This document shows positions 1 to 64,000 of a DNA stretch of 64,000 nucleotides, piece after piece (positions within the stretch are counted from its first letter, which is position 1; the number at the start of each line of letters is the position of its first letter). The notes below the pieces were generated by a model, which was not told where the DNA came from, did no database searches, and saw only the letters and a program-made list of their open reading frames with translations. The stretch covers positions 25,774,135 to 25,838,134 of the forward strand of contig NC_052146.1 in NCBI RefSeq assembly GCF_902713615.1, in the 5' to 3' direction. The position numbers were made by a program, and so were the translations under genes. This stretch comes from Scyliorhinus canicula. Its lineage: Eukaryota.

Positions 1-3000
1 GGAGCAGCGGCCAGCGGGAGTAGCGGGAGCAGCGGCCAGCGGGAGCAGCGGCCAGCGGGAGCAGCGTCCAGCTGGTGCAGCGTCCAGCGGGAGCAGCGGG
101 AGAAGCGGCCAGCGGGAGCAGCAGGAGCAGCGGCCAGCGGGAGCAGCGGGAGAAGCAGCCAGCGGGAGCAGCAGGAGCAGCGGCCAGCGGGAGCAGCGGC
201 CAGCGGGAGCAGCGGCCAGCGGGAGCAGCAGCCAGCGGGAGCAGCGGGAGCAGCGGCCAGCGGGAGCAGCAGCCAGCGGGAGCAGCGGGAGCAGCGGCCA
301 GCAGAAGCAGCGGCCAGCGGGAGCAGCGGGAGTAGTGGCCAGCAGGAGCAGCGGCCAGCGGGAGCAGCGGGAGTAGTGGCCAGCGGGAGCAGCAGCCAGC
401 GGGAGCAGCGGGAGCAGCGGCCAGCGGGAGCAGCGGCCAGCAGGAGCAGCGGCCAGCGGGAGCAGCGGGAGTAGTGGCCAGCGGGAGCAGCAGCCAGCGG
501 GAGCAGCGGGAGCAGCGGCCAGCAGGAGCAGCGGCCAGCGGGAGCAGCGGGAGTAGTGGCCAGCAGGAGCAGCGGCCAGCGGGAGCAGCGGGAGTAGTGG
601 CCAGCGGGAGCAGCAGCCAGCGGGAGCAGCGGGAGCAGCGGCCAGCGGGAGCAGCGGCCAGCAGGAGCAGCGGCCAGCGGGAGCAGCGGGAGTAGTGGCC
701 AGCGGGAGCAGCAGCCAGCGGGAGCAGCGGCCAGCGGGAGCAGCAGCCAGCGGGAGCAGTGGGAGCATCGGCCAGCGGGAGCAGCGTCCAGCGGGAGCAG
801 CGGCCAGCGGGAGCAGCGGGAGCAGCGGCCAGCGGGAGCAGCGGGAGCAATGGGAGCAGCGGCCAGCGGGAGCAGCGGGAGCAATGGGAGCAGCGGCCAG
901 TGGGAGCAGCAGGAGCAGCGGGAGCAGCGGCCAGCGGGAGCAGCAGCCAGCGGGAGCAGCGGCCAGCAGGAGCAGCGGCCAGCGGGAGCAGCGGCCAGCG
1001 GGAGCAGCGGCCAGCGGGAGCAGCGCCCAGCAGGAGCAGCAGCCAGCGGGAGCAGCGGCCAGCGGGAGCAGCGGCCAGCGGGAGCAGCGGCCAGCGGGAG
1101 CAGCGGCCAGCAGGAGCAGCAGCCAGCGGGAGCAGCGGCCAGCGGGAGCAGCGGCCAGCGGGAGCAGCGGCCAGCGGGAGCAGCGGCCAGCGGGAGCAGC
1201 GGCCAGCGGGAGCAGCAGCCAGCGGGAGCAGCAGCCAGCGGGAGTAGCGGGAGCAGCAGCCAGCGGGAGCAGCGGGAGCATCGGCCAGCGGGAGCAGCGG
1301 CCAGCGGGAGCAGCGGCCAGCGGGAGCAGCGGCCAGCGGGAGCAGCGGCCAGCGGGAGCAGCGGGAGCAGCGGCCAGCAGGAGCAGCGGCCAGCGGGAGC
1401 AGCGGGAGCAGCGGGAGCAGCGGCCAGCGGGAGCAGCGGGAGCAGCGGCCAGCGGGAGCAGCGGCCAGCGGGAGCAGCGGCCAGCGGGAGCAGCGGGAGC
1501 AGCGGCCAGCGGGAGCAGCGGCCAGCGGGAGCAGCGGGAGCAATGGGAGCAGCGGCCAGCGGGAGCAGCGGCCAGCGGGAGCAGCGGGAGTAGCGGGAGC
1601 AGCGGGAGCAGCAGGAGCAGCGTCCAGCGGGAGCAGCTGCCAGCGGGAGCAGCGGCCAGCGGGAGCAGCGGCCAGCGGGAGCAGCGGCCAGCGGGAGCAG
1701 CGGCCAGCGGGAGCAGCGGCCCCTGGGAGCAGTGGCCAGCAGGAGCAGCGGGAGCAGCGGCCAGCGGGAGCAGCGGCCAGCGGGAGCAGCGGCCAGCGGG
1801 AGCAGCGGCCAGCGGGAGCAGCGGCCAGCGGGAGCAGCAGCCAGCGGGAGTAGCGGGAGCAGCGGCCAGCGGGAGCAGCGGCCAGCGGGAGCAGCGGCCA
1901 GCGGGAGCAGCAGCCAGCGGGAGCAGCGGGAGCAGCGGCCAGCAGGAGCAGCGGCCAGCGGGAGCAGCGGGAGTAGTGGCCAGCGGGAGCAGCAGCCAGC
2001 GGGAGCAGCGGGAGCAGCGGCCAGCGGGAGCAGCGGCCAGCGGGAGCAGCAGCCAGCGGGAGCAGCGGGAGCAGCGGCCAGCGGGAGCAGCGGCCAGCGG
2101 GAGCAGCGGGAGCAGCGGCCAGCGGGAGCAGCGGCCAGCGGGAGCAGCGGGAGTAGCGGGAGCAGCGGGAGCAGCAGGAGCAGCGGCCAGCGGGAGCAGC
2201 TGCCAGCGGGAGCAGCGGCCAGCGGGAGCAGCGGCCAGCGGGAGCAGCGGCCAGCGGGAGCAGCGGCCAGCGGGAGCAGCGGCCCCTGGGAGCAGTGGCC
2301 AGCGGGAGCAGCGGGAGCAGCGGCCAGCGGGAGCAGCGGCCAGCGGGAGCAGCGGCCAGCGGGAGCAGCGGCCAGCGGGAGCAGCGGCCAGCGGGAGCAG
2401 CAGCCAGCGGGAGCAGCGGGAGCAGCGGCCAGCGGGAGCAGCGGCCAGCGGTAGCAGCGGCCAGCAGGAATAGCGGGAGCAGCGGCCAGCGGGAGCAGCG
2501 GCCAGCGGGAGCAGCAGGAGCAGCGGCCAGCGGGAGCAGCGGGAACAGCGGCCAGCGGGAGCAGCGGGAGCAGCGGCCTGTGGGAGCAGCGGCCAGCGGG
2601 AGCAGCGGCCAGCGGGAGCAGCGGTCAGCGGGAGCAGCAGGAGCAGCGGCCAGCGGGAGCAGCGTCCAGCAGGAGCAGCGGCCAGCGGGAGCAGCAGGAG
2701 CAGCGGGAGCAGCGGCCTGTGGGAGCAGCGGCCAGCGGGAGCAGCGGGAGCAGCGGCCAGCGGGAGCAGCGTCCAGCGGGAGCAGCGGCCAGCAGGAGCA
2801 GCAGCCAGCAGGAGCAGCGTCCAGCGGGAGCAGCAGCCAGCAGGAGCAGCGGCCAGCGGGAGCAGCAGGAGCAGCGGCCAGCGGGAGCAGCGGGAGCAGC
2901 GGCCAGCGGGAGCAGCGGGAGCAGCGGCCAGCGGGAGCAGCGGGAGCAGCGGCCTGTGGGAGCAGCGGCCAGCGGGAGCAGCGGCCAGCGGGAGCAGCAG

Positions 3001-3040
3001 CCAATGGGAGAAGCGGCCCCTGGGAGCAGTGGCCAGCCAG
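1..3040. repeat. GC-rich tandem satellite of GGGAGCAGC (9 bp) and GGCCAGC (7 bp) modules
   Basis: Continuous array of the two modules with almost no T on the + strand. Truncated by the window start. Confidence 0.95.
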
Positions 3041-3494
3041 GCAGACTGAGAGTGAGAATGCTGGGCAGTATCCGGACTGGGGCGGTGAGGATGATAGAGA
3101 GCAGAGGCCAGGTCAGATAGCCAGCAGCCAGAGGGCCAGCCAGGACCACAGGAGGTGGTCGAGGCTCGAGGCCTATTCACCTGTCATTGGGGCGGGGCGC
3201 CACAACACATGGGGCTCCCTAAGTAAAGAGCACAGGGGCCCCAAAAAGTTTAAGTTGGCCTCATACGTTCTGCTGTACCCCTCTACCCTGACTCCCTCCT
3301 CAATCAAAACTTTGTCTCAATGTGATTGTCAAGGAAGGATTTGTTTTAATGTTGGAGTTTAGCTGCAAAAATTGACTTTTCTTTTAACTAGGCAGCGATG
3401 GATCAGGGATCGTCTGGGGCATCTCGCGTTGTACCACTAGACAGAAAGCATCCCGTTAAACTGATTAACACTCAACCTGGTCAAGGACCATTAT

Positions 3495-3804
3495 GGGCAG
3501 CACGGTAGCACAAGTCGTTAGCACTGTGGCTTCACAGTGCCAGGGTCCCAGGTTTCATTCCCCACTGGGTCACTGTCTGTGCAGAGTCTGCACGTTCTCC
3601 CCGTGTCTGCGTGGGTTTCCTCCGGGTGCTCCGGTTTAACCCCCAGTCCAGGTTAGGTGGATTGGCCATGATAATTGCCCTTAGTGTTGAAAAAGGTTAG
3701 GAGGGGTTATTGGGTTACGGGGATAGGGTGGAAGTGGGGACTTAAGTGGGTCGGTGCAGACTCGATGGGCCGAATGGCCTCCTTCTCCATTGTATGTTCT
3801 ATGT
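3495..3804 (+). mobile_element. HE1/V-SINE-like tRNA-derived SINE with CR1-type tail
   Basis: GGGCAGCACGGTAGCAC head, core TGCACGTTCTCCCCGTGTCTGCGTGGGTTTCCTCCGGGTGCTCCGGTTT, TGTTCTATG tail. Possible TSD CATTAT/CAGTAT. Confidence 0.85.
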
Positions 3805-4235
3805 CAGTATCTGGAGGTACATCCCTCACAACCCCACTGGCTGGGCTGCGAACTGCTGATCTAGAACATGTTGGACTTAATCTGACAGAAATGCATCTAA
3901 TGGCACATCTGTTACTGAAGCGCAACCTGAATAAATTAGTCTCAGGTTCGGCTGAGCAACTTCCTGGTGTCTGTCCCCCACCTTCCTGTAAAGATGAGAC
4001 GAGCCAAATGTGCTTCTGCTGCCTGTGTAACAATATTGACATTGCGCGGTGTGGGGCGCCGTCTGCTGGTCACAGCACAAACTGCAGCAGCAGATTGGGA
4101 AATGCCAGCAGGAGGAACGGAATGGAAACTGATCGAGGCGGACGTAATGACGGGGAATCGAAACTTAGCAGATCTGCGCTTTCTGAAAGCTGCTATACCG
4201 TATTAGGGCAGCGGGAGAGGGGAGTCACTGTGACT

Positions 4236-4735
4236 NNNNNNNNNNNNNNNNNNNNNNNNNNNNNNNNNNNNNNNNNNNNNNNNNNNNNNNNNNNNNNNNN
4301 NNNNNNNNNNNNNNNNNNNNNNNNNNNNNNNNNNNNNNNNNNNNNNNNNNNNNNNNNNNNNNNNNNNNNNNNNNNNNNNNNNNNNNNNNNNNNNNNNNNN
4401 NNNNNNNNNNNNNNNNNNNNNNNNNNNNNNNNNNNNNNNNNNNNNNNNNNNNNNNNNNNNNNNNNNNNNNNNNNNNNNNNNNNNNNNNNNNNNNNNNNNN
4501 NNNNNNNNNNNNNNNNNNNNNNNNNNNNNNNNNNNNNNNNNNNNNNNNNNNNNNNNNNNNNNNNNNNNNNNNNNNNNNNNNNNNNNNNNNNNNNNNNNNN
4601 NNNNNNNNNNNNNNNNNNNNNNNNNNNNNNNNNNNNNNNNNNNNNNNNNNNNNNNNNNNNNNNNNNNNNNNNNNNNNNNNNNNNNNNNNNNNNNNNNNNN
4701 NNNNNNNNNNNNNNNNNNNNNNNNNNNNNNNNNNN
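4236..4735. other. Assembly gap (500 N)
   Basis: Run of N. Confidence 1.
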
Positions 4736-4930
4736 TTGGGGGATGTTTGTGACCATGTTTGAGGGGCTATTTGTCGCAGGGTGGGGGGGGTGCAGCGGAT
4801 GGGGGGAGAGTGAAAAAGGGAAAATATTTGTACAGACTGTGTAGTTGATTGCTGGGAAGTCTGTTTCCTCGGGTGTTTATTTCCTGTAACCTGTTTCGAT
4901 ATATGTTTGTAATAAACTACATTTTTTGAT
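4736..4930 (+). mobile_element. 3' end of an L1-like LINE (same insertion as 40997-42170)
   Basis: End of ORF2 (WGMFVTMFEGLFVAG), G-rich 3' UTR, AATAAA. Matches 41974-42170. Confidence 0.75.
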
Positions 4931-5059
4931 ATGTTTCTAAAAATAATTGTTCAATGGGTAGTAATGATTACTGGAAATACTTTCTATGATTAGTCGCAAT
5001 CCTCAATAAACTAACTTATGTAGAACTATTCTAGTGTTATCCTAGCTATCCAACTTTAA

Positions 5060-7996
5060 GGGGTCTCATCTCAGGACATCTCCCTTCAGTAGTGAGCGGG
5101 AAATGCCATGACCTTCCGGACCCTCGGCCTTCGAGAAGTGTGCCCTGGAGGTGACTGGGGTGGCTGAAGACAGAGCAGTCACCAACGCAGAGGCTGGCAG
5201 AGGTCGCAGAGATGAGGAATCACCCGCCTCGGCCAAAGGACCTGTCAAACATGAGTTGTTATTGCCTCACTGACTGACCCACCCCTCCGACTGGCCACAT
5301 TCTCCCACAGGTCCTCCAGCCGCCGGCACTGGCCCATTCCGGGTGGCCCCCTCCAGCCTCCCATGGGAACATCTCGGAGGAGAGCTCCGTGGATGCCACC
5401 ATAATAGTCACGGCACAGCTGTCATCCCCACCCTCCACCAGCAGAGATACACACACCTCGGTGGGAAATGTTAGTGGTCAGGCGACTGGGGCATAATCTG
5501 GTGAGCACCGCACTGCTGATGGTGCACATCAGGTAGAGGCAGAGACTCCCAGGTGAGACAATAGTTGGAGGTCTGCTCGATCCCAGGACCCAGTTGGGTC
5601 CCAGCCTAATGCTGAGCCTGTGGAAGAAGTAAACCCGGAGCTGATGGAGACATTAGGGAGTTGCCGGGACATTCAGAGGGAGATCTCAGCGACACTCCAG
5701 CAGATCCATAGCCGATTGGAGGAGTCCCAGAGGCTATGGGTGCAGGAAATGTTGCTGGCAATGTGTGGTACCGAGGCCAACACTGCTAGGGTGGCGACTG
5801 CAGTGGAGAGCCCAGTGCATGATGCCAGCATCATTGGTGAAGGTGTCCAAGGTGTCACACAGTCGGTGACAGCCATGGCGGAGGGCCCCGGCAGTATGAC
5901 AGCCTCGCTGGGGGATGTCACCCAGCGCCAGGCCCACCTTTCTGAGATTCTGCGGGACATTTCCCGCTCTCAGGTGGGCACTGCCGAGGTATTGTCCCAG
6001 TCATTGAGGAGCATCGCCGAGGGCATCGACACGATGGTGCGGGCCATGGGGAACCGCCAGGGTGGCAGAGCCAGATGATGCAGGGGCAGCCGGGGCTCGA
6101 ACCAGCTGTCCCTCTGTCCCAAGGTGAACCCCAGGGCCTTATGGGTACTACTCAGGTTGAGGGGACACTGTGTGTCCCATTGAGTGGCGACAATGGTCAC
6201 CAGCTCCCCCGAGTTCCGCCCCTCTGATGACACCGTGTCTCACAGTCAGCACACGGGACAGGGCGGCACGGCTGTGCATGTGCCGCTGACAAGTGAGCTG
6301 GGTCCCTCCGGCCCAAAAGCCCCAGAGGACGCCCGCCAAGGGCATCAAAGGCCACAGGATGACGTAAGCAGCTGGCTGCCTCCGAAGGATGTGGAAGCAT
6401 TGGAAAGGGTGCAGAGGAGATTTACCAGGATGTTGCCTGTTGCTGAAGGACTTAAGGCTGTTTTTGTTAGAGAGAAGGTTAAGAGGTGACTTAATTCAGG
6501 CATACAAGATGATCAGAGGATTAGATAGGGTGGACAGTGAGAGCCTTTTTCCTTGGATGGTGATGTCCAGCACGAGGGGACATAGCTTTAAATTGAGGGG
6601 AGGTAGATATAGGACAGATGTCAGAGGTAGGTTATTTACTCAGAGTAGTAAGGGCGTGGAATGCCCTGCCTACATCAGTAGGGGACTCGCCAACATTAAG
6701 GGCATTTAAATGGTCATTGGATAAACATATGGATGATAAGGGAATAGTGTAGATGGGCTTTAGAGGGGTTTCACAGGTCGGTGCAACATCGAGGGCCGAA
6801 GGGCCTGTACTGTACTGTAATGTTCTATGTTCTAACTCAGATGTGCATCCTGGGGACACACCTCGATGTAGTGGTAGAGTTAGGAAGGCCCAGCACATCA
6901 GGGATCACTGAGGGCACCAGGGGAGGGTGAGGGGTGGGTCGAGGGTAAGGGGGTGGTGGCAACATCGGGAGATTTGGGAAATGGTACACACAATAAACAC
7001 CCTTGTGCACAACCAGTATGATGCCTCTGTCACTTTCATCTGCAATCCGGGCCAACCTCAGAATCCTTGGTGCATCTCTCCAGGCATTCCCCCCCATGGT
7101 GGCATTCACCCACTCTCCTGCCATGGACATGGCCCCGGAGCTGTGTCCCATCCACTGGGTGTTCAGCTGTTGTGTGTGTGGTGTTGTCTCCTGCAGTGTT
7201 CAGGCACAGTGTCCATGCATCAAGGTGTGATTGGGTTGCTAGGCAATGAGTCCCCTGAACTACGTGGCCTACCCACCCACCGGAATCCACCTGGGTTGTG
7301 TGAAGTGCTCACCTAACCAAAATTGCCAATTCCTATTAGCAATAGCCTTCAGCTGCATGGCCCATATCCTCTGCAATCGATGGGGGTTATGGGGGGTCGG
7401 TGGGGCAGATGGGCAGAGACAAGGGTCACCCTCGGAATGGGTACCAGGGGATCCAGGGATTGGCATGGTGGAGCCACGCGCAGATGCCCCATGGTTGCCC
7501 CCCCCAAGGATCTCCCTCACCCTCCCACGGCAGTCCAATCCTGCGCAGGTTCCCCCCCCCCCCCCCCCCCCACACCCCCAACCCAGCTGAGGGTTCCTCA
7601 ACCTCCGCTGAGCACTGGGGTTGCAGGCCCAGCACCCTCGGGCTTTGCCTGTGAGAAAAGGTGGCTACTCACCTCCTCGGCTTCCCACAGGAGCCCTTCA
7701 GGTTTTTCAAAAGGAGCACTAATCGGCACCATGACCACTTGCTGGGGAGGCCGCTGAATGACAGGAGGCCGCTGGATATGGGGTCGCTCCTGTTAATTGT
7801 ATGGATATAGGGCTTAAATGGTGAGAAATGGCTTCTCTCCACATTACGGCGAGATCCCGATTTTGCCGACAGGTGTCGGCCGGTTGCATCGCCAGCAGTT
7901 TGGTGCCGAGCGTGGTTTTCATATTTGGCCTTTACTGCTATTCACAGGCCTCGTTTCCCTTCAGCGAGAGCGTAGCGAGGCCGGAGAATCATGCCC
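5060..7996. mobile_element. Degenerate Harbinger-like DNA transposon remnant
   Basis: Decayed coiled-coil-like frames (FEKCALEVTGVAED..., MEEVNPELMETLG...) and a terminal GGAGAATCATGCCC (7983-7996) resembling a TIR. Family call is from recall and unverified. Confidence 0.5.
6383..6834 (+). mobile_element. 5'-truncated CR1 LINE nested in the Harbinger-like element
   Basis: KDVEALERVQRRFTRMLP...RRLRGDLIQAYKMIRGLDRVD ORF2 C-terminus and TGTTCTATGTTCTA tail. Confidence 0.9.
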
Positions 7997-8179
7997 CTTG
8001 TGTCAACCTGTGCCCTCAACTCGTCTACCGTGTTTGTGATACTTGTAGCGTCACATCCCTGGATTTTGAGGCCAGAGTGTTTAGCGAGATAATTAAACTG
8101 CCTGGTGTGATGCAGTGTCATTTTATCGATTAGATTGTCCACTCCCTGGTGACAGCTTGGATCAGGCAGCTAATCCTTC

Positions 8180-8460
8180 TGAGTCACCGCTCAGCTAATT
8201 CTATTCTTGTTGTTTTTGATTGTGGCACCAGAGAGGAATCTGAAACGGAGCTAACTTGGAATTCAACACCTGTTACCTGTAACAAGATTCACTTTCTGTT
8301 CTGACTGGGAGCTTATTTCCCAGACTCTGGGTCGAGGCTTTGGGAAATGAAAGGTCAGCTCAGGTCTCAGTTGTTTGTTCTAACAGAGCAGGAGGGTGAG
8401 AGCTATCAGAGGGAAGGAGGGCAGTGACGTTCAGAAACTGTCTATGATAAGAAAAGGAGT
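8180..8460 (+). promoter_or_regulatory. Putative ISG15-A1 promoter
   Basis: AP-1 TGAGTCA 8180-8186, inverted IRF-like TTCACTTTC near 8288, GGAAATGAAA 8343-8352, TGACGTTCAGAAAC and an A-rich box. The proximal part aligns with the B promoter. Confidence 0.6.
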
Positions 8461-8685
8461 GAGGAGGGAGGTAGATATTCACTCACTTATTGAACAGAGG
8501 AAACACAGAAGATTCTGTGAGACACAGAGCAGTGGAAGCAGGCGGAGTTTTATTCACTGACTCCAGATCGGAGAGTTGGTGTCGAGCAAAACAGAGAAAA
8601 CAAACTGTACAGGAAGTGAACCTGTCATCAATCTGCAGATCAAAATTCTTCTGATTCACCTGAACTTGTGCATCCAGCAAGGATT

Positions 8686-9592
8686 GTGAGATATACTTCC
8701 CTTTTGTTTAAGAATCTCAATATTCTAATTCTAGTTTTTATATTGGGGTTTGAATCTCAATGAAATTCACAATTTAAAATAAGCTCTTAATATTCCCTGA
8801 AGTGGGACAGTGTTATAACCCACACAGGCCATACAGGGTTGGGATGATTAACTTCACCGTGGAGATTGCAGAATACGAGCTCCCCCGGCAGGGGGCAGGG
8901 GGACCTTTAACAACACTTGGCTTAGTCGAAATAGAAATGGTCAGTGAGGCAGCAACTGGAGAAGATCCAGTAGGGATCTACTGGAGCTGGATAACATAGT
9001 CATTGTAAAATAAAGTAAGTTTTTGTTTAGACCAACTCAGTGTGGACGTTTCGTTGCCCTTACAAAATACATTATAATTTTTTTAATTCTACGGCCATTT
9101 TCCTCCACTTACACACATTCCCTTACACTCTATTGATCAAGAGAAAACCCACAGAATTCCTGAGCCCATGTTCCCATCTCCTGATAAACCAAATTCCAAG
9201 ACTGAATCACATTACACAGCTCACTGAGAGCTACTACAGGCCGATGCCACTCTGCAGCTCAGCAGACAGATACTCCAGTTTCTGAATAGTTTAACAATGA
9301 TCAGGATACAGCAGCAAAGACACATCCAAATGCAAAAGGTGAACAGATAGGGAATCTGCTACTTTTTTCCAGGCTGGAAAGAAGCAGTTTGTGAAGATTG
9401 GTTTCTTTGGGATTCAGATATTGAGGAAGAAGCCAGATTTTGGGTTTATTGTAGCTGACATTTGAGTCTCAGTGTTTACAGCCAGTGACTGACACAATGT
9501 GTAGTGTGTATTAAATTCTCTCATTCATTCTTCGCAATTGACCTGCGAGATAAAGTGTCCCCATTAGTGACATCCTGTTCATTTCTCAACAG
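8686..9592 (+). other. Putative 5'-UTR intron of ISG15-A1
   Basis: Donor TT|GTGAGA lies near the position homologous to the B donor. Acceptor TTCATTTCTCAACAG ends at 9592, 12 nt before the ATG. The donor position is uncertain. Confidence 0.6.
8811..9064 (+). mobile_element. Possible solo LTR in the A intron
   Basis: TGTTA...TTACA ends and internal AATAAA. No convincing TSD. Second copy near 46655-46908. Confidence 0.35.
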
Positions 9593-9604
9593 CAATTTGA
9601 CAAG

Positions 9605-10072
9605 ATGAGACTCCAGGTGAAGTTTATGACCGGTGAGGATATTGAACTTGAGATCGACCCTTCCATCCAAGTCTCAGCTCTCAAGAAGATGATATATAAA
9701 AAAGCCAACGTTCCCCATTTCTGTCAGCGCCTGGTGGTACAAAATGGAAGCACAGAGGAGCTGAGGGATGACAAGAGGCTGTGTGACTACAATGTCTCTC
9801 CCAGCAATGTTGTCATGCTGATTGTCAAGAAGGAGGAGCGCATGCAGATATTCCTGAAGAACGAAAAGGGGAAATCAACTACATATGATGTTCTTCCCTC
9901 TGAGTCTGTTCAGGATTTTAGAGCACGCGTACAGCGGCAGGAGGGTGTCCCAGCCAATCAGCAGCGCCTGGTGTATGACAACAAACAGCTGGAGGATGGT
10001 CACTCACTCACTGACTACAATATTCAGTCTGAGAGCAACATCTCCCTTGCGTTGCGTCTACGAGGTGGTTAA
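9605..10072 (+). CDS. isg15: ISG15-like di-ubiquitin protein, type A copy 1 (155 aa)
   Basis: Two tandem Ubl domains. The second ([15 protein letters not shown]...QQRLVY...LEDG) resembles fish ISG15. Ends in a free LRLRGG. Intact ORF after a splice acceptor. Confidence 0.93.
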
Positions 10073-10893
10073 CATGAATTTTCAGCAATTAAGATCTCTG
10101 GATGTTACCAAAATAATTAATTTATCGTCTATCATTGATCATTTGTTTTTCATACGTTTCTGTTTTCTATTGTGTTGTTTGTTAGAGACACAAGATTGCC
10201 CAGTCACTGACCTTTTAATGATACCTTTGGTTCTTATTCCCAATTGCTCTGGTTCATTTTGTAAGTCCTGGATGTTTGTTCAACAGATAATGACTGGCGA
10301 GGGATTGATGCCAACTGAGGCCTGGATGCAGGTCACCTTCCTACATTCTCAGCCAGGAATAGATGCTGGTACAAGACATTGAACACAATTTTTACAAAGA
10401 ACAGCGACTTAATGAACAAGATAGGAGGAACGAGGGAACCAGTGATACATCGTGTCAGATTCTGATCAATGATTTATATTACAGCAGTTCAAATCAATAC
10501 TGCCTGATCACTGTTCTAAAGTTACTCTTAAAGATTCTTCAGAAGAGTTAAGATAATAATGGTCCAGTCCCTAATTCATTGACAGATCCAGACTGGCCTC
10601 CCATTCAGTGCTAATTCACCTTCTCACTCACAGCTGTTATGTCAATTCCAAAAATGTTTCACTTGCCAAACATTCCCCAGAAAAGATCAGAATAAGATCC
10701 ACAACCGTTTGCTTCCTGTTTCATTTACAAGTAGTTACTTTAGCCTGAATGTTTTCTTGGACAAATGGTTGGGTTCTGAATTGGGGTGTTTTAATCTGGG
10801 TGCTTCATGTTTTCCAATAGCTGAGGATATCAGGATTGCATTTTGTTCCTGCCAGATTGTTCAATGTGATTTGAAAGTAAAGCTGTTTATTTT

Positions 10894-10899
10894 AATAAA
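10894..10899 (+). terminator. Putative polyadenylation signal of ISG15-A1
   Basis: AATAAA followed about 30 nt later by GT-rich GTGTCTGTTGTTTTGTCTG. Retained in A2. Confidence 0.6.
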
Positions 10900-10949
10900 A
10901 ATGAAATGTGTGCTTACATCTCTCTGAAGTGTCTGTTGTTTTGTCTGCA

Positions 10950-11270
10950 TTAAAATTAAAATTAAATAGATCTTTATTATTGTCACAAGTAGGCTTACAT
11001 TAACACTGCAATGACGTTACAGTGAAAATCCCTGAGTCGCCACAATCCGGCGCCTGTTCAGGTACACTGAGAGAAAATTCAGAATGTCCAATTCACCAAA
11101 CAAGCACGTCTTTCACGACTTGTGGGAGGAAACCGGAGCACCCAGAGGAAACCACGCAGACACCGGGAGAACGTGCAGACTCCACACAGAGAGTGACCCA
11201 AGCCGGGAATCGAACGCAGGGCCCCGGCGCTTTGAAGTAACAGTGCTAACCATTATGTTACCGTGCCACC
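10950..11270 (-). mobile_element. V-core tRNA SINE with CTTGTGACAATAA tail
   Basis: Reverse-strand head GGGTGGCACGGTAAC and V core. Second copy near 48795-49114. Confidence 0.8.
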
Positions 11271-11844
11271 CATGAAAGAGGAGAGATTTCGCCCTTTGAC
11301 CCTGATCTGCCATTCAGCAAGATGACTGCTGATTAACCTCACTTCCACTTTCCCATACTCTTTCCATATCCCACATAAACCCACTCAACTCAGACATTTA
11401 AAATTAGGAATTTTACATTGCTCAGGGTACAGGTTATTGTGTGGCCAAAAGCACTTTTTCCACCCTCTCCTCAATCTGGACAAAAACTAAAATCATATAA
11501 TTGACATCACTGTTGGCAATGTGGAGATGCCATCGTGCTACCAGCCACAACACTGTAATCACTTCCGTGTTTATTCATAGTTAGGCTGACACAGGAAGTA
11601 TAAATAAAGGCCGTGCCTTTCATCATAGGGTCTGAGTCAGAATGGCCGAGTGACTCGGGGACATTTCATGGTAAATGTTTGCTAATTTGCATTCCAGTCA
11701 GTTACCTGTTGTAATGGCTGCAAAGAAATGACGCAAAGAACAAGGCAGGTGAAGAAACAGGGGCTTATTTTGGGCAAAACAACATTATATAGGACAATGA
11801 TACGAATGCTTTAAAACTCAACGGCTCCGAGACTCCATACGACC

Positions 11845-14840
11845 ATAAGACATAGGAGCAGAATTAGCTCACTCGGCCCATCGAGTCTGCTCCACCATTC
11901 AATCATGGCTGATATTTTCTCATCCCCATTCTCCTGCCATCTCCCCATAGCCCCTGATCCCCTTATTGATCAAAAACCTATCTATCACTGTCTCATAGAC
12001 ACTCAGTGATTTGGCCTCCACAGCCTTCTGCGGCAAAGAGTTCCACAGATTCACCACCCTCTGGCTGAAGAAATTCCTCCTCATCTCTGTTTTAAAGGAT
12101 CGTCCCTTTAGTCTGAGATTGTGTCTTCTGCTTCTAGTTTTTCCCACAAGTGGAAACGTCCTCTCCACGTCCACTCTATCCAGGCCTCGCAGTATCCTGT
12201 AAGTTTCAATAAGATTCCTCTTCATCCTTCTAAACTCCAATGAGTACAGACCGAACTGTCCTCATATGACAAGCTCTTCATTCCAGGGATCATTCTTGTG
12301 AACCTCCTCTGGACCCTTTCCAAGGCCAACACATCCTTGCTTAGATACGGGGACCAAAACTGCTCACACTACTCCAAATGGGGTCTGACCAGAGCCTTTT
12401 ACAGCCTCAGGAGTACATCCCTGGTCTTGTATTCTAGCCCTCTCAACATGAATGCTAACATTGCATTTACCTTCCTAACTGCCAACTGAACCTACACATT
12501 AACCTTGAGAGAATCGTGAATAAGGATTCCCAAGTCCCTTTGTGCTTCTGATTTCCTGAGCCCCTTCCCAGTTAGAATTTACTCTATGCCTCCATTTCTC
12601 CTTCAAAAAGGATAACCTCACACTTTTCCACATTGAATTCCATCTGCCACTTCTTTGCCCACTCTCCTAGCCTGTCCAAGTCCTTCTGCAGCTCGCCGGC
12701 TTCCTCAGTACTACCTGCCCCTCAGCAGATCTTTGTATCATCTACAAACTTAGCAACCGTGCCTCCAGTTCCTTCCTCCAGATCATTAATGCATATTCTG
12801 ACATCCTGAAAAAGACCCTTTATCCCCACTCGCTGCCTTCTGCCAGTCAGCCAATCCTCTATCCATGCCAGGATCTTACCCTGAACGCCATGGGCTCTTA
12901 ACTTATATAACAGTCTCCTATGAGGGAGCTTGTTAAAGGTCTTCTGGAAATCTAAATAAACATGTCCACTGGTTCTTCTTTGTCTAACTTCCTTGTCACT
13001 TCCTCAAAGAACTCTAACAGATTTGTCAGACATGACCTCCCCTTGATGAAGCCGTGCTGACTCAGTCCTATTTTATCATGCACTTCCAAGTACTCTGCGA
13101 TCTCATCTTTAATAATAGACTCTAACATCTTACCAATGACCGAAGTCAGGCTAACCGGCCTATAATTTCCACTCTTCTGCCTCACTCCCTTCTTAAACAG
13201 TGGTGTTACTTTGGCCACCTTCCAGTCCTCTGGGACCCTTCCTGCCTCCAGTGATTCCTGAAAGATCATCGCCAATGCCGCCACAATCTCCTGAGCTGTC
13301 TCTTTTAGAACCCTGGGGTGTAGTCCATCCGGTCTAGGTGATTTATCCACCTTCAAACCTTTCAGTTTCCTCAGAATCTTCTCCTTAGTAATGGTTACTG
13401 CACTCACCTCTGCCCCCTGGTTCTCCTGGAGCTCTGGCATCCCACTGGTGTCTTCCACCATGAAGACTGATGCAACGTAACTATTCACGGGGAATTTCAG
13501 GGACTATTCAGTTTGTCTGCCATTTCTTTGTTTCCTACTTCTCCATCCACATTTTCCAGTGTTCCAATGTCCATTTTTCCCTCTCTCTTACCTTTTATAT
13601 ATTGAAAAAACTCTTCCTATCCTCCTTTATATTACTGGCTATCTTGCACTCATACTTCATCTTCTTCCCCCTTATTGCTTTTTTAGTTGTCCTCTGCTCA
13701 CTTTTAAAGGCTTCCCAGTCCTCTGGCTTCCCACTAATCCGCGCCACCTTGTCTGCTTTTTCTTTAGCTTTTATGCGGTCCTTGACTTCCCTCGTCAGTC
13801 ATGGATGCCTTGTCCTCCCTTGAGCACATTTCTTCCTCCTTGGGATTAATTTCTGTTGTGCCTCCCGAATAACCCCCAAAGATTCCTGCCATTGTTATTC
13901 CACTGTCTTCCCTGCTCGGCTCCTTTTCCAATCAACTCTGGCCAGCTCCTCCCTCATGTCTTTGTAGTTACCTTTATTTAATTGTAATACCGTTACATCT
14001 GATTGCAGCTTCTCCCTCTCAAACCACAGGGTTAATTCTATCATATTGTGGTCACTGCTCCCTGAGATTCCTTCACCTTAAGTTCCCTAATCAAGTCTGC
14101 CTCATTACACATCACTAAATCCATAATTAACTGTTCCCTAGTAGGCTCTGTCACAAGCTTCTCCAAAAAACCATCTCTTATACTTTCCACAAATTCCTTT
14201 TCTTGGGATCCACGACCAACCTGATTTTCCAAGTCCACCTGCATTTGAAGCCCCCCATGATTATTGTAATATTGCCTGTTTTACATGCCTTTTCTATCTC
14301 CTGATTTATTTTCTGCCCCACATCCTGACTACTGCCAGGGGACATGTACATAACTCCCATCAGGGTCTTTTTACCTTTGCTCTACCCAGCTTTTACCTCA
14401 ACTCTACCCACGGAGATTCCATGCCTTCTGATCCTATATCACTCCTTGCTATCGATTTAACTTCATTCCTTACGAAAAATGCAAGCCCGCCCTCTTTGTC
14501 TATCTGCCTGTCCTTTCGATTGGACGCATATCCTTCGGTATTTAGATCCCAGCCTTGAGCCCCTTGCAGCTACGTCTCTGTGATGCCCAAAACATCACAC
14601 CGGCCAATTTCAATGTGTGCAACGAGCTCATTTACCTTGTTCCGTATATTGGCCGCATTAAGGTACAACACCCTCAATCCTGCATTGACGCCCTCCCTTA
14701 TCACACTTGTCACCTTTTTGCTCTGCCTGAGGGTGATGTAGTTCTTTTATTTTGGTTCTCTAATTCCCCTTCAGTTATTACACCTTCTAAGCTCACATTT
14801 TGGTTCCCCCCCCCCCCCCCCATATTAGTTTAAATCCTCC
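11845..14840 (-). mobile_element. Degenerate CR1 LINE (EN and RT)
   Basis: KSPRPDGLHPRVLKE, GNYRPVSLTSVIGK, QHGFIKGRSCLTNLLEFFEEVT, RRNFFSQRVVNLWNSLP, TCTTATG-type tail. Confidence 0.92.
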
Positions 14841-16080
14841 CGAGTGAACTCCAACTGTCAAACACTCTGTCCACCCCGTGCTCAATTTGCACGCTTCACC
14901 GCGATTGGCCCAATGGGTCATGTGGCTCCCAGAAACTCACCCACCTGCCAAAGGGACACACCGTCACACATGTTTACACATGTAGCGTCATGCTTTAATG
15001 ATGGCTACTCAAACGGGTCAGTTTAATCTGAATATAAATGCAACACACTAAGTCTTGTTCTGTGTGTTTTTAAAGCAGAGATCATTTCCTTGGATTGCCG
15101 GATTGTCCTGGTGGAGAGGCTTGAATGTTCCGTTGATCCTGGGAGCAATGCCATCAGGAATCGTAAACTCCTGACAGGGTCAGCGTGACGGTAAGGTCGG
15201 AGGGGAGGATCCAGACAAAGTGCAATCCAAAACAAGTCCTCAACAGTGGATTGGGGGAAGAAACCCATATGGTATCAATGGCTGCAATGGCGGATGAAGC
15301 CCGCAGCAGGAGGGAGATCCCCAGTCATCGAGGTTCCCTTGTCACTGAAACTGGACCTACCCTTTGTCAAGGACCGTGCATCTGCTGATGTGCAAAGGCA
15401 TTCCCACGTTAATAGATGTCCTGCACCAGGCGTCTACCTGAAGGAAACCACACAGACAAGGCCTGCAATGATCGGCGAGAGGTGACAGGGACAGGACCCT
15501 GAGAACCGGAAGTCCCTAGCTTCGACTGGAATGTAGGTGGTGGAGTTTGATTCAGTCGTCTCACTCTTGGAATAGGAATAGGAGAATGTTTTGGCAGTTT
15601 TCTTCATGATTGAGTAGCCCTCTTCGGGATCCACTTTGTTCACCCTGCATGGGGAAAGGATTGGAAAAGGTGCCCTAAAAATAGTCTGTTGCTTCCTCAA
15701 CCTGACAGGAAGACCCCATCCAGCAGACTCATCTACCTGTGGTCGGAAAATCAAAGTTAGACTCAATTTGGGAACCTGGAATGTACAAACCCTCATGGAT
15801 TGGATTGGATTTGTTTATTGCCATGTGTACCGAGGTACATTGAAAAATATTGTTCTGTGTGCAGCTCAGACAGATTATTCCGTACATGAAAAGAAAATAC
15901 TTAATGAGGTAATGAGCAAAACAATTGACTGGAACGGAGAACTGCCCTTGTTGCCCATGAACTCAGGCAAAGTACAGCTGAGGAAATAAGTCGCTGATTA
16001 CACCTTCTTCTGGCGATGAAAACCTGAGGTTCAGCCAGAGATGCATGGACTTGGATTAACCATCAACAATAAACTTGTGG

Positions 16081-19000
16081 GACTTCCGGTGGCAACGTGT
16101 AGGTGGAAGTCGCACGTTAGGTGGCTCCTGTTAGAGTCTTTGTATTTTTGGTCTTTATCGCCAGTCTCAGGGGTACGTTTTGGATGAGTTGTTGAGGGAA
16201 GTCATAAGGAGTCAGTGGAATGTCGAAGTTCCAGAAGGAAGGTCCTGGAAAGAAGTGGGTGAGTGAATTTCCGCCGGCGAGTGTTGCTGTGAGTCCAGCA
16301 GGAGGAAAGATGGCAGGGGGCTGGTTCGTCAGGTGGGGCCGCTCCCATCACGGTTGAAATTCTGACCGGGGTGGTGTCGGGGCAGTTTGAAAGGCTGTTC
16401 ACCAAACATTTAGAGGCGCTTCGGAGGGAGATGACGGATTGGCTGAAAGAGTGGGTGGAGGAGATGCTTGCCCCGATAAAGGTTGCATTAATGAAGCTGT
16501 TGTTTGAGGTGCGGGACCAAGGAGAGAATGAAAGGGGTAAAGGAGCATTGTCGCAACTTCGCGACCAGTTCACCTCGATGGGTGAGGAGCTGCGCAGGGT
16601 GGCGGAGGTCAATAAAGGGCTAAGAGCCATGGTGGGCGACCTGGAGAACAGGTCAAGGAGTCAGAATTTGTGGATCTTGGCTGTGCCCGAAGGGGTGGAG
16701 GGCACAAGGCTGACCCGAGTATTTTGCGAACATGTTCTCCATGTTGGTGGGGGAGGGGGGAAGAACCCTCCCTCCATGAGTTGGACAAGGAGCATTGGTC
16801 AGTCCAGCTGAAGCCTGGAATAAATGAGCCACCAAGCACGGCCATAGTCTGCTTCTACAGCTACCACGTGAAGGGGAAGGTTTTGAGCTGGGCGAAGCAG
16901 AAGCGGAAAATGAAATGGGAAGACGTTGGGATTGGTATATACCTAGATCTGACAGTGGAATTGGTGAAAATACGGCCGGCCTTTGGACGGGTGAAGGCAG
17001 CACTGTACAGCAGTGGGGTGAGGTTCAGAGTGGTCGCCCCAGCGGAGCCACGAGTGACTCACAACTCAAAGGCCTTTTACTTTGAGACGGCGGAGATGTT
17101 CTTTAATGCTGAAGAACTGGGACTGAGATGAGAGTTGGGATCTGAACTTTGATGGTGTGGACTGGGAATGTTTTTTTTAGCTTGTTTCCTAGATTGATTT
17201 TTTGTCAAGGGGGCGTTTTTGCATGTGTTCTTGTTTCTTGTTATGCATGTGTTTTTATGTTGTTTAGGGGATGCGGTCTCCCTACTCTGGCGGTATGGCT
17301 AGGGGGGGTTGGAGTTGGCGGTTGGTGGGAGTGTGGGATGGGGCGTTGGAGGGGGTTTGGTATGATGATCCACGTTGCTGAGGGTGTGGTGGGGTGGACG
17401 GGGGGCTCTCGCAGGGGTCACCACGCTAGCGAATGAAGGTTGGGTAGTGAACGGCAGTGTGGAGGGGGGAGGGGCCGTGGGCATTGGAATCTGGTCGAAC
17501 AGGTTTCAATGGACCTGGAAGGTGTGAATGGTTGGCGGAGCAGATTGATACTGGGTGAGGTGTTTGCAAGAGGACGTGGATGGGATTTTGGGAAAGGGGA
17601 TGGGGGTCGGGGATGGGTAACAGAGGGAGGGGGCCGGTCCAGTGGATGGGTAGGGCGTGGGGTAATGGTGATGGCAGTTAGGAGGGCAGCGAGGGGGGGG
17701 TGAGACACTCCTGGTCAGAATGGTGACGTGGAACGTGAGGGGGTTAGGGATACCCATGAGTTGATTTTGTGGGGTGGGAGGGATTGGAAGACAGCGCTCG
17801 AGCCGAGGGTGGAAATGTCCCAGCCAAGCTCGCTGACCCCGTCCGGGGGGTGGGGGGTGGGGGGGGGGGGGGGGGGGGGCAGGCATATGAGGGAGGTAGG
17901 GGTTGACCCATGGAGATTTTTACACCCGAGGGATCGGGAGTATTCTTTTTTATCCCGCAGCGCAATGTCTTCTCCAGGATTGACTTCTTTATGGTGGGGT
18001 AGGCGCTCTTGGATGGAGTTAAGAGGGCCGAGCAATCAGCAATTGTGATCTTGGACCACGCACCACACTGGATGGACATGGTACTGGAGAAGGGCTGGCC
18101 CAGAAACTGGGGTGGAGGATGGATGTGGGGCTGTTGGCGAACCGGAGATTCTGTGATAAGAAAGGAAGGTAATTGAGGAGTATGTGGTTCAATGTTTGGC
18201 CGAGGTCTCGCCGTCAGTGGGTTGGGAAGCCCTGAAGGCAGTGTTGAGGGGGGAGTGATCTCTTTTCAGGCTAAGGTGGATTGGGAAGAGAGAGAGGAAC
18301 ACCAACGGGTGATAGAAGAGGTTTTGGAGGTGGATGGGAGGGATGCGGGGGACCCGGATCCAGGTCTCCTGGTAAAGAAGGAGCTGCAGGTGAGGTTCGA
18401 CCTGCTGTCCGGAGGGAAAGCGAGGCATCAGCTGAGCTGGGTGAGAGGGACAGTCCGTGAATAGGGGGAGAAGGCGTGTTGTATGTTGGGAAGCCAGCTT
18501 CGCAGGAAGGCCACAGCAAGGGACATTGTTTGGTTTTGGGATAGGATGGGGGAGTTGGTGGTGACTCTGGAGTGGATTAACAAGGTATTTGAGGAGTTTT
18601 ATAGGAGCTTGTATAAGTCGAAGCCACCAGAGGATGATTGGGAGGTAAGGGTTGTTTTGGAGGGGTTAGAGTGCCCGAGGTTGAGTGAATTGGGGAACGT
18701 GGGGCTGGAGGAGCCAGTGGGGCCAGAGGAAATGTAGGTGGCAATTGAGAAGATGCAGGCGGGGAAGGTGGCAGGGCCGGATGGGTTCCCGGTTGAATTT
18801 TATAAGAAATTTAAGGACAAGCTGGCACCATAGTTGGTGGAAATGTTCGAGGACGCGATGGTCAGGGGGAGTTTGGTGAAAATGATGGGACTGGCCTCCA
18901 TTTCGTTGCTGCCTCAGAAGGATAAGGACCCGGTGGAGTGTGGGGCTTCCAGGCCCATATCTCTGCTGAATGGGGACGCCAAGATATTGGCAAAGATGTT

Positions 19001-21022
19001 GGCGTTATGGTTGGACACGTGCCTTCCGAGGGTGATTGGGGAGGATCACACGGGGTTTGATAAGGGCAGATATGTGGCTGCTGAATGTGGTGCTTTCTCC
19101 AGCAGAGGGAAGGGATTTGGAGGTGGTGATGGCATTAGATGTGGAGAAGGCGTTTGATCGGTTGGAGTGGAGTTATTTGATCGCAGTGTTGGGGAAATTT
19201 GAAATGATGCACAGTTTGTGAAATGGGTGCAGTTGTTGTATAAGGAGCCGATGGCGAGCGTGCACATGAATGATAAGAATTGATGGTATTTTTTATTGCA
19301 CTGCGGAACGAGATGGGGTGCCCCATGTCTCCCCTTCAGTTTACATTAGCTATCGAGCCCTTGACCATTGCCATTCCGTCTGGCAGTGTCTCACTTTAGG
19401 TATCTGGGGGTTCAGATAGCCGGGGACTGGGCAGGTATTCGGAAGTTGAATTCCTCCAGCTTGGTGGGGAGGGTGAAGGCCAACTTGGTGAGGTGGGAGG
19501 GTGAAGGCTGATTTGTCGAGTTGGCACAATCTTCCTCTGTTATTGGCGGGCCGGGTTCAGGGAGTGAAGATGAAGACATTTTCTCGTGATTTTTGTTTCT
19601 GTTTCGATGCCTGCTGGTCTTTTTGCCAAAGACATTTTTCAAAGGGGTTGACCGACTGATCTCTTTGTTTGTCTGAGTAGGGAAGGTGGCCAGGATAAGG
19701 AAGGTGGTGTTGATGAGGGAACAGCAGTCAGAGGGGTTGGGCCTTCTGAATCTGATGTCCTATTATTGGGTGGCGAATGCAGAGAAAGTTCAGGGGTGGG
19801 ATAGGGAGACGGGGGCTTTGTGGGAAGGATGGAGGCGAGCTCATGTCGGGGGTCGAGGGAGCAGACACTGGCAATGGTACCACTCCCGATGGCCCCAGGG
19901 AAGTATTTGGTAGGTCCAGTCGTGGTGGCCATGCTGAAGATTTGGAGGCAGTTTCAGCAGCATTTCAGGTTGGGAGTGAGGTCGGGGGGATGCCAATCAG
20001 GGGAAATCACGGATTTGAGCTGGGGAGGATGGGTGTGAGTTTGCAGGGATGGGAGGAGAAGGGGATTCCCTCAGATGAAGCATTTGTTTCTGGGAGGGTG
20101 TTTAGGTTGGGGCGGCAGGAGAGATTCCGGTGCATGCCAGTGCTGGACTTTGTGAGGAAGGTATTCCCAATAGCACGTGCCTCATCGTTGCTGAAGGTGG
20201 TGCTGTCAGCAAGGGGAAGGGGGTTTTGGAGAAGGGGATTGTCTCAGCGATTTATGGGAGGATTTTGGAGGAGGGTAAGGTGTCTATGGAGCGGGGGATA
20301 AGGCCAAGTTGGAGGTAGAGCTGGGTCAGCACTGGAAGAGGGGTTTTGGTGTGAGGTGCTGTGGAGGGCGAATGCCTCGACCTTGTGTGCGAGGCTGGAG
20401 CTGATGCAGCTGAAGGTAGTGTGCAGAGCCCACCTGACCAAATCAAGGATGAGCCGGCTGTTTGAGGGGGTGGATGAAGTCTGTGAGCAACGTGGGAGGG
20501 GCCCTGTGAACCATGTACATATCGTTGGGTCTGCCCAGAGTTGGAACGGTTTTGGAGGTTGATTTCAGCACCATTTCGAGGCTGCTGCATGTGGATGTGG
20601 AGCCCTGTCCCCTAGAAGCCATATCCGTGTTCTCCGACCAGCCAGAACTGCAGATGGGTGTGGGGACAGATGTCTTTGCCTCGCACGTCGGTCTTGTTGA
20701 GGAGGGGGTTAGCTTCTCCACCCTGTGCCTCGGCATGGCGGGGGGACCTGCTGGAATTCTTAGCCCTGGACAAGGTGAAATTGCTCTCGGGGTTGGGGGG
20801 GGGGGGGGGGGGGGGGCAACGAGTGATGGGTTCTACAAACTTTGTGGTTTGTTCATTTTGCATTTTGGGGAGTTGGTTACCATTAACTGCTGAGGGAGGG
20901 GTGGGAGGTAGGAGGGATGAAGGGGCAGGCATGGGTGGGTGGGGGGGTTTAAAGTGTTGGGTGGGTTATTGTTGCAAAATGTTAAAATGTTGAAAATTCA
21001 GAATAAAAATACTTTTTAAAAA
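16081..21022 (+). mobile_element. Near full-length degenerate L1-clade LINE inside the RTE EN domain
   Basis: GACTTCCGG 5' end. ORF1 LENRSRSQNLWILAVPEGVEG. ORF2 VTWNVRGLG, RPISLLNGDAKILAK, ALDVEKAFDRLEW. AATAAA at 21002. Degraded TSD (AACAATAAACTTGT / GACAACAAACCCGT). Confidence 0.88.
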
Positions 21023-22865
21023 GACAACAAACCCGTCAACCGACCCTCAGAGCTTCCTTCCGGTATCAATGAGTGCCTCAGGACCCTCTGTCTGCACCTT
21101 ATGAATAACCAGCGGGCAACATTTGTGACTGCCTACACCCCAACCCTTGATGCCAATGACAAGCCCAAAGAAGGCTTCTACCCCACCCTGGACATCGTAC
21201 TCTCCAACACTCCTGAGGAAGATACGATCATCCTCCTTGCTGACTTCAACAGCAGGGTTGGAAGAGACTTCTAAATTCTTGGAAGGAATCATTGGAAAGG
21301 AAGGAGTTGGGAATTGCAACTCCAACAGTGTTCTTCTGCTCACTAAATGCACAGAACACCAGTTTGTTGCATTTCTCCGCCAAATAGACAAGTTTCAGAC
21401 TTCCTGCAGACACCCACGATCAAAGAACTGGCAGATGATTGACCTCATCATCATCTGATCCCGAGGCAAAAGGACGATCAATGCAGATGCCTTCTAGACC
21501 ACCAGCTCATCTGTTCCACTGTGCCCATCAAACACGCAGCGAAAGATGAAGAAACAACTCAGTAAAAAGATCAACATTGAGCGGCTTCATGAGTCAAGCA
21601 TGCTCATGAATTTCCAACACTGTCATCTCCAAAATCTCCAAAGTGTCCATTCTAATGGAGTAGAGGAAAACTGGAAAGAGCTGAAGACAACCATCATCCC
21701 AAGCTGTGAAGAATCCATGGTCTACAAGTCCAGGAAACACCAAGACTTGTTTGACAAGAATAACCACACCATCGAGGGTCTCATTGACAAGCGGAGGAAA
21801 ACTCTCCAGTCCTGGCAAAATGGAACAACCAACAAGGCAAAGAAGAGAGCTCATCACTCAGCCAAGGTGGAGGTACAAAGGAGAACCAGGGAAATCAAGA
21901 ACGAATGGTGGACTGAGAAGGCTAAGGGACTGCAACTCCTCGCCAACAAGCACGACAAGCGGACCTTCTTCAGTGCCACCGAGACAATATATGGACCCAA
22001 TACCATAGGCCTCAAACTGGTGCAGAGTAAGGACAGAATCCTCTTGGGAGACAAAGAAAACATAGGCCTTTGATGGAGAGAACACTTCAAAGAACTCCCG
22101 AACTGTGATACAAACATAGATGAAGGTGTGCTTGAGGAAATCCCCAATTCCCCACCAAAGATCATCTTGGACTCCCTGAAAACTTGGATGAAGTTGAAGC
22201 CGCCATTAAACAAACGAAGAATGGAAAAGTTGCAGGTGTGGATGGGACTCTATCAGAGATTTTCAAGTTTGGAGGAGAAGAGATCACCGGTCATCTCCAT
22301 CAGCTGTCCCTGAAAATTTCAGACAGAGAAAAAATTCCTGTCATCACCGTCATCTTCAAGAAAGGAGACAAAGTGGACTGTGGCAACTACCGAAAATCTC
22401 TCTACTCTCCATCGCGGGAAAGATTGTTGCCTGAATCCTTGCTAGCTCCCTTCTCCCAGTATCTGAAGAAATCCTCCCGGAAAGTAAGTCTGGGTTCCGA
22501 TCAAACTGTGGAACTGTGGGCATGATTTTCACTGATCCACAACTTCAAGAGAAATGCCAGGAGCAACATTCTCAACATGGCCTCCATCGATCTGACCAAG
22601 GCTTTTGACTCAGTCAATGGGGAAGTGCGATGGAAGACCTTGCCAAAGGCCCATTGTCCAGAGAAATTCAGCAACATCCTCTGTCTCCTCCACGATAAGA
22701 TGTTGCTGACAGTCCTCACCAACGGAAATAAGACAGAAACTTTTGAGGTCAAGATTGGAGTCAAGCAGGAATGTGTTATCACCCCCACCCTTTTCTCCAT
22801 CTTCATCGCCATCATCCTTAACCTTGTCAAGACACGTTTCCCAGTGGAGTGGACATCGCCTACAG

Positions 22866-23920
22866 CAGAGAATCCCAACTGGTGTGCCATGAAGGCCTCA
22901 CAAGTGTTCCGCAAAATACAGTTCAAAATGATTACATATTAGTACAATATAAACTAAATCTAATCTTCGTTTTCAGCTCTGTGATTGGCATCTCCCAGAT
23001 GAACCTTAGGCCTCCCACACATGCCGGCTGGGAATGAACCACACATTCATGGTTCAGAATCCTTCACAATGGTCATGCGCATGGGCCTAACCGATGGAAA
23101 AAATCAGAACTGCACATGTGTGACCCTTTCCGTCTGGCACACGCATTGTTCAGATTACCAACATAAAACATTGCAAACCACGTATGTACTGACCATTCTG
23201 GTGTCAATGGCGCTTGCGCAGGAGATCCCACAGAGTTGAAGGCAAAGGCCCCTTGCGGCTGCGCAATAAGCAAGAACACAAAAATGCCTCAAAAGCCTGG
23301 GAGATACGAGGGATTCAGGGAGAGACTGGGGGAAAAAAGAGGAGAAAAGACAGAGGGAAGTGAAAAAAAAAATATTCCCAGTAAGGGAAGAACTCAGGGG
23401 GAAGAAACAGGAACCAATAAAGTTAAGAAAAGGAGAAACAGTCTCCATGATTATATTTGACATTATAAACCCTTCAGGAGACCTGAGAAGGTGATACAAA
23501 CACAGGCTTATTCTTCAGGCAGAGTGGCATACAGCACATCGATCTCAGCCAGGACCACCGATCTCACCAGTCCCAATTTGGGCCGGCTTTTAAGTGTTAT
23601 TTTCACGGACTCCAGCCGCTCGGCCTCTACCCCTCAGCAGAGGAGCTCGTATTCACTGAGGTCCCACAGGGAGATCAATTGGGTCGTCCACGTGGGTCTT
23701 GTGAGGTTATTACAGACATGCAAGTTAAGGAAGCGATGGCTTTCATTGTAAACTTCTAAAACCTAATAAAAATTGTATTAAATAGTGGCTTGACATGTTT
23801 TTGGAGGTTTCAGAAATAAAAAGCTTTAGCAAGAGGGTAGTTGGGGAAAATAGGAGGTGTACCTCAAAATGTTTACAGTATAAAAGTGTGCCATGGCGTA
23901 AAAAATGTTAGGAACCACTG
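22866..23920. mobile_element. hAT/Charlie-like non-autonomous DNA transposon
   Basis: Ends CAGAGAATCCCAAC ... GTTAGGAACCACTG are imperfect TIRs. 8-bp flanks are GCCTACAG/GGGTACAG. The RTE motif GVDIAYR|VDGKHFNL rejoins on excision. Confidence 0.7.
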
Positions 23921-25887
23921 GGGTACAGGGTGGATGGAAAACATTTCAATCTCAATGGGCTGAAATCCAAGAAGAAAATGACGCTGACATCACTCGTGGA
24001 ACTTCAGTTTGCGATGACATCGCCATCTCCACTCTCTTGGAAGAGAATTTCCTGGCCATGCTGATGCTCGACACTCTCACGGAAGATTAACAAAGAATCA
24101 GCCTCAGCCTCAAAAAGATTCAAGTCCTCTACCAACCCGCCCCAGGGCAAGCCTGGTCACTCTCTCCATCAAGATTAAAACCAGACAAAACATGGAACAT
24201 TTCTCCTACCTGGGCAGCCACATTTCATCTAAGGCTGATATCGATCCAACATTGTATCCAATCTATGAGCTCCTCCTTTGAACGAGGGACTTTGACGACT
24301 GTGAAATCCGTGCTGACACCAAGATCCTCTTCCAACTCTTCTGTATGACTCAAAAGCTTGGACTAGATAGACACCACTTCAAGGCCCTAGAGAGGTACCA
24401 TCAACGGACTAGCAAATGGTGGGAAAGGAAGGCCTCAGGGGCGCTCCATATACTACCAAAAACAAGTAACAAGGTGCCTAGTTCCCATGCTATTGGAGAT
24501 GGACTCTACATATCAGCTGGGAGGACAGGCGTACGATCATCAGAGTCCTTGAGGGAGCCAAGAGCACCAGCTTTGAGGCCATGATCATCCACAACCAACT
24601 CCACTGGGCCGGCCTGATGCTTAGGATGTCAGAGTGCCGACTGCCAAAGCAAATCTTCTTCGCCCAGCTCAAGGAAGGTTCCCGAACAAGAGGAGGACAA
24701 AGAAAGTTCTTCAAAGATACATTGAAGGCTTTCTTCAAGAAATGTAGCATAGACAGTAAAGCCTGGGAGACCCTTGCTCAGAAGAGACCTGCTTGGAGGA
24801 ACATCCTGATTGAGAGAACATAATTCTTCCAGGACACCCAACAACAAAACCAGACCAGGAAAAGAACCTGAGAAAGTAATACCAGAGATCTTGGATTGGA
24901 TTGGCTTATTGTCACATGTACTGAGGTACAGTGAAAAGTGTTTTTCTGCATGCAGCTCAAACAAATCACTTAGCGCATGAAAAGAAAATACATAATAGGG
25001 CAACACAAAGTACATAATGTAAATACATAGACACCGGCATCGGGTGAAGCATACAGGAGTGTATTATTGATCAAATCAGTCTATAAGACGGTCGTTTAGC
25101 AATCGCAAGGCAGCGGGAGGTGTAGATAGAGTCAATGGGTGGGAGGCAGGTTTATGTGATGGACTGGGCGGTGTTCAAGACTCTCTGAGGTTTCTTGCGG
25201 TCTTGGGCCGAGCAGTTGCCATACCAGGCTGTGATGCAGCCAGATTGGATGTTTTCTATGGTGCATCTGTAAAAGTTGGTAAGAATCAATGTGGACATGC
25301 CGAATTTCCTTAGTTTCCTGAGGAAGTATAGATGCTGATGTGCTTTCTTTGTGGTAGCATCGGCGTGGGTGGAGCAGGACAGATATTTGGAGATGTGTAC
25401 CCCTAGGAATTTGAAACTGCTAACCATCTCCACCTCGGCCCCATTGATGCAGACATGGGTGTGCAGTACTTTGCTTTCTGAAGTCAATGACCAGCTCTTT
25501 AGTTTTTCTGACATTGAGGGAGAGATTGTTGTTGTTACACCACTCCACCAGGTTCTCAATCTCCCTCCTGTATTCTGACTCGTCGGTGTTGGAGTTCCGA
25601 TTCACTGTGGCCATGTCATCAGCAAACCTGTAGATGGAGTTGGAGCCAAATTTTGCAATGCAGTCGTCTGCGTAAAAGAAGTATAGCAGGGGTCGAAGTA
25701 CGCAGCCTAGCGCGGCCCCGATATTGAGGACTATCATGTGTAGTTTTTACCTCACCACTATTCTTAGAATTCCCCCTATACCAAAATGGGTAGGTTTATT
25801 CTAAATGGTGAGCAGGGATTCTCACTCCCCGACTCCTACGCAGACTTAGGCGGGTGCTATTCAGGTCAAACTAGTGTCTCAAGTTGT

Positions 25888-26231
25888 CATAGAATTTACA
25901 GTACAGAAGCAGGCCATTCGGCCCATCGAGTCTGCACCGGCTCTTGGAAAGAGCACCCTACTCAAGCCCACACCTCCACCCTATCACCATAACCCAGTAA
26001 CCCCACCCAACACTAAGGGCAATTTTGGACACTGAGGGCAATTTATCATGGCCAACCCACCTAACCTGCACATCTTTGGACTGTGGGAGGAAACCGGAGC
26101 ACCCGGAGGAAACCCACGCACACACGGGGAGGATGTGCAGACTCCGCACAGACAGTGACCCAAGCCGGATCGAACCTGGGACCCTGGAGCTGTGAAGCAA
26201 TTATGCTATCCACAATGCTACCGTGCTGCCC
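25888..26231 (-). mobile_element. HE1-like SINE
   Basis: Reverse GGGCAGCACGGTAGCA head, V core and CR1-type tail. Confidence 0.88.
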
Positions 26232-26814
26232 ACTTATCCCCCAGTATAACCCGTATCTTCGCAGAAGACTTTTATTTACTCACCACTTAGTAACTTACAC
26301 ATGGGTCCAGGTTGCTAAGTGACCTAAAATAAACTTTTTAAAGAAAATACTAATAACCACTTTTTCAGGTTATCAATTTGAACTTAACTTTATTTTCAAG
26401 TTAAAAGAGAATAACTACTTTTACAGAAAGGTAAAAAGATCTTTTCCTGTTCGGACCAGTTGCAGACTTTCAAGTCTCTCTTGACAATCAATTTTCTTTA
26501 ACTTTGGGTCTTCTGTTTGATTCTCTGGGTGGCTCGGTCTGTCAATGTTGCTCGCCCATCACTGAGGAAGATTGGTGGCTCTCTGCTCATCTCCATCAGA
26601 TTTTATAGGAATTTGGGGCCCCTTAATCTCTGCACCTGGCATCCTATAGCCTGGCTGCTTGACAGTTTGAAGGTTAGGTTTTATCGATTAAGAAGCATTG
26701 CGCTGCCCTAACCACAATCGTGCAGCTACCTCCTCACCAGCTCGCCATTCCTGACTGTAACTTTTCCCGCTTTTCTTGACATGTAATTAATCTGAGTCTT
26801 AGTTATCATTTTTA

Positions 26815-27154
26815 CATAGAATTTGCAGTGCAGAAGGAGGCCATTCGGCCCATCGAGTCTGCACCGGCTCTGGGAAAGAGCATCCCACCCAAGGTCAATA
26901 CCTCCACCCCATCCCCATAACCCAGTAACCCCACCCAACACTAAGGGCAATTTTGGACACTAAGGGCAATTTAGCATGGCCAATCCACCTAACTTGCACA
27001 TCTTGTGGGAGGAAACCAGAGTACCCGGAGGAAACCCACGCACACACGGAGAGGATGTGCAGACTCCGCACAGACAGTGACCCAAGCCGGAATCGAACCT
27101 GGGACCCTGGAGCTGTGAAGCGATTGTGCTATCCACAATGCTACCGTGCTGCCC
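26815..27154 (-). mobile_element. HE1-like SINE
   Basis: Same head, core and tail as 25888-26231. Confidence 0.88.
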
Positions 27155-27540
27155 TTAACTTTTGGTCTTTTGGATTTTGGATTTCTTATGTGTCTCTTAA
27201 TGAGTTTTCTTTGATTTGACTCGGGTCATTTTTGGGTTAAGCTAATGTCATATTAGCGTTATCTCTTCCGACTCCAACGTTATTTGCCTTGTTCATCTTC
27301 TACAAGGTTTTAACTTCAAAATGATATAAGCTATAGTGTAGCCTTGTCACCTTTTAGTTTTTCTTAATTTGTAAATCAGTTGTTTCATTTTATTACCTGT
27401 ATCAGCAACTTTTCATACTTGGCAGTTGTTCCTTATCTTTACACTTTAGATTCTGGCTGTCTTTCTTAATTGTTCAATAAATTCCATTGCTTCAAGATTT
27501 GTGAAATACTGTTTCCTTTCATATAGCTTTTAAGTTAACA

Positions 27541-27710
27541 GGGGCTGGTTTAGCTCACAAGGCTAAATCGCTGGCTTTTAAAGCAGACCAAGCAGGTCAG
27601 CAGCACGGTTCGATTCCCGTACCAGCGCCGGAATGTGGCGACTAGGGGCTTTTCACAGTAACTTCATTGAAGCCTACTCGTGACAATAAGCAATTTTCAT
27701 TTCATTTTCA
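27541..27710 (+). mobile_element. Short tRNA SINE (GGGGCTGGTTTAGC head, GTGACAATAAG tail)
   Basis: A-box-like TTTAGCTCA, B-box-like GGTTCGATTCCC, (TTTCA)n tail. Confidence 0.8.
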
Positions 27711-28314
27711 TAAGAGTTTAAGTCAATCCAAGGACTTTTCTAATTTGTAGATTATAATGAAGCTCCTATCTGTTCTCTTCCCTGTCTGTGAAGTTGTCTG
27801 CTTTCAAAACAGGCTGCTGCTGCTGTTAACCCCTTGTGGGACTTCTCCCTTTGATACATGTAGCCTCAGACACTCTTAGTGTTACTTTCATGTTTCAAAT
27901 GTCATTTTCTTCCGAGTTTTCACAACACGTGGAGGAGGTGTTGTTTATTCTTACTGATTGTGGTCTATCGGTCAGAAAGTCGAGGATCCGGTTGCAGAGT
28001 GAGGAACCAAGTGCTAGGTTTTGGAGCTTTGATATGAGCTTGGCTGGGATTATAGTGTTGAAGGCAGAGCTGTAGTCAATAAATAGGAGTCTGACATTGG
28101 AGTCCTTGTTGTCGAGATGCTCCAGGGATGAGTGTAGGGCCAGGGAGATGGCTTCTGCTGTGGACCGGTTGCAGCGGTATGCGAATTGCAGTGGATCTAG
28201 GTATTCTGGGAGTTTGGAGTTGATGTGCCTCATGACCAACCTCTCGAAGCATTTCATTGCAATCAATGTCAGGGCCACCGGACGGTAGTCATTGAGGCTC
28301 GTTGCCTGGTTCTT

Positions 28315-29040
28315 AGAATAAAGAACAGTACAGCACAGTACAGGCCCTTCGGCCACAATGTTGTACCGACCATTTATCCTAATCTAAGATCACCCTAACT
28401 GACACCCGTTCAATTTACTGCTGTCCGTGTGCCTGTCCAAGAGTCGCTTAAATTGTCCTAATAACTCTGACTCCACCACCCCTGCTGGTAGAGAATCCCA
28501 CGCACCCACCATTCTCTGTGTAAAGAACCTACCTCTGACATTTCCCCTATACCTTCCTCCAATCACCTTCAAATTATGTCCCCTCATTACAGCCATTTCC
28601 ACCCTGGGGAAAAGTCTCTGGCTATCCATTCTATCCATTCCTCTCATCACATTGCATACCTCGATCAAGTCACCTCTCTGCCTTCTTTGCACCAGTGAGA
28701 AAAGCCCAGGGTCCCTCAACCTTTCTTTGTAAGACATGCCCTCCAGTCCAGGCAGCATCTTGGTAAATCTCCTCTGCACCCTCTCCAAAGCATCCACATC
28801 CTTCCTATAATGAGGCGACCAGAACTGGACACAATATTCCAAGTGTGGTCTAACCAGGGTTTTATAAAGCTGCAGCAAAACCTTGCGGCTCTTAAACTCA
28901 ATCCCGCGGTTAATGAAAGTCAACTCACCATGCGCTTTCTTAACAACCCTATCAGCCTGGGTGGCAACTTTGAGGGATCTATGGACCCCAAGATCCCTCT
29001 GTTCCTCCACACTTCCAAGAATCCTGCCTTTAACCCTGTA
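28315..29040 (-). mobile_element. 5'-truncated CR1 LINE
   Basis: LYKTLVRPHLEYCVQFWSPHYRKDVDALERVQRRFTKMLPG. Longer copy at 55939-56760. Confidence 0.92.
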
Positions 29041-29084
29041 GTGTTCAGTCAAAGATGTGGCTCTAGGATTGGGCTCATCAGCAA

Positions 29085-29127
29085 TGCAAGGACTCGCAGA
29101 GCCTGCATATTGTCCCCATGTCTGCGT

Positions 29128-29158
<31 letters not shown>

Positions 29159-29320
29159 ACAAGTTCTGCTTGTTTGCTTGTTAGGTGAATTGGACATTCT
29201 GAATTCTCCCTCTGTGTACCCGAACAGGTGCCGGAGTGTGGCAACTAAGGGCTTTTCACAGTAACTTCATTGCAGTGTTAATGTAAGCCTACTTTTGACA
29301 CTAATAAAGATTATAATAAT
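29085..29320 (+). mobile_element. V-core SINE fragment upstream of the B promoter
   Basis: GTCTGCGTGGGTTTCCTCCGGG core and GCCTACTTTTGACACTAATAAAGATTA tail. Confidence 0.75.
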
Positions 29321-29580
29321 GATTACAAAACCCGTGACCAGTATCACAGACAGTCATGCTTGTTAGTGAGTGATCGCTGAAGAACATTTAAATGGTTACA
29401 CATAAATGCAGCGTAAATGCTTGCTTTGTGTGTTTTAAAAGAAACTTTAAAAATGTAAACATTGAGTCAAGTTGATATGTGTAGGGGTAAAAAGTATTCA
29501 AACGGCTGAGGGAAATTTAGCATCATCACATTGCCCCCTGCCCCACCCACCCTGACATTTCGGCTGAAAAAGCTGGGAAG

Positions 29581-29598
29581 GAAATGGAAAGTGAAACT
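29581..29598 (+). promoter_or_regulatory. Distal triple-GAAA ISRE of ISG15-B1
   Basis: GAAATGGAAAGTGAAACT fits GAAANNGAAANNGAAACT, the same layout as the mammalian ISG15 ISRE. Confidence 0.85.
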
Positions 29599-29658
29599 GA
29601 TCAGAGGCTGTTTGCTGCTGACTGAGATCATTTGTCAGACTCTGCGGGGGTGTTTTCG

Positions 29659-29670
29659 GAAATTGAAACT
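29659..29670 (+). promoter_or_regulatory. Proximal ISRE of ISG15-B1
   Basis: GAAATTGAAACT, followed by GC box GGGGCGGG 29687-29694, TGACGT 29743-29748 and A-rich box AATAAAAG 29767-29774. Confidence 0.8.
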
Positions 29671-29982
29671 TTAGCTCAGATCTGGAGGGGCGGGTTTATG
29701 GCAGAGCCAGGAGTGTTGGGCAATTAGAGAGCAGCAAAGCTGTGACGTTCGGAAACAAGCTGGGCGAATAAAAGTAGAGGGAGCCAGGCAGAGAGACAGA
29801 GAATTGTTAAACGGAGACACACAGCAACATACAGAGCAGCAGAAGCAAAGAGTTTAATTCACACATCTCACCCAGATCTGAGAGTCGGTGCGAAGATAAA
29901 CAGAGAAGGTGAACTGCACAGAAACGGTGCATCAGAAAATATCCAGCTGTTTACCTTTCCTGGATCTGTGCACCCTGCACCT

Positions 29983-30874
29983 GTAAGTTCATTCTGCTGT
30001 TTGGGGATTCTTTTAATATTCTATTTCTCATTCTGTTTGGGGGCTATTTTAATATTCTATTTCTGGTGTGTAAATTGGGATGTTCTGAATCTCAGACGCA
30101 ATTTATGAAAAATGATTGTTAAAACTGGGTGGGAAAAATAAAACAGTACTTTTAAACTTTCAAGCTTGTTGGAGACAAGGTAGTATCTTTATGTGAAGTT
30201 CGATGTCCGTTATTCCAAGGGAGTTATTCACATATTTGAAATCAATGCATTCACCATTTATTAACCAAAATTACAAATTTTTAAAATCTAAAATAATAAG
30301 ATAGGTTAGGGGTGAATTGATATGGGGGGGAGGGGTCTGAATGTGTTATGTTCAATTTCACTCAGAATTAAATATAAAATTATATCATTTGAACGTGGTG
30401 AAGGTACAAGAGAATAAATATCATTGCAAATTTAAATAGCAAGAGAGATGTAAGTGAGATAAAACATCGCTGTCTCCCCGGGGCAGAACTAGATTTTGGG
30501 CAGTCTGACAAATCCACTTTCATCTCAGTGTAGTATTTAAAACAAACACATTTGAGAAAGATTCTACACAACGAGCAAAGTACTGCGTGAGTGACATCGA
30601 GGTAGCATTTGACCCAGTGAGACCTGACAGCCCCTATACCACACACCCACCGGCTGTTCAGTGTGCACAAAGTCCATAGTTTGTCCCATTGTGAATAAAA
30701 CATTGAAAGGAAGTTTGATTGAGTTGGGAGTAGAATAGGTGCAGAATACACAATATATTAGTTCCCTCGATTCTGTCACTGTCTGGACAATGTATTGCAT
30801 GTTTAAAATTATGTGATTGATACACAATACAAAACATCTCCACGGTCACTGACATTTTGTTCATTTCTCAACAG
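29983..30874 (+). other. Putative 5'-UTR intron of ISG15-B1
   Basis: Donor CT|GTAAGT, branch-like CTGAC and acceptor TTTTGTTCATTTCTCAACAG. A 5'-UTR intron is typical of fish ISG15 genes. Confidence 0.78.
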
Positions 30875-30886
30875 CAATTTGACAAG

Positions 30887-31354
30887 ATGAGACTCCAGGT
30901 GAAGTTTATGACCGGTGAGATTATTGAACTTGAGATCGACCCTTCCATCCAAGTCTCAGCTCTCAAGAAGATGATATATGAAAAAACCAAGGTGGCCCAT
31001 TTCCGTCAGCGCCTGGTGGTACAAAACGGAAACACAGAGGAGCTGAGGGATGACAAGAGGCTGTGTGACTACAATGTCTCTCCCAGCAATGTTGTCATGC
31101 TGATTGTCAAGAAGGAGGAGCGCATGCAGATATTCCTGAAGAACGAAAAGGGGAAAACATCTACATATGATGTTCTTCCCACTGAGTCTGTTCAGGATTT
31201 AAAGGCACGCGTACAGCGGCAGGAGGGTGTCCCAGCCAATCAACAGCGCCTGGTGTATGAGGGCAGACAGCTAGAGGATGGTCACTCACTCGCTGACTAC
31301 AATATTCAGTCTGAGAGCACCATCTTCCTTACGCTGCGTCTACGAGGTGGTTAA
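30887..31354 (+). CDS. isg15: ISG15-like di-ubiquitin protein, type B copy 1 (155 aa)
   Basis: Two Ubl domains. [14 protein letters not shown]...[12 protein letters not shown] is close to canonical ISG15. ISREs upstream. The ATG is at 30887; the ORF-track start at 30857 is intronic. Confidence 0.95.
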
Positions 31355-31953
31355 CTATGACAGCACCGATATAGAGTGTTAGATATTACACAAATTTCCC
31401 ATAAAACTCAATTACATTTTTCACAATGGTGCAAGGTCTATGAGGTTAAGGGTTTCAGTCAGTGAGTAAATAATACTTTGACTGTCACTCTTGGTTTGAT
31501 TCATTTATAACATTAGGGTGTTCATCACATGTTTGTGTTTGCTGACCAATCAGGCCATTACCTGCACTCTGCCTGCAAGAGATGTTAGGCAAAGCAGGGG
31601 AAGGTGTCCTTAGAACAGAAAGGTATTTTTTTATTTTCCAAATGGGGCCAAAGACAACAAAATATTTTTCTTTGCAATGTGAATTCAGGTTAGGCCCAAG
31701 TCTGGTGATTGTGGGAATTCGCTATGAAGGAGGTTGTGTGAGTGTCAGTGTTAATCTAATGTACATTTGCTCACAATATGAACATTATTCCAGTTCTTAT
31801 TGTCACTCAGGTTTGCCACAAGGTAGTTGATATGTAAAAAGATGAAATGGGACATTTTTTATTGTTTTGTACTGAAATGAGCCCAAATTAACTGTACATA
31901 ATGGTTAGCAAAAATGTTGAATGAAAATTTTCTCAGTTAACAATGATTATTCT

Positions 31954-32178
31954 GGGCAGCACAGTGGCGCAGTGGTTAGCACTGCTGCCTCACGGCACCA
32001 AGGTCCCAGGTTCAATCCTGGCTCTTGGTCACTGACCACGCGGAGTTTGCACATTCTCCCCGTGTTTGCGTGGGTGTCTCCCCCACAACCCAAAGATGTG
32101 CAGGGTAGGTGGATTGGTCACGCTAAATTGCCCCTTAATTGGAAAAAATTAATTGGGTACTCTAAATTTATTTTAAAA
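31954..32178 (+). mobile_element. V-core SINE with A-rich tail in the putative B1 3' UTR
   Basis: GGGCAGCACAGTGGCGCAGTGG head. 15-bp TSD AACAATGATTATTCT at 31939-31953 and 32179-32193. Confidence 0.88.
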
Positions 32179-32340
32179 AACAATGATTATTCTGCCAGTA
32201 TTTCTTTAGCCTTACTTTATGTGAGTAGATGTGTTTGTGTCCAAAATAGAAATGATTTAGTCAGACTGCTTCGTCCTTTGCAATGGCATTATTTGTGTCT
32301 TAGATTGTTCAATTTGTTAAAATATGCAATGTTACTTGAA

Positions 32341-32346
32341 AATAAA
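32341..32346 (+). terminator. Putative polyadenylation signal of ISG15-B1
   Basis: AATAAA with downstream TGTCTTGTTGTTTCT. Retained in B2. Confidence 0.5.
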
Positions 32347-32561
32347 GTTATTTCTTTCGATATAAATCAAAATGCTGTCTTGTTGTTTCTGCCTGGTGAC
32401 TATTTTTAAATCTGTATCATCTGTGAATCCATGTATCTTACATCAGGGACCAAATTTCAAACCATTTTCAGATGATTTATCCAAACCTAGAGTTTTATGA
32501 AAACAACATTGACTGATTGACTGAACACTCATTGGGGGTTGGATTGAGATTGTCCTCAATT

Positions 32562-32850
32562 GGGGAGGCCGTGGCATAGTGGTATTGTCACTGGATTAAT
32601 AATCCAGTATCCCAGGGTAATACTCTGAAGACCCAGGTTCAAATCCCACCAGGGCAGATGGTGAAATTTGTAGTAAAAACCCATCTGATTCATGCATATC
32701 CTTAAGGGAAGGAAGTCTGTCATCCTTACCTGGTCTGACCTAAATGTAACTCCAGATCCACAGCAATGTGGCTGATTCTTAAACACCCTCAGGAATGGGC
32801 AGTAAATGCTGACCCAGTGACACCCACATCCCATGAACAAATAAAGAAAA
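32562..32850 (+). mobile_element. tRNA-derived SINE of another family
   Basis: TGGCATAGTGG A box, GGTTCAAATCCC B box, CACCCACATCCCATGAACAAATAAA tail. Confidence 0.7.
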
Positions 32851-33502
32851 TAAAATTGAAGCAGCTAGTAACAATATCGAGAAACTGAATCAAGTGACTT
32901 ACAAACACAAAGGGCACACATTCATTTTAGTATTGCTGTGTACCAATTGTCTACATCTGCTTCCTGTGTGATCTTCTGTGAATAAAAGAACTCACCCGGG
33001 GTGTTCCCTATGTGTAAGCTGTGAGTTAACGCGACCCTGATGTCACCCAATCTAACCGGTCTAAGATGTGGTCAGATACATGACTGGAATTTAATGGCAG
33101 TGACTTTACACTCAAGGAAGTGTAGTTTCAGAGGGAGGTCCCCTGTGATTTTAAAAAGAGTGAGGCTACAATGGTAGAACAGTTTAAAGCTGAGATTGGA
33201 ACGGCCTAGAGCTGAGATCCAGACCAAGACCAGAGATTTTAGGGAGAAAAGGAAGAACTGTGAGTCTGAGAAAAATCCACAAAGTGGGGTCACAGCACAA
33301 GGAAGGAATGAGTGAGTTACAGATAAAAAGCACACCAATAACTGAAAATTATCATGGATTTAAAATAAAGACGAAATAAATTGAATAGATGCAAAACAAA
33401 CCCTTTAATTAATAAAATAAATAAAACAAGGTTAGCTGGAGATGGCAGTGTAGGTGGTTTGCCACAACAGCAGAATGTTGCTGTGATTCAAAGTGTCTGA
33501 TT

Positions 33503-33836
33503 CATAGAACAGTACAGCACAGAACAGGCCCTTCAGCCCTCGATGTTGTGCCGAGCAATGATCACCCTACTCAAACCCACGTATCCACCCGTAACCCAAC
33601 AACCCCCCTTAACCTTACTTTTTTTTTTAAGGACACTACGGGCAATTTATCATGGCCAATCCACCTAACCCGCACATCTTTGGACTGTGGGAGGAAACCA
33701 GAGCACCCGGAGGAAACCTACGTACACACAGGGAACACGTGCAGACTCCTCACAGACAGTGACCCAGCCGGGAATCAAACCTGGGACCCTGGAGCTGTGA
33801 AGCATTTATGCTAACCACCATGCTACCATGCTGCCC
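33503..33836 (-). mobile_element. HE1-like SINE present only in copy 1
   Basis: Empty site in copy 2 near 61311-61320 (CTGAATCAGAAG). ATTCA flanks. Confidence 0.88.
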
Positions 33837-33972
33837 ATTCAGAAGGGATTTCAACTTTGGAGGTGTTGAGCTGCAGTCTGAGATGCAGACATTGTGGGGA
33901 ATCAGAGAGGGAGAGAATTGCAAGTTCACTAAACCCAGGAGGCACACATCCTTTAGGTTAGGTCATGGGATT

Positions 33973-34340
33973 CAGGAGCAGGCAGGTGTGACTGTGAGTC
34001 GGGCAGGCATGGAGGCCCCAGGAGCAGGCAGGTGTAACTGTGAGTCGGGCAGGCATGGAGGCCCCAGGAGCAGGCAGGTGTGACTGTGAGTCGGGCAGGC
34101 ATGGAGGCCCCAGGAGTAGGCAGGTGTGACTGTGAGTCGGGCAGGCATGGAGGCCCCAGGAGCAGGCAGGTGTGACTGTGAGTCGGGCAGGCATGGAGGC
34201 CCCAGGAGCAGGCAGGTGTGACTGTGAATCGGGCAGGCATGGAGGCCCCAGGAGCAGGCAGGTGTGACTGTGAGTCGGGCAGGCATGGAGGCCCCAGGAG
34301 CAGGCAGGTGTGACTGTGAGTCGGGCAGGCATGGAGGCCC
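33973..34340. repeat. 46-bp minisatellite, 8 copies
   Basis: Unit CAGGAGCAGGCAGGTGTGACTGTGAGTCGGGCAGGCATGGAGGCCC. Confidence 0.95.
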
Positions 34341-34479
34341 CAGGTGCAGTGCTGGAGGAACCTCAGCGGTTGTCCTTATCTAACAGGTATGTGCTTCCTG
34401 CTGCCTGTGTGAGTGAGGGTTAAATCTGTCTGGTGGATGAGAAAACAGACGACAGCGCCATTGGACATGATGCCATTTA

Positions 34480-35990
34480 CAAAGAACAAAGAAAAGTACA
34501 GCACAGGAACAGGCCCTTCGGCCCTCCAAGCCTGTGCTGACCATGCTGTCCATCTAAACTAAAATCTTCTGCACTTAAGGGGTCCGTATTCTTCTATTCC
34601 CATCCTATTCATGTATTTGTCAAGATGCCCCTTAAACGTCACTATCGTCCCTGCTTCCACCACCTCCTCCGGCAGCGAGTTCCAGGCACCCACTACCCTC
34701 TGCGTAAAAACTTGACTCGTACATCTCCTCTAAACCTTGCCCCTCGCTCCTTAAACCTATGCCCCCTCAGAATTGACCCCTCTAGACTGGGAAAAGCCTC
34801 TGACTATCCACTCTGTCTCTGCCCCTCATCATTTTGTAGTCCTCTATCAGGTCGCCCCTCAACCTCGGTCGTTCCAGTGAGAACAAACCAAGTTTATTCA
34901 ACCGCTCCTCATAGCTAATGCCCTCCATACCAGGCAACATCCTGGTAAATCTCTTCTGCATCCTCTCTAAAGCCTCCACATCCTTCTGGTAGTGTGGTGA
35001 CCAGAATTGAACACTATACTCCAAGTGTGGCCTAACTAAGGTTCTATACAGCTGCAACATGACTTGCCAATTTTTAAACTCAATGCCCCGGCCAATGAAG
35101 GCAAGCATGCTGTGATGAATGTTATCAATAGCTGATATAATGGTACCTTACCTTTAATGCATTGGCCCTTTAAGACCGGGCTTGGAACCCTGGAGGACTC
35201 CGCCTCTGGCTCCACCCCATGGAAACGGTATACAAGTTAAGGCTCACTCAGGCCACATGTGATGAGCACACTTCTCGGCTGCTGTACAGTCCTCAGATGA
35301 TTAAAGCCTTTGAATCATCTATCTTCTCTCCTGTGTCGTGATTGAGGGTATCTCACATACTGTATGCCTTCTTGACTAACTTCTCCATTTGTGTTGCCCC
35401 TTTCAGTGACCTGTGAACCTGTACACCCAGATCTCTCTGACTGTCAATACTCTTGAGGGTTCTACCATTCACTGTATATTCCCTACCTGCATGAGACCTT
35501 CCAAAATGCAGTACCTCTCATTTGTCCGGATTAAACTCCATCTGCCATCTCTCCGCCCAAGTCTCCAAACGATCTAAATCCTGCTGTATCCTCTGACAGT
35601 CCCCATTGCTATCTGCAATTCCACTGATCTTTGTGTCGTCTGCAGTCATACTAATCAGACCAGTTACATTTTCCTCCAAGTCATTTATCTATACTATGAA
35701 CAGCAAAGGTCCTAGCACTGATCCCTGCGGAACACCACTAGTCACAGCCCTCCAATCAGAAAAACATCCTTCCATTGCTACTCTCTGCCTTCTGTGACCT
35801 AGCCAGTTCTGTATCCATCTTGCCAGCTCAGCCCTGAACCCGTGTAACTTCACCTTTTGTACCAGTCTGCCATGAGGGACCTTGTCAAAGGCCCTACCTG
35901 CATCAATCAGCTTTGTGATCTCCTTGAAAAACTCTATCAAGTTAGTGAGACACGACCTCCCCTTCACAAAACCATGCTGCCTCTCGCAGC
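34480..35990 (-). mobile_element. CR1 LINE 3' part (RT), interrupted by a solo LTR
   Basis: HGFVKGRSCLTNLIEFF, AFDKVPH, SGVPQGSVLGPLLFIV, LYRTLVRPHLEYSVQFWSP. Confidence 0.92.
35111..35355 (+). mobile_element. 245-bp solo LTR
   Basis: TGTGAT...ATCTCA ends, TATA-like box and ATTAAA. 5-bp TSD reconstructs as CATAC. Confidence 0.8.
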
Positions 35991-36162
35991 ATAATAATCG
36001 CTTATTGTCACAAGTAGGCTTCAATGAAGTTACTGTGAAAAGCCCCGAGTCACCACATTCCGGTGCCTGTTCGGGCAGGCCGGTACGGGAATTGAACCCA
36101 CGCTGCTGGCATTGTTCTGAATTGCAAGCCAGCTGTTTAGCCCACTGTGCTAAACCAGCCCC
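35991..36162 (-). mobile_element. GGGGCTGGTTTAGC-head SINE
   Basis: Reverse head and CTTGTGACAATAAGCG tail. Second copy near 63699-63870. Confidence 0.8.
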
Positions 36163-36603
36163 TGGGAATATAAGTTGCGGGGAATGTTTAGGCTTACAAC
36201 CGGCAATCACTAATTTTTGTAATTTTATTTCCTACTTTGAGGACATCAGTTAAAACGTAGGTGTGATTGAGCCTGGATGAATGTATCAATAGTAATCAGT
36301 GGAGATCTAATTAACTGTAGATGTGTTTTCTGAAGACTGTGTTTTTCACACTTTCAGGCTTTTACCCCAGCGACACTGAAGGAACGGCGATATATTTCCA
36401 AGTCAGAAAGGTGAGTGACTTGGAGGGGAACCTCCAGGTGGTGGATTTCCCAGGCTCCTGCTGCTGTTGTCCTTCTAGATGGTAGCGGTCTTGGGTTTGG
36501 AAGGTGCTGTCGAAGGAATCTTGGTGAGTTACTGCAGTGCATCTTGCAGAAAGGACACATGGCTGCCACTGTCCGTTGGTGTGGAGGGTTGAATGTCTGT
36601 GTG

Positions 36604-36831
36604 ATCCCACCTAACCTGCACATCTTTGGACACTAAGGTTCAATTTAGCACGGCCAATCCACTTAATCGGCACATTATTGGACTGTGGGAGGAAACCGGA
36701 GCACCCAGAGGAAACCCACTCCGACATGGGGAGAATATGCAAACTCCACACAGTCACCCAAGGTCGGACTTGAACCTGGGTCCCTGGGGCTGTGAGGGAG
36801 CAGTGCTAACCACTGTGACATTGTGCAGCCC
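36604..36831 (-). mobile_element. V-core SINE
   Basis: GGAAACCGGAGCACCCAGAGGAAACCCAC core and tRNA-like head on the - strand. Confidence 0.75.
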
Positions 36832-37349
36832 TGAGACAGGGGCCTCAAAAGGCTGAAATAAAGCCAGAAATTTAGCTTAAGGGTCAGAGCTTCCAGGATT
36901 CATGGCTGCAGCTGGAGTGGGTTAGGCGACTAAGGCTATGGAGGAAAGGACATCAATTCAACTGTCCTCAAGACTATTCATGAATTTGGGAATGTATGTA
37001 CTAAAGGAGGATTTTACCAATCTAACATCCTGTTGTGAAATGGACAATTTGGGGGTTTTGTTTGCGTTTTGAATAAAACTCCTTTTATTCTGACATTTAC
37101 ATTGAGAAAGTACTTTCTCCTTTCAATAAAGTTATCTTTCTTTTTACATCTTTCTTTTGATATTATTAACTATAATTTTTACATCACTATGATTATTGCA
37201 GTCACCATTATTTAATGAAATTGTTGTTTTAACACACTGCTTGGCATTGTCACTCATTCCTGTTACATCCAGAGTAAAGATCCCAACTTAAGTGAGACTC
37301 CACAAGGGACTCCTGTGACCACAACATCATCGAGGTTTTCCACTACTTG

Positions 37350-37531
37350 AAACGAAAAATGTAAATCGCTTATTGTCACAAGTAGGCTTCAAATTAAGTT
37401 ACTGTGAAAAGCCCCTAGTCGCCACATTCCAACGCCTGTTCGGGGAGGCTGATACGGGAATCGAACCGTGCTGCTGGCCTGCCTTGGTCTGCTTTAAAAG
37501 CCAGCCCTTTAGCCCTGTGCTAAACAGCCCC
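37350..37531 (-). mobile_element. GGGGCTG-head SINE
   Basis: Same family as 27541 and 35991. Confidence 0.78.
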
Positions 37532-37569
37532 TACTTTAGGTATATCTTGCAATCAACTTTCCATGGTGC

Positions 37570-38384
37570 TCAGTAGAGGAGCTGAAAACTAAGTGGGAGG
37601 GGGAACTGGGGGAACAGATCGAAGACGGGACATGGGCTGATGCCCTGGAGAGGGTTAATTCTTCCTCCTCGTGTGCGCGGCTTAGCCTCATCCAATTCAA
37701 GGTGCTGCACCGGGCCCACATGACTGGGACGAGGATGAGTAGGTTCTTTGGGGGTGAAGACAGGTGTGTCAGGTGCTCGGGGAGTCCAGCAAACCATGCC
37801 CATATGTTCTGGGCATGCCCGGCACTGGAGGAGTTCTGGAAGGGGGTGGCGAGGACGGTGTCGAGGGTGGTGGGATCCAGGGTCAAGCCAGGATGGGGAC
37901 TCGCGATTTTTGGGGTTGGGGTGGAGCCGGGAGTGCAGGAGGCGAAATAGGCCGGTGTGCTGACCTTTGCGTCCCTAGTAGCCCGGCGAAGTATCTTGCT
38001 ACAGTGGAAGGACGCGAGGCCCCCAAGCGTGGAGACCTGGATCAATGACATGGCGGGTTTCATTAAGCTAGAGAAGGTCAAATTCACCCTGAGAGGGTCA
38101 GTACAAGGGTTCTTTAGGCGGTGGCAACCTTTTCTCAACTTTCTGGCTCAACGATAGGGTACGGGGACAGTAGCAGCAGCAACCCGGGGCGGGGGGGGGG
38201 GAGGAATGGGGGGGGGGGGGGGGAATGGGGGGGGCGGACGATGACTATGTTTGTTTATTTAATTTAAATTTATTTTTAAGTTCTTCTGTTGTTCATTGGG
38301 GTTGGGGGGGTGGGGGATGGGATACATGCGTCGTTACATTTTATATTTTCTGTAAAAAATTCCAATAAAAATTATATTAAAAAA
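37570..38384 (+). mobile_element. 5'-truncated L1-clade LINE with perfect TSD
   Basis: C-terminal Cys/His motif (CVRCSGSPANHAHMFWAC), G-rich UTR, AATAAA and A tail. 15-bp TSD AACTTTCCATGGTGC at 37555-37569 and 38385-38399. Confidence 0.9.
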
Positions 38385-38399
38385 AACTTTCCATGGTGC

Positions 38400-39462
38400 G
38401 TCTCCTACAAAAACACAACGTCCGCCTTCAAACTCCTCAATTGCGTGAAAACACGCAACCGCTGAACCGGTCCATTCATCCCTCGCACATTCCAAATAAC
38501 CAGCCTGCTCGGGGGGCTCACGGCCTCCTCCTGTCCCGATCAGCCATACCCCTTCTCAAACTGCGCCGCACTAACCACACCCATGTCAGCAACCCTCCCC
38601 CAACCCAAACAGAGAATCAACCCCATCCCCCCTCACTCCTCCCCCACACCTTCTCCCTGGCAACACTCCACTTTAATCCCATTAACTAGCCCAGCCAGCT
38701 AACATGGTAGCCCTCGCCCAAAACCTCTGACTACCCCTCATCCTTCGAATCCACCCCGCACCCTTCTCAACCCTCCCAGCAACCAGCAAACAAAGAGAAA
38801 CCAAAGGCATAATCACCATCACCACTCCCCCGCCGTACCCTTCCCCAATCCATCCACCCAAAGTGTCCCACACTTTACACAGATCTCCTCTCTAACGTTC
38901 AATGTACTCACACTCCTGGAGCGGTTCTGAAGGTCCTCCAGCTTCTCCTTCAGGGCTGCTCAACACCATTCCCATCTCCGCCTCCAGTGAGGTCAATCGA
39001 TCCTCATGCACCACCACCGACTCCTCCACGTTTTGGATTGCCAGGCCCTGAGCCTCCTGCCTCTGTTCCACCCGCTCGATCGCCGCCATAAACAGCTCCA
39101 CCACCTTGACCAAATCCTCTGAGGTCTCCTTCCACTGCTGCTGAAATTTGCCATTGAGGCAATTCCACCAGCTATTCCATTGACCACTGGGAGGGCAGCA
39201 CTGACCCCTTGCTATCCGCCATCTTCTCCTGTGTTGCATTGCAAAATCTTTTCTGCACCAGTTACTCGCTCTTCCTCGTGGCACTCCTCGTCCGATGAGC
39301 CATACTCCAGCCCCACCAGAGGAGTATCACATTCCCTGGGCACTCATGCACCTTCTGCTACGAACATCACACAATTCGGGTGGGAAAGGACCAAAAAAAC
39401 CCACCTCGACTGAGAGCCACCAAATATGCGACCACTCACTCCATGGCCGCCATCGAAGGTCC
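38400..39462 (-). mobile_element. 5' part of a degenerate L1-clade LINE
   Basis: Reverse 5' end GGACCTTCGATGGCGGCCATG and a coiled-coil ORF1-like frame (AIERVEQRQEAQGLAIQNVEE). Confidence 0.6.
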
Positions 39463-40930
39463 TTCATCAACCCGGTTTGTCAATTGCACAAAGAATTCAA
39501 TCAAATTTGTGAGGCAAGACCTTCCTTTAGCAAACCCATGCTGACAATCCCTGACTAGTCCATGCCATTCTACACAACAGTTAATGCTGTCTCTCAGGAT
39601 TGATTTTATTAATTTGCCCACCACTGACGGAAGTCTAACTGGCTCATAATTTGTTGGTACTTCCTTTGACACTTTTTAAACCATGGAACCATGTTTGCAT
39701 TTCTCCTGTCCTCTGGTACCTCCCCTGTACCGAGTGAGGATTGGAAAATCATCCTCAGAGTATCTGCTATTTGCTCCATGACCTCCTTTGGCAGCCTCGG
39801 AACAACCTATCAGACCCTGGCAGCTTATCAACTTTCATGGATCCCAACCCTTTATCCATGACCTCCTTCAACAGTCCCAAGACGAGGTCTAGAATTGCAT
39901 CTCTCTCGTTGGGTTTGTCACTGATTGTTGAAAAGATTTCCTGGACACACTGTATGATTTTTTTCTCCCTCAGTGTCCCTTATATTCTTTGGTCCCCAGC
40001 TGATATTGGGTTAGTTAAAGTCTCCTAGTATTATTGCCCTCATGTTCTTACAGGCAGGAATTTGCCTACATATTTGTTCTTCCATCTCCTTTTCACTATT
40101 TGGGGGTCTATAGTCTACTCCCAGCGTAATTGCCCCTTTTTTATTTCAAAGCTCAACCCATAAAGCCTCATTCGCTGACCCGTTTAGTATATCATCGTTG
40201 GCCCATTTAGTATATCCTTTTTAATCTTCCACGCTATTGTGTCTGAAGACTCTATAACCAGGGAAATTCAACTCCCAATTTTGCACCTCTTGTTTCCATT
40301 ATAGCACCAATCTACTGCCTTGGATGGGATTCTCCGGAAAGATTACTAAGTGTGGTAGCTTTAGGAGTGTTTTCAAGGACTGAGTATTGAGGTGGCTTTT
40401 ACATGGGGTTCCTCCCTTTTAGTTACAGCTCAGCGGAACACAAAGGCCTGCAGACACATGCACTCTGGTTAAGACGGCTTTATTTTTCTAAGCTTGGTCA
40501 ACATATGATTTGGATAAATGCCAAAACCACTCTGCTTTACACTAGTGCAGACGCCCCAATTATCCAATTTTCCAAAAAGCAATCACCCACCCCAGTTAGA
40601 CTTGATCCAATCCTTGGAGCTGTCAATTTTATATTGACCAAAAAGTTTATTATAAGTAGCATGATGACTGTGATCAACTCATGATTTAACCCCATCCTGC
40701 CACCTGCTCTTTACCAGGATGCATTATCTGTTATGAATTTGTTTTTTTGCCATTCCCATGTTACTTATCTTAGCTTGTTCGTGGTTGTTCATCCATGGGC
40801 AGGATGTTGAAGTTGGTTCCTCTTTACCCCACAAACTGTTACTGAGCTGTCTGTGTTATTGCTGACCACACTATTTCTGTCTAATCTTGTTTGTCTTAAA
40901 ACATGGGCAAGTTAGCTAGCTTAAATCCCA
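39463..40930 (-). mobile_element. Old CR1 fragment
   Basis: NYEPVRLPSVVGKLIK...QHGFAKGRSCLTNLIEFF. Highly decayed further right. Confidence 0.65.
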
Positions 40931-40996
40931 TCATGCATTGTGGACACTGCTTGTAGCAAGAATTTGAATGCTCGTTACTGCTATGTTCTAAAAATA

Positions 40997-42170
40997 CGCA
41001 GCGTTGCCAATGCCCTGTGTAGGTATTCAGGGAGCCCAGTGGTGCAGTCCACAGTCAAGATATGGAATCAGTTGAGGAGACATTTTAGGGTGAAAGGGAG
41101 GTCGGTGTTGACGCTGCTGTGTGAGAATCATATGTTTGAGCCGGGGGGGGGGGGGGGGGGGGGGGGTGGATAGTGTATACAGGAGGTGGAGGGAAGTGGG
41201 GCTGATCAAGGTGATGGATCTGTATTTGGAGGAAGGGTTTGCCAGTCTGGAGGAGCTAAGGGAGAGGGTAGAGCTGCCGAGGGTGAGTGAGTTCAGGTAT
41301 CTGCAGGTAAGGGACTTTGCACGAATGGTCCGGAAGGGGTTCCCTAGATTGCCGGGATACACTCTGCTGGAGAGACTGCTGCTTCAGGATATGGAAAGGG
41401 AGGGAAGAATTGGGGATATATACAAGTGGCTGGGGGAGCAGGGAGGCGAGCACGTGGTGAAGATCAAGGAGAATTGTAAGCGGAGTTGGGAGGGGAGATC
41501 AATTGGGGAGTATGGAGGGAGGCACTGCGTAGGGTAAATGGGACCTCCTCTTGTGCAAGGATGAGCCTGGTACAGTTTAAAGTGGTGCACAGGCGTGAGC
41601 ATGACTGAGTTCTTTCAGGGGGTAGCAGATGAGTGTGAGGTGTGGGTGGGGACCAGCAAATCAAGCCACATGTTTTGGGGGAAATTGGGAAGATTCTGGG
41701 CGGGTGTGTTCATGGTCTTAGCCAGGATAGTGGAGGAGGTGGTGGACCCGAACCCTTTTGGTGGCCATATTTGGGTTTCAGAGAAGCCGGAGCTCATGGT
41801 GTGGAGGAAGGCCGATGTCTTGGCCTTCGCCTCTCTGATTGCACAGCGGAGAATTTTACTGGAGTGGCATCGCTCCCGGGGGTAGCGGCCTGGTTGGGTG
41901 ACCTGTATGACTTCCTGTGGTAGAGAAGATAAAGTATGAGTTAAGGGGCTTTGCAGGGGGGGTTTGAGAAAAGTTGGGGGATGTTTGTGACCATGTTTGA
42001 GGGGCTATTTGTCGCAGGGTGGGGGGGGGGGTGGGGGGCAGCGGATAGGGGGAGAGTGAAAAAGGGAAAAGATTTGTACAGACTGTATAGTTGATTGCTG
42101 GGAAGTCTGTTTCCTCGGGTGTTTATTTCCTGTAACCTGTTATATGTTTGTAATAAACTACATTTTTTGA
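40997..42170 (+). mobile_element. 5'-truncated L1-clade LINE
   Basis: ORF2 C-terminal frames (FRYLQVRDFAR), G-rich UTR and AATAAA. TSD-like TATGTT(T)CTAAAAATA at 40982-40996 and 42171-42186. Confidence 0.8.
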
Positions 42171-44670
42171 TATGTTTCTAAAAATAAATGTTCAATGGGT
42201 AGTAATGATTACTGGAAATACTTTCTATGATTAGTCGCAATCCTCAATAAACTAACTTATGTAGAACTATTCTAGTGTTATCCTAGCTATCCAACTTTAA
42301 GGGGTCTCATCTCAGGACATCTCCCTTCAGTAGTGAGCGGGAAATGCCACGACCTTCCGGACCCTCGGCCTGGATTGGCTCCGGGGTGACGGATATAAGA
42401 ATCCGCACCACCTTCGAGAAGTCTGCCCTGGAGGTGACTGGGGTGGCTGAAGACAGAGCAGTCACCAACGCAGAGGCTGGCAGAGGTCGCAGAGATGAGG
42501 AGTCACCCGCCTCGGCCAAAGGACCTGTCAAACATGAGTTGTTATTGCCTCACTGACTGACCCATCCCTCCGACTGGCCACATTCTCCCACAGGTCCTCC
42601 AGCCGCCGGCACTGGCCCATTCCGGGTGGCCCCCTCCAGCCTCCCATGGGAACATCTCGGAGGAGAGCTCCGTGGATGCCACCATAATAGTCACGGCACA
42701 GCTGTCATCCCCACCCTCCACCAGCAGAGATACACACACCTCGGTGGGAAATGTTAGTGGTCAGGCGACTGGGGCATAATCTGGTGAGCACCGCACTGCT
42801 GATGGTGCACATCAGGTCGAGGCAGAGACTCCCAGGTGAGACAATAGTTGGAGGTCTGCTCGATCCCAGGACCCAGTTGGGTCCCAGCCTAATGCTGAGC
42901 CTGTGGAAGAAGTAAACCCGGAGCTGATGGAGACGTTAGGGAGTTGCCGGGACATTCAGAGGGAGATCTCAGCGACACTCCAGCAGATCCATAGCCGATT
43001 GGAGGAGTCCCAGAGGCTATGGGTGCAGGAGATGTTGCTGGCAATGTGTGGTACCGAGGCCAACACTGCTAGGGTGGCGACTGCAGTGGAAAGCCCAGTG
43101 CATGATGCCAGCATCATTGGTGAAGGTGTCCAAGGTGTCACACAGTCGGTGACAGCCATGGCGGAGGGCCCCGGCAGTATGACAGCCTCGCTGGGGGATG
43201 TCACCCAGCGCCAGGCCCACCTTTCTGAGATTCTGCGGGACATTTCCCGCTCTCAGGTGGGCACTGCCGAGGCATTGTCCCAGTCATTGAGGAGCATCGC
43301 CGAGGGCATCGACACGATGGTGCGGGCCATGGGGAACCGCCAGGGTGGCAGAGCCAGATGATGCAGGGGCAGCCGGGGCTCGAACCAGCTGTCCCTCCGT
43401 CCCAAGGTGAACCCCAGGGCCTTATGGGTACTACTCAGGTTGAGGGGACACTGTGTGTCCCATTGAGTGGCGTCAATGGTCACCAGCTCCCCCGAGTTCC
43501 TCTGATGACACCGTGTCTCACAGTCAGCACACGGGACAGGGCGGCACGGCTGTGCATGTGCCGCCGACAAGTGAGCTGGCTCCCTCCGGCCCAAGAGCCC
43601 CAGAGGACGCCCGCCAAGGGCATCAAAGGCCACAGGATGACGTAAGCAGCTGGCTGCCTCCGAAGGATGTGGAAGCATTGGAAAGGGTGCAGAGGAGATT
43701 TACCAGGATGTTGCCTGTTGCTGAAGGACTTAAGGCTGTTTTCGTTAGAGAGAAGGTTAAGAGGTGACTTAATTCAGGCATACAAGATGATCAGAGGATT
43801 AGATAGGGTGGACAGTGAGAGCCTTTTTCCTCGGCTGGTGATGTCCAGCACGGGGGGACATAGCTTTAAATTGAGGGGAGGTAGATATAGGACAGATGTC
43901 AGAGGTAGGTTATTTACTCAGAGTAGTAAGGGCGTGGAATGCCCTGCCTACAACAATAGTGGACTCGCCAACACTAAGGGCATTTAAATGGTCATTGGAT
44001 AAACATATGGATGATAAGGGAATAGTGTCGATGGACTTTAGAGGGGTTTCACAGGTCGGTGCAACATCGAGGGCCGAAGGGCCTGTACTGCACTGTAATG
44101 TTCTATGTTCTAACTCAGATGTGCATCCTGGGGACACACCTCGATGTAGTGGTAGAGTTAGGAAGGCCCAGCACATCAGGAATCACTGAATGCACCAGGG
44201 GAGGGCGAGGGGTGGGTAGAGGGTGAGGGGGTGGTGGCAACATCGGGAGATTTGGGAATTGATACACACAATAAACACCCTTGTGCACAACCAGTATGAT
44301 GCCTCTGTCACTTTCATCTGCAATGCGGGCCAACCTCAGAATCCTTGGTGCATCTCTCCAGGTATCCCCCCCTCATGGTGGTACTCACCCACTCTCCTGC
44401 CATGGACATGGCCCCGGAGCTGTGTCCCATCCACTGGGTGTTCAGCTGTTGTGTGTGTGGTGTTGTCTCCTGCAGTGTTCAGGCACAGTGTCCATGCATC
44501 AAGGTGTGATTGGGTTGCTGGGCAATGAGTCCCCTGAACTACGTGGCCCGCCCACCCACCGGAATCCACCTGGATTGTGTGAAATGCTCATGTAACCAAA
44601 ATTGCCAATTCCCTATTAGCAATAGCCTTCAGCTGCATGGCCCATAGCCTCTGCAATCGATGGGGGTTAT

Positions 44671-45040
44671 AGAACATAGAACATAGAACAGTACAGCACA
44701 GAACAGGCCCTTCAGCCCTCAATGTTGTGCCGAGCCATGATCACCCTACTCAAACCCACGTATCCACCCTATACCCGTAACCCAACAACCTCCCCCTTAA
44801 CCCTACTTTTATTAGGACACTACGGGCAATTTAGCATGGCCAATCCACCTAACCCGCACATCTTTGGACTGTGGGAGGAAACCGGAGCACCCGGAGGAAA
44901 CCCACGCACACACGGGGAGGACGTGCAGACTCCACACAGACAGTGACCCAGCCGGGAATCGAACCTGGGACCCTGGAGCTGTGAAGCATTTATGCTAACC
45001 ACCATGCTACCCTGCTGCCCCGTTGCTACCCTGCTGCCCC
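44671..45040 (-). mobile_element. HE1-like SINE present only in copy 2
   Basis: TSD GGTTAT. Empty site near 7385-7390. Confidence 0.88.
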
Positions 45041-45270
45041 GGTTATGGGTGGTCGGTGGGGCAGATGGGCAGAGACAAGGGTCGCCCTCGGAATGGGTAC
45101 CAGGGGATCCAGGGATTGGCATGGCGGTGCAGCGTGCAGATGCCCCATGGCTGCCCCCCCAAGGGCCTCCCCTCACCCTCCCATGGCAGTCCAATCCTGC
45201 GCAGTTTCCCACGCCCCCCCCTCCCCCCCACGCCCCCCACCCGACGAGGGTTCCTCAACCTCCGCTGAGA

Positions 45271-45456
45271 AGGGGCTGGTTTAGCACACTGGGCTAAATA
45301 GCTGGCTTTTAAAACAGACCAAGGCAGGTCAGCAGCACAGTTCAATTCCCATAATACCAGCCTTCCCGAACAGGTGCTGGAATGTGGCAACTTGGGGCTT
45401 TTCACAGGAACTTCATTGAAGCCTATTTGTGACAATAAGCGATTTTAATTTAATTT
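45271..45456 (+). mobile_element. GGGGCTGGTTTAGC-head SINE present only in copy 2
   Basis: Empty site CCGCTGAGCACTGGGG near 7605-7620. Confidence 0.8.
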
Positions 45457-46023
45457 CACTGGGGTAGCAGGCCCAGCACCCACGGGCTTTGCCTGTGAGA
45501 AAAGGTGGCTACTCACCTCCTCGGCTTCCCACAGGAGCCCTTCAGGTTTTTCAAAAGGAGTACTAATCGGCACCATGACCACTTGCTGGGGAGGCCGCTG
45601 AATGACAGGAGGCCGCTGGATATGGGGTCGCTCCTGTTAATTGTATGGATATAGGGCTTAAATGGTGAGAAATGGCTTCTCTCCACATTACGGCGAGATC
45701 CCGATTTTGCCGACAGGTGTCGGCCGGTTGCATCGCCAACAGTTTGGTGCCTAGCGTGGTTCTCATTTTTGGCCTTTAATGCTATTCACAGGCCTCGTTT
45801 CCCTTCAGCGAGAGCGTAGCGAGGCCAGAGAATCATGGCCCTTGTGTCAACCTGTGCCCTCAACTCGTCTACCGTGTTTGGGATACTTGTAGCATCACAT
45901 TCCTGGATTTTGAGGCCAGAGTGTTTAGCAAGATAATTAAACTGCCTGGTGTGATGCAGTGTCATTTTATCGATTAGATTGTCCACTCCCTGGTGACAGC
46001 TTGGATCAGGCAGCTAATCCTTC

Positions 46024-46305
46024 TGAGTCACCGCTCAGCTGATTCTATTCTTGTTGTTTTTGATTGTGGCACCAGAGAGGAATCTGAAACGGAGCCAACT
46101 TGGGATTCAACACCTGTTACCTGTAACAAGGTTCACTTTCTGTTCTGACTGGGAGCTTATTTCCCAGACTCTGGGTCGAGGCTTTGGGAAATGAAAGGTC
46201 AGCTCAGGTCTCAGTTGTTTGTTCTAACAGAGCAGGAGGGTGGGAGCTATCAGAGGGAAGGAGGGCAGTGACGTTCAGAAACTGTCTATGATAAGAAAAG
46301 GAGTG
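46024..46305 (+). promoter_or_regulatory. Putative ISG15-A2 promoter
   Basis: Same motifs as A1: TGAGTCA 46024-46030 and GGAAATGAAA 46187-46196. Confidence 0.6.
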
Positions 46306-47447
46306 AGGAGGGAGGCAGATATTCACTCACTTATTGAACCGAGGAAACACAGAAGATTCTGTGAGACACAGAGCAGTGGAAGCAGGCAGAGTTTTATTCA
46401 CTGACTCCAGATCGGAGAGTTGGTGTCGAGGAAAACAGAGAAAACAAACTGTACAGGAAGTGAACCTGTCATCAATCTGCAGATCAAAATTCTTCTGATT
46501 CACCTGAACTTGTGCATCCAGCAAGGATTGTGAGGTATACTGCCCTTTTGTTTAAGAATCTCAATATTCTAATTCTAGATTTTATATTGGGGTTTGAATC
46601 TCAATGAAATTCACAATTTAAAATAAGCTCTTAATATTCCCTGAAGTGGGACAGTGTTATAACCCACACAGGCCATACAGGGTTGGGATGATTAACTTCA
46701 CCGTGGAGATTGCAGAATACGAGCTCCCCCGGCAGGGGGCAGGGGGACCTTTAACAACACTTGGCTTAGTCGAAATAGAGTTGGTCAGTGAGGCAGCAAC
46801 TGGAGAAGACCCAGTAGGGATCTACTGGAGCTGTATAACATAGTCATTGTAAAATAAAGTAAGTTTTTGTTTAGACCAACTCAGTGTGGACGTTTCGTTG
46901 CCCTTACAAAATACATTATCATTTTTTAAATTCTACAGCCGTTTTCCTCCATTTACACACATTCTCTTACACTCTATTGATCAAGAAAAACCCACAGAAT
47001 TCCTGAGCCCATGTTCCCATCTCCTGATAAACCAAATTCCAAGACTGAATCACATTACACAGCTCACTGAGAGCTACTACAGGCAGATGCCACTCTGCAG
47101 CTCAGCAGACAGATCCTCCAGTTTCTGAATAGTTTAACAATGATCAGGATACAGCAGCAAAGACACATCCAAATGCAAAAGGTGAACAGATTGAGAATCT
47201 GCTACTTTTTTCCAGGCTGGAAGGAAGCAGTTTGTGAAGATTGGTTTCTTTGGGATTCAGATATTGCGGAAGAAGCCAGATTTTGGGTTTATTGTAGCTG
47301 AGATTTGAGTCTCAGTGTTTACAGCCAGTGACTGACACAATGTGTAATGTGTATTAAATTCTCTCATTCATTCTTCGCAATTGACCTGTGAGATAAAGTG
47401 TCCCCATTAGTGACATCCTGTTCATTTCTCAACAGCAATTTGACAAG

Positions 47448-47915
47448 ATGAGACTCCAGGTGAAGTTTATGACCGGTGAGGATATTGAACTTGAGATCGA
47501 CCCTTCCATCCAAGTCTCAGCTCTCAAGAAGATGATATATAAAAAAGCCAACGTTCCCCATTTCTGTCAGCGCCTGGTGGTACAAAATGGAAGCACAGAG
47601 GAGCTGAGGGATGACAAGAGGCTGTGTGACTACAATGTCTCTCCCAGCAATGTTGTCATGCTGATTGTCAAGAAGGAGGAGCGCATGCAGATATTCCTGA
47701 AGAACGAAAAGGGGAAATCAACTACATATGATGTTCTTCCCTCTGAGTCTGTTCGGGATTTTAGAGCACGTGTACAGCGGCAGGAGGGTGTCCCAGCCAA
47801 TCAGCAGCGCCTGGTGTATGACAACAAACAGCTGGAGGATGGTCACTCACTCGCTGACTACAATATTCAGTCTGAGAGCAACATCTCCCTTGCGTTGCGT
47901 CTACGAGGTGGTTAA
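47448..47915 (+). CDS. isg15: ISG15-like di-ubiquitin protein, type A copy 2 (155 aa)
   Basis: Intact. Differs from A1 by Q103R, T136A and one silent change. Acceptor AG 47434-47435 and AATAAA 48738-48743. Confidence 0.93.
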
Positions 47916-49550
47916 CATGAATTTGCAGCAATTAAGATCTCTGATTAATTACCGAAATAATTAATTTATCGTCTATCATTGATCATTTGTTTTTCATACG
48001 CTTCTGTTTTCTATTGTGTTGTTTGTTAGAGACACAAGATTGCCCAGTCACTGACCTTTTAATGATACCTTTGGTTCTTATTCCCAATTGCTGTGGTTCA
48101 CTTTGTAAGTACTGGAGGTTTGTTCAACAGATAATGACTGGCGAGGGATTGATGCCAACTGAGGCCTGGATGCAGGTCACCTTCCTACATTCTCAGCCAG
48201 GAATAGATGCTGGTACAATACATTGAACACAATTTTTACAAAGAACAGCAACTTAATGAACAAGATAGGAGGAATGAGGGAACCAGTGATACATTGTGTC
48301 AGATTCTGATCAATGATTTATATTACAGCAGTTCAAATCAATACTGCCTGATCACTGCTCTAAAGTTACTCTTAAAGATTCTTCGGAAGAGTTAAGATAA
48401 TAATGGTCCAGTCCCTAATTCATTGACAGATCCAGACTGGCCTCCCATTCAGTGCTAATTCACCTTCTCACTCACAGCTGTTATGTCAATTCCAAAAATG
48501 TTTCACTTGCCAAACATTCCCCAGAAAAGATCAGAATAAGATCCACAACCGTTTGCTTCCTGTTTCATTTACAAGTAGTTACCTGAGCCTGAATGTTTTC
48601 TTGGAAAAATGGTTGAGTTCTGAATTGGGGTGTTTTAATCTGGGTGCTTCATGTTTTACAATAGCTGAGGATATCAGGACTGCATTTTGTTCCTGCCAGA
48701 TTGTCCAATGTGATTTGAAAGTAAAGCTGTTTATTTTAATAAAAATGAAATGTGTGTTTATATCTCTCTGAAGTGTCTGTGGTTTTATCTGCTTTAAAAT
48801 TAAAATAAAATATATCTATCCGAGTGTCACATGTAGGCTTACATTAACACTGCAATGAAGTTGCTGTGAAAATCCGCTCGTCGCCACAGTCTGGCGCCTG
48901 TTCAGGTACACTGAGAGAAAATTCAGAATGTCCAATTCACCAAACAAGCACGTCTTTCAGGACTTGTGGGAGGAAACCGGAGCACCCGGAGGAAACCACG
49001 CAGACACCGGGAGAACGTGCAGACTCCACACAGAGAGTGACCCAAGCCGGGAATCGAACGCAGGTCCCCGGCGCTTTGAAGCAACAGTGCTAACCACTGT
49101 GTTACCGTGCCACCCATGAAAGAGGAGAGATTTCACCCTTTGACACTGGTTATTGTGTGGCCAAAAGCACTTTTTCCACCCTCTCCTCAATCTGGACAAA
49201 AACTAAAATCATTTAATTGACATCACTGTTGGCAATGTGGAGATGCCATCGTGCTACCAGCCACAACACTGTAATCACTTCCGTGTTTATTCATAGTTAG
49301 GCTGACACAGGAAGTATAAATAAAGGCCGTGCCTTTCATCATAGGGTCTGAGTCAGAATGGCCGAGTGATTCAGGGACATTTCATGGTAAATGTTTGCTA
49401 ATTTGCATTCCAGTCAATTACCTGTTGTATGGCTGCAAAGAAATGACGCAAAGAACAAGGCAGGTGAACAAACAGGGGCTTATTTTGGGCAAAACAACAT
49501 TATATAGAACAATGATAGGAATGCTTTAAAACTCAACGGCTCCGAGACTC

Positions 49551-52500
49551 CATAAGACCATAAGACATAGGAGTAGAATTAGCCCACTCGGCCCATCGAG
49601 TCTGCTCCACCATTCAGTCATGGCTGATATTTTCTCATCCCCATTCTCCTGCCATCTCCCCAGAACCCCTGATCCCCTTATTGATCAAAAACCTAACTAT
49701 CTCTGTTTTAAAGACACCCAGTGATTTGGCCTCCACAGCCTTCTGCGGCAAAGAGTTCCACAGATTCACCACCCTCTGGCTGAAGAAATTCCTCCTCATC
49801 TCTCTTTTAAAGGATCGTCCCTTTAGTCTGAGATTGTGTGTTCTGCTTCTAGTTTTTCCCACAAGTGGAAACATTCTCTCCACATCCACTCTATCCAGGC
49901 CTCGCAGTATCCTGTAAGTTTCAATAAGATTCCTCCTCATCCTTCTAAACTCCAATGAGTACAGACCCAACTGTCCTCATATGACAAGCTCTTCATTCCA
50001 GGGATCATTCTTGTGAACCTCCTCTGGACCCTTTCCAAGGCCAACACATCCTTCCTTAGATACGGGGACCAAAACTGCTCACAATATTCCAAATAGGGTC
50101 TGACCAGAGCCTTTTACAGCCTCAGGAGTACATCCCTGGTCTTGTATTCTAGCCCTCTCAACATGAATGCTAACATTGCATTCACCATCCTAACTGCCAA
50201 CTGAACCTGCATGTTAACCTTGAGAGAATCGTGAATAAGGATTCCCAAGTCCCTTTGTGCTTCTGATTTCCTGAGCACCTTCCCAGTTAGAATTTACTCT
50301 ATGCCTCCATTTCTCCTTCCAAAAGGATAACCTCACACGTTTCCACATTGTATTCCATCTGCCACTTCTTTGCCCACTCTCCTAGCCTGTCCAAGTCCTT
50401 CTGCAGCTCGCCTGCTTCCTCAATACTACCTGCCCCTCAGCAGATCTTTGTATCATCTGCAAACTTAGCAACCGTGCCTCCAGTTCCTTCCTCCAGATCA
50501 TTAATGCATATTGTGACATCCTGAAAAAGACCCTTTATCCCCACTCTCTGCCTTCTGCCAGTCAGCCAATCCTCTATCCATGCCAGGATCTTACCCTGAA
50601 CGCCATGGGCTCTTAACTTATATAACAGTCTCCTATGAGGGAGCTTGTTAAAGGCCTTCTGGAAATCAACATAAACATGTCCACTGGTTCTCCTTTGTCT
50701 AACTTCCTTGTCACTTCCTCAAATAACTCTAACAGATTTGTCAGACATGACCTCCCCTTGATGAAGCCGTGCTGACTCAGTCCTATTTTACCATGCACTT
50801 CCAAGTACTCTGCGATCTCATCTTTAATAATAGACTCTAAAATCTTACCAATGACCGAAGTCAGGCTAACCGGCCTATAATTTCCCCTCTTCTGCCTCAC
50901 TCCCTTCTTAAACAGTGGTGTTACATTGGCCACCTTCCAGTCCTCTGGGACCCTTCCTGCCTCCAGTGATTCCTGAAAGATCATCGCCAATGCCTCCACA
51001 ATCTCCTCAGCTATCTCTTTTAGAACACTGGGGTGTAGTCCATCCGGTCTAGGTAATTTATCCACCTTCAAATCTTTCAGTTTCCTCAGAATCTTCTCCT
51101 TAGTAATGGTCACTGCACTCACCTCTGCCCCCTGGTTCTCCTGGAGCTCTGGCATCCCACTGGTGTCTTCCACCATGAAGACTGATGCAACGTAACAATT
51201 CACGGGGAATTTCAGGGACTATTCAGTTTGTCTGCCATTTCTTTGTTTCCTACTTCTCCATCCACATTTTCCAGTGTTCCAATGTCTATTTTTCCCTCTC
51301 TCTTACCTTTTATATATTGAAAAAACTCTTCCTATCCTCCTTTATATTACTGGCTATCTTGCACTCATACTTCATCTTCTCCCCCCTTATTGCTTTTTTA
51401 GCTGTCCTCTGCTCGCTTTTAAAGGCTTCCCAGTCCTCTGGCTTCCCACTAATCCTCGCCACTTTGTCTGCTTTTTCTTTAGCTTTTATGCGGTCCTTGA
51501 CTTCCCTCGTCAGTCATGGATGCCTTGTCCTCCCTTGAGCATATTACTTCCTCCTTGGGATTAATTTCTGTTGTGCTTCCCGAATAACCCCCAAAGATTC
51601 CTGCCATTGTTATTCCACTGTCTTACCTGCTCAGCTCCTTTTCAATCAGCTCTGGCCAGCTCCTCCCTCATGTCTTTGTAGTTACCTTTATTTAATTGTA
51701 ATAACGTTACATCTGATTGCAGCTTCTCACTCTCAAACCACAGGGTTCATTCTATCATATTGTGGTCACTGCTCCCTAAGGGTTCCTTCATCTTAAGTTC
51801 CCTAATCAAGCCTGCCTCATTACACATCACCAAATCCAGAATTAACTGTCTCTAGTAGGCTCTGTCACAAGCTACTCCAAAAAACCATCTCTTATACTTT
51901 CCACAAATTCCTTTTCTTGGGATCCACGACCAACCTGATTTTCCCAGTCCACCTGCATTTGAAGTCCCCCATGTTTATTGTAATATTGCTTTTTTTACAT
52001 GCCTTTTCTACCTCCTGATTTATTTTCTGCCCCACCTCCTGACTACTGCCAGGGGACATGTACATAACTCCCATCAGGGTCTTTTTACCTTTGCCCTACC
52101 CAGCTTTTACCTCAACTCTACCCACAGAGATTCTATGCCTTCTGATCCTATATCACTCCTTGCTATCGATTTAACTTCATTCCTTACGAACAATGCAAGC
52201 CCGCCCTCTTTGCCTATCTGCCTGTCCTTTCGATTGGACACATATCCTTGGGTATTTAGATCCCAGCCCTGAGCCCCTTGCAGCTACGTCTCTGTGATGC
52301 CCAAAACATCACACCGGCCAATTTCGATGTGTGCAACGAGCTCATTTACCTTGTTCCGTATACTGGGCACATTCAGGTACAACACCCACAATCCTGCATT
52401 GACCCCCTCCCTTATCACACTTGTCACCTTTTTGCTCTGCCTGAGGGTGACGTAGTTCTTTATTTTGGTTCTCTAATTCCCCTTCAGTTATTACACCTTC

Positions 52501-52570
52501 TAAGCTCACATTTTGGTCCCCCCCCTCCCCCCCCCCCCCCCCCCGCCATATTAGTTTAAATCCTCCCGAG
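49551..52570 (-). mobile_element. Degenerate CR1 LINE, copy 2
   Basis: Homologous to 11845-14840. Confidence 0.92.
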
Positions 52571-53297
52571 TGAACTCCAACTGTCAAACACTCTGTCCAC
52601 CCCGTGCTCAATTTGCACGCTTCACCGCGATTGGCCCAATGGGTCATGTGGCTCCCAGAAACTCACCCACCTGCCAAAGGGACACACCGTCACACATGTT
52701 TACACATGTAGCGTCATGCTTTAATGATGGCTACTCAAACGGGTCAGTTTAATCTGAATATAAATGCAACGCACTAAGTCTTGTTCTGTGTGTTTTTAAA
52801 GCAGAGATCATTTCCTTGGATTGCCGGATTGTCCTGGTGGAGAGGCTTGAATGTTCCGTTGATCCTGGGAGCAATGCCATCAGGAATCGTAAACTCCTGA
52901 CAGGGTCACCCGTGACGGTAAGGTCGGAGGGGAGGAACCAGACAAAGTGCAATCCAAAACAAGTCCTCAACAGTGGATTGGGGGAAGAAACCCATATGGT
53001 ATCAATGGCTGCAATGGCGGATGAAGCCCGCAGCAGGAGGGAGATCCCCAGGCATCGAGGTTCCCTTGTCACTGAAACTGGACCTACCCTTTGTCAAGGA
53101 CCGTGCATCTGCTGATGTGCAAAGGCATTCCCACGTTAATAGATGTCCTGCACCAGGCGTCTACCTGAAGGAAACCACACAGACAAGGCCTGCAATGATC
53201 GGCGAGAGGTGTGATTACACCTTCTTCTGGCGATGAAAACCTGAGGTTCAGCCAGAGATGCATGGACTTGGATTAACCATCAAGAATAAACTTGTGG

Positions 53298-54990
53298 GAC
53301 TTCCGATGGCGACATGTAGGTGGAAGTCGCACGTTAGGTGGCTCCTGTTAGAGTCTTTGTATTTTTGGTCTTTATCGCCAGTCTCAGGGGTACTTTTTGG
53401 ATGAGTTGTTGAGGGAAGTCATAAGGAGTCAGTGGAATGTCGAAGTTCCAGAAGGAAGTTCCTGGAAAGAAGGGGGTGAGTGAATTTCCGCCGGCGAGTG
53501 TTGCTGTGAGTCCAGCAGGAGGAAAGATGGCAGGGGGCTGGTTCGTCAGGTGGGGCCGCTCCCATCACGGTTGAAATTCTGACCGGGGTGGTGTCGGGGC
53601 AGTTTGAAAGGCTGTTCACCAAACATTTAGAGGCGCTTTGGAGGGAGATGACGGATTGGCTGAAAGAGTGGGTGGAGGAGATGCTTGCCCCGATAAAGGT
53701 TGCATTAATTATGCTGATGTTTGAAGTGCGGGACCAAGGAGAGAATGAAAGGGGTAAAGGAGCATTGTTGCAACTTCGCGACCAGTTCACCTCGATGGGT
53801 GAGGAGCTGCCCAGGGTGGCGGAGGTCAATAAAGGGCTAAGAGCCATGGTGGGTGACCTGGAGAACAGGTCAAGGAGTCAGAATTTGTGGATCTTGGCTG
53901 TGCCCGAAGGGGTGGAGGGCACAAGGCTGACCCGAGTATTTTGCGAACATGTTCTCCATGTTGGTGGGGGAGGGGGGAAGAACCCTCCCTCCATGAGTTG
54001 GACAAGGAACATTGGTCAGTCCAGCTGAAGCCTGGAATAAATGAGCCACCAAGCGCGGCCATAGTCTGCTTCTACAGCTACCACGTGAAGGGGAAGGTTT
54101 TGAGCTGGGCGAAGCAGAAGCGGAAAATGAAATGGGACGACGTTGGGATTGGTATATACCTAGATCTGACAGTGGAATTGGTGAAAATACGGCCGGCCTT
54201 TGGACGGGTGAAGGCAGCACTGTACAGCAGTGGGGTGAGGGTCAGAGTGGTCGCCCCAGCGGAGCCGTGAATGACTCACAACTCAAAGGCCTTTTACTTT
54301 GAGACGGCGGAGATGTTCTTTAATGCTGAAGAACTGGGACTGAGATGAGAGTTCGGATCTGAACTTTGATGGTGTGGACTGGGAATGCTTTTTTTTAGCT
54401 TGTTTCCTAGATTTATTTTTTGTCAAGGGGGCGTTTTTTGCATGTGTTCTTGTTTCTTGTTATGCATGTGTTTTTATGTTGTTTAGGGGATGCGGTCTCC
54501 CTACTCTGGCGGTATGGCTAGGGGGGGTTGGAGTTGGCGGTTGGTGGGAGTGTGGGATGGGGGCGTTGGAGGGGGTTTGGCATGATGAGCCACGTTGCTG
54601 AGGGTGTGGTGGGGTGGACGGGGTGCTCTCGCAGGGGTAACCACGCTAGCGAACGAAGGTTGGCTAGTGAACGGCAGTGTGGAGGGGGGAGGGGCCGTGG
54701 GCATTGGAGCCTGGTCGAACAGGTTTCAATGGACCTGGAAGGTGTGAATGGTTGGCGGAGCAGATTGATACTGGGTGAGGTGTTTGCAAGAGGACGTGGA
54801 TGGGATTTTGGGAAAGGGGATGGGGGTTGGGGATGGGTAACAGAGGGAGGGGACCAGTCCAGTGGATAGGTAGGGCGTGGGGTAATGGTGATGGCAGTTA
54901 GGAGGGCAGCGAGGGAGGGTGAGGCACTCCTGGTCAGAATGGTGATGTGGAACGTGAGGGGGTTAGGGGACTTGTAAAGACAGCAAGAGA
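53298..54990 (+). mobile_element. 5' part of the L1-clade LINE, copy 2
   Basis: Homologous to 16081-17750. ORF2 continues WNVRGLGGLVKTAR and is then interrupted. Confidence 0.85.
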
Positions 54991-54991
54991 T

Positions 54992-55454
54992 GACTTCCGG
55001 TTGCGGTGATGCGGAGCTGAGCCAGATGTTCGGTAGCTCCCGCTATTTTTGGCCTTTTGGGCTCTTTAAGGGGCCATCAGCGGTGCTGGTTGGACTTTTC
55101 CCCGGGTGGGAACACATCCACTGCGCTTATCTGCCGGTGGATGGACTGAACCAGGAGCGGAGCGGTCAAAAAATCGGCTTTGGAGCAGAGAAAGGTGCGA
55201 GGCAGGAAAAACAAGATGGCGGCAGGCGGGGAACCGGAGCTGCTCCATCGCTGCTTCAGAGAGCTGAAGGCTGAGATCCTGGAACCATTTAAGGCCTCGC
55301 TGGACAAGCTCATGGCGACTCAGACGGCTCAAGGTGTGGAGATCTGAGAGCTACGGCAAAAGGCCTCGGAGAGCGAGGACGAACTCGGGGCCTGGCAGTG
55401 AAGTTGGAGTCGCATGAGGCGCTTCAGAAGAAATGGCAGGCAAGGATGGAGGAG
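54992..55454 (+). mobile_element. 5' fragment of a second L1-like family, copy 2 only
   Basis: GACTTCCGGTTGCGG 5' end, AAGATGGCGG ORF1-like start and coiled-coil ELKAEILEPFKASLDKLM. Confidence 0.65.
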
Positions 55455-55552
55455 CCCCTTGTGGGACTTCTCCCTTTGATACATATAGCCTCAGACACTC
55501 TTATTGTTACTTTCATGTTTCAAATGTCATTTTCTTCCGAGTTTTCACAACA

Positions 55553-56860
55553 CGTGGAGGAGGTGTTGTTTATTCTTACTGATTGTGGTCTGTGGGTCAG
55601 AAAGTCGAGGATCCAGTTGCAGAGTGAGGAACCAAGTGCTAGGTTTTGGAGCTTTGATATGAGCTTGGCTGGGATGATGTTGTTGAAGGCAGAGCTGTAG
55701 TCAATAAATAGGAGTCTGACGTTGGAGTCCTTGTTGTCGAGATGCTCCAGGGATGAGTGTAGGGCCAGGGAGATGGCTTCTGCTGTGGACCGGTTGCAGC
55801 GGTATGCGAATTGCAGTGGATCAAGGTATTCTGGGAGTTTGGAGTTGATGTGCCTCATGACCAACCTCTCGAAGCATTTCATTGCAATCAATGTCAGGGC
55901 CACCGGACGGTAGTCATTGAGGCACGTTGCCTGGTTCTTAGAATAAAGAACAGTACAGCACAGTACAGGCCCTTCGGCCCACGATGTTGTACCGACCATT
56001 TATCCTAATCTAAGATCACCCTAACTGACACCCGTTCAATTTACTGCTGTCTGTGTGCCTGTCCAAGAGTCGCTTAAATTGTCCTAATAACTCTGACTCA
56101 ACCACCCCTGCTTGTAGAGAATCCCACACACCCACTACTCTCTGTGTAAAGAACCTACCTCTGACATTTCCCCTATACCTTCCTCCAATCACCTTCAAAT
56201 TATGTCCCCTCATTACAGCCATTTCCACCCTGGGGAAAAGTCTCTGGCTATCCATTCTATCCATGCCTCTCGTCACCTTGTACACCTTGATCAAGTCACC
56301 TCTCTGCCTTCTTTGCACCAGTGAGAAAAGCCCAGGGTCCCTCAACCTTTCTTTGTAAGACATGCCCTCCAGTCCAGGCAGCATCCTGGTAAATCTCCTC
56401 TGCACCCTCTCCAAAGCATCCACATCCTTCCTATAATGAGGCGACCAGAACTGGACACAATATTCCAAGTGTGGTCTAACCAGGGTTTTATAAAGCTGCA
56501 GCAAAACCTCGCGTCTCTTAAACTCAATCCCGCTGTTAATGAACGCCAACACACCATACGCTTTCTTAACAACCCTATCAGCCTGGGTGGCAACTCTGAG
56601 GGATCTATGGACCCCAAGATCCCTCTGTTCCTCCACACTTCCAAGAATCCGGCCTTTAACCCTGTATTCAGCATTTACATTCGACCTTCTAAAATGAATC
56701 ACTTCACATTTATCTAAGTTGAACTCCATCTGCCACTTCTCAGCCCAGCTCTGCATCTTTGGCATTCGTATGATGGTGGTCTTCTTGAAGCAGGTGGGGA
56801 ACCTCGGAACGGAGTAGGGAGAGGATGATGATGTCTGTGAACATACCAGCCAGCCAAGAA
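55553..56860 (-). mobile_element. Rex1 RT fragment with nested CR1 (55939-56760), copy 2
   Basis: Homologous to 27928-29040, plus about 220 bp missing from copy 1. Confidence 0.85.
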
Positions 56861-57432
56861 CCGATCCCAGCTCCCAGAAACACCTAACAAGTGTTCAGTC
56901 AAAGATGTGGCTCTAGGATTGGACTCATCAGCAATGCAAGGACTCGCAGAGCCTGCATATTGTCCCCATGTCTGCGTGGGTTTCCTCCGGGCGCTCCGGT
57001 TTCCTCCCACAAGTCCTGTAGGGTGTGCTTGTTAGGTGAATTGGACATTCTGAATTCTCCCTCTGTGTACCCGAACAGGCGCCGGAGTGTGGCAACTAAG
57101 GGCTTTTCACAGTAACTTCATTGCAGTGTTAATGTAAGCCTACTTTTGACACTAATAAAGATTATAATAATGATTACAAAACCCATGACCAGTATCACAG
57201 ACAGCCATACTTGTTAGTGAGTGATCGCTGAAGAACATTTAAATGGTTACACATAAATGCAGCGTAAATGCTTGCTTTGTGTGTTTTAAAAGAAACTTTA
57301 AAAATGTAAACATTGAGTGAAGTTGATATTTGTTGGGGTAAAAAGTATTCAAACGGCTGAGGGAAATATAGCATCAACACATTGCCCCCTGGCCCACCCA
57401 CCCTGACATTTCTGGGTGAAAATGCTGGGAAG

Positions 57433-57522
57433 GAAATGGAAAGTGAAACTGATCAGAGGCTGTTTGCTGCTGACTGAGATCATTTGTCAGACTGTGCGGG
57501 GGTGTTTTCGGAAATTGAAACT
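57433..57522 (+). promoter_or_regulatory. Two ISREs of ISG15-B2
   Basis: GAAATGGAAAGTGAAACT 57433-57450 and GAAATTGAAACT 57511-57522, identical to B1. Confidence 0.85.
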
Positions 57523-57845
57523 TTAGCTCAGATCTGGAGGGGCGGGTTTATGGCAGAGCCAGGAGTGTTGGGCAATCAGAGAGCAGCAAAGCTGTGACGT
57601 TCGGAAACAAGCTGGGAGAATGAAAGTAGAGGGAGCCAGCGAGAGAGACAGAGAATTGTTAAACGGAGACACACAGCGGAGGCACAGCAACATACAGAGC
57701 AGCAGAAGCAAAGAGTTTAATTCACACATCTCACCCAGATCTGAGAGTCGGTGCGAAGATAAACAGAGAAGGTGAACTGCACAGAAACGGTGCATCAGAA
57801 AATATCCAGCTGTTTAACTTTCCTGGATCTGTGCATCCTGTACCT

Positions 57846-58736
57846 GTAAGTTCATTCTGCTGTTTGGGGATTCTTTTAATATTCTATTTCTCATTCTGTT
57901 TGGGGGCTATTTTAATATTCTATTTCTGGTGTGTAAATTGGGATGTTCTGAATCTCAGACGCAATTTATGAAAAATGATTGTTAAAACTGGGTGGGAAAA
58001 ATAAAACAGTACTTTTAAACTTTCAAGCTTTTTGGAGACAAGGTTGTATCTTTATGTGAATTTCGATGCCCGTTATTCCAAGGGAGTTATTCACATATTT
58101 GAAATCAATGCATTCACCATTTATTAACCAAAATTACAAATTTTTAAAATCTAAAATAATAAGATAGGTTAGGGGTGAATTGATGTGGGGGGAGGGGTCT
58201 GAATGTGTTATGTTCAATTTCACTCAGAATTAAATATAAAATTATATCATTTGAACGTGGTGAAGGTACAAGAGAATAAATATCATTGCAAATTTAAATA
58301 GCAAGAGAGATGTAAGTGAGATAAAACATCGCTGTCTCCCCGGGGCAGAACTAGATTTTGGGCAGTCTGACAAATCCACTTTCATCTTAGTGCAGTATTT
58401 AAAACAAACACATTTGAGAAAGATTCTACACAACGAGCAAAGTACTGCGTGAGTGACATCGAGGTAGCATTTGACGGAGTGAGACCTGACAGCCCCTATC
58501 CCACACACCCACCGACTGTTCAGTGTGCACAAACTCCATGGTTTGTCCCATTGTGAATAAAACATTGAAAGGAAGTTTGATTGAGTTGGGAGTAGAATAG
58601 GTGCAGAATACACAATATATTAGTTCCCTCGATTCTGTCACTGTCTGGACAATGTATTGCATGTTTAAAATTATGTGATTGATACACAATACAAAACATC
58701 TCCACGGTCACTGACATTTTGTTCATTTCTCAACAG
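57846..58736 (+). other. Putative 5'-UTR intron of ISG15-B2
   Basis: CT|GTAAGT ... TTTCTCAACAG. Confidence 0.78.
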
Positions 58737-58748
58737 CAATTTGACAAG

Positions 58749-59216
58749 ATGAGACTCCAGGTGAAGTTTATGACCGGTGAGATTATTGAACTTGAGATCG
58801 ACCCTTCCATCCAAGTCTCAGCTCTCAAGAAGATGATATATGAAAAAACCAAGGTGGCCCATTTCCGTCAGCGCCTGGTGGTACAAAACGGAAACACAGA
58901 GGAGCTGAGGGATGACAAGAGGCTGTGTGACTACAATGTCTCTCCCAGCAATGTTGTCATGCTGATTGTCAAGAAGGAGGAGCGCATGCAGATATTCCTG
59001 AAGAACGAAAAGGGGAAAACATCTACATATGATGTTCTTCCCACTGAGTCTGTTCAGGATTTAAAGGCACGCGTGCAGCGGCAGGAGGGTGTCCCAGCCA
59101 ATCAGCAGCGCCTGGTGTATGAGGGCAGACAGCTAGAGGATGGTCACTCACTCGCTGACTACAATATTCAGTCTGAGAGCACCATCTTCCTTACGCTGCG
59201 TCTACGAGGTGGTTAA
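58749..59216 (+). CDS. isg15: ISG15-like di-ubiquitin protein, type B copy 2 (155 aa)
   Basis: Protein identical to B1, with two silent differences. AATAAA 60200-60205. Confidence 0.95.
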
Positions 59217-61449
59217 CTATGACAGCACCAATATAGAGTGTTAGATATTACACAAAATTCCCATAAAACTCAATTACATTTTTCTCAATGGTGCAAGGTC
59301 TATGAGGTTAAGGGTTTCAGTCAGTGAGTAAATGATACTTTGACTGTCACTCTTGGTTTGATTCATTTATAACATTAGGGTGTTCATCACATGTTCGTGT
59401 TTGCTGACCAATCAGGCCATTGCCTGCACTCTGCCTGCAAGAGATGTTAGGCAAAGCAGGGGAAGGTGTCCTTAGAACAGAAAAGTATTTTTATTTTCCA
59501 AATGGGGCCAAAGACAACAAAATATTTTTCTTTGCAATGTGAATTCAGGTTAGGCCCAAGTCTGGTGATTGTGGGAATTCGCTATGAAGGAGGTTGTGTG
59601 AGTGTCAGTGTTAATCTAATGTACATTTGCTCACAATATGAACATTATTCCAGTTCTTATTGTCACTCAGGTTTGCCACAAGGTGGTTGATATGTAAAAA
59701 GATGAAATGGGACATTTCTTATTGTTTTGTACTGAAATGTGCCCAAATTAACTGTACATAATGGTTAGCAAAAATGTTGAATGAAAATTTTCTCAGTTAA
59801 CAATTATTATTCTGGGCAGCACAGTGGTGCAGTGGTTAGCACTGCTGCCTCACGGCACCAAGGTCCCAGGTTCAATCCTGGCTCTTGGTCACTGACCACG
59901 CGGAGTTTGCACATTGTCCCCGTGTTTGCGCGGGTGTCTCCCCCACAACCCAAAGATGTGCAGGGTAGGTGGATTGGTCACGCTAAATTGCCCCTTAATT
60001 GGAAAAAATTAATTGGGTACTCTAAATTTATTTTAAAAACAATGATTATTCTGCCAGTATTTCTTTAGCCTTACTTTATGTGAGTAGATGTGTATGTGTC
60101 CAAAATAGAAATGATTTAGTCAGACTGCTTCGTCCTTTGCAATGGCATTATTTGTGTCTTAGATTGTTCAATTTGTTAAAATATGCAATGTTACTTGAAA
60201 ATAAAGTTATTTCTTTAGATATAAATCAAAATGCTGTCTTGTTGTTTCTGCCTGGTGACTATTTTTAAATCTGTATCATCTGTGAATCCATGTATCTTAC
60301 ATCAGGGACCAAATTTCAAACCATTTTCAGATGATTTATCCAAACCTAGAGTTTTATGAAAACAACATTGACTGATTGACTGAACACTCATTGGGGGTTG
60401 GATTGAGATTAATAATCCAGTATCCCAGGGTAATGCTCTGAAGACCCAGGTTCAAATCCCACCAGGGCAGATGGTGAAATTTGTAGTAAAAACCCATCTG
60501 ATTCACGCATATCCTGAAGGGAAGGAAGTCTGTCATCCTTACCTGGTCTGACCTAAATGTAACTCCAGATCCACAGCAATGTGGCTGATTCTTAAACACC
60601 CTCAGGAATGGGCAGTAAATGCTGACCCAGTGACACCCACATCCCATGAACAAATAAAGAAAATAAACTTGAAGCAGCTAGTAACAATATCGAGAAACTG
60701 AATCAAGTGACTTACAAACACAAAGGGCACACATTCATTTTCGTATTGCTGTGTACCACTTGTCTACATCTGCTTCCTGTGTGATCTTCTGTGAATAAAA
60801 GAACTCACCCGGGGTGTTCCCTATGTGTAAGCTGTGAGTTAACGCGACCCTGATGTCACCCAATCTAACCGGTCTAAGATGTGGTCAGATACATGACTGG
60901 AATTTAATGGCAGTGACTTTACACTCAAGGAAGTGTAGTTTCAGAGGGAGGTCCCCTGTGATTTTAAAAAGAGTGAGGCTACAATGGTAGAACAGTTTAA
61001 AGCTGAGATTGGAATGGCCTAGAGCTGAGATGCAGACCGAGACCAGAGATTTTAGGGAGAAAAGGAAGAACTGTGAGTCTGAGAAAAATCCACAAAGTGG
61101 GGTCACAGCACAAGGAAGGAATGACATAGTTACAGATAAAAAGCACACCAATAACTGAAAATTATATCATGGATTTAAAATAAAGACTAAATAAATTGAA
61201 TAGATGCAAAACAAACCCTTTAATTAACAAATAAATAAAACAATGTTAGCTGGAGATGGCAGTGTAGGTGGTTTGCCACAACAGCAGCATGTTGTTGTGA
61301 TTCAAAGTGTCTGAATCAGAAGGGATTTGAACTTTGGAGGTGTTGAGCTGCAGTCTGAGATGCAGACATTGTGGGGAATCAGAGAGGGAGAGAATTGCAA
61401 GTTCACTGAACCCAGGAGGCACACATCCTTTAGGTTAGGTCATGGGATT

Positions 61450-62047
61450 CAGGAGCAGGCCGGTGTGACTGTGAGTCGGGCAGGCATGGAGGCCCCAGGA
61501 GCAGGCAGGTGTGACTGTGAGTCGGGTAGGCATGGAGGCCCCAGGAGCAGGCAGGTGTGACTGTGAGTCGGGCAGGCATGGAGGCCCCAGGAGCAGGCAG
61601 GTGTGACTGTGAGTCGGGCAGGCATGGAGGCCCCAGGAGCAGGCAGGTGTGACTGTGAGTCAGGCAGGCATGGAGGCCCCAGGAGCAGGCAGGTGTGACT
61701 GTGAGTCGGGCAGGCATGGAGGCCCCAGGAGCAGGCAGGTGTGACTGTGAGTCGGGAAGGCATGGAGGCCCCAGGAGCAGGCAGGTGTGACTGTGAGTTG
61801 GGCAGGCATGAAGGCCCCAGGAGCAGGCAGGTGTGACTGTGAGTCGGGCAGGCATGGAGGCCCCAGGAGCAGGCAGGTGTGACTGTGAGTCGGGCAGGCA
61901 TGGAGGCCCCAGGAGCAGGCAGGTGTGACTGTGAGTCGGGCAGGCATGGAGGCCCCAGGAGCAGGCAGGTGTGACTGTGAGTCGGGCAGGCATGGAGGCC
62001 CCAGGAGCAGGCAGGTGTGACTGTGAGTCGGGCAGGCATGGAGGCCC
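61450..62047. repeat. 46-bp minisatellite, 13 copies
   Basis: Same unit as 33973-34340. Confidence 0.95.
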
Positions 62048-62187
62048 CAGGAGCAGTGCTGGAGGAACCTCAGCGGTTGTCCTTATCTAACAGTTATGTG
62101 CTTCCTGCTGCCTGTGTGAGTGAGGGTTAAATCTGTCTGGTGGATGAGAAAACAAGACGACAGCGCCATTGGACATGATGCCATTTA

Positions 62188-63698
62188 CAAAGAACAAAGA
62201 AAAGTACAGCACAGGAACAGGCCCTTCGGCCCTCCAAGCCTGTGCTGACCATGCTGCCCATCTAAACTAAAATCTTCTGCACTTCCGGGGTCCGTATTCT
62301 TCTATTCCCATCCTATTCATGTTTTGTCAAGATGCCCCTTAAACGTCACTATCGTCCCTGCTTCCACCACCTCCTCCGGCAGCGAGTTCCAGGCACCCAC
62401 TACCCTCTGTGTAAAAACTTGGCTCGTACATCTCCTCTAAACCTTGCCCCTCGCTCCTTAAACCTATGCCCCCTCAGAATTGACCCCTCTAGACTGGGAA
62501 AAGCCTCTGACTATCCACTCTGTCTCTGCCCCTCATCATTTTGTCGTCCTCTATCAGGTCGCCCCTCAACCTCCGCCGTTCCAGTGAGAACAAACCAAGT
62601 TTATTCAACCGCTCCTCATAGCTAATGCCCTCCATATCAGGCAACATCCTGGTAACTCTCTTCTGCACCCTCTCTAAAGCCTCCACATCCTTCTGGTAGT
62701 GTGGTGACCGGAATTGAACACTATACTCCAAGTGTGGCCTAACTAAGGTTCTATACAGCTGCAACATGACTTGCCAATTTTTAAACTCAATGCCCCGGCC
62801 AATGAAGGCAAGCATACTGTGATGAATGTTATCAATAGCTGATATAATGGTACCTTACCTTTAATGCATTGGCCCTTTAAGACCGGGCTTGGAACCCTGG
62901 AGGACTCCGCCTCTGGCTCCACCCCATGGAAACGGTATATAAGTTAAGGCTCACTCAGGCCACATGTGATGAGCACACTTCTCGGCTGCTGTACAGTCCT
63001 CAGATGATTAAAGCCTTTGAATCATCTATCTTCTCTCCTGTGTCGTGATTGAGGGTATCTCACACACTGTATGCCTTCTTGACTAACTTCTCCATTTGTG
63101 TTGGCCCTTTCAGTGACCTGTGAACCTGTACACCCAGATCTCTCTGACTGCCAATACTCTTGAGGGTTCTAGCATTCACTGTATATTCCCTACCTGCATG
63201 AGACCTTCCAAAATGCAGTACCTCTCATTTGTCCGGATTAAACTCCATCTGCAAATCTCTCCGCCCAAGTCTCCAAACGATCTAAATCCTGCTGTATCCT
63301 CTGACAGTCCCCATTGCTATCTGCAATTCCACTGATCTTTGTGTCGTCTGCAGTCATACTAATCAGACCAGTTACATTTTCCTCCAAGTCATTTATCTAT
63401 ACTATGAACAGCAAAGGTCCTAGCACTGATCCCTGCGGAACACCACTAGTCACAGTCCTCCAATCAGAAAAGCATCCTTCCATTGCTACTCTCTGCCTTC
63501 TGTGACGTAGCCAGTTCTGTATCCATCTTGCCAGCTCAGCCCTGATCCCGTGTAACTTCACCTTTTGTACCAGTCTGCCATGAGGGACCTTGTCAAAGGC
63601 CCTACCTGCATCAATCAGCTTTGTGATCTCCTTGAAAAACTCTATCAAGTTAGTGAGACACGTCCTCCCCTTCACAAAACCATGCTGCCTCTCGCAGC
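62188..63698 (-). mobile_element. CR1 3' part, copy 2, with nested solo LTR 62818-63062
   Basis: Homologous to 34480-35990. Confidence 0.9.
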
Positions 63699-64000
63699 AT
63701 AATAATCGCTTATTGTCACAAGTAGGCTTCAGTGAAGTTACTGTGAAAAGCCCCGAGTCACCACATTCTGTTGCCTGTTCGGGGAGGCCGGTACGGGAAT
63801 TGAACCCACGCTGCTGGCATTGTTCTGAATTACAAGCCAGCTGTTTAGCCCACTGTGTTAAACCAGCCCCTGGGAATTTAAGTTGAGGGGAATGTTTAGG
63901 CTTACAACCGGCAATCACTAATTTTTGTAATTTTATTTCTGCATCACTTCTGATCATTAATAAGTCTTCATTGAATCCTACTTTGAGGACATCAGTTAAA

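Follow-up and report, generated by a model that had tools for sequence, protein, structure and literature searches.

The duplicated Amy genes of Drosophila reportedly undergo concerted evolution that is confined to the coding region, with nearly identical coding sequences, highly diverged flanks and sharp boundaries at the coding ends. The same three features are found in the tandem ISG15-like genes of the catshark Scyliorhinus canicula which we describe here, although in the catshark type-specific patches interrupt the tract and the pair itself has been amplified into a five-unit array. A second parallel comes from Leptodactylus frogs, where ongoing conversion between tandem ATP1A1 paralogues spares a few trans-specific amino-acid differences (Mohammadi et al., bioRxiv 10.1101/2020.08.04.234435). 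The catshark tandem duplicates, too, are homogenised apart from a few trans-specific differences between the paralogues. On the other hand, in the frogs selection and function (toxin resistance) were demonstrated by protein engineering, whereas in the catshark both selection and a functional difference are conjectural; in the catshark, too, the duplication long preceded the homogenisation, and its two types have different promoters (ISREs in B only).

The ISG15-like genes of S. canicula are arrayed on chromosome 1 as five tandem A-B pairs, two of which lie in the window, i.e. the whole stretch of 64,000 nucleotides analysed here. Neighbouring A and B genes are separated by 11-21 kb, and of the five A copies three are intact and two pseudogenised. 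Four 468-nt open reading frames, A1, B1, A2 and B2, are present on the + strand of the window, and a 32-mer at the splice acceptor occurs exactly four times (9576, 30858, 47419 and 58720), once ahead of each of them. An assembly gap is located within the window at 4236-4735.

The shark proteins, labelled 'polyubiquitin-like' by NCBI, contain the Pfam ubiquitin domain twice (E = 2.7e-33), with residues 80-155 aligning one to one with ubiquitin 1-76 and residues 1-74 with ubiquitin 1-71, and in every intact A and B copy LRLRGG directly precedes the stop codon. Their top named non-chondrichthyan matches are the ISG15 proteins of teleosts and a turtle (40-47% identity), an OAS-family di-UBL chain with a solved structure (7sbi) matches over the full length (E = 3e-23), and among sharks the ISG15-like proteins are 60-80% identical. 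Judged by these similarities, the genes would be ISG15-like di-ubiquitins. They share with ISG15 of bony vertebrates the two ubiquitin-like domains and the C-terminal LRLRGG, the presence of ISRE motifs in the promoter (in the catshark, matches in the B type) and a CDS placed entirely within the last exon. The shark protein differs in that it terminates exactly at GG, has a C-terminal domain far nearer to ubiquitin (QQRLVY) and carries R where human ISG15 has W123; the gene differs in being multi-copy, with two ancient types, and in lying 35-85 kb from OAS-like genes. The literature searched contained no mention of multi-copy, two-type ISG15 arrays in cartilaginous fishes.

Near-identity of A and B is sharply bounded. 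The A1 tract (Table 1) spans 25 nt at the 3′ end of the intron, the 12 nt of 5′ UTR that follow, the CDS and one further nucleotide. A self-BLAST confined the A-B similarity to 9568-10077 against 30850-31360 (94.1%), and perfect A1-B1 identity begins at 9576, with the final 17 intron nucleotides, and stops at 10073, a single base beyond the TAA. These boundaries are the same in all five A/B pairs (all ten copies) and recur in DNA contigs from two further samples, whose loose ends fall at 9568 and 10073. The first-pass annotation had reported near-identity from the splice acceptor to just past the stop codon, and this is what we find; its description of the tract as exon-restricted has to be corrected, as the limit is the CDS, plus 17-25 nt of intron, and exon 2 extends for about 850 nt past the CDS as non-homogenised 3′ UTR. 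RNA-mediated conversion, or a retrocopy, was considered and rejected, since the tract includes intron sequence and leaves out both exon 1 and this long 3′ UTR.

Table 1. Features of the A and B genes within the window.
Feature	Position	Strand	Remarks
A-unit segment	4736-17749	+	second copy 41974-54968, 96-97.5% identity
A1 promoter and putative non-coding exon 1	8309-8685	+	assigned via homology to B
A1 intron	8686-9592	+	body unalignable to B intron
A1 homogenised (conversion) tract	9568-10073	+	94.3% identity to B1 30850-31355 over 506 nt
A1 CDS	9605-10072	+	155-aa ISG15-like protein, two ubiquitin-like domains, end LRLRGG
N-terminal patch, A1 (codons 32-49)	9698-9751	+	8 of the 27 A1-B1 differences; type-specific in both Scyliorhinus species
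C-terminal patch, A1 (codons 145-150)	10037-10054	+	type-specific in both Scyliorhinus species
A1 3′ UTR	10074-10922	+	type-specific, transcribed; poly(A) tail after 10922
B-unit segment	27830-36231	+	second copy 55455-63939, 97-98% identity
Three ISRE motifs, B1 promoter	29581-29670	+	sequence matches; each of the five B copies has them
B1 non-coding exon 1, minimum extent	29820-29982	+	spliced RNA contig; donor GTAAG begins 29983
B1 intron	29983-30874	+	present only in B copies
B1 homogenised tract	30850-31355	+	includes CDS 30887-31354
B1 CDS	30887-31354	+	468-nt ORF
N-terminal patch, B1	30980-31033	+	codons 32-49
C-terminal patch, B1	31319-31336	+	codons 145-150
B1 distal 3′ UTR with AATAAA	32183-32417	+	loosely homologous to A1 10717-10950
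A2 CDS	47448-47915	+	3 differences vs A1
B2 CDS	58749-59216	+	2 differences vs B1, both silent

The promoter and exon 1 had been said to align only loosely between the types, and indeed we obtained 70% identity and a K2P distance of 0.38 over 380 aligned sites (z = 58 versus shuffles); in the first pair, 8309-8685 of A1 aligns to 29624-29924 of B1 at 66.7%. Local alignment of the introns is at shuffle level except for the first ~45 nt (z = 7.9), and around 8805-9069 the A1 intron contains a SINE-like repeat, for which there are more than 1255 genome-wide candidates matching query positions 116-380. The 3′ UTRs had been regarded as not alignable at all. This holds for their proximal part, where alignment is at chance (shuffle) level, but not for the distal ~230 nt with the poly(A) signals, which still align loosely (~62% identity, z = 22).

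A canonical ISRE is absent from the A1 promoter, and the GAAANNGAAA motif occurs in no A promoter. Three ISRE matches precede each B copy, whose promoters may be interferon-responsive. The end of the B-type exon 1 (...CCTGCACCT) is joined to the first base of exon 2 in a spliced RNA contig. Exon 1 of A, assigned by homology, has a putative donor (GTGAG) that begins at 8686 in A1. The run in which the A 3′ UTR is seen gave no RNA support for this exon; its RNA contigs over that UTR span 10052-10654 (depth 117) and 10776-10922, the latter followed by A11. Both types are expressed, with unitig depths of the transcripts of 106 for A and 281 for B.

The coding sequences of A and B are much closer to each other than are their flanks. 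The A-B coding dS is ~0.06 (0.05-0.07), six times lower than the K2P of promoter and exon 1; a dS equal to that distance would predict about 31 silent differences, as against the 6 observed (binomial P = 1.4e-9 for 6 or fewer). The silent sites are not frozen, because within-type dS (0.01-0.06) matches within-type flank K2P (0.01-0.05). This comparison had been set beforehand as the test of the proposal, and its outcome, a coding dS of 0.06 far below a flank K2P of at least 0.38, bears out an old duplication.

All the cross-species comparisons use protein sequences and short partitions (of 22 and 131 columns), with tree groups named after the data had been seen. Outside the two patches defined below (131 residues), A and B cluster by species, both in S. 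torazame (80/90) and in S. canicula (87/75), whereas in the N-terminal patch (residues 30-51) the Scyliorhinus A proteins group with the lamniform 'a' type (90/90). The expectation that coding trees would sort by species is therefore confirmed for proteins outside the patches and fails in the N-terminal patch, which groups by type. Constraining the A types of both Scyliorhinus species to one clade was rejected, and so was a single clade of all a types, with AU p-values that are only 0.03-0.04 (0.043 and 0.032, respectively). Lamniform b is closer to both Scyliorhinus types (15-21 differences) than lamniform a is (21-29), and outside the patches S. torazame A and B differ at 4 residues versus 9-10 between species. 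Homogenisation of the coding sequence is further borne out by K78, which is present in all S. canicula copies, A and B, whereas N78 is found in both S. torazame types and all outgroups; sites giving direct evidence of an exchange between A and B later than the species split number only one or two (78 and 103). A within-genome Sawyer/GENECONV-type test did find one fragment (global P = 0.012), though sharing of ancestral states explains it equally well. In Carcharodon (great white shark) a b and an a gene occupy the same strand at a distance of 9.2 kb, and we infer that both types predate the lamniform/carcharhiniform split. With old flanks against a dS of 0.06, and with clustering by species outside the patches and by type within them, gene conversion of the coding sequence is well supported.

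A recount of A1 against B1 reproduced the earlier difference counts, identical codon blocks and list of silent sites: 27 of 468 nt differ, in 24 codons (19 replacement and 5 silent, namely V36, N47, Q119, L129 and L150, with the Q119 change private to B1), and codons 13-31 and 50-90 are identical. The proposed clustering of the differences was likewise recovered (longest identical run 124 nt, P = 0.006), as was that of silent with replacement changes, four of the five silent ones lying within 2 codons of a replacement (P = 0.033), or four of four when the B1-private site is left out (P = 0.009). Of the divergent patches described there as protected, only codons 32-49 and 145-150 are type-specific across Scyliorhinus. 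Differences at codons 12, 91-92, 99, 105-106, 125-127 and 136 are species- or copy-specific, being either private to B1/B2 or A1 or missing from S. torazame; they are young, post-homogenisation changes and not protected relics.

S. canicula and S. torazame agree in having type-specific residues at positions 32, 34, 35, 37, 40, 49, 145, 147 and 149, and sites clustering by type number 9 in the patches and 0 outside, versus 0 and 2, respectively, for sites clustering by species (Fisher p = 0.018). The N-terminal patch has 8 mismatches in 54 nt, and its A state is common to the lamniform 'a' type, Scyliorhinus A and lamniform 'a' genes having K32, A34, N35 and S49 in common. The C-terminal patch reads NISLAL in A and TIFLTL in B, with an A state found only in Scyliorhinus; the changed residues are T66, H68 and V70 in ubiquitin numbering. 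Residues 147 and 149 match, in position only, ubiquitin H68 and V70 and human ISG15 F149 and N151, and the latter two positions lie within the presumed UBE1L specificity region (PMC2423471).

We consider it very probable that A and B are ancient duplicates whose CDS was overwritten by gene conversion except in these two patches. In this scenario, whole-gene duplicates would have diverged in promoters, introns and UTRs up to the limit of alignability, and in the Scyliorhinus lineage non-allelic conversion between neighbours would have repeatedly overwritten a coding tract of ~500 bp, probably mostly in the B-to-A direction. Conversion tracts would stop where homology stops, so that their two limits would be the splice acceptor and a point just past the stop codon. 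Codons 32-49 would have escaped and retained old 'a' lineage states, while codons 145-150 would have escaped as an A-specific novelty on the face matching the ubiquitin H68/V70 patch; the remaining A-B differences would have arisen after the last homogenisation.

The conversion may, however, be real and the patches may persist without any selection, either missed by chance or left by a mismatch-blocked heteroduplex, with the mosaic inherited by descent in both Scyliorhinus species; dense local mismatches could by themselves block conversion. The earlier claim that selection keeps A and B distinct gained no statistical support, as neither omega (~1.0 for A-B) nor an MK-style table (14N:3S fixed vs 16N:9S polymorphic, p = 0.30) gave a signature of selection on the A-B differences. 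Persistence without selection would also fit a patch dS (0.19) similar to dN (0.16), the very few sites that prove conversion after the species split and the zero cross-species changes in an 18-residue patch, which are not unexpected at a background of ~7%. Yet K32, A34, N35 and S49 still match lamniform 'a' while both flanks of that patch became b-like, and in S. torazame the flanking regions were re-homogenised (the 4 versus 9-10 differences given above) and the patches not erased. Moreover, the sole recombinant seen, an S. torazame protein (P0056) with the A state in the N-terminal and the B state in the C-terminal patch, ends in LRLQGG in place of LRLRGG. We regard persistence without selection as a serious possibility that falls short of being probable, and selection, rather than mismatch density alone, as a plausible force protecting the patches.

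It is very improbable that no conversion took place and that old duplicates stayed alike through purifying selection alone. Shark ISG15-like proteins are indeed conserved, but silent divergence lies six times below the promoter distance with within-type silent sites at the flank rate, lamniform a and b differ at 21-25 of 131 residues as opposed to 4-10 for Scyliorhinus A and B, and the paralogues cluster by species. The sharp boundaries near the CDS ends might also suggest that in B (or A) the coding segment alone was recently copied into an unrelated locus, as a retrocopy or by segmental insertion, with flanks that were never homologous. We find this hard to believe, as promoter with exon 1, intron start and distal 3′ UTR show significant, collinear similarity (z = 58, 7.9 and 22), the intron is kept and partly inside the tract, and no poly(A) or target-site features were seen. 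Swapping a coding segment within an older paralogue is gene conversion by definition. Finally, a collapse or chimera of tandem copies in the assembly, conceivable in a repetitive array with a gap, is hardly credible, given that contigs of a second S. canicula DNA sample, as well as contigs of a run that bears another organism's label, depart from the A sequence exactly at 9568 and 10073 and continue into B intron or B 3′ UTR letters, that RNA contigs show both types and that NCBI has protein models of both types from two species.

The mechanism is nothing new: this is textbook concerted evolution limited by flank divergence, and a clean new example of a known process. A more far-reaching proposal, which we put forward as speculative and rather unlikely, is that a and b have stood in tandem under different promoters since before the lamniform/carcharhiniform split, that catshark A was almost overwritten by B, and that the 6-9 surviving residues are the minimal determinants of a functionally distinct second ISG15, actively defended against conversion. 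If so, this second ISG15 might have, for example, altered recognition by the E1 enzyme, USP18 or viral deISGylases. Conversion itself has served as a mutagenesis screen by nature: it erased neutral differences between the two old types and left a few residues that may define their functional split, namely residues 32 to 40 and 49 of the N-terminal domain and, within the C-terminal domain, residues 145, 147 and 149 on the ubiquitin H68/V70 face. The case also shows that in cartilaginous fishes ISG15-like genes form multi-copy arrays, in which the two ancient types carry different promoters; this bears on the evolution of the ISG15 system.

The two ISG15-like di-ubiquitin gene types that alternate in this array, A and B, share near-identical coding sequences. 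The counts made in the first-pass annotation for the first pair, A1 and B1, proved exact: there are 27 differences among the 468 bases, spread over 24 codons (19 replacement and 5 silent changes), codons 13-31 and 50-90 are identical, and the silent change at Q119 is private to B1. BLAST similarity is confined to 9568-10077 versus 30850-31360 (94%). Perfect identity starts at 9576, with the last 17 nt of the intron included, and stops one base past the stop codon, and the boundaries of this tract are common to all ten array copies. In independent DNA contigs, from a second sample of S. canicula and from a run whose label names a different organism ("organism B"), the sequence departs from the A reference exactly at 9568 and 10073 and runs on into B-intron or B-3' UTR letters. 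The "organism B" contig is about 2% from A1 in the A flanks, which is almost array-unit closeness, and this run confirms the tract boundary and nothing more. Its contig on 9652-10071 differs from A1 at 12 places, two of them listed; the letters are A-type at codons 125-129 and 145 and B-type at codon 99.

Clustering of the A1-B1 differences is modestly significant. The longest identical run is 124 nt (P = 0.006), and the suggestion that silent and replacement changes cluster together was borne out, as four of the five silent changes lie within two codons of a replacement (P = 0.033); the variance-to-mean ratio of the differences, counted per 36-nt bin, gave P = 0.10. The tract had also been described as restricted to the exon. 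This did not hold, since exon 2 extends about 850 nt beyond it as transcribed A 3' UTR, and the homogenised segment is thus bounded by the CDS.

A 32-mer at the splice acceptor occurs exactly four times in the window, each copy preceding one 468-nt ORF. The A and B products are 155 aa long, with two ubiquitin-like domains and a C-terminal LRLRGG, and, beyond the cartilaginous fishes, the named proteins nearest to them are the ISG15 of teleosts and a turtle. Past the window, the array extends to ten copies in about 157 kb, that is, five A-B pairs in the order A, B, A, B and so on, with large A-unit and B-unit segments 96-98% identical between pairs. None of the five B copies is damaged; A3 is interrupted by two 1-nt insertions, and in A5 the ATG has become ATC and about 143 nt are deleted. 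Intergenic DNA holds reverse-transcriptase fragments and minisatellites.

Features of the array and its surroundings (window coordinates unless chromosome 1 is stated)
Feature	Position	Remark
A1 CDS	9605-10072	468-nt ORF
B1 CDS	30887-31354	468-nt ORF
A2 CDS	47448-47915	468-nt ORF
B2 CDS	58749-59216	468-nt ORF
Acceptor 32-mer	9576, 30858, 47419, 58720	
Array copies beyond window	chromosome 1 25849210-25940797	
OAS1_C-domain exons (OAS/OASL-like genes)	chromosome 1 25690631-25739693	35-85 kb upstream of window
GC-rich minisatellite, ~3 kb	1-3037	16-nt unit AGCGGGAGCAGCGGCC, ~194 copies
Assembly gap	4236-4735	500 N, after window-start minisatellite
Predicted A exon 1	8388-8685	by homology
SINE-like element	8805-9069	the one such element in the A intron
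Segment of ~10 kb between A1 and B1	17750-27830	absent between A2 and B2 (54968 to 55455)
Reverse-transcriptase fragments	27895-28356	just beyond end of ~10 kb segment; others elsewhere between genes
ISRE matches, B promoters	29581-29670, 57433-57522	three in each
46-nt tandem repeat 3' of B1	33973-34349	8.2 copies
46-nt tandem repeat 3' of B2	61450-62056	13.2 copies

Both types are expressed, as RNA unitigs over 9668-9780 were found with A letters (depth 106) and with B letters (depth 281). In one RNA data set A transcripts stand at about one third of the B level. One RNA contig is spliced: it runs from the end of a B-type exon 1 (...CCTGCACCT), nearest to B2 and B4, straight into the base that follows the AG at 9591-9592, so that both the acceptor and the B donor (29982|29983) are confirmed. 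Transcription also covers the A-specific 3' UTR (10052-10654, depth 117), and an RNA contig stops at 10922, with a stretch of A behind it. The predicted A exon 1 had zero depth in the run covering the A 3' UTR at about 117, a gap that alone proves nothing; words of this exon are present in four runs of one study, their kind unspecified. A transcription may start elsewhere. ISRE matches, three in every B promoter, number none in the A promoters. At the A site aligned to the B ISREs (8290-8450 compared), GGGAAATGAAAGG, a 1-nt deletion disrupts the GAAANNGAAA spacing.

Promoter and exon 1 of A1 and B1 align loosely, as had been noted (380 sites, 70% identity, K2P 0.38, z = 58), and so do the first ~45 nt of the intron (z = 7.9). 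The 3' UTRs had been thought not to align at all, yet their distal ~230 nt, with the AATAAA, do so at about 62% identity (z = 22); only the intron body and the proximal 3' UTR align no better than shuffles. These significant alignments mark A and B as duplicates of the whole gene, with homology that reaches from the promoter as far as the poly(A) site. A-B dS is 0.05-0.07 (dN 0.06; Nei-Gojobori) versus the promoter K2P of 0.38, in line with the proposed old duplication with a homogenised CDS: a dS as high as the promoter distance would give about 31 silent A-B differences, against 6 observed (P = 1.4e-9). One could attribute so low a dS to purifying selection. However, within-type dS (0.01-0.06) parallels within-type flank divergence (0.01-0.05), silent sites are under no special constraint, and purifying selection alone thus cannot account for the tract. 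A transposable-element insertion behind the sharp 5' boundary was ruled out, as the final ~500 nt of the A intron and the entire B intron are found only in copies of their own type; recognisable repeats do not account for the missing alignment. Retrocopy, CDS-only insertion and assembly artefact were each rejected.

The comparison across species rests on proteins of S. canicula, a second catshark (S. torazame), lamniform sharks and outgroups. S. torazame has A-type and B-type proteins and one recombinant (XP_072342755.1), with A-type residues 32-49, B-type residues 145-149 and the terminus LRLQGG instead of LRLRGG. Lamniform sharks also have two types: "a" (D12, KKAN at 32-35, S49, C60) and "b" (EKTK/ERTK at 32-35, R40, N49). 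As the outgroups have the b-like EKTK, the "a" states are derived. In Carcharodon a b gene lies 9.2 kb upstream of an a gene on the same strand, a tandem arrangement matching that of the catshark, and another 155-aa UBL gene follows 7.3 kb downstream, also on that strand. In Cetorhinus, a gene model that includes OAS and ubiquitin domains overlaps the a-type gene, and the catshark protein is matched from end to end by 7sbi, a solved di-UBL chain of the OAS family.

Amino acid differences in patch 1 (codons 32-49, 18 aa) and in the 131 residues outside the patches (rest)
Partition	Comparison	Differences
Patch 1	A, S. canicula vs S. torazame	0
Patch 1	B, S. canicula vs S. torazame	0
Patch 1	Scyliorhinus A vs B	6
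Patch 1	Scyliorhinus A vs lamniform a	3
Patch 1	Scyliorhinus A vs lamniform b	6-7
Rest	S. torazame A vs B	4
Rest	Same type, S. canicula vs S. torazame	9-10
Rest	Either Scyliorhinus type vs lamniform b	15-21
Rest	Either Scyliorhinus type vs lamniform a	21-29
Rest	Lamniform a vs b	21-25

Conversion predicts that coding sequences cluster by species, and in the protein ML tree of the rest they do (S. torazame A+B 80/90, S. canicula A+B 87/75). Type clades forced on this partition were rejected (p-AU 0.032 and 0.043, for groups picked after seeing the data). For residues 30-51, Scyliorhinus A groups with lamniform a (90/90). K78, present in 10/10 S. canicula copies, with N78 in both S. torazame types and all outgroups, is a species-specific change common to the A and B paralogues. 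A Sawyer/GENECONV-type permutation on nine copies did pick out a single A-B fragment as significant (columns 309-359, global P = 0.012), but not a recent tract: the fragment reflects shared ancestral states versus private changes in other copies.

Divergent patches were said to be preserved, and this stands only for codons 32-49 and 145-150, type-specific in both Scyliorhinus species; the remaining A1-B1 differences are young. Those at codons 91-92, 99 and 125-127 are S. canicula-specific, that at codon 136 is private to A1, and codon 12 varies among A copies. At codons 105-106 the change is confined to B1 and B2 (31201-31206 and 59063-59068), where TTT AGA became TTA AAG, three changes in six bases (CDS 315, 317, 318); either a multi-nucleotide mutation or a micro-conversion may lie behind it. 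Patch 1 of A is a relic of the old "a" type. Patch 3 of A (codons 145-150; NISLA) occurs only in Scyliorhinus, and all other sharks compared, including lamniform a, have TIFLxL.

Selection had been invoked as keeping A and B distinct, which the data did not bear out: A-B omega is about 1, and an MK-style test (14N:3S fixed versus 16N:9S polymorphic among copies) was not significant (p = 0.30). A barrier of mismatch density could keep the patches without selection. On the other hand, a functional A/B split is plausible from the positions of the residues. With C-terminal domain residue x equal to ubiquitin residue x-79, residues 145, 147 and 149 correspond to ubiquitin T66, H68 and V70, and residues 125-127 to A46, G47 and K48. 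Shark residues 147 and 149 match human ISG15 F149, among the residues presumed to determine UBE1L specificity, and N151, whose counterpart in the hydrophobic patch of NEDD8 is V70 (PMC2423471). A hydrophobic patch of the C-terminal domain is also used in USP18 recognition (PMC11811815).

The data are best read as repeated non-allelic conversion acting between the direct tandem paralogues A and B, which would have been limited by loss of homology at the acceptor and at the stop codon. In the Scyliorhinus stem its direction would have been mostly B to A, and it would have persisted around or after the S. canicula / S. torazame split. Among the 17 sites fixed between intact A and intact B copies, about 8 fall outside the patches, in about 434 nt (a hand count). 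This resembles the ~2% array-unit divergence, and thus the last homogenisation probably came shortly before the five-fold amplification. The observation of the first-pass annotation is therefore confirmed and its interpretation largely right, with three corrections needed. In the literature searched, we found no papers tying ISG15 to sharks or to gene conversion. The closest documented analogue is the ATP1A1 pair of Leptodactylus frogs (10.1101/2020.08.04.234435), and the catshark ISG15-like A/B pair is a fresh instance of an already known process.

What the first reader, a model, noticed from the sequence alone, without database searches (positions are those of the whole stretch)
9605..59216. 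Two-type (A/B) tandem ISG15 array with four intact genes in a probable shark
Seen: four intact co-oriented di-Ubl ORFs ending LRLRGG in the order A-B-A-B, each with its own promoter-like region, 5'-UTR intron and polyA signal. A and B differ at 19 of 155 residues, while copies within a type differ at 0-2. Established: mammals have one ISG15 and some teleosts have a few paralogs. A free LRLRGG needs no processing before conjugation. Inference: this is a maintained two-component ISGylation system (canonical B, derived A) that is still amplifying. I cannot confirm it is undescribed.
Basis: partly seen in the sequence, partly recalled or inferred. Interest (0 to 1): 0.85.

Follow-up and report, generated by a model that had tools for sequence, protein, structure and literature searches.

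The report
Catshark tandem ISG15 gene array
This stretch of small-spotted catshark chromosome carries four intact copies, of two sequence types, of the antiviral ubiquitin-like gene ISG15, made by a recent 37-kb duplication of an older gene pair; it is a real but fairly ordinary immune-gene expansion that public annotation lists only as 'polyubiquitin-like'.

Summary
Four co-oriented 155-codon ORFs ending LRLRGG-stop lie in the order A-B-A-B. A and B differ at 19 residues; copies within a type differ at 0-2. The window is Scyliorhinus canicula (GCA_902713615.2).

The pattern comes from one ~37-kb tandem segmental duplication (97.4% identity) of an older A+B pair. It belongs to a larger array: at least 9 annotated 'polyubiquitin-like' genes on this chromosome.

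The genes are ISG15 orthologues. The gene tree mirrors the species tree and separates from polyubiquitin (100/100). The predicted fold fits ISG15 (TM 0.75-0.78) rather than di-ubiquitin (about 0.5). Relatives lie beside OAS/OASL genes, as turtle ISG15 does.

B has three perfect ISREs, an RNA-confirmed 892-nt 5'UTR intron and broad expression. In A both ISREs are eroded. A-type mRNA exists but is scarcer.

Type A forms a clade with S. torazame copies (99/97), so the split predates that speciation. The coding exons are kept alike by gene conversion (dS 0.06, against about 64% promoter identity), and A-versus-B dN/dS is about 1. A 'two-component ISGylation system' is therefore not shown; A may equally be a relaxed paralogue.

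Tandem ISG15 arrays are already known in salmon, and I found one in bowfin.

The parts
4236..4735 (.). 500-N assembly gap directly at the left edge of duplicated unit 1
   Evidence: only N run in the window
4736..41973 (+). Segmental-duplication unit 1 (carries A1 and B1; period 37,238 bp)
   Evidence: self-BLAST blocks 4736-36231 = 41974-63939 at 95.5-98.1% identity; weighted 97.41% over 20.1 kb
8285..8296 (-). A1: only ISRE-like site (GAAAGTGAATCT, 1 mismatch), inside an A-specific 30-bp insert
8470..8686 (+). A1 predicted non-coding exon 1 (start approximate), donor GTGAGA at 8687
   Evidence: homology to B exon 1 (8301-8767 vs 29618-30103, 64% identity; alignment); not seen in RNA
8687..9592 (+). 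A1 predicted 5'UTR intron; its acceptor sequence is identical to B's
9605..10072 (+). A1 CDS, 155 aa ISG15 type A, ends LRLRGG-stop
   Evidence: A-type RNA contig 9668-9780 with 0 mismatches over 8 A/B-diagnostic positions
17750..27829 (.). ~10-kb segment present only in unit 1 (LINE reverse-transcriptase debris)
29581..29598 (+). B1 distal double ISRE (GAAATGGAAAGTGAAACT)
   Evidence: 6 perfect ISREs in the window against 0.38 expected, all upstream of B copies
29659..29670 (+). B1 proximal ISRE (GAAATTGAAACT)
29795..29982 (+). B1 non-coding exon 1; TSS ~29795, about 28 bp downstream of a TATA-like AATAAAAG
   Evidence: cap-switch adapter loose end before 29795; spliced contigs; no AUG in the 200-nt 5'UTR
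29983..30874 (+). B1 5'UTR intron, 892 nt, GT..AG
   Evidence: joint 29982>30875 in X1 and X13 contigs and one X21 read
30887..31354 (+). B1 CDS, 155 aa ISG15 type B; transcript continues beyond 31900, AATAAA at 32341
41974..63939 (+). Segmental-duplication unit 2 (carries A2 and B2; runs to the end of the window)
46129..46140 (-). A2 ISRE-like site (GAAAGTGAACCT, 1 mismatch)
47448..47915 (+). A2 CDS, type A (2 aa different from A1)
57433..57450 (+). B2 distal double ISRE
57511..57522 (+). B2 proximal ISRE
58749..59216 (+). B2 CDS, protein identical to B1

Best explanation
The window is a slice of the ISG15 multigene array of the small-spotted catshark. An old duplication produced two paralogue types. 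Their promoters, introns and 3' flanks have diverged strongly (about 64% identity where they can be aligned at all). Their coding exons have been kept about 94% identical by gene conversion. A recent tandem duplication of a ~37-kb segment carrying one A and one B gene then produced the A-B-A-B order. Type B is the canonical interferon-stimulated gene: tandem ISREs, a TATA-like box, a non-coding first exon, one coding exon and broad expression. Its product is a mature-ended di-Ubl protein whose LRLRGG tail can (inferred) be activated and conjugated without C-terminal processing. Type A is a derived paralogue retained since before the S. canicula / S. torazame split. It has eroded ISREs, lower and patchier expression, and substitutions confined to surface positions, including the exposed face of the last beta-strand next to the conjugation tail. 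Shown: gene anatomy, duplication structure, ISG15 family placement, B splicing and TSS, presence of A-type mRNA, retention of A in a sister species. Inferred: interferon induction, conjugation competence, gene conversion as the homogenising process, and any functional difference between A and B.
For: Four ORFs and their differences. A single 37-kb duplication at 97.4% identity, with A/B similarity confined to 9568-10077 vs 30850-31360. CDS dS 0.06 against 64-67% identity in promoter and intron. Window proteins masked as this genome's own on a 313.6-Mb S. canicula chromosome, with further paralogues P0141 (x2), P0142, P0144 and P0003 there. The gene tree mirrors the species tree: Chondrichthyes 98/92, ray-fins 100/98, coelacanth plus tetrapods 78/78, separated from polyubiquitin 100/100. 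Turtle ISG15 finds the shark proteins ahead of polyubiquitin. AF2 model pLDDT 91.7; TM 0.75-0.78 to human and mouse ISG15 against 0.46-0.56 to linear di-ubiquitin. Perfect ISREs only at B and degraded at homologous A sites. B intron and TSS confirmed by RNA. An A-specific contig and reads. A clade including S. torazame P0149 and P0150 at 99/97. Mosaic P0150. Relatives of the gene lie next to OASL or OAS genes in elephant shark, skate and turtle.
Against: No interferon or poly(I:C) induction data were examined. A's exon 1 and splicing were not seen in RNA. The tree lacks OASL-Ubl, FAT10 and NEDD8 sequences, and both pairwise scores and the fold match cannot separate ISG15 from the chicken OASL Ubl tandem (91 bits each; TM 0.77). 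Chromosomal positions of the other S. canicula paralogues could not be obtained, so the size and order of the whole array are unknown. A 500-N gap abuts unit 1. dN/dS of about 1 between A and B gives no evidence of constraint specific to A.
Confidence: 0.8

Rival explanations
1. Type A is a functionally specialised ISG15, which is the reader's 'two-component system'. It would be driven by IRF/Ets-type rather than ISGF3-type elements, and its altered recognition face would change which conjugating enzymes, deconjugating enzymes or viral antagonists act on it. Selection would maintain it alongside B.
For: The A clade is shared with S. torazame (99/97). At least 3 intact A copies exist in S. canicula and at least 2 in S. 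torazame. A-type mRNA is present. All A-derived changes lie at positions that are surface-exposed in ubiquitin, including i/i+2/i+4 on the last strand (145, 147, 149 = Ub 66, 68, 70) and the Ub46-48 loop. T145 is at least 90% conserved over 44 ISG15s. A/B differences persist despite gene conversion of the exon. The proximal ISRE became GGAAATGAAA, which matches the Ets-IRF composite consensus. A and B accumulated similar numbers of aa changes between the two species (8 vs 10-11).
Against: dN/dS of 1.0 is exactly the neutral expectation. A 155-codon ORF can stay open by chance at this divergence. Expression is low and seen in a minority of runs. There are no functional data. The A/B mosaic P0150 carries LRLQGG, so exchange between types is not prevented.
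Confidence: 0.25
2. Type A is a relaxed, decaying paralogue of an ordinary birth-and-death immune gene family, as in salmon, where only one ISG15 copy per cluster is inducible. The A/B distinction would have no functional meaning.
For: omega of about 1. Loss of both canonical ISREs. A-specific words in only 5 of 18 holder runs, and 2 vs 20 raw reads in X21. Substitutions at otherwise invariant T145 and near-invariant F147. The salmon precedent (PMC13030082).
Against: The ORF, LRLRGG tail, splice sites, TATA-like box and Kozak context are all intact in both window copies. A is retained across a speciation. No change hits a hydrophobic-core position. A is transcribed at about one third of the B contig depth in one run.
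Confidence: 0.35
3. The second A-B pair is an assembly artefact: two haplotypes of one A-B unit placed in tandem.
For: A 500-N gap lies exactly at the edge of unit 1. Tandem repeats are prone to mis-assembly.
Against: Units 1 and 2 are joined by 5.7 kb of gap-free sequence (36231-41974). They differ by 2.6%, by a 10-kb insertion and by minisatellite copy number (8.2 vs 13.2). This genome has further distinct paralogues, and S. torazame independently has several.
Confidence: 0.06
4. The genes are not ISG15 but a short polyubiquitin, or free-standing copies of the OASL ubiquitin-like tandem.
For: NCBI names them 'polyubiquitin-like'. By bit score, PDB di-ubiquitin (175) beats human ISG15 (91), and chicken OASL Ubl ties with ISG15. 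In elephant shark and skate the gene lies next to OASL.
Against: There is no GG at the domain junction, and the N domain is only weakly ubiquitin-like (26 bits per repeat). The clade with named ISG15s excludes polyubiquitin at 100/100 and mirrors the species tree. The reciprocal search supports ISG15. The compact fold is unlike di-ubiquitin. Turtle ISG15 also lies next to an OAS gene. Zebrafish and human ISG15 are each known to be more similar to di-ubiquitin than to each other (PMC5381560). No second ISG15 candidate turned up in any chondrichthyan.
Confidence: 0.07

Closest known systems
Teleost multi-copy ISG15 (Atlantic salmon: 2 copies on chr 20, 4 on chr 24, one inducible per cluster; PMC13030082)
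   Same: Tandem arrays of intact ISG15 paralogues in which only some copies keep strong interferon or virus inducibility. The gene structure is also shared: a 5'UTR intron and a single coding exon.
   Different: This array is in a cartilaginous fish. Two sequence types are shared by two species. The coding exon is homogenised by gene conversion while the flanks are old. The latest expansion came from duplication of a 37-kb two-gene unit.
Mammalian ISG15 (human and mouse; PDB 7s6p, 5tla, 1z2m)
   Same: Two tandem Ubl domains of about 155-165 aa, an LRLRGG tail, a compact interdomain packing (TM 0.75-0.78) and an ISRE-driven promoter.
   Different: Mammalian ISG15 is single-copy and is made as a precursor with a C-terminal extension. 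Sequence identity is only 34-38%. From memory (not tested here), the shark C domain keeps ubiquitin-like residues (R121, Q128) where mammalian ISG15 has the Trp and Pro used by USP18. Also from memory, the human gene lies at 1p36 and not beside OAS genes.
OASL C-terminal ubiquitin-like tandem (chicken OASL, PDB 7sbi; PMC8764230)
   Same: The same di-Ubl fold (TM 0.77) and the same similarity score as ISG15 (91 bits). Avian OASL also ends in LRLRGG. In elephant shark and skate the OASL gene lies next to the shark ISG15-type gene.
   Different: OASL is fused to an OAS domain. The catshark genes are free-standing: the mRNA has a 200-nt 5'UTR without any AUG.
Polyubiquitin genes (UBB/UBC type)
   Same: The C domain is 43 of 76 residues identical to ubiquitin, the LRLRGG end is the same, and repeats evolve in concert by gene conversion.
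   Different: There is no cleavable GG between the domains, the N domain is diverged, the promoter is interferon-type, and the clade is separate (100/100).
Bowfin (Amia) ISG15 tandem array (found here)
   Same: At least 3 identical tandem copies at a 7,542-bp period plus one on the opposite strand, each with 3 ISREs. This shows that recent tandem amplification of ISG15 recurs in non-teleost fishes.
   Different: The copies have identical protein sequences, and no two-type structure is evident.

Membership tests
ISG15 | One polypeptide of about 155-165 aa with two tandem ubiquitin-like domains and no cleavable GG at the junction | tested here: met
   2x PF00240. The junction reads ...[12 protein letters not shown].... 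The AF2 model shows two beta-grasp domains, pLDDT 91.7.
ISG15 | C-terminal LRLRGG conjugation motif | tested here: met
   All four ORFs end LRLRGG followed directly by TAA. Ubiquitin and avian OASL share the motif, so it is necessary but not specific.
ISG15 | Groups phylogenetically with recognised ISG15s and apart from ubiquitin and other Ubls | tested here: met
   The clade with named teleost, turtle, gecko and newt ISG15s separates from polyubiquitin at 100/100, and its topology mirrors the species tree. Reciprocal search.
ISG15 | Compact ISG15-type packing of the two domains | tested here: met
   TM 0.75-0.78 and rmsd 2.7-3.3 A to human and mouse ISG15, against TM 0.46-0.56 and rmsd 8.5-14 A to linear di-ubiquitin. 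Chicken OASL Ubl fits equally well (0.77).
ISG15 | Interferon-stimulated promoter (ISRE) and induction by interferon or virus | tested here: inconclusive
   B copies have three perfect ISREs each, 125-214 bp upstream of the TSS. A copies have both homologous sites degraded and only one 1-mismatch site on the minus strand. Induction itself was not tested.
ISG15 | Gene structure: short first exon, one intron, whole or nearly whole CDS in the last exon | tested here: met
   B: exon 1 29795-29982 is non-coding, the intron is 892 nt, and the CDS lies wholly in exon 2. A: the same by homology only.
ISG15 | Conserved genomic neighbourhood with ISG15 of other vertebrates | tested here: inconclusive
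   Relatives: elephant shark OASL|gene|P2X; skate OASL|tandem genes; turtle ISG15 beside a two-unit OAS gene; perch and bowfin ISG15 beside GatC, Mpv17/PMP22, UDG and POLE genes. The catshark array's own neighbours could not be read.
ISG15 | Activated and conjugated by UBA7/UBE2L6/HERC-type enzymes and removed by USP18 | not testable with these tools
   Needs biochemistry.
Polyubiquitin | Head-to-tail repeats of near-identical ubiquitin, each ending in GG and released by processing | tested here: not met
   The N domain scores only 26 bits per ubiquitin repeat. There is no GG at the junction. The clade is separate.
OASL | N-terminal OAS (NTP_transf_2 / OAS1_C) domain fused to the Ubl tandem | tested here: not met
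   The spliced B mRNA has a 200-nt 5'UTR with no AUG, and the ORF is 155 aa. There is no OAS domain.

The most novel reading that the evidence does not exclude
Catsharks maintain two functionally distinct ISG15 modifiers. B is the classical ISGF3-driven form. A has been rewired to IRF/Ets-type control, and its recognition face next to the LRLRGG tail (Ub 46-48, 66, 68 and 70 equivalents) is remodelled, so that it is handled differently by the conjugating enzymes, by USP18 or by viral de-ISGylases. This two-type state might be older than the genus, because A's N-domain motif (D12, K32, A34, N35, S49) recurs in a second lamniform clade, with gene conversion hiding its age.
Probability: 0.2. Interest if true: 0.65.

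Novelty: new member of a known kind. Interest (0 to 1): 0.4.

Why it matters
ISG15 is a central antiviral modifier, and its biology differs strikingly between species. Almost everything known comes from single-copy mammals and a few teleosts. Three things follow from this work.

First, cartilaginous fishes carry multi-copy ISG15 arrays that are hidden under the label 'polyubiquitin-like'.

Second, at least one shark genus keeps two sequence types with different promoters. This offers a natural experiment on how ISG15 regulation and its recognition surface can diverge.

Third, the side observation that ISG15 sits beside OAS or OASL genes in a chimaera, a skate and a turtle makes two questions directly testable: where the ISG15 locus originally lay, and where the OASL Ubl tandem came from.

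None of this overturns current understanding. Tandem ISG15 expansions with unequal inducibility are already documented in salmon.

Tried and rejected
- **Chromosomal positions and DNA of the other paralogues.** The look-up of encoding contigs returned no DNA and no coordinates for S. canicula or S. torazame because the files are too large. The full array map and orthologous dN/dS for type A could not be made.
- **Coelacanth neighbourhood.** The protein is not on record.
- **PDB sequence searches.** Neither the whole protein nor the N domain separates ISG15 from ubiquitin, NEDD8 or OASL. I relied on phylogeny, fold packing and gene context instead.
- **Void test.** My test of chondrichthyan monophyly is void: I mislabelled Carettochelys as chondrichthyan. 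The tree itself shows Chondrichthyes as one clade at 98/92.
- **N-domain-only tree for an ancient origin of A.** It was indecisive. A groups with Scyliorhinus B at 85/79, but a clade of A plus the second lamniform type is not rejected (AU p = 0.35).
- **Runs X13 and X20.** They gave nothing on locus A. Runs with A 'shares' of 0.22-0.27 are explained by the 21% of words that A shares with B.
- **Earlier notes by words.** No hits.
- **Literature.** Searches for ISG15 with shark, catshark, cartilaginous, Scyliorhinus or elasmobranch found no description of shark ISG15 arrays.
- **Haplotype-artefact and pseudogene readings.** Both were considered; see the rival explanations.


Full report
**Observation.** The window holds exactly four ORFs of 155 codons on the + strand: A1 9605-10072, B1 30887-31354, A2 47448-47915 and B2 58749-59216. 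Each ends LRLRGG followed at once by a stop. tblastn with B finds no further copy or fragment. A and B differ at 19 residues (27-28 nt). A1 and A2 differ at 2 residues (3 nt). B1 and B2 encode the same protein (2 nt differences).

**Where it comes from.** In the 90% clusters of the two best hits, three members are masked as 'this window's own'. They lie on a 313,568,160-bp chromosome of assembly GCA_902713615.2, Scyliorhinus canicula. The same chromosome carries further distinct paralogues: P0141 (two accessions), P0142 and P0144 (B-like), and P0003 (A-like). At least nine genes therefore exist, all named 'polyubiquitin-like' by NCBI. S. torazame has at least seven. The window is a slice of a larger array.

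**How A-B-A-B arose.** Self-comparison shows one tandem segmental duplication. Positions 4736-36231 match 41974-63939 in colinear blocks of 95.5-98.1% identity, 97.41% over 20.1 kb. Unit 1 has an extra ~10 kb (17750-27829) of LINE reverse-transcriptase debris. A 46-bp minisatellite has 8.2 copies in unit 1 and 13.2 in unit 2. The two units are joined by gap-free sequence. The only gap (4236-4735) abuts the left edge of unit 1, so that boundary, and possibly further copies, are unresolved. The 2.6% divergence, the structural differences and the gap-free junction argue against a haplotype artefact. I could not check DNA read depth.

**A versus B: old flanks, young exon.** At megablast level, A/B similarity is confined to 9568-10077 vs 30850-31360, which is the CDS plus 37 bp upstream and 5 bp downstream, at 94%. 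A sensitive search still aligns the promoter and exon 1 (8301-8767 vs 29618-30103), but at only 64%, and the intron end at 67%. Synonymous divergence in the CDS is just 0.06. The coding exon is thus far younger than its surroundings, which is the signature of gene conversion, as is well known for ubiquitin genes. Mosaics confirm exchange between types: S. torazame P0150 has an A-type N domain and a B-type C terminus. dN is also 0.06, so omega is about 1.0 (21 non-synonymous and 6 synonymous differences). That is the neutral expectation. It neither shows nor excludes selection.

**Is it ISG15?** Pfam sees only two ubiquitin domains. By raw score PDB di-ubiquitin (175 bits) beats human ISG15 (91 bits), and the chicken OASL Ubl tandem ties with ISG15. 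The N domain alone does not discriminate either. This is expected, because zebrafish and human ISG15 are each more like di-ubiquitin than like each other (PMC5381560). Four other lines of evidence decide it.
1. *Phylogeny.* With named ISG15s of teleosts, turtles, a gecko and a newt, all vertebrate di-Ubl proteins form one clade apart from polyubiquitin (100/100). Inside it the topology mirrors the species tree: Chondrichthyes 98/92, Actinopterygii 100/98, coelacanth plus tetrapods 78/78. My monophyly test is void because of a labelling slip.
2. *Reciprocal search.* Turtle ISG15 retrieves the shark proteins (43-50% identity) well before polyubiquitin (31-32%).
3. *Fold.* An AlphaFold model (pLDDT 91.7) superposes as a whole on human and mouse ISG15 with TM 0.75-0.78, against 0.46-0.56 for linear di-ubiquitin. 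Chicken OASL Ubl fits equally well at 0.77.
4. *Gene context.* The single elephant-shark gene lies between an OASL-type gene and a P2X-receptor gene. The skate tandem genes lie head-to-head with an OASL model. A turtle's named ISG15 lies 4.7 kb from a two-unit OAS gene.

No second ISG15 candidate appeared in any chondrichthyan. I therefore take the catshark genes to be ISG15 orthologues. The caveat is that OASL-Ubl, FAT10 and NEDD8 sequences were not in the tree.

**Promoters and transcripts.**
- *B.* Perfect ISREs (GAAANNGAAAST) occur six times in the window against 0.38 expected. All lie upstream of the B copies, three each. RNA contigs from two runs and one raw read join 29982 to 30875 (GT..AG, 892 nt). 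A cap-switch adapter abuts 29795, placing the TSS about 28 bp downstream of a TATA-like AATAAAAG and 125-214 bp downstream of the ISREs. The 200-nt 5'UTR has no AUG. B-type sequence is held by every RNA run listed, at shares of 0.60-0.77. One transcript matches paralogue P0142 rather than B1 or B2, so other array members are expressed too.
- *A.* At the homologous positions, the distal ISRE has two mismatches. The proximal one has lost a base, giving GGAAATGAAA, an IRF/Ets-IRF-type core rather than an ISGF3 site. An A-specific 30-bp insert carries a 1-mismatch ISRE on the minus strand. The TATA-like box, a TGACGT motif, the donor (GTGAGA) and the identical acceptor and Kozak context are kept.
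- *A-type mRNA.* It is real. A 113-nt contig (9668-9780, depth 106, against 281 for the B equivalent) matches A at all 8 diagnostic positions, while the introns have zero depth. X21 gives 2 reads on A against 20 on B. Since 21% of A's words are shared with B, only X1 and X15-X18 among the 18 holder runs clearly contain A. A's exon 1 was not observed.

**Are the two types maintained?** In the protein tree all Scyliorhinus sequences form one clade (99/97). Within it, type A from both species forms a clade (99/97). The split therefore predates the S. canicula / S. torazame divergence. Polarising the 19 differences with other sharks gives the B state as ancestral at 11, the A state at 5, and neither at 3.
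- *C-terminal changes in A.* The changes in the C domain (D125, N126; N145, S147, A149) are unique to Scyliorhinus A. T145 is at least 90% conserved over 44 ISG15s, and F147 is invariant in all sharks and the coelacanth. Mapped on ubiquitin, with which the C domain aligns without gaps, they are residues 46-47 and 66, 68 and 70. From established knowledge of the ubiquitin structure, these are the loop and the exposed face of the last strand bordering the Ile44 patch and the tail.
- *No core position is changed in A.*
- *N-domain motif in A.* The motif D12, K32, A34, N35, S49 recurs in a second lamniform clade (Cetorhinus P0007, Carcharodon P0016). An N-domain tree does not group them (85/79 for A with Scyliorhinus B), but the AU test does not reject that grouping either (p = 0.35). 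A much older origin is possible but unproven.
- *Rates between species.* Between the two Scyliorhinus species, A and B proteins accumulated similar numbers of changes (8 vs 10-11).

**Verdict on the interpretation.** 'ISG15', 'shark', 'two types', 'B canonical, A derived' and 'recent amplification' are supported. The 'maintained two-component ISGylation system' is a hypothesis. Surface-only changes and retention across species favour it. The neutral omega, eroded ISREs and weak expression fit a relaxed paralogue equally well, as in salmon, where only one ISG15 copy per cluster responds to virus (PMC13030082).

**Novelty.** I found no paper describing ISG15 arrays in cartilaginous fishes. The genes are, however, already in RefSeq under an uninformative name. 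Tandem ISG15 arrays also exist in salmon, bowfin (at least 3 identical copies at a 7,542-bp period) and skate. This is a new member of a known kind.

**Earlier notes.** The scan's two earlier notes on this same window agree with what I measured. One places the A/B differences at the K48-equivalent loop and the C-terminal strand. The other describes B as having ISREs and A an EICE-like site. No note from other DNA was found.

Noticed in passing
L001:1-20468 (Callorhinchus), L009:1-20468 (Leucoraja), L011:1-21127 (Emydura): ISG15-type genes lie directly beside OAS-family genes in three distant lineages. Elephant shark: OASL(-) | ISG15-type | P2X receptor. Little skate: OASL model head-to-head with the tandem genes. 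Turtle: a two-unit OAS gene 4.7 kb from the named ISG15. From memory, human OASL, P2RX7/4 and OAS1-3 are on 12q24 while human ISG15 is at 1p36. This suggests an ancestral ISG15-OAS(L) linkage and a local origin of the OASL Ubl tandem. PMC6307210 proposes a 'domain fusion of UBL' without naming a donor.
   Followed up: partly
L005:1-20465 (Perca), L006-L008 (Amia): Ray-finned ISG15 sits among GatC, Mpv17/PMP22-family, UDG and POLE genes. From memory, their human orthologues are also on 12q24. Bowfin has at least 3 identical 186-aa copies at a 7,542-bp period plus a 156-aa copy on the opposite strand, with 3 ISREs per copy.
   Followed up: partly
window 1-3037: A 3-kb GC-rich (77%) minisatellite, unit AGCGGGAGCAGCGGCC, about 194 copies. 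It lies left of the assembly gap, has no counterpart in the inter-unit region, and creates long spurious ORFs in several frames.
   Followed up: no
window 33973-34349 and 61450-62056: A 46-bp minisatellite with 8.2 copies in unit 1 and 13.2 in unit 2. Its copy number has changed since the segmental duplication.
   Followed up: no
window 5620-6078 and 42903-43361: A 152-aa ORF (MEEVNPELMETLG...) is conserved in both units (1 aa difference) and has no Pfam match. It may be part of a repeat element. Its nature is unknown.
   Followed up: no
window 8425-8433 and 29744-29752 (approx.): A GTGACGTTC motif (CRE-half-site-like), about 20-25 bp upstream of the TATA-like box, is conserved in all four promoters even though they are otherwise only about 64% identical.
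   Followed up: no
S. torazame protein P0150: An A/B mosaic (A-type N domain, B-type C terminus) whose tail reads LRLQGG instead of LRLRGG. It may be a conjugation-impaired copy.
   Followed up: no
window 31199-31204 (B1), 59061-59066 (B2): B1 and B2 share L105 and K106 where every other shark sequence has F105 (Ub V26 equivalent, a core position). This is a change specific to this pair of copies.
   Followed up: no
window 12952-13488, 27895-29244, 35689-36210, 50613-51203, 55520-56765, 63397-63957 (- strand): Broken LINE-type reverse-transcriptase ORFs (RVT_1) fill much of both units. No other host gene is present in the 64 kb.
   Followed up: partly

What the first reader, a model, noticed from the sequence alone, without database searches (positions are those of the whole stretch)
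9977..10072. A/B differences hit the K48-equivalent loop and the C-terminal recognition strand
Seen: A has D125-N126-K127 and N145-I-S147-L-A149. B has E-G-R and T-I-F-L-T. By alignment, 125-127 match ubiquitin A46-G47-K48, and 147/149 match ubiquitin H68/V70 (human ISG15 F149/N151). B keeps the canonical EG and T-x-F pattern but has Arg at the K48 position. A loses the conserved Gly and Phe but has the Lys. Established: this surface around the I44-equivalent patch and tail is bound by E1, USP18-type proteases and viral OTU/PLpro deISGylases. Inference: A may evade viral deconjugases, use other partners, or differ in chain formation.
Basis: partly seen in the sequence, partly recalled or inferred. 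Interest (0 to 1): 0.7.

Follow-up and report, generated by a model that had tools for sequence, protein, structure and literature searches.

The report
Two catshark ISG15 types differ on binding face
The small-spotted catshark keeps two intact, transcribed versions of the antiviral ubiquitin-like tag ISG15, and one has three changed residues on the exposed face that activating and removing enzymes grip, but nothing here shows that it behaves differently.

Summary
The window is from Scyliorhinus canicula and holds four intact 155-aa ISG15 genes (A1, B1, A2, B2), each ending LRLRGG-stop. A has D125-N126-K127 and N145-I-S147-L-A149. B has E-G-R and T-I-F-L-T. The mapping onto ubiquitin 46-48 and 66-70 is ungapped.

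Comparison with S. torazame splits the finding in two.
- The strand-5 triad (T145N, F147S, T149A) is a derived A-type signature found in both species. It sits on the exposed face, and the buried residues and the tail are unchanged.
- The K48-equivalent loop is not a stable A/B difference. S. torazame A and B both carry E-S-K. Arg at this position is the rule in the teleost ISG15s sampled, and Ser at 126 occurs in skates and teleosts.

A and B coding sequences are partly homogenised by gene conversion. dN/dS between them is about 1, so positive selection is not shown. A does not look like a decaying gene. Its CDS is about five times more conserved than its flanks, it evolves between species at the same rate as B, and it is transcribed and spliced. 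It is usually far less abundant than B and lacks B's ISREs.

The human-numbered positions 149-151 contact UBE1L and set nairovirus OTU species preference. Altered recognition is therefore plausible but untested. The chain-formation idea has no support. I class this as a new member of a known kind, of moderate interest.

The parts
9605..10072 (+). A1 coding sequence (155 aa ISG15, type A, ends LRLRGG-stop), all in exon 2
   Evidence: ORF and translation. Two Pfam ubiquitin domains. AlphaFold model with pLDDT 90.7.
9977..9985 (+). Codons 125-127 (D-N-K in A, E-G-R in B), equivalent to Ub A46-G47-K48, in the loop after strand 3
   Evidence: strand 120-124 followed by a loop. The difference is specific to S. 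canicula.
10037..10051 (+). Codons 145-149 (N-I-S-L-A in A, T-I-F-L-T in B), the last beta strand of the C-terminal domain. Positions 145/147/149 correspond to Ub T66/H68/V70 on the exposed face.
   Evidence: strand 145-150. The A-type triad is shared with S. torazame A.
8526..8690 (+). A-type exon 1 (5'UTR only), at least this stretch
   Evidence: A contig in run X15 joins 8526-8688/8690 to 9591/9593.
8691..9592 (+). A-type 5'UTR intron (902 nt). A1 has AT at the donor where A2 has GT. A possible alternative donor GTGAGA lies at 8686.
   Evidence: Joint, sequence, A1/A2 alignment.
10073..10738 (+). A-type 3'UTR, at least this stretch, with no similarity to the B 3'UTR
   Evidence: Contigs at depth about 117 (X1) and 3-8 (X15). 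A/B homology ends near 10114.
30887..31354 (+). B1 coding sequence (155 aa ISG15, type B)
29581..29670 (+). Three consensus ISREs upstream of B1. There are none at the homologous place upstream of A.
   Evidence: 6 matches in the window against 0.38 expected, all upstream of B. Alignment.
47448..47915 (+). A2 coding sequence (type A; Q103R and T136A relative to A1)
58749..59216 (+). B2 coding sequence (protein identical to B1)
57433..57522 (+). Three consensus ISREs upstream of B2
4736..36231 (.). Duplication unit 1 (A1...B1). Unit 2 is 41974-63939, at about 97-98% identity. Unit 1 carries about 10 kb extra (17750-27829).
   Evidence: Self-BLAST.

Best explanation
A and B are two long-lived ISG15 paralog types in a tandem array of the catshark. 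Both encode the mature protein directly (LRLRGG-stop) and both are kept intact. Gene conversion repeatedly homogenises the middle of the coding sequence between the types. Two islands stay type-specific in both Scyliorhinus species: N-domain residues 32-49, and the strand-5 triad 145/147/149. In type A the triad is derived (T to N, F to S, T to A). It changes only the outward-facing side chains of the last strand, making the I44-patch-equivalent face smaller and more polar. The core (I146, L148, L150), V123, R121 and the tail are untouched. Type A has also lost the ISREs that B retains, and it is usually expressed at a much lower level.

The most likely working model (inferred, not shown) is a conjugation-competent ISG15 variant under different transcriptional control. 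Its affinity would be shifted for proteins that grip this face: the E1 adenylation domain, deISGylases and viral OTU/PLpro-type proteases. The differences in the K48-equivalent loop are recent changes specific to S. canicula, on both paralogs, at a position that varies freely among vertebrate ISG15s. They are not a type-defining feature.
For: Shown:
- Four intact ORFs with the residues as described.
- The organism and further copies are identified: three A and four distinct B proteins in S. canicula, plus A, B and one chimera in S. torazame.
- Nine positions separate A from B in both species: 32, 34, 35, 37, 40, 49, 145, 147, 149. A-type proteins of both species form a clade in both domain trees (98/99 and 100/94).
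- S. torazame A and B are identical over residues 50-144.
- Derived K76 is shared by S. canicula A and B, against N76 in S. torazame and outgroups.
- A1 and B1 share a 124-nt identical run (P=0.006).
- Flanks are barely alignable while the CDS is 94% identical. This fits gene conversion.
- A1/A2 CDS divergence is 0.64% against 3.05% in flanks (P=0.0012). B1/B2 shows the same pattern (0.43% against 1.88%, P=0.019).
- Between-species protein distances are equal for A (8-10) and B (9-11).
- A-type transcripts are seen: a spliced exon1-exon2 contig, 3'UTR contigs, and an exact A contig at depth 106 against 281 for B in run X1.
- ISREs lie only upstream of B.
- Strand 145-150 is modelled with pLDDT above 90.

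From papers:
- Human T125/F149/N151 contact the UBE1L adenylation domain.
- Positions 89, 130 and 149-151 drive OTU species preference.
Against: - dN/dS between A and B is 0.85-1.0 overall and about 1 within both islands. There is no statistical signal of adaptive change, and the islands could simply be tracts that conversion has not reached.
- Ser at 147 is the native state in manta and stingray ISG15, and position 149 varies widely. The changes may therefore be functionally tolerated and neutral.
- The low CDS divergence between A1 and A2 also holds at synonymous sites, so conversion among A copies could explain it without selection.
- A-type letters at the strand-5 codons themselves were not seen in the four runs laid. 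Contigs break there, and the two raw-read runs showed only B letters.
- A1 itself has a G to A change at the donor used by the observed A transcript.
- No binding, charging or cleavage data exist.
Confidence: 0.5

Rival explanations
1. Neutral paralog divergence. The strand-5 triad and the loop changes are drift at tolerant surface positions of a fast-evolving protein. They persist only because gene-conversion tracts happened not to cover them. Under this reading A and B proteins are functionally interchangeable, and only the promoters differ.
For: - dN/dS is about 1 overall and within the islands.
- Positions 126, 127, 147 and 149 vary among chondrichthyan and teleost ISG15s (S147 in Mobula, Q/H in skates, D/E in teleosts, R127 in teleosts).
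- The clustering scan statistic gives P=0.33.
- The strand-5 island lies at the 3' edge of A/B homology.
Against: - T145 (Ub T66) is Thr in all 18 non-A sequences of the 20-sequence alignment, and only A types carry Asn.
- All three strand-5 changes fall on the outward face while the buried residues are unchanged.
- The same islands survive in two species despite conversion after their split.
- The one copy in which the C-terminal island was converted (S. torazame P0056) also has a damaged tail, LRLQGG.
Confidence: 0.33
2. Type A is a decaying copy on its way to becoming a pseudogene. It would have lost its interferon-responsive promoter elements and be accumulating random changes in the recognition surface.
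For: - There are no consensus ISREs upstream of A.
- A is much lower than B in most runs and undetected in two raw-read RNA runs.
- A1 has a donor +1 G to A change.
- A scores lower than B against the Pfam ubiquitin model (114 against 125 bits).
Against: - All five A-type ORFs known (three in S. canicula, two in S. torazame) are intact with LRLRGG.
- The A CDS is about five times more conserved than its flanks.
- A evolves no faster than B between species.
- Spliced A transcripts exist, at about a third of the B level in one run.
- Core residues are untouched and the model is confident.
Confidence: 0.08
3. The K127 (A) versus R127 (B) difference changes the ability to form K48-like ISG15 chains.
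For: The only support is positional equivalence to ubiquitin K48.
Against: - S. torazame B has Lys, so R127 is not a property of type B.
- All nine teleost ISG15s aligned have Arg at this position.
- The review read mentions only ISG15-ubiquitin mixed chains on ubiquitin K29, not ISG15-ISG15 chains.
Confidence: 0.03

Closest known systems
Teleost tandem ISG15 paralogs (e.g. Lates calcarifer LcISG15A/B, PMC9680060)
   Same: Two neighbouring ISG15 genes. Each has two exons with the whole protein encoded by exon 2, two Ubl domains and a C-terminal LRGG motif. The catshark A gene has the same structure. The catshark proteins carry Arg and Gln at the positions where mammals have Trp and Pro, as described for fish ISG15.
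   Different: In seabass both genes keep ISREs. In the catshark only B does. The catshark array has more copies: at least seven distinct proteins. It also shows concerted evolution, with type-specific islands shared by two species. No C-terminal extension is present in either type.
Mammalian ISG15 (human 7s6p/1z2m, mouse 5chv in complex with USP18)
   Same: The predicted two-domain arrangement superposes best on ISG15 structures (TM 0.72-0.79, rmsd 2.9-3.8 A). The LRLRGG tail is present. B has ISRE-bearing promoters.
   Different: Identity is only 32-35%. The W123/P130 hydrophobic patch recognised by USP18 IBB-1 is absent, with R121/Q128 in its place. The C-terminal domain resembles ubiquitin more closely, aligning without gaps over all 76 residues, and identity to linear di-ubiquitin is 42%. 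No propeptide needs to be removed.
Species-specific ISG15 recognition by nairovirus OTUs (PMC6927636)
   Same: The positions that differ stably between A and B (shark 147 and 149, human 149 and 151) are among the five positions shown to drive OTU species preference.
   Different: That work compares orthologues from different species. Here the variation is between paralogs within one genome. No virus of catsharks with a deISGylase was examined here.

Membership tests
ISG15 | Two tandem ubiquitin-like (beta-grasp) domains in a protein of about 155-165 aa | tested here: met
   Pfam ubiquitin domain twice, in both A and B. AlphaFold model with pLDDT 90.7 shows two beta-grasp units. The best whole-model TM scores are to ISG15 structures.
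ISG15 | C-terminal LRLRGG conjugation motif | tested here: met
   All four ORFs end in LRLRGG followed directly by a stop codon.
ISG15 | Nearest full-length relatives outside the group are annotated ISG15 | tested here: met
   Teleost and turtle 'ubiquitin-like protein ISG15' at 43-47% identity with full coverage. NCBI names the shark proteins 'polyubiquitin-like'.
ISG15 | ISRE-bearing, interferon-inducible promoter | tested here: inconclusive
   B has three consensus ISREs per copy. A has none, and at the homologous place the motif is broken by a 1-nt deletion and substitutions. Induction itself was not tested.
ISG15 | Fish-type gene structure: non-coding exon 1, with the whole CDS in exon 2 | tested here: met
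   For A, a spliced contig joins 8690 to 9593 and the ATG is at 9605. This matches seabass ISG15.
ISG15 | Activation by UBA7/UBE2L6 and removal by USP18 | not testable with these tools
ISG15 (mammalian type) | Trp123/Pro130 hydrophobic patch recognised by USP18 IBB-1 | tested here: not met
   Both A and B have R121/Q128. These are the polar residues reported for fish ISG15.
Polyubiquitin (NCBI's automatic name) | Head-to-tail repeats of near-identical 76-aa ubiquitin | tested here: not met
   Identity to linear di-ubiquitin is only 42%. The N domain matches ubiquitin weakly (about 35 bits against single ubiquitin chains), against about 84 bits for the whole A1 protein matched through its C domain (residues 80-155) to single ubiquitin chains. 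The two domains are unlike each other.

The most novel reading that the evidence does not exclude
Type A is an ISG15 variant kept by host-virus conflict. Its re-surfaced strand-5 face (N145/S147/A149) would lower cleavage by viral OTU/PLpro-type deISGylases, or by host USP18, while still allowing E1 charging. Its ISRE-less promoter would give a differently timed or constitutive pool of protease-resistant tag. Selection would protect the type-specific islands from the gene conversion that homogenises the rest of the gene.
Probability: 0.15. Interest if true: 0.65.

Novelty: new member of a known kind. Interest (0 to 1): 0.35.

Why it matters
ISG15 is one of the fastest-evolving antiviral effectors. 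Differences between species at human positions 149-151 decide which viral proteases can strip it off. Here the same positions differ between two paralogs inside one genome, in the oldest jawed-vertebrate lineage. The two types also have different promoters. If the types differ in charging or cleavage, this would be a natural experiment on how ISG15 recognition surfaces diversify. It would also give a simple three-residue swap to test.

The papers I found do not describe shark ISG15. The practical result for annotation is that these 'polyubiquitin-like' genes are ISG15, and that the K48-loop difference should not be read as a property of either type.

Tried and rejected
- Cross-species codon analysis was not possible. 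The look-up of encoding contigs returned no DNA for the S. torazame genes because the files are too large. All between-species work is therefore at protein level, and no branch or site model could be run.
- Clustering of differences as evidence on its own is rejected. The scan statistic gives P=0.33.
- Positive selection is not supported. dN/dS is 0.85-1.0. This rejects omega of 0.3 or less (P=0.004) but not 1.
- A deep origin of A/B, shared with the lamniform copies that carry K32/A34/N35/S49, is unresolved. It is not rejected (p-AU 0.35), but the free tree groups all Scyliorhinus copies together at 71/85.
- Modelling A and B with catshark UBA7, UBE2L6 or USP18 was not done.
- The Rfam scan of the window found nothing.
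The A-type letters at codons 145-150 could not be confirmed in reads.

Full report
**What is in the window**

The window comes from a 313.6-Mb chromosome record of Scyliorhinus canicula. Exact look-up places the window's proteins on that record. The window holds four intact 155-codon ORFs on the + strand: A1 9605-10072, B1 30887-31354, A2 47448-47915 and B2 58749-59216. Each ends in LRLRGG followed directly by a stop codon.

Each protein has two Pfam ubiquitin domains. The best full-length relatives outside cartilaginous fish are teleost and turtle proteins annotated as ISG15, at 43-47% identity. An AlphaFold model of A1 (pLDDT 90.7) superposes as a whole best on solved ISG15 structures (TM 0.72-0.79, rmsd about 3 A). 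It fits linear di-ubiquitin poorly (TM 0.46-0.55), although sequence identity to di-ubiquitin is higher (42% against 32-35%). NCBI names these genes 'polyubiquitin-like'. They are ISG15 of the fish type, with R121/Q128 where mammals have the Trp/Pro patch.

**Checking the observation**

Residues 80-155 align to ubiquitin 1-76 without a gap. So 125-127 correspond to Ub 46-48, and 145/147/149 correspond to Ub 66/68/70. The latter are human ISG15 147/149/151, by the equivalence given in PMC10693564. In the model 145-150 form the last strand, and 125-126 form the loop after strand 120-124.

A1 and B1 differ at 27 nucleotides and 19 residues. Those sites were chosen after looking. A scan for the densest 25-residue window gives P=0.33, so the clustering alone is not beyond chance.

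**Genomic setting**

The window is a tandem duplication of an A...B unit, 4736-36231 against 41974-63939, at about 97-98% identity. A and B resemble each other only over the coding exon and a few dozen bases on each side. The CDS is 94% identical. The promoter and exon 1 are about 64% identical, and the rest of the flanks do not align.

**Comparison with other species**

The 90% clusters hold three A proteins and four distinct B proteins from S. canicula. They also hold A, B and one chimeric protein from S. torazame. Tabulating the variable columns gives the key result.

- *Stable differences.* Nine positions separate A from B in both species: 32, 34, 35, 37, 40 and 49 in the N domain, and 145, 147 and 149 in strand 5.
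- *The loop.* Residues 125-127 do not separate the types across species. S. torazame A and B both read E-S-K (one B reads Q-S-K). S. canicula A reads D-N-K, and S. canicula B reads E-G-R or E-S-R.
- *Direction of change.* Against the shark consensus (Y-E-G-K ... S-T-I-F-L-x), A is derived at 126, 145, 147 and 149. B is derived at 127.
- *Trees.* A-type proteins of both species form a clade in trees of either domain (98/99 and 100/94). The A/B split is therefore older than the two species. Whether it is as old as the lamniform copies that share K32/A34/N35/S49 is unresolved.

**Concerted evolution**

Several observations point to gene conversion acting after the species split.

- S. torazame A and B are identical across residues 50-144.
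- S. canicula A and B share derived K76 where S. torazame and the outgroups have N76.
- A1 and B1 share a 124-nt run with no difference at all (permutation P=0.006).
- Synonymous divergence in the CDS is only about 0.06, while the flanks are saturated.

Conversion homogenises the middle of the gene, while the islands at 32-49 and 145-149 stay type-specific in both species. One S. torazame copy (P0056) has an A-type N domain joined to a B-type strand 5. That copy also has LRLQGG and three other private changes. This shows what a degraded copy looks like in this family.

**Is A decaying?**

The evidence says no.

- A1 and A2 differ at 3 of 468 coding bases (0.64%) against 98 of 3211 flank bases (3.05%; Fisher P=0.0012). 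B shows the same contrast (0.43% against 1.88%, P=0.019).
- Between the two species A proteins differ at 8-10 residues and B proteins at 9-11. A is not evolving faster.
- All five known A ORFs keep the tail, along with V123, R121 and the buried I146/L148/L150.

On the other hand, dN/dS between A and B is 0.85-1.0 overall and about 1 within both islands. It rejects omega of 0.3 or less (P=0.004) but not 1. Adaptive change is therefore not demonstrated. Part of the CDS conservation could come from conversion among A copies rather than from selection.

**Expression and regulation**

The 1-kb stretch covering the B CDS and 3' flank is held at 0.58-0.80 of its sampled words in 18 runs from 8 studies. 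The A stretch reaches 0.39-0.44 in only five runs and about 0.2 elsewhere. About 0.2 is what I estimate the stretches of CDS identical between A and B would give.

Reads were laid on 8000-11500 at 90% likeness.

- *Run X15.* One contig joins exon 1 (8526-8690) to exon 2 (9593), removing a 902-nt 5'UTR intron, at depth 8.5. A-type 3'UTR contigs lie at depth 3-8. A B-type CDS contig lies at depth 487.
- *Run X1.* An exact A-type contig over the N-domain island has depth 106, against 281 for the B form. An A-type 3'UTR contig has depth 117.
- *Raw oligo-dT runs X20 and X21.* X21 has a few CDS reads and X20 only one or two. All show B letters, and none lies on the A 3'UTR.
- *Limits.* A-type letters at codons 145-150 themselves were not seen, because contigs break there. 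X1 and X15 are not on record as RNA. The spliced contig argues that X15 is RNA.

The consensus ISRE (GAAANNGAAAST) occurs six times in the window against 0.38 expected. All six lie in two triplets upstream of B1 and B2. At the homologous sites upstream of A the motif is broken. This agrees with an earlier first-reader note of the scan (s1-200309).

A1 has AT where A2 has GT at the donor used by the observed transcript. That transcript probably comes from A2 or A3. A GTGAGA lies 5 nt upstream in A1.

**What the changed positions do in known systems**

- *E1.* In the UBE1L-UBE2L6-ISG15 structure, the adenylation domain contacts the T125/F149/N151 patch. This is the counterpart of ubiquitin I44/H68/V70 (PMC10693564).
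- *Viral OTUs.* For nairovirus OTUs, ISG15 positions 89, 130 and 149-151 strongly contribute to species preference. Changing human 89/149/151 to fish-like or mouse-like residues reduces or abolishes cleavage by several OTUs (PMC6927636).
- *USP18.* USP18 binds only the C-terminal domain. Its IBB-1 pocket takes the Trp/Pro patch, which is Arg/Gln in fish (PMC6240716 and PMC12410001). A and B are identical at those two positions.

The stable A/B difference therefore lies on a face that is functionally relevant. It is not at the best-known USP18 determinant.

The wider alignment tempers the claim that 'conserved' residues were lost.

- Position 147 is F in sharks, S in manta and stingray, Q or H in skates, and F, D or E in teleosts.
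- Position 149 is L, M, V, T, H or Q.
- Position 126 is S in skates and some teleosts.
- Position 127 is R in all nine teleost sequences aligned.
- The truly unusual A-type residue is N145. All 18 non-A sequences in that alignment have Thr.

**Verdict**

- The strand-5 triad is a stable, derived signature of a maintained and transcribed ISG15 paralog. That paralog has also lost its ISREs. An altered fit to E1, deISGylases or viral proteases is a reasonable but untested consequence.
- The K48-equivalent loop is a recent, species-specific change at a freely varying position. The chain-formation idea has no support. The only chains mentioned in the review I read are ISG15-ubiquitin mixed chains on ubiquitin K29.

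Tandem ISG15 paralogs with the same gene structure are known in teleosts (PMC9680060). I found no paper describing shark ISG15. I class this as a new member of a known kind, of moderate interest.

Noticed in passing
window 8686-8692 (A1) versus about 46530 (A2): A1 has AT at the 5'UTR intron donor where A2 has GT (GTGAG|ATATAC against GTGAG|GTATAC). The spliced A-type contig seen in run X15 carries 2 letters unlike A1 in its exon-1 piece, about the number of A1/A2 differences I estimate there from the alignment, so it probably comes from A2 or A3. A possible alternative donor GTGAGA lies 5 nt upstream in A1.
   Followed up: partly
window 29581-29670 and 57433-57522: There are three consensus ISREs (GAAANNGAAAST) upstream of each B gene and none upstream of A, six in the window against 0.38 expected. 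At the homologous sites A has GGAAA-TGAAAGG (a 1-nt deletion) and GGAATCTGAAACGG.
   Followed up: partly
S. torazame protein P0056 (not in the window): This is a chimeric ISG15 with an A-type N domain and a B-type strand 5, with LRLQGG in place of LRLRGG and three private changes. It is a likely product of gene conversion that is now degrading.
   Followed up: partly
window 9751-10073, run X1 contig: A highly covered transcript contig is A-like at codons 91-92 but B-like from codon 99 on, with E-S-R at 125-127. It matches none of the listed proteins exactly, so the array holds further mosaic copies.
   Followed up: no
window 10925-11275: This is a very high-copy repeat. Summed contig depths are in the hundreds of thousands, and hundreds of raw RNA reads per position fall on both strands. 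Many reads start at 11032. It is probably a SINE-like element. Rfam found nothing there.
   Followed up: no
window 1-3040: A 3-kb GC-rich minisatellite with units of 9, 16, 25 or 41 nt (GGAGCAGCG...) generates long spurious ORFs in several frames.
   Followed up: no
window 33973-34349 and 61450-62056: A 46-nt tandem repeat has 8 copies in duplication unit 1 and 13 copies in unit 2, so copy number has changed since the duplication.
   Followed up: no
window 17750-27829: Unit 1 carries about 10 kb that is absent from unit 2. This stretch and its surroundings contain reverse-transcriptase-like ORF fragments (for example 12952-13488 and 27895-29244), so a retroelement insertion or deletion is likely.
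   Followed up: no
A-type residue C40 (window 9722-9724; 47565-47567): All A-type proteins of both Scyliorhinus species have Cys at position 40, where B has Arg and other sharks have Gln or Arg. This is an extra surface cysteine in the N domain, in addition to C60.
   Followed up: no
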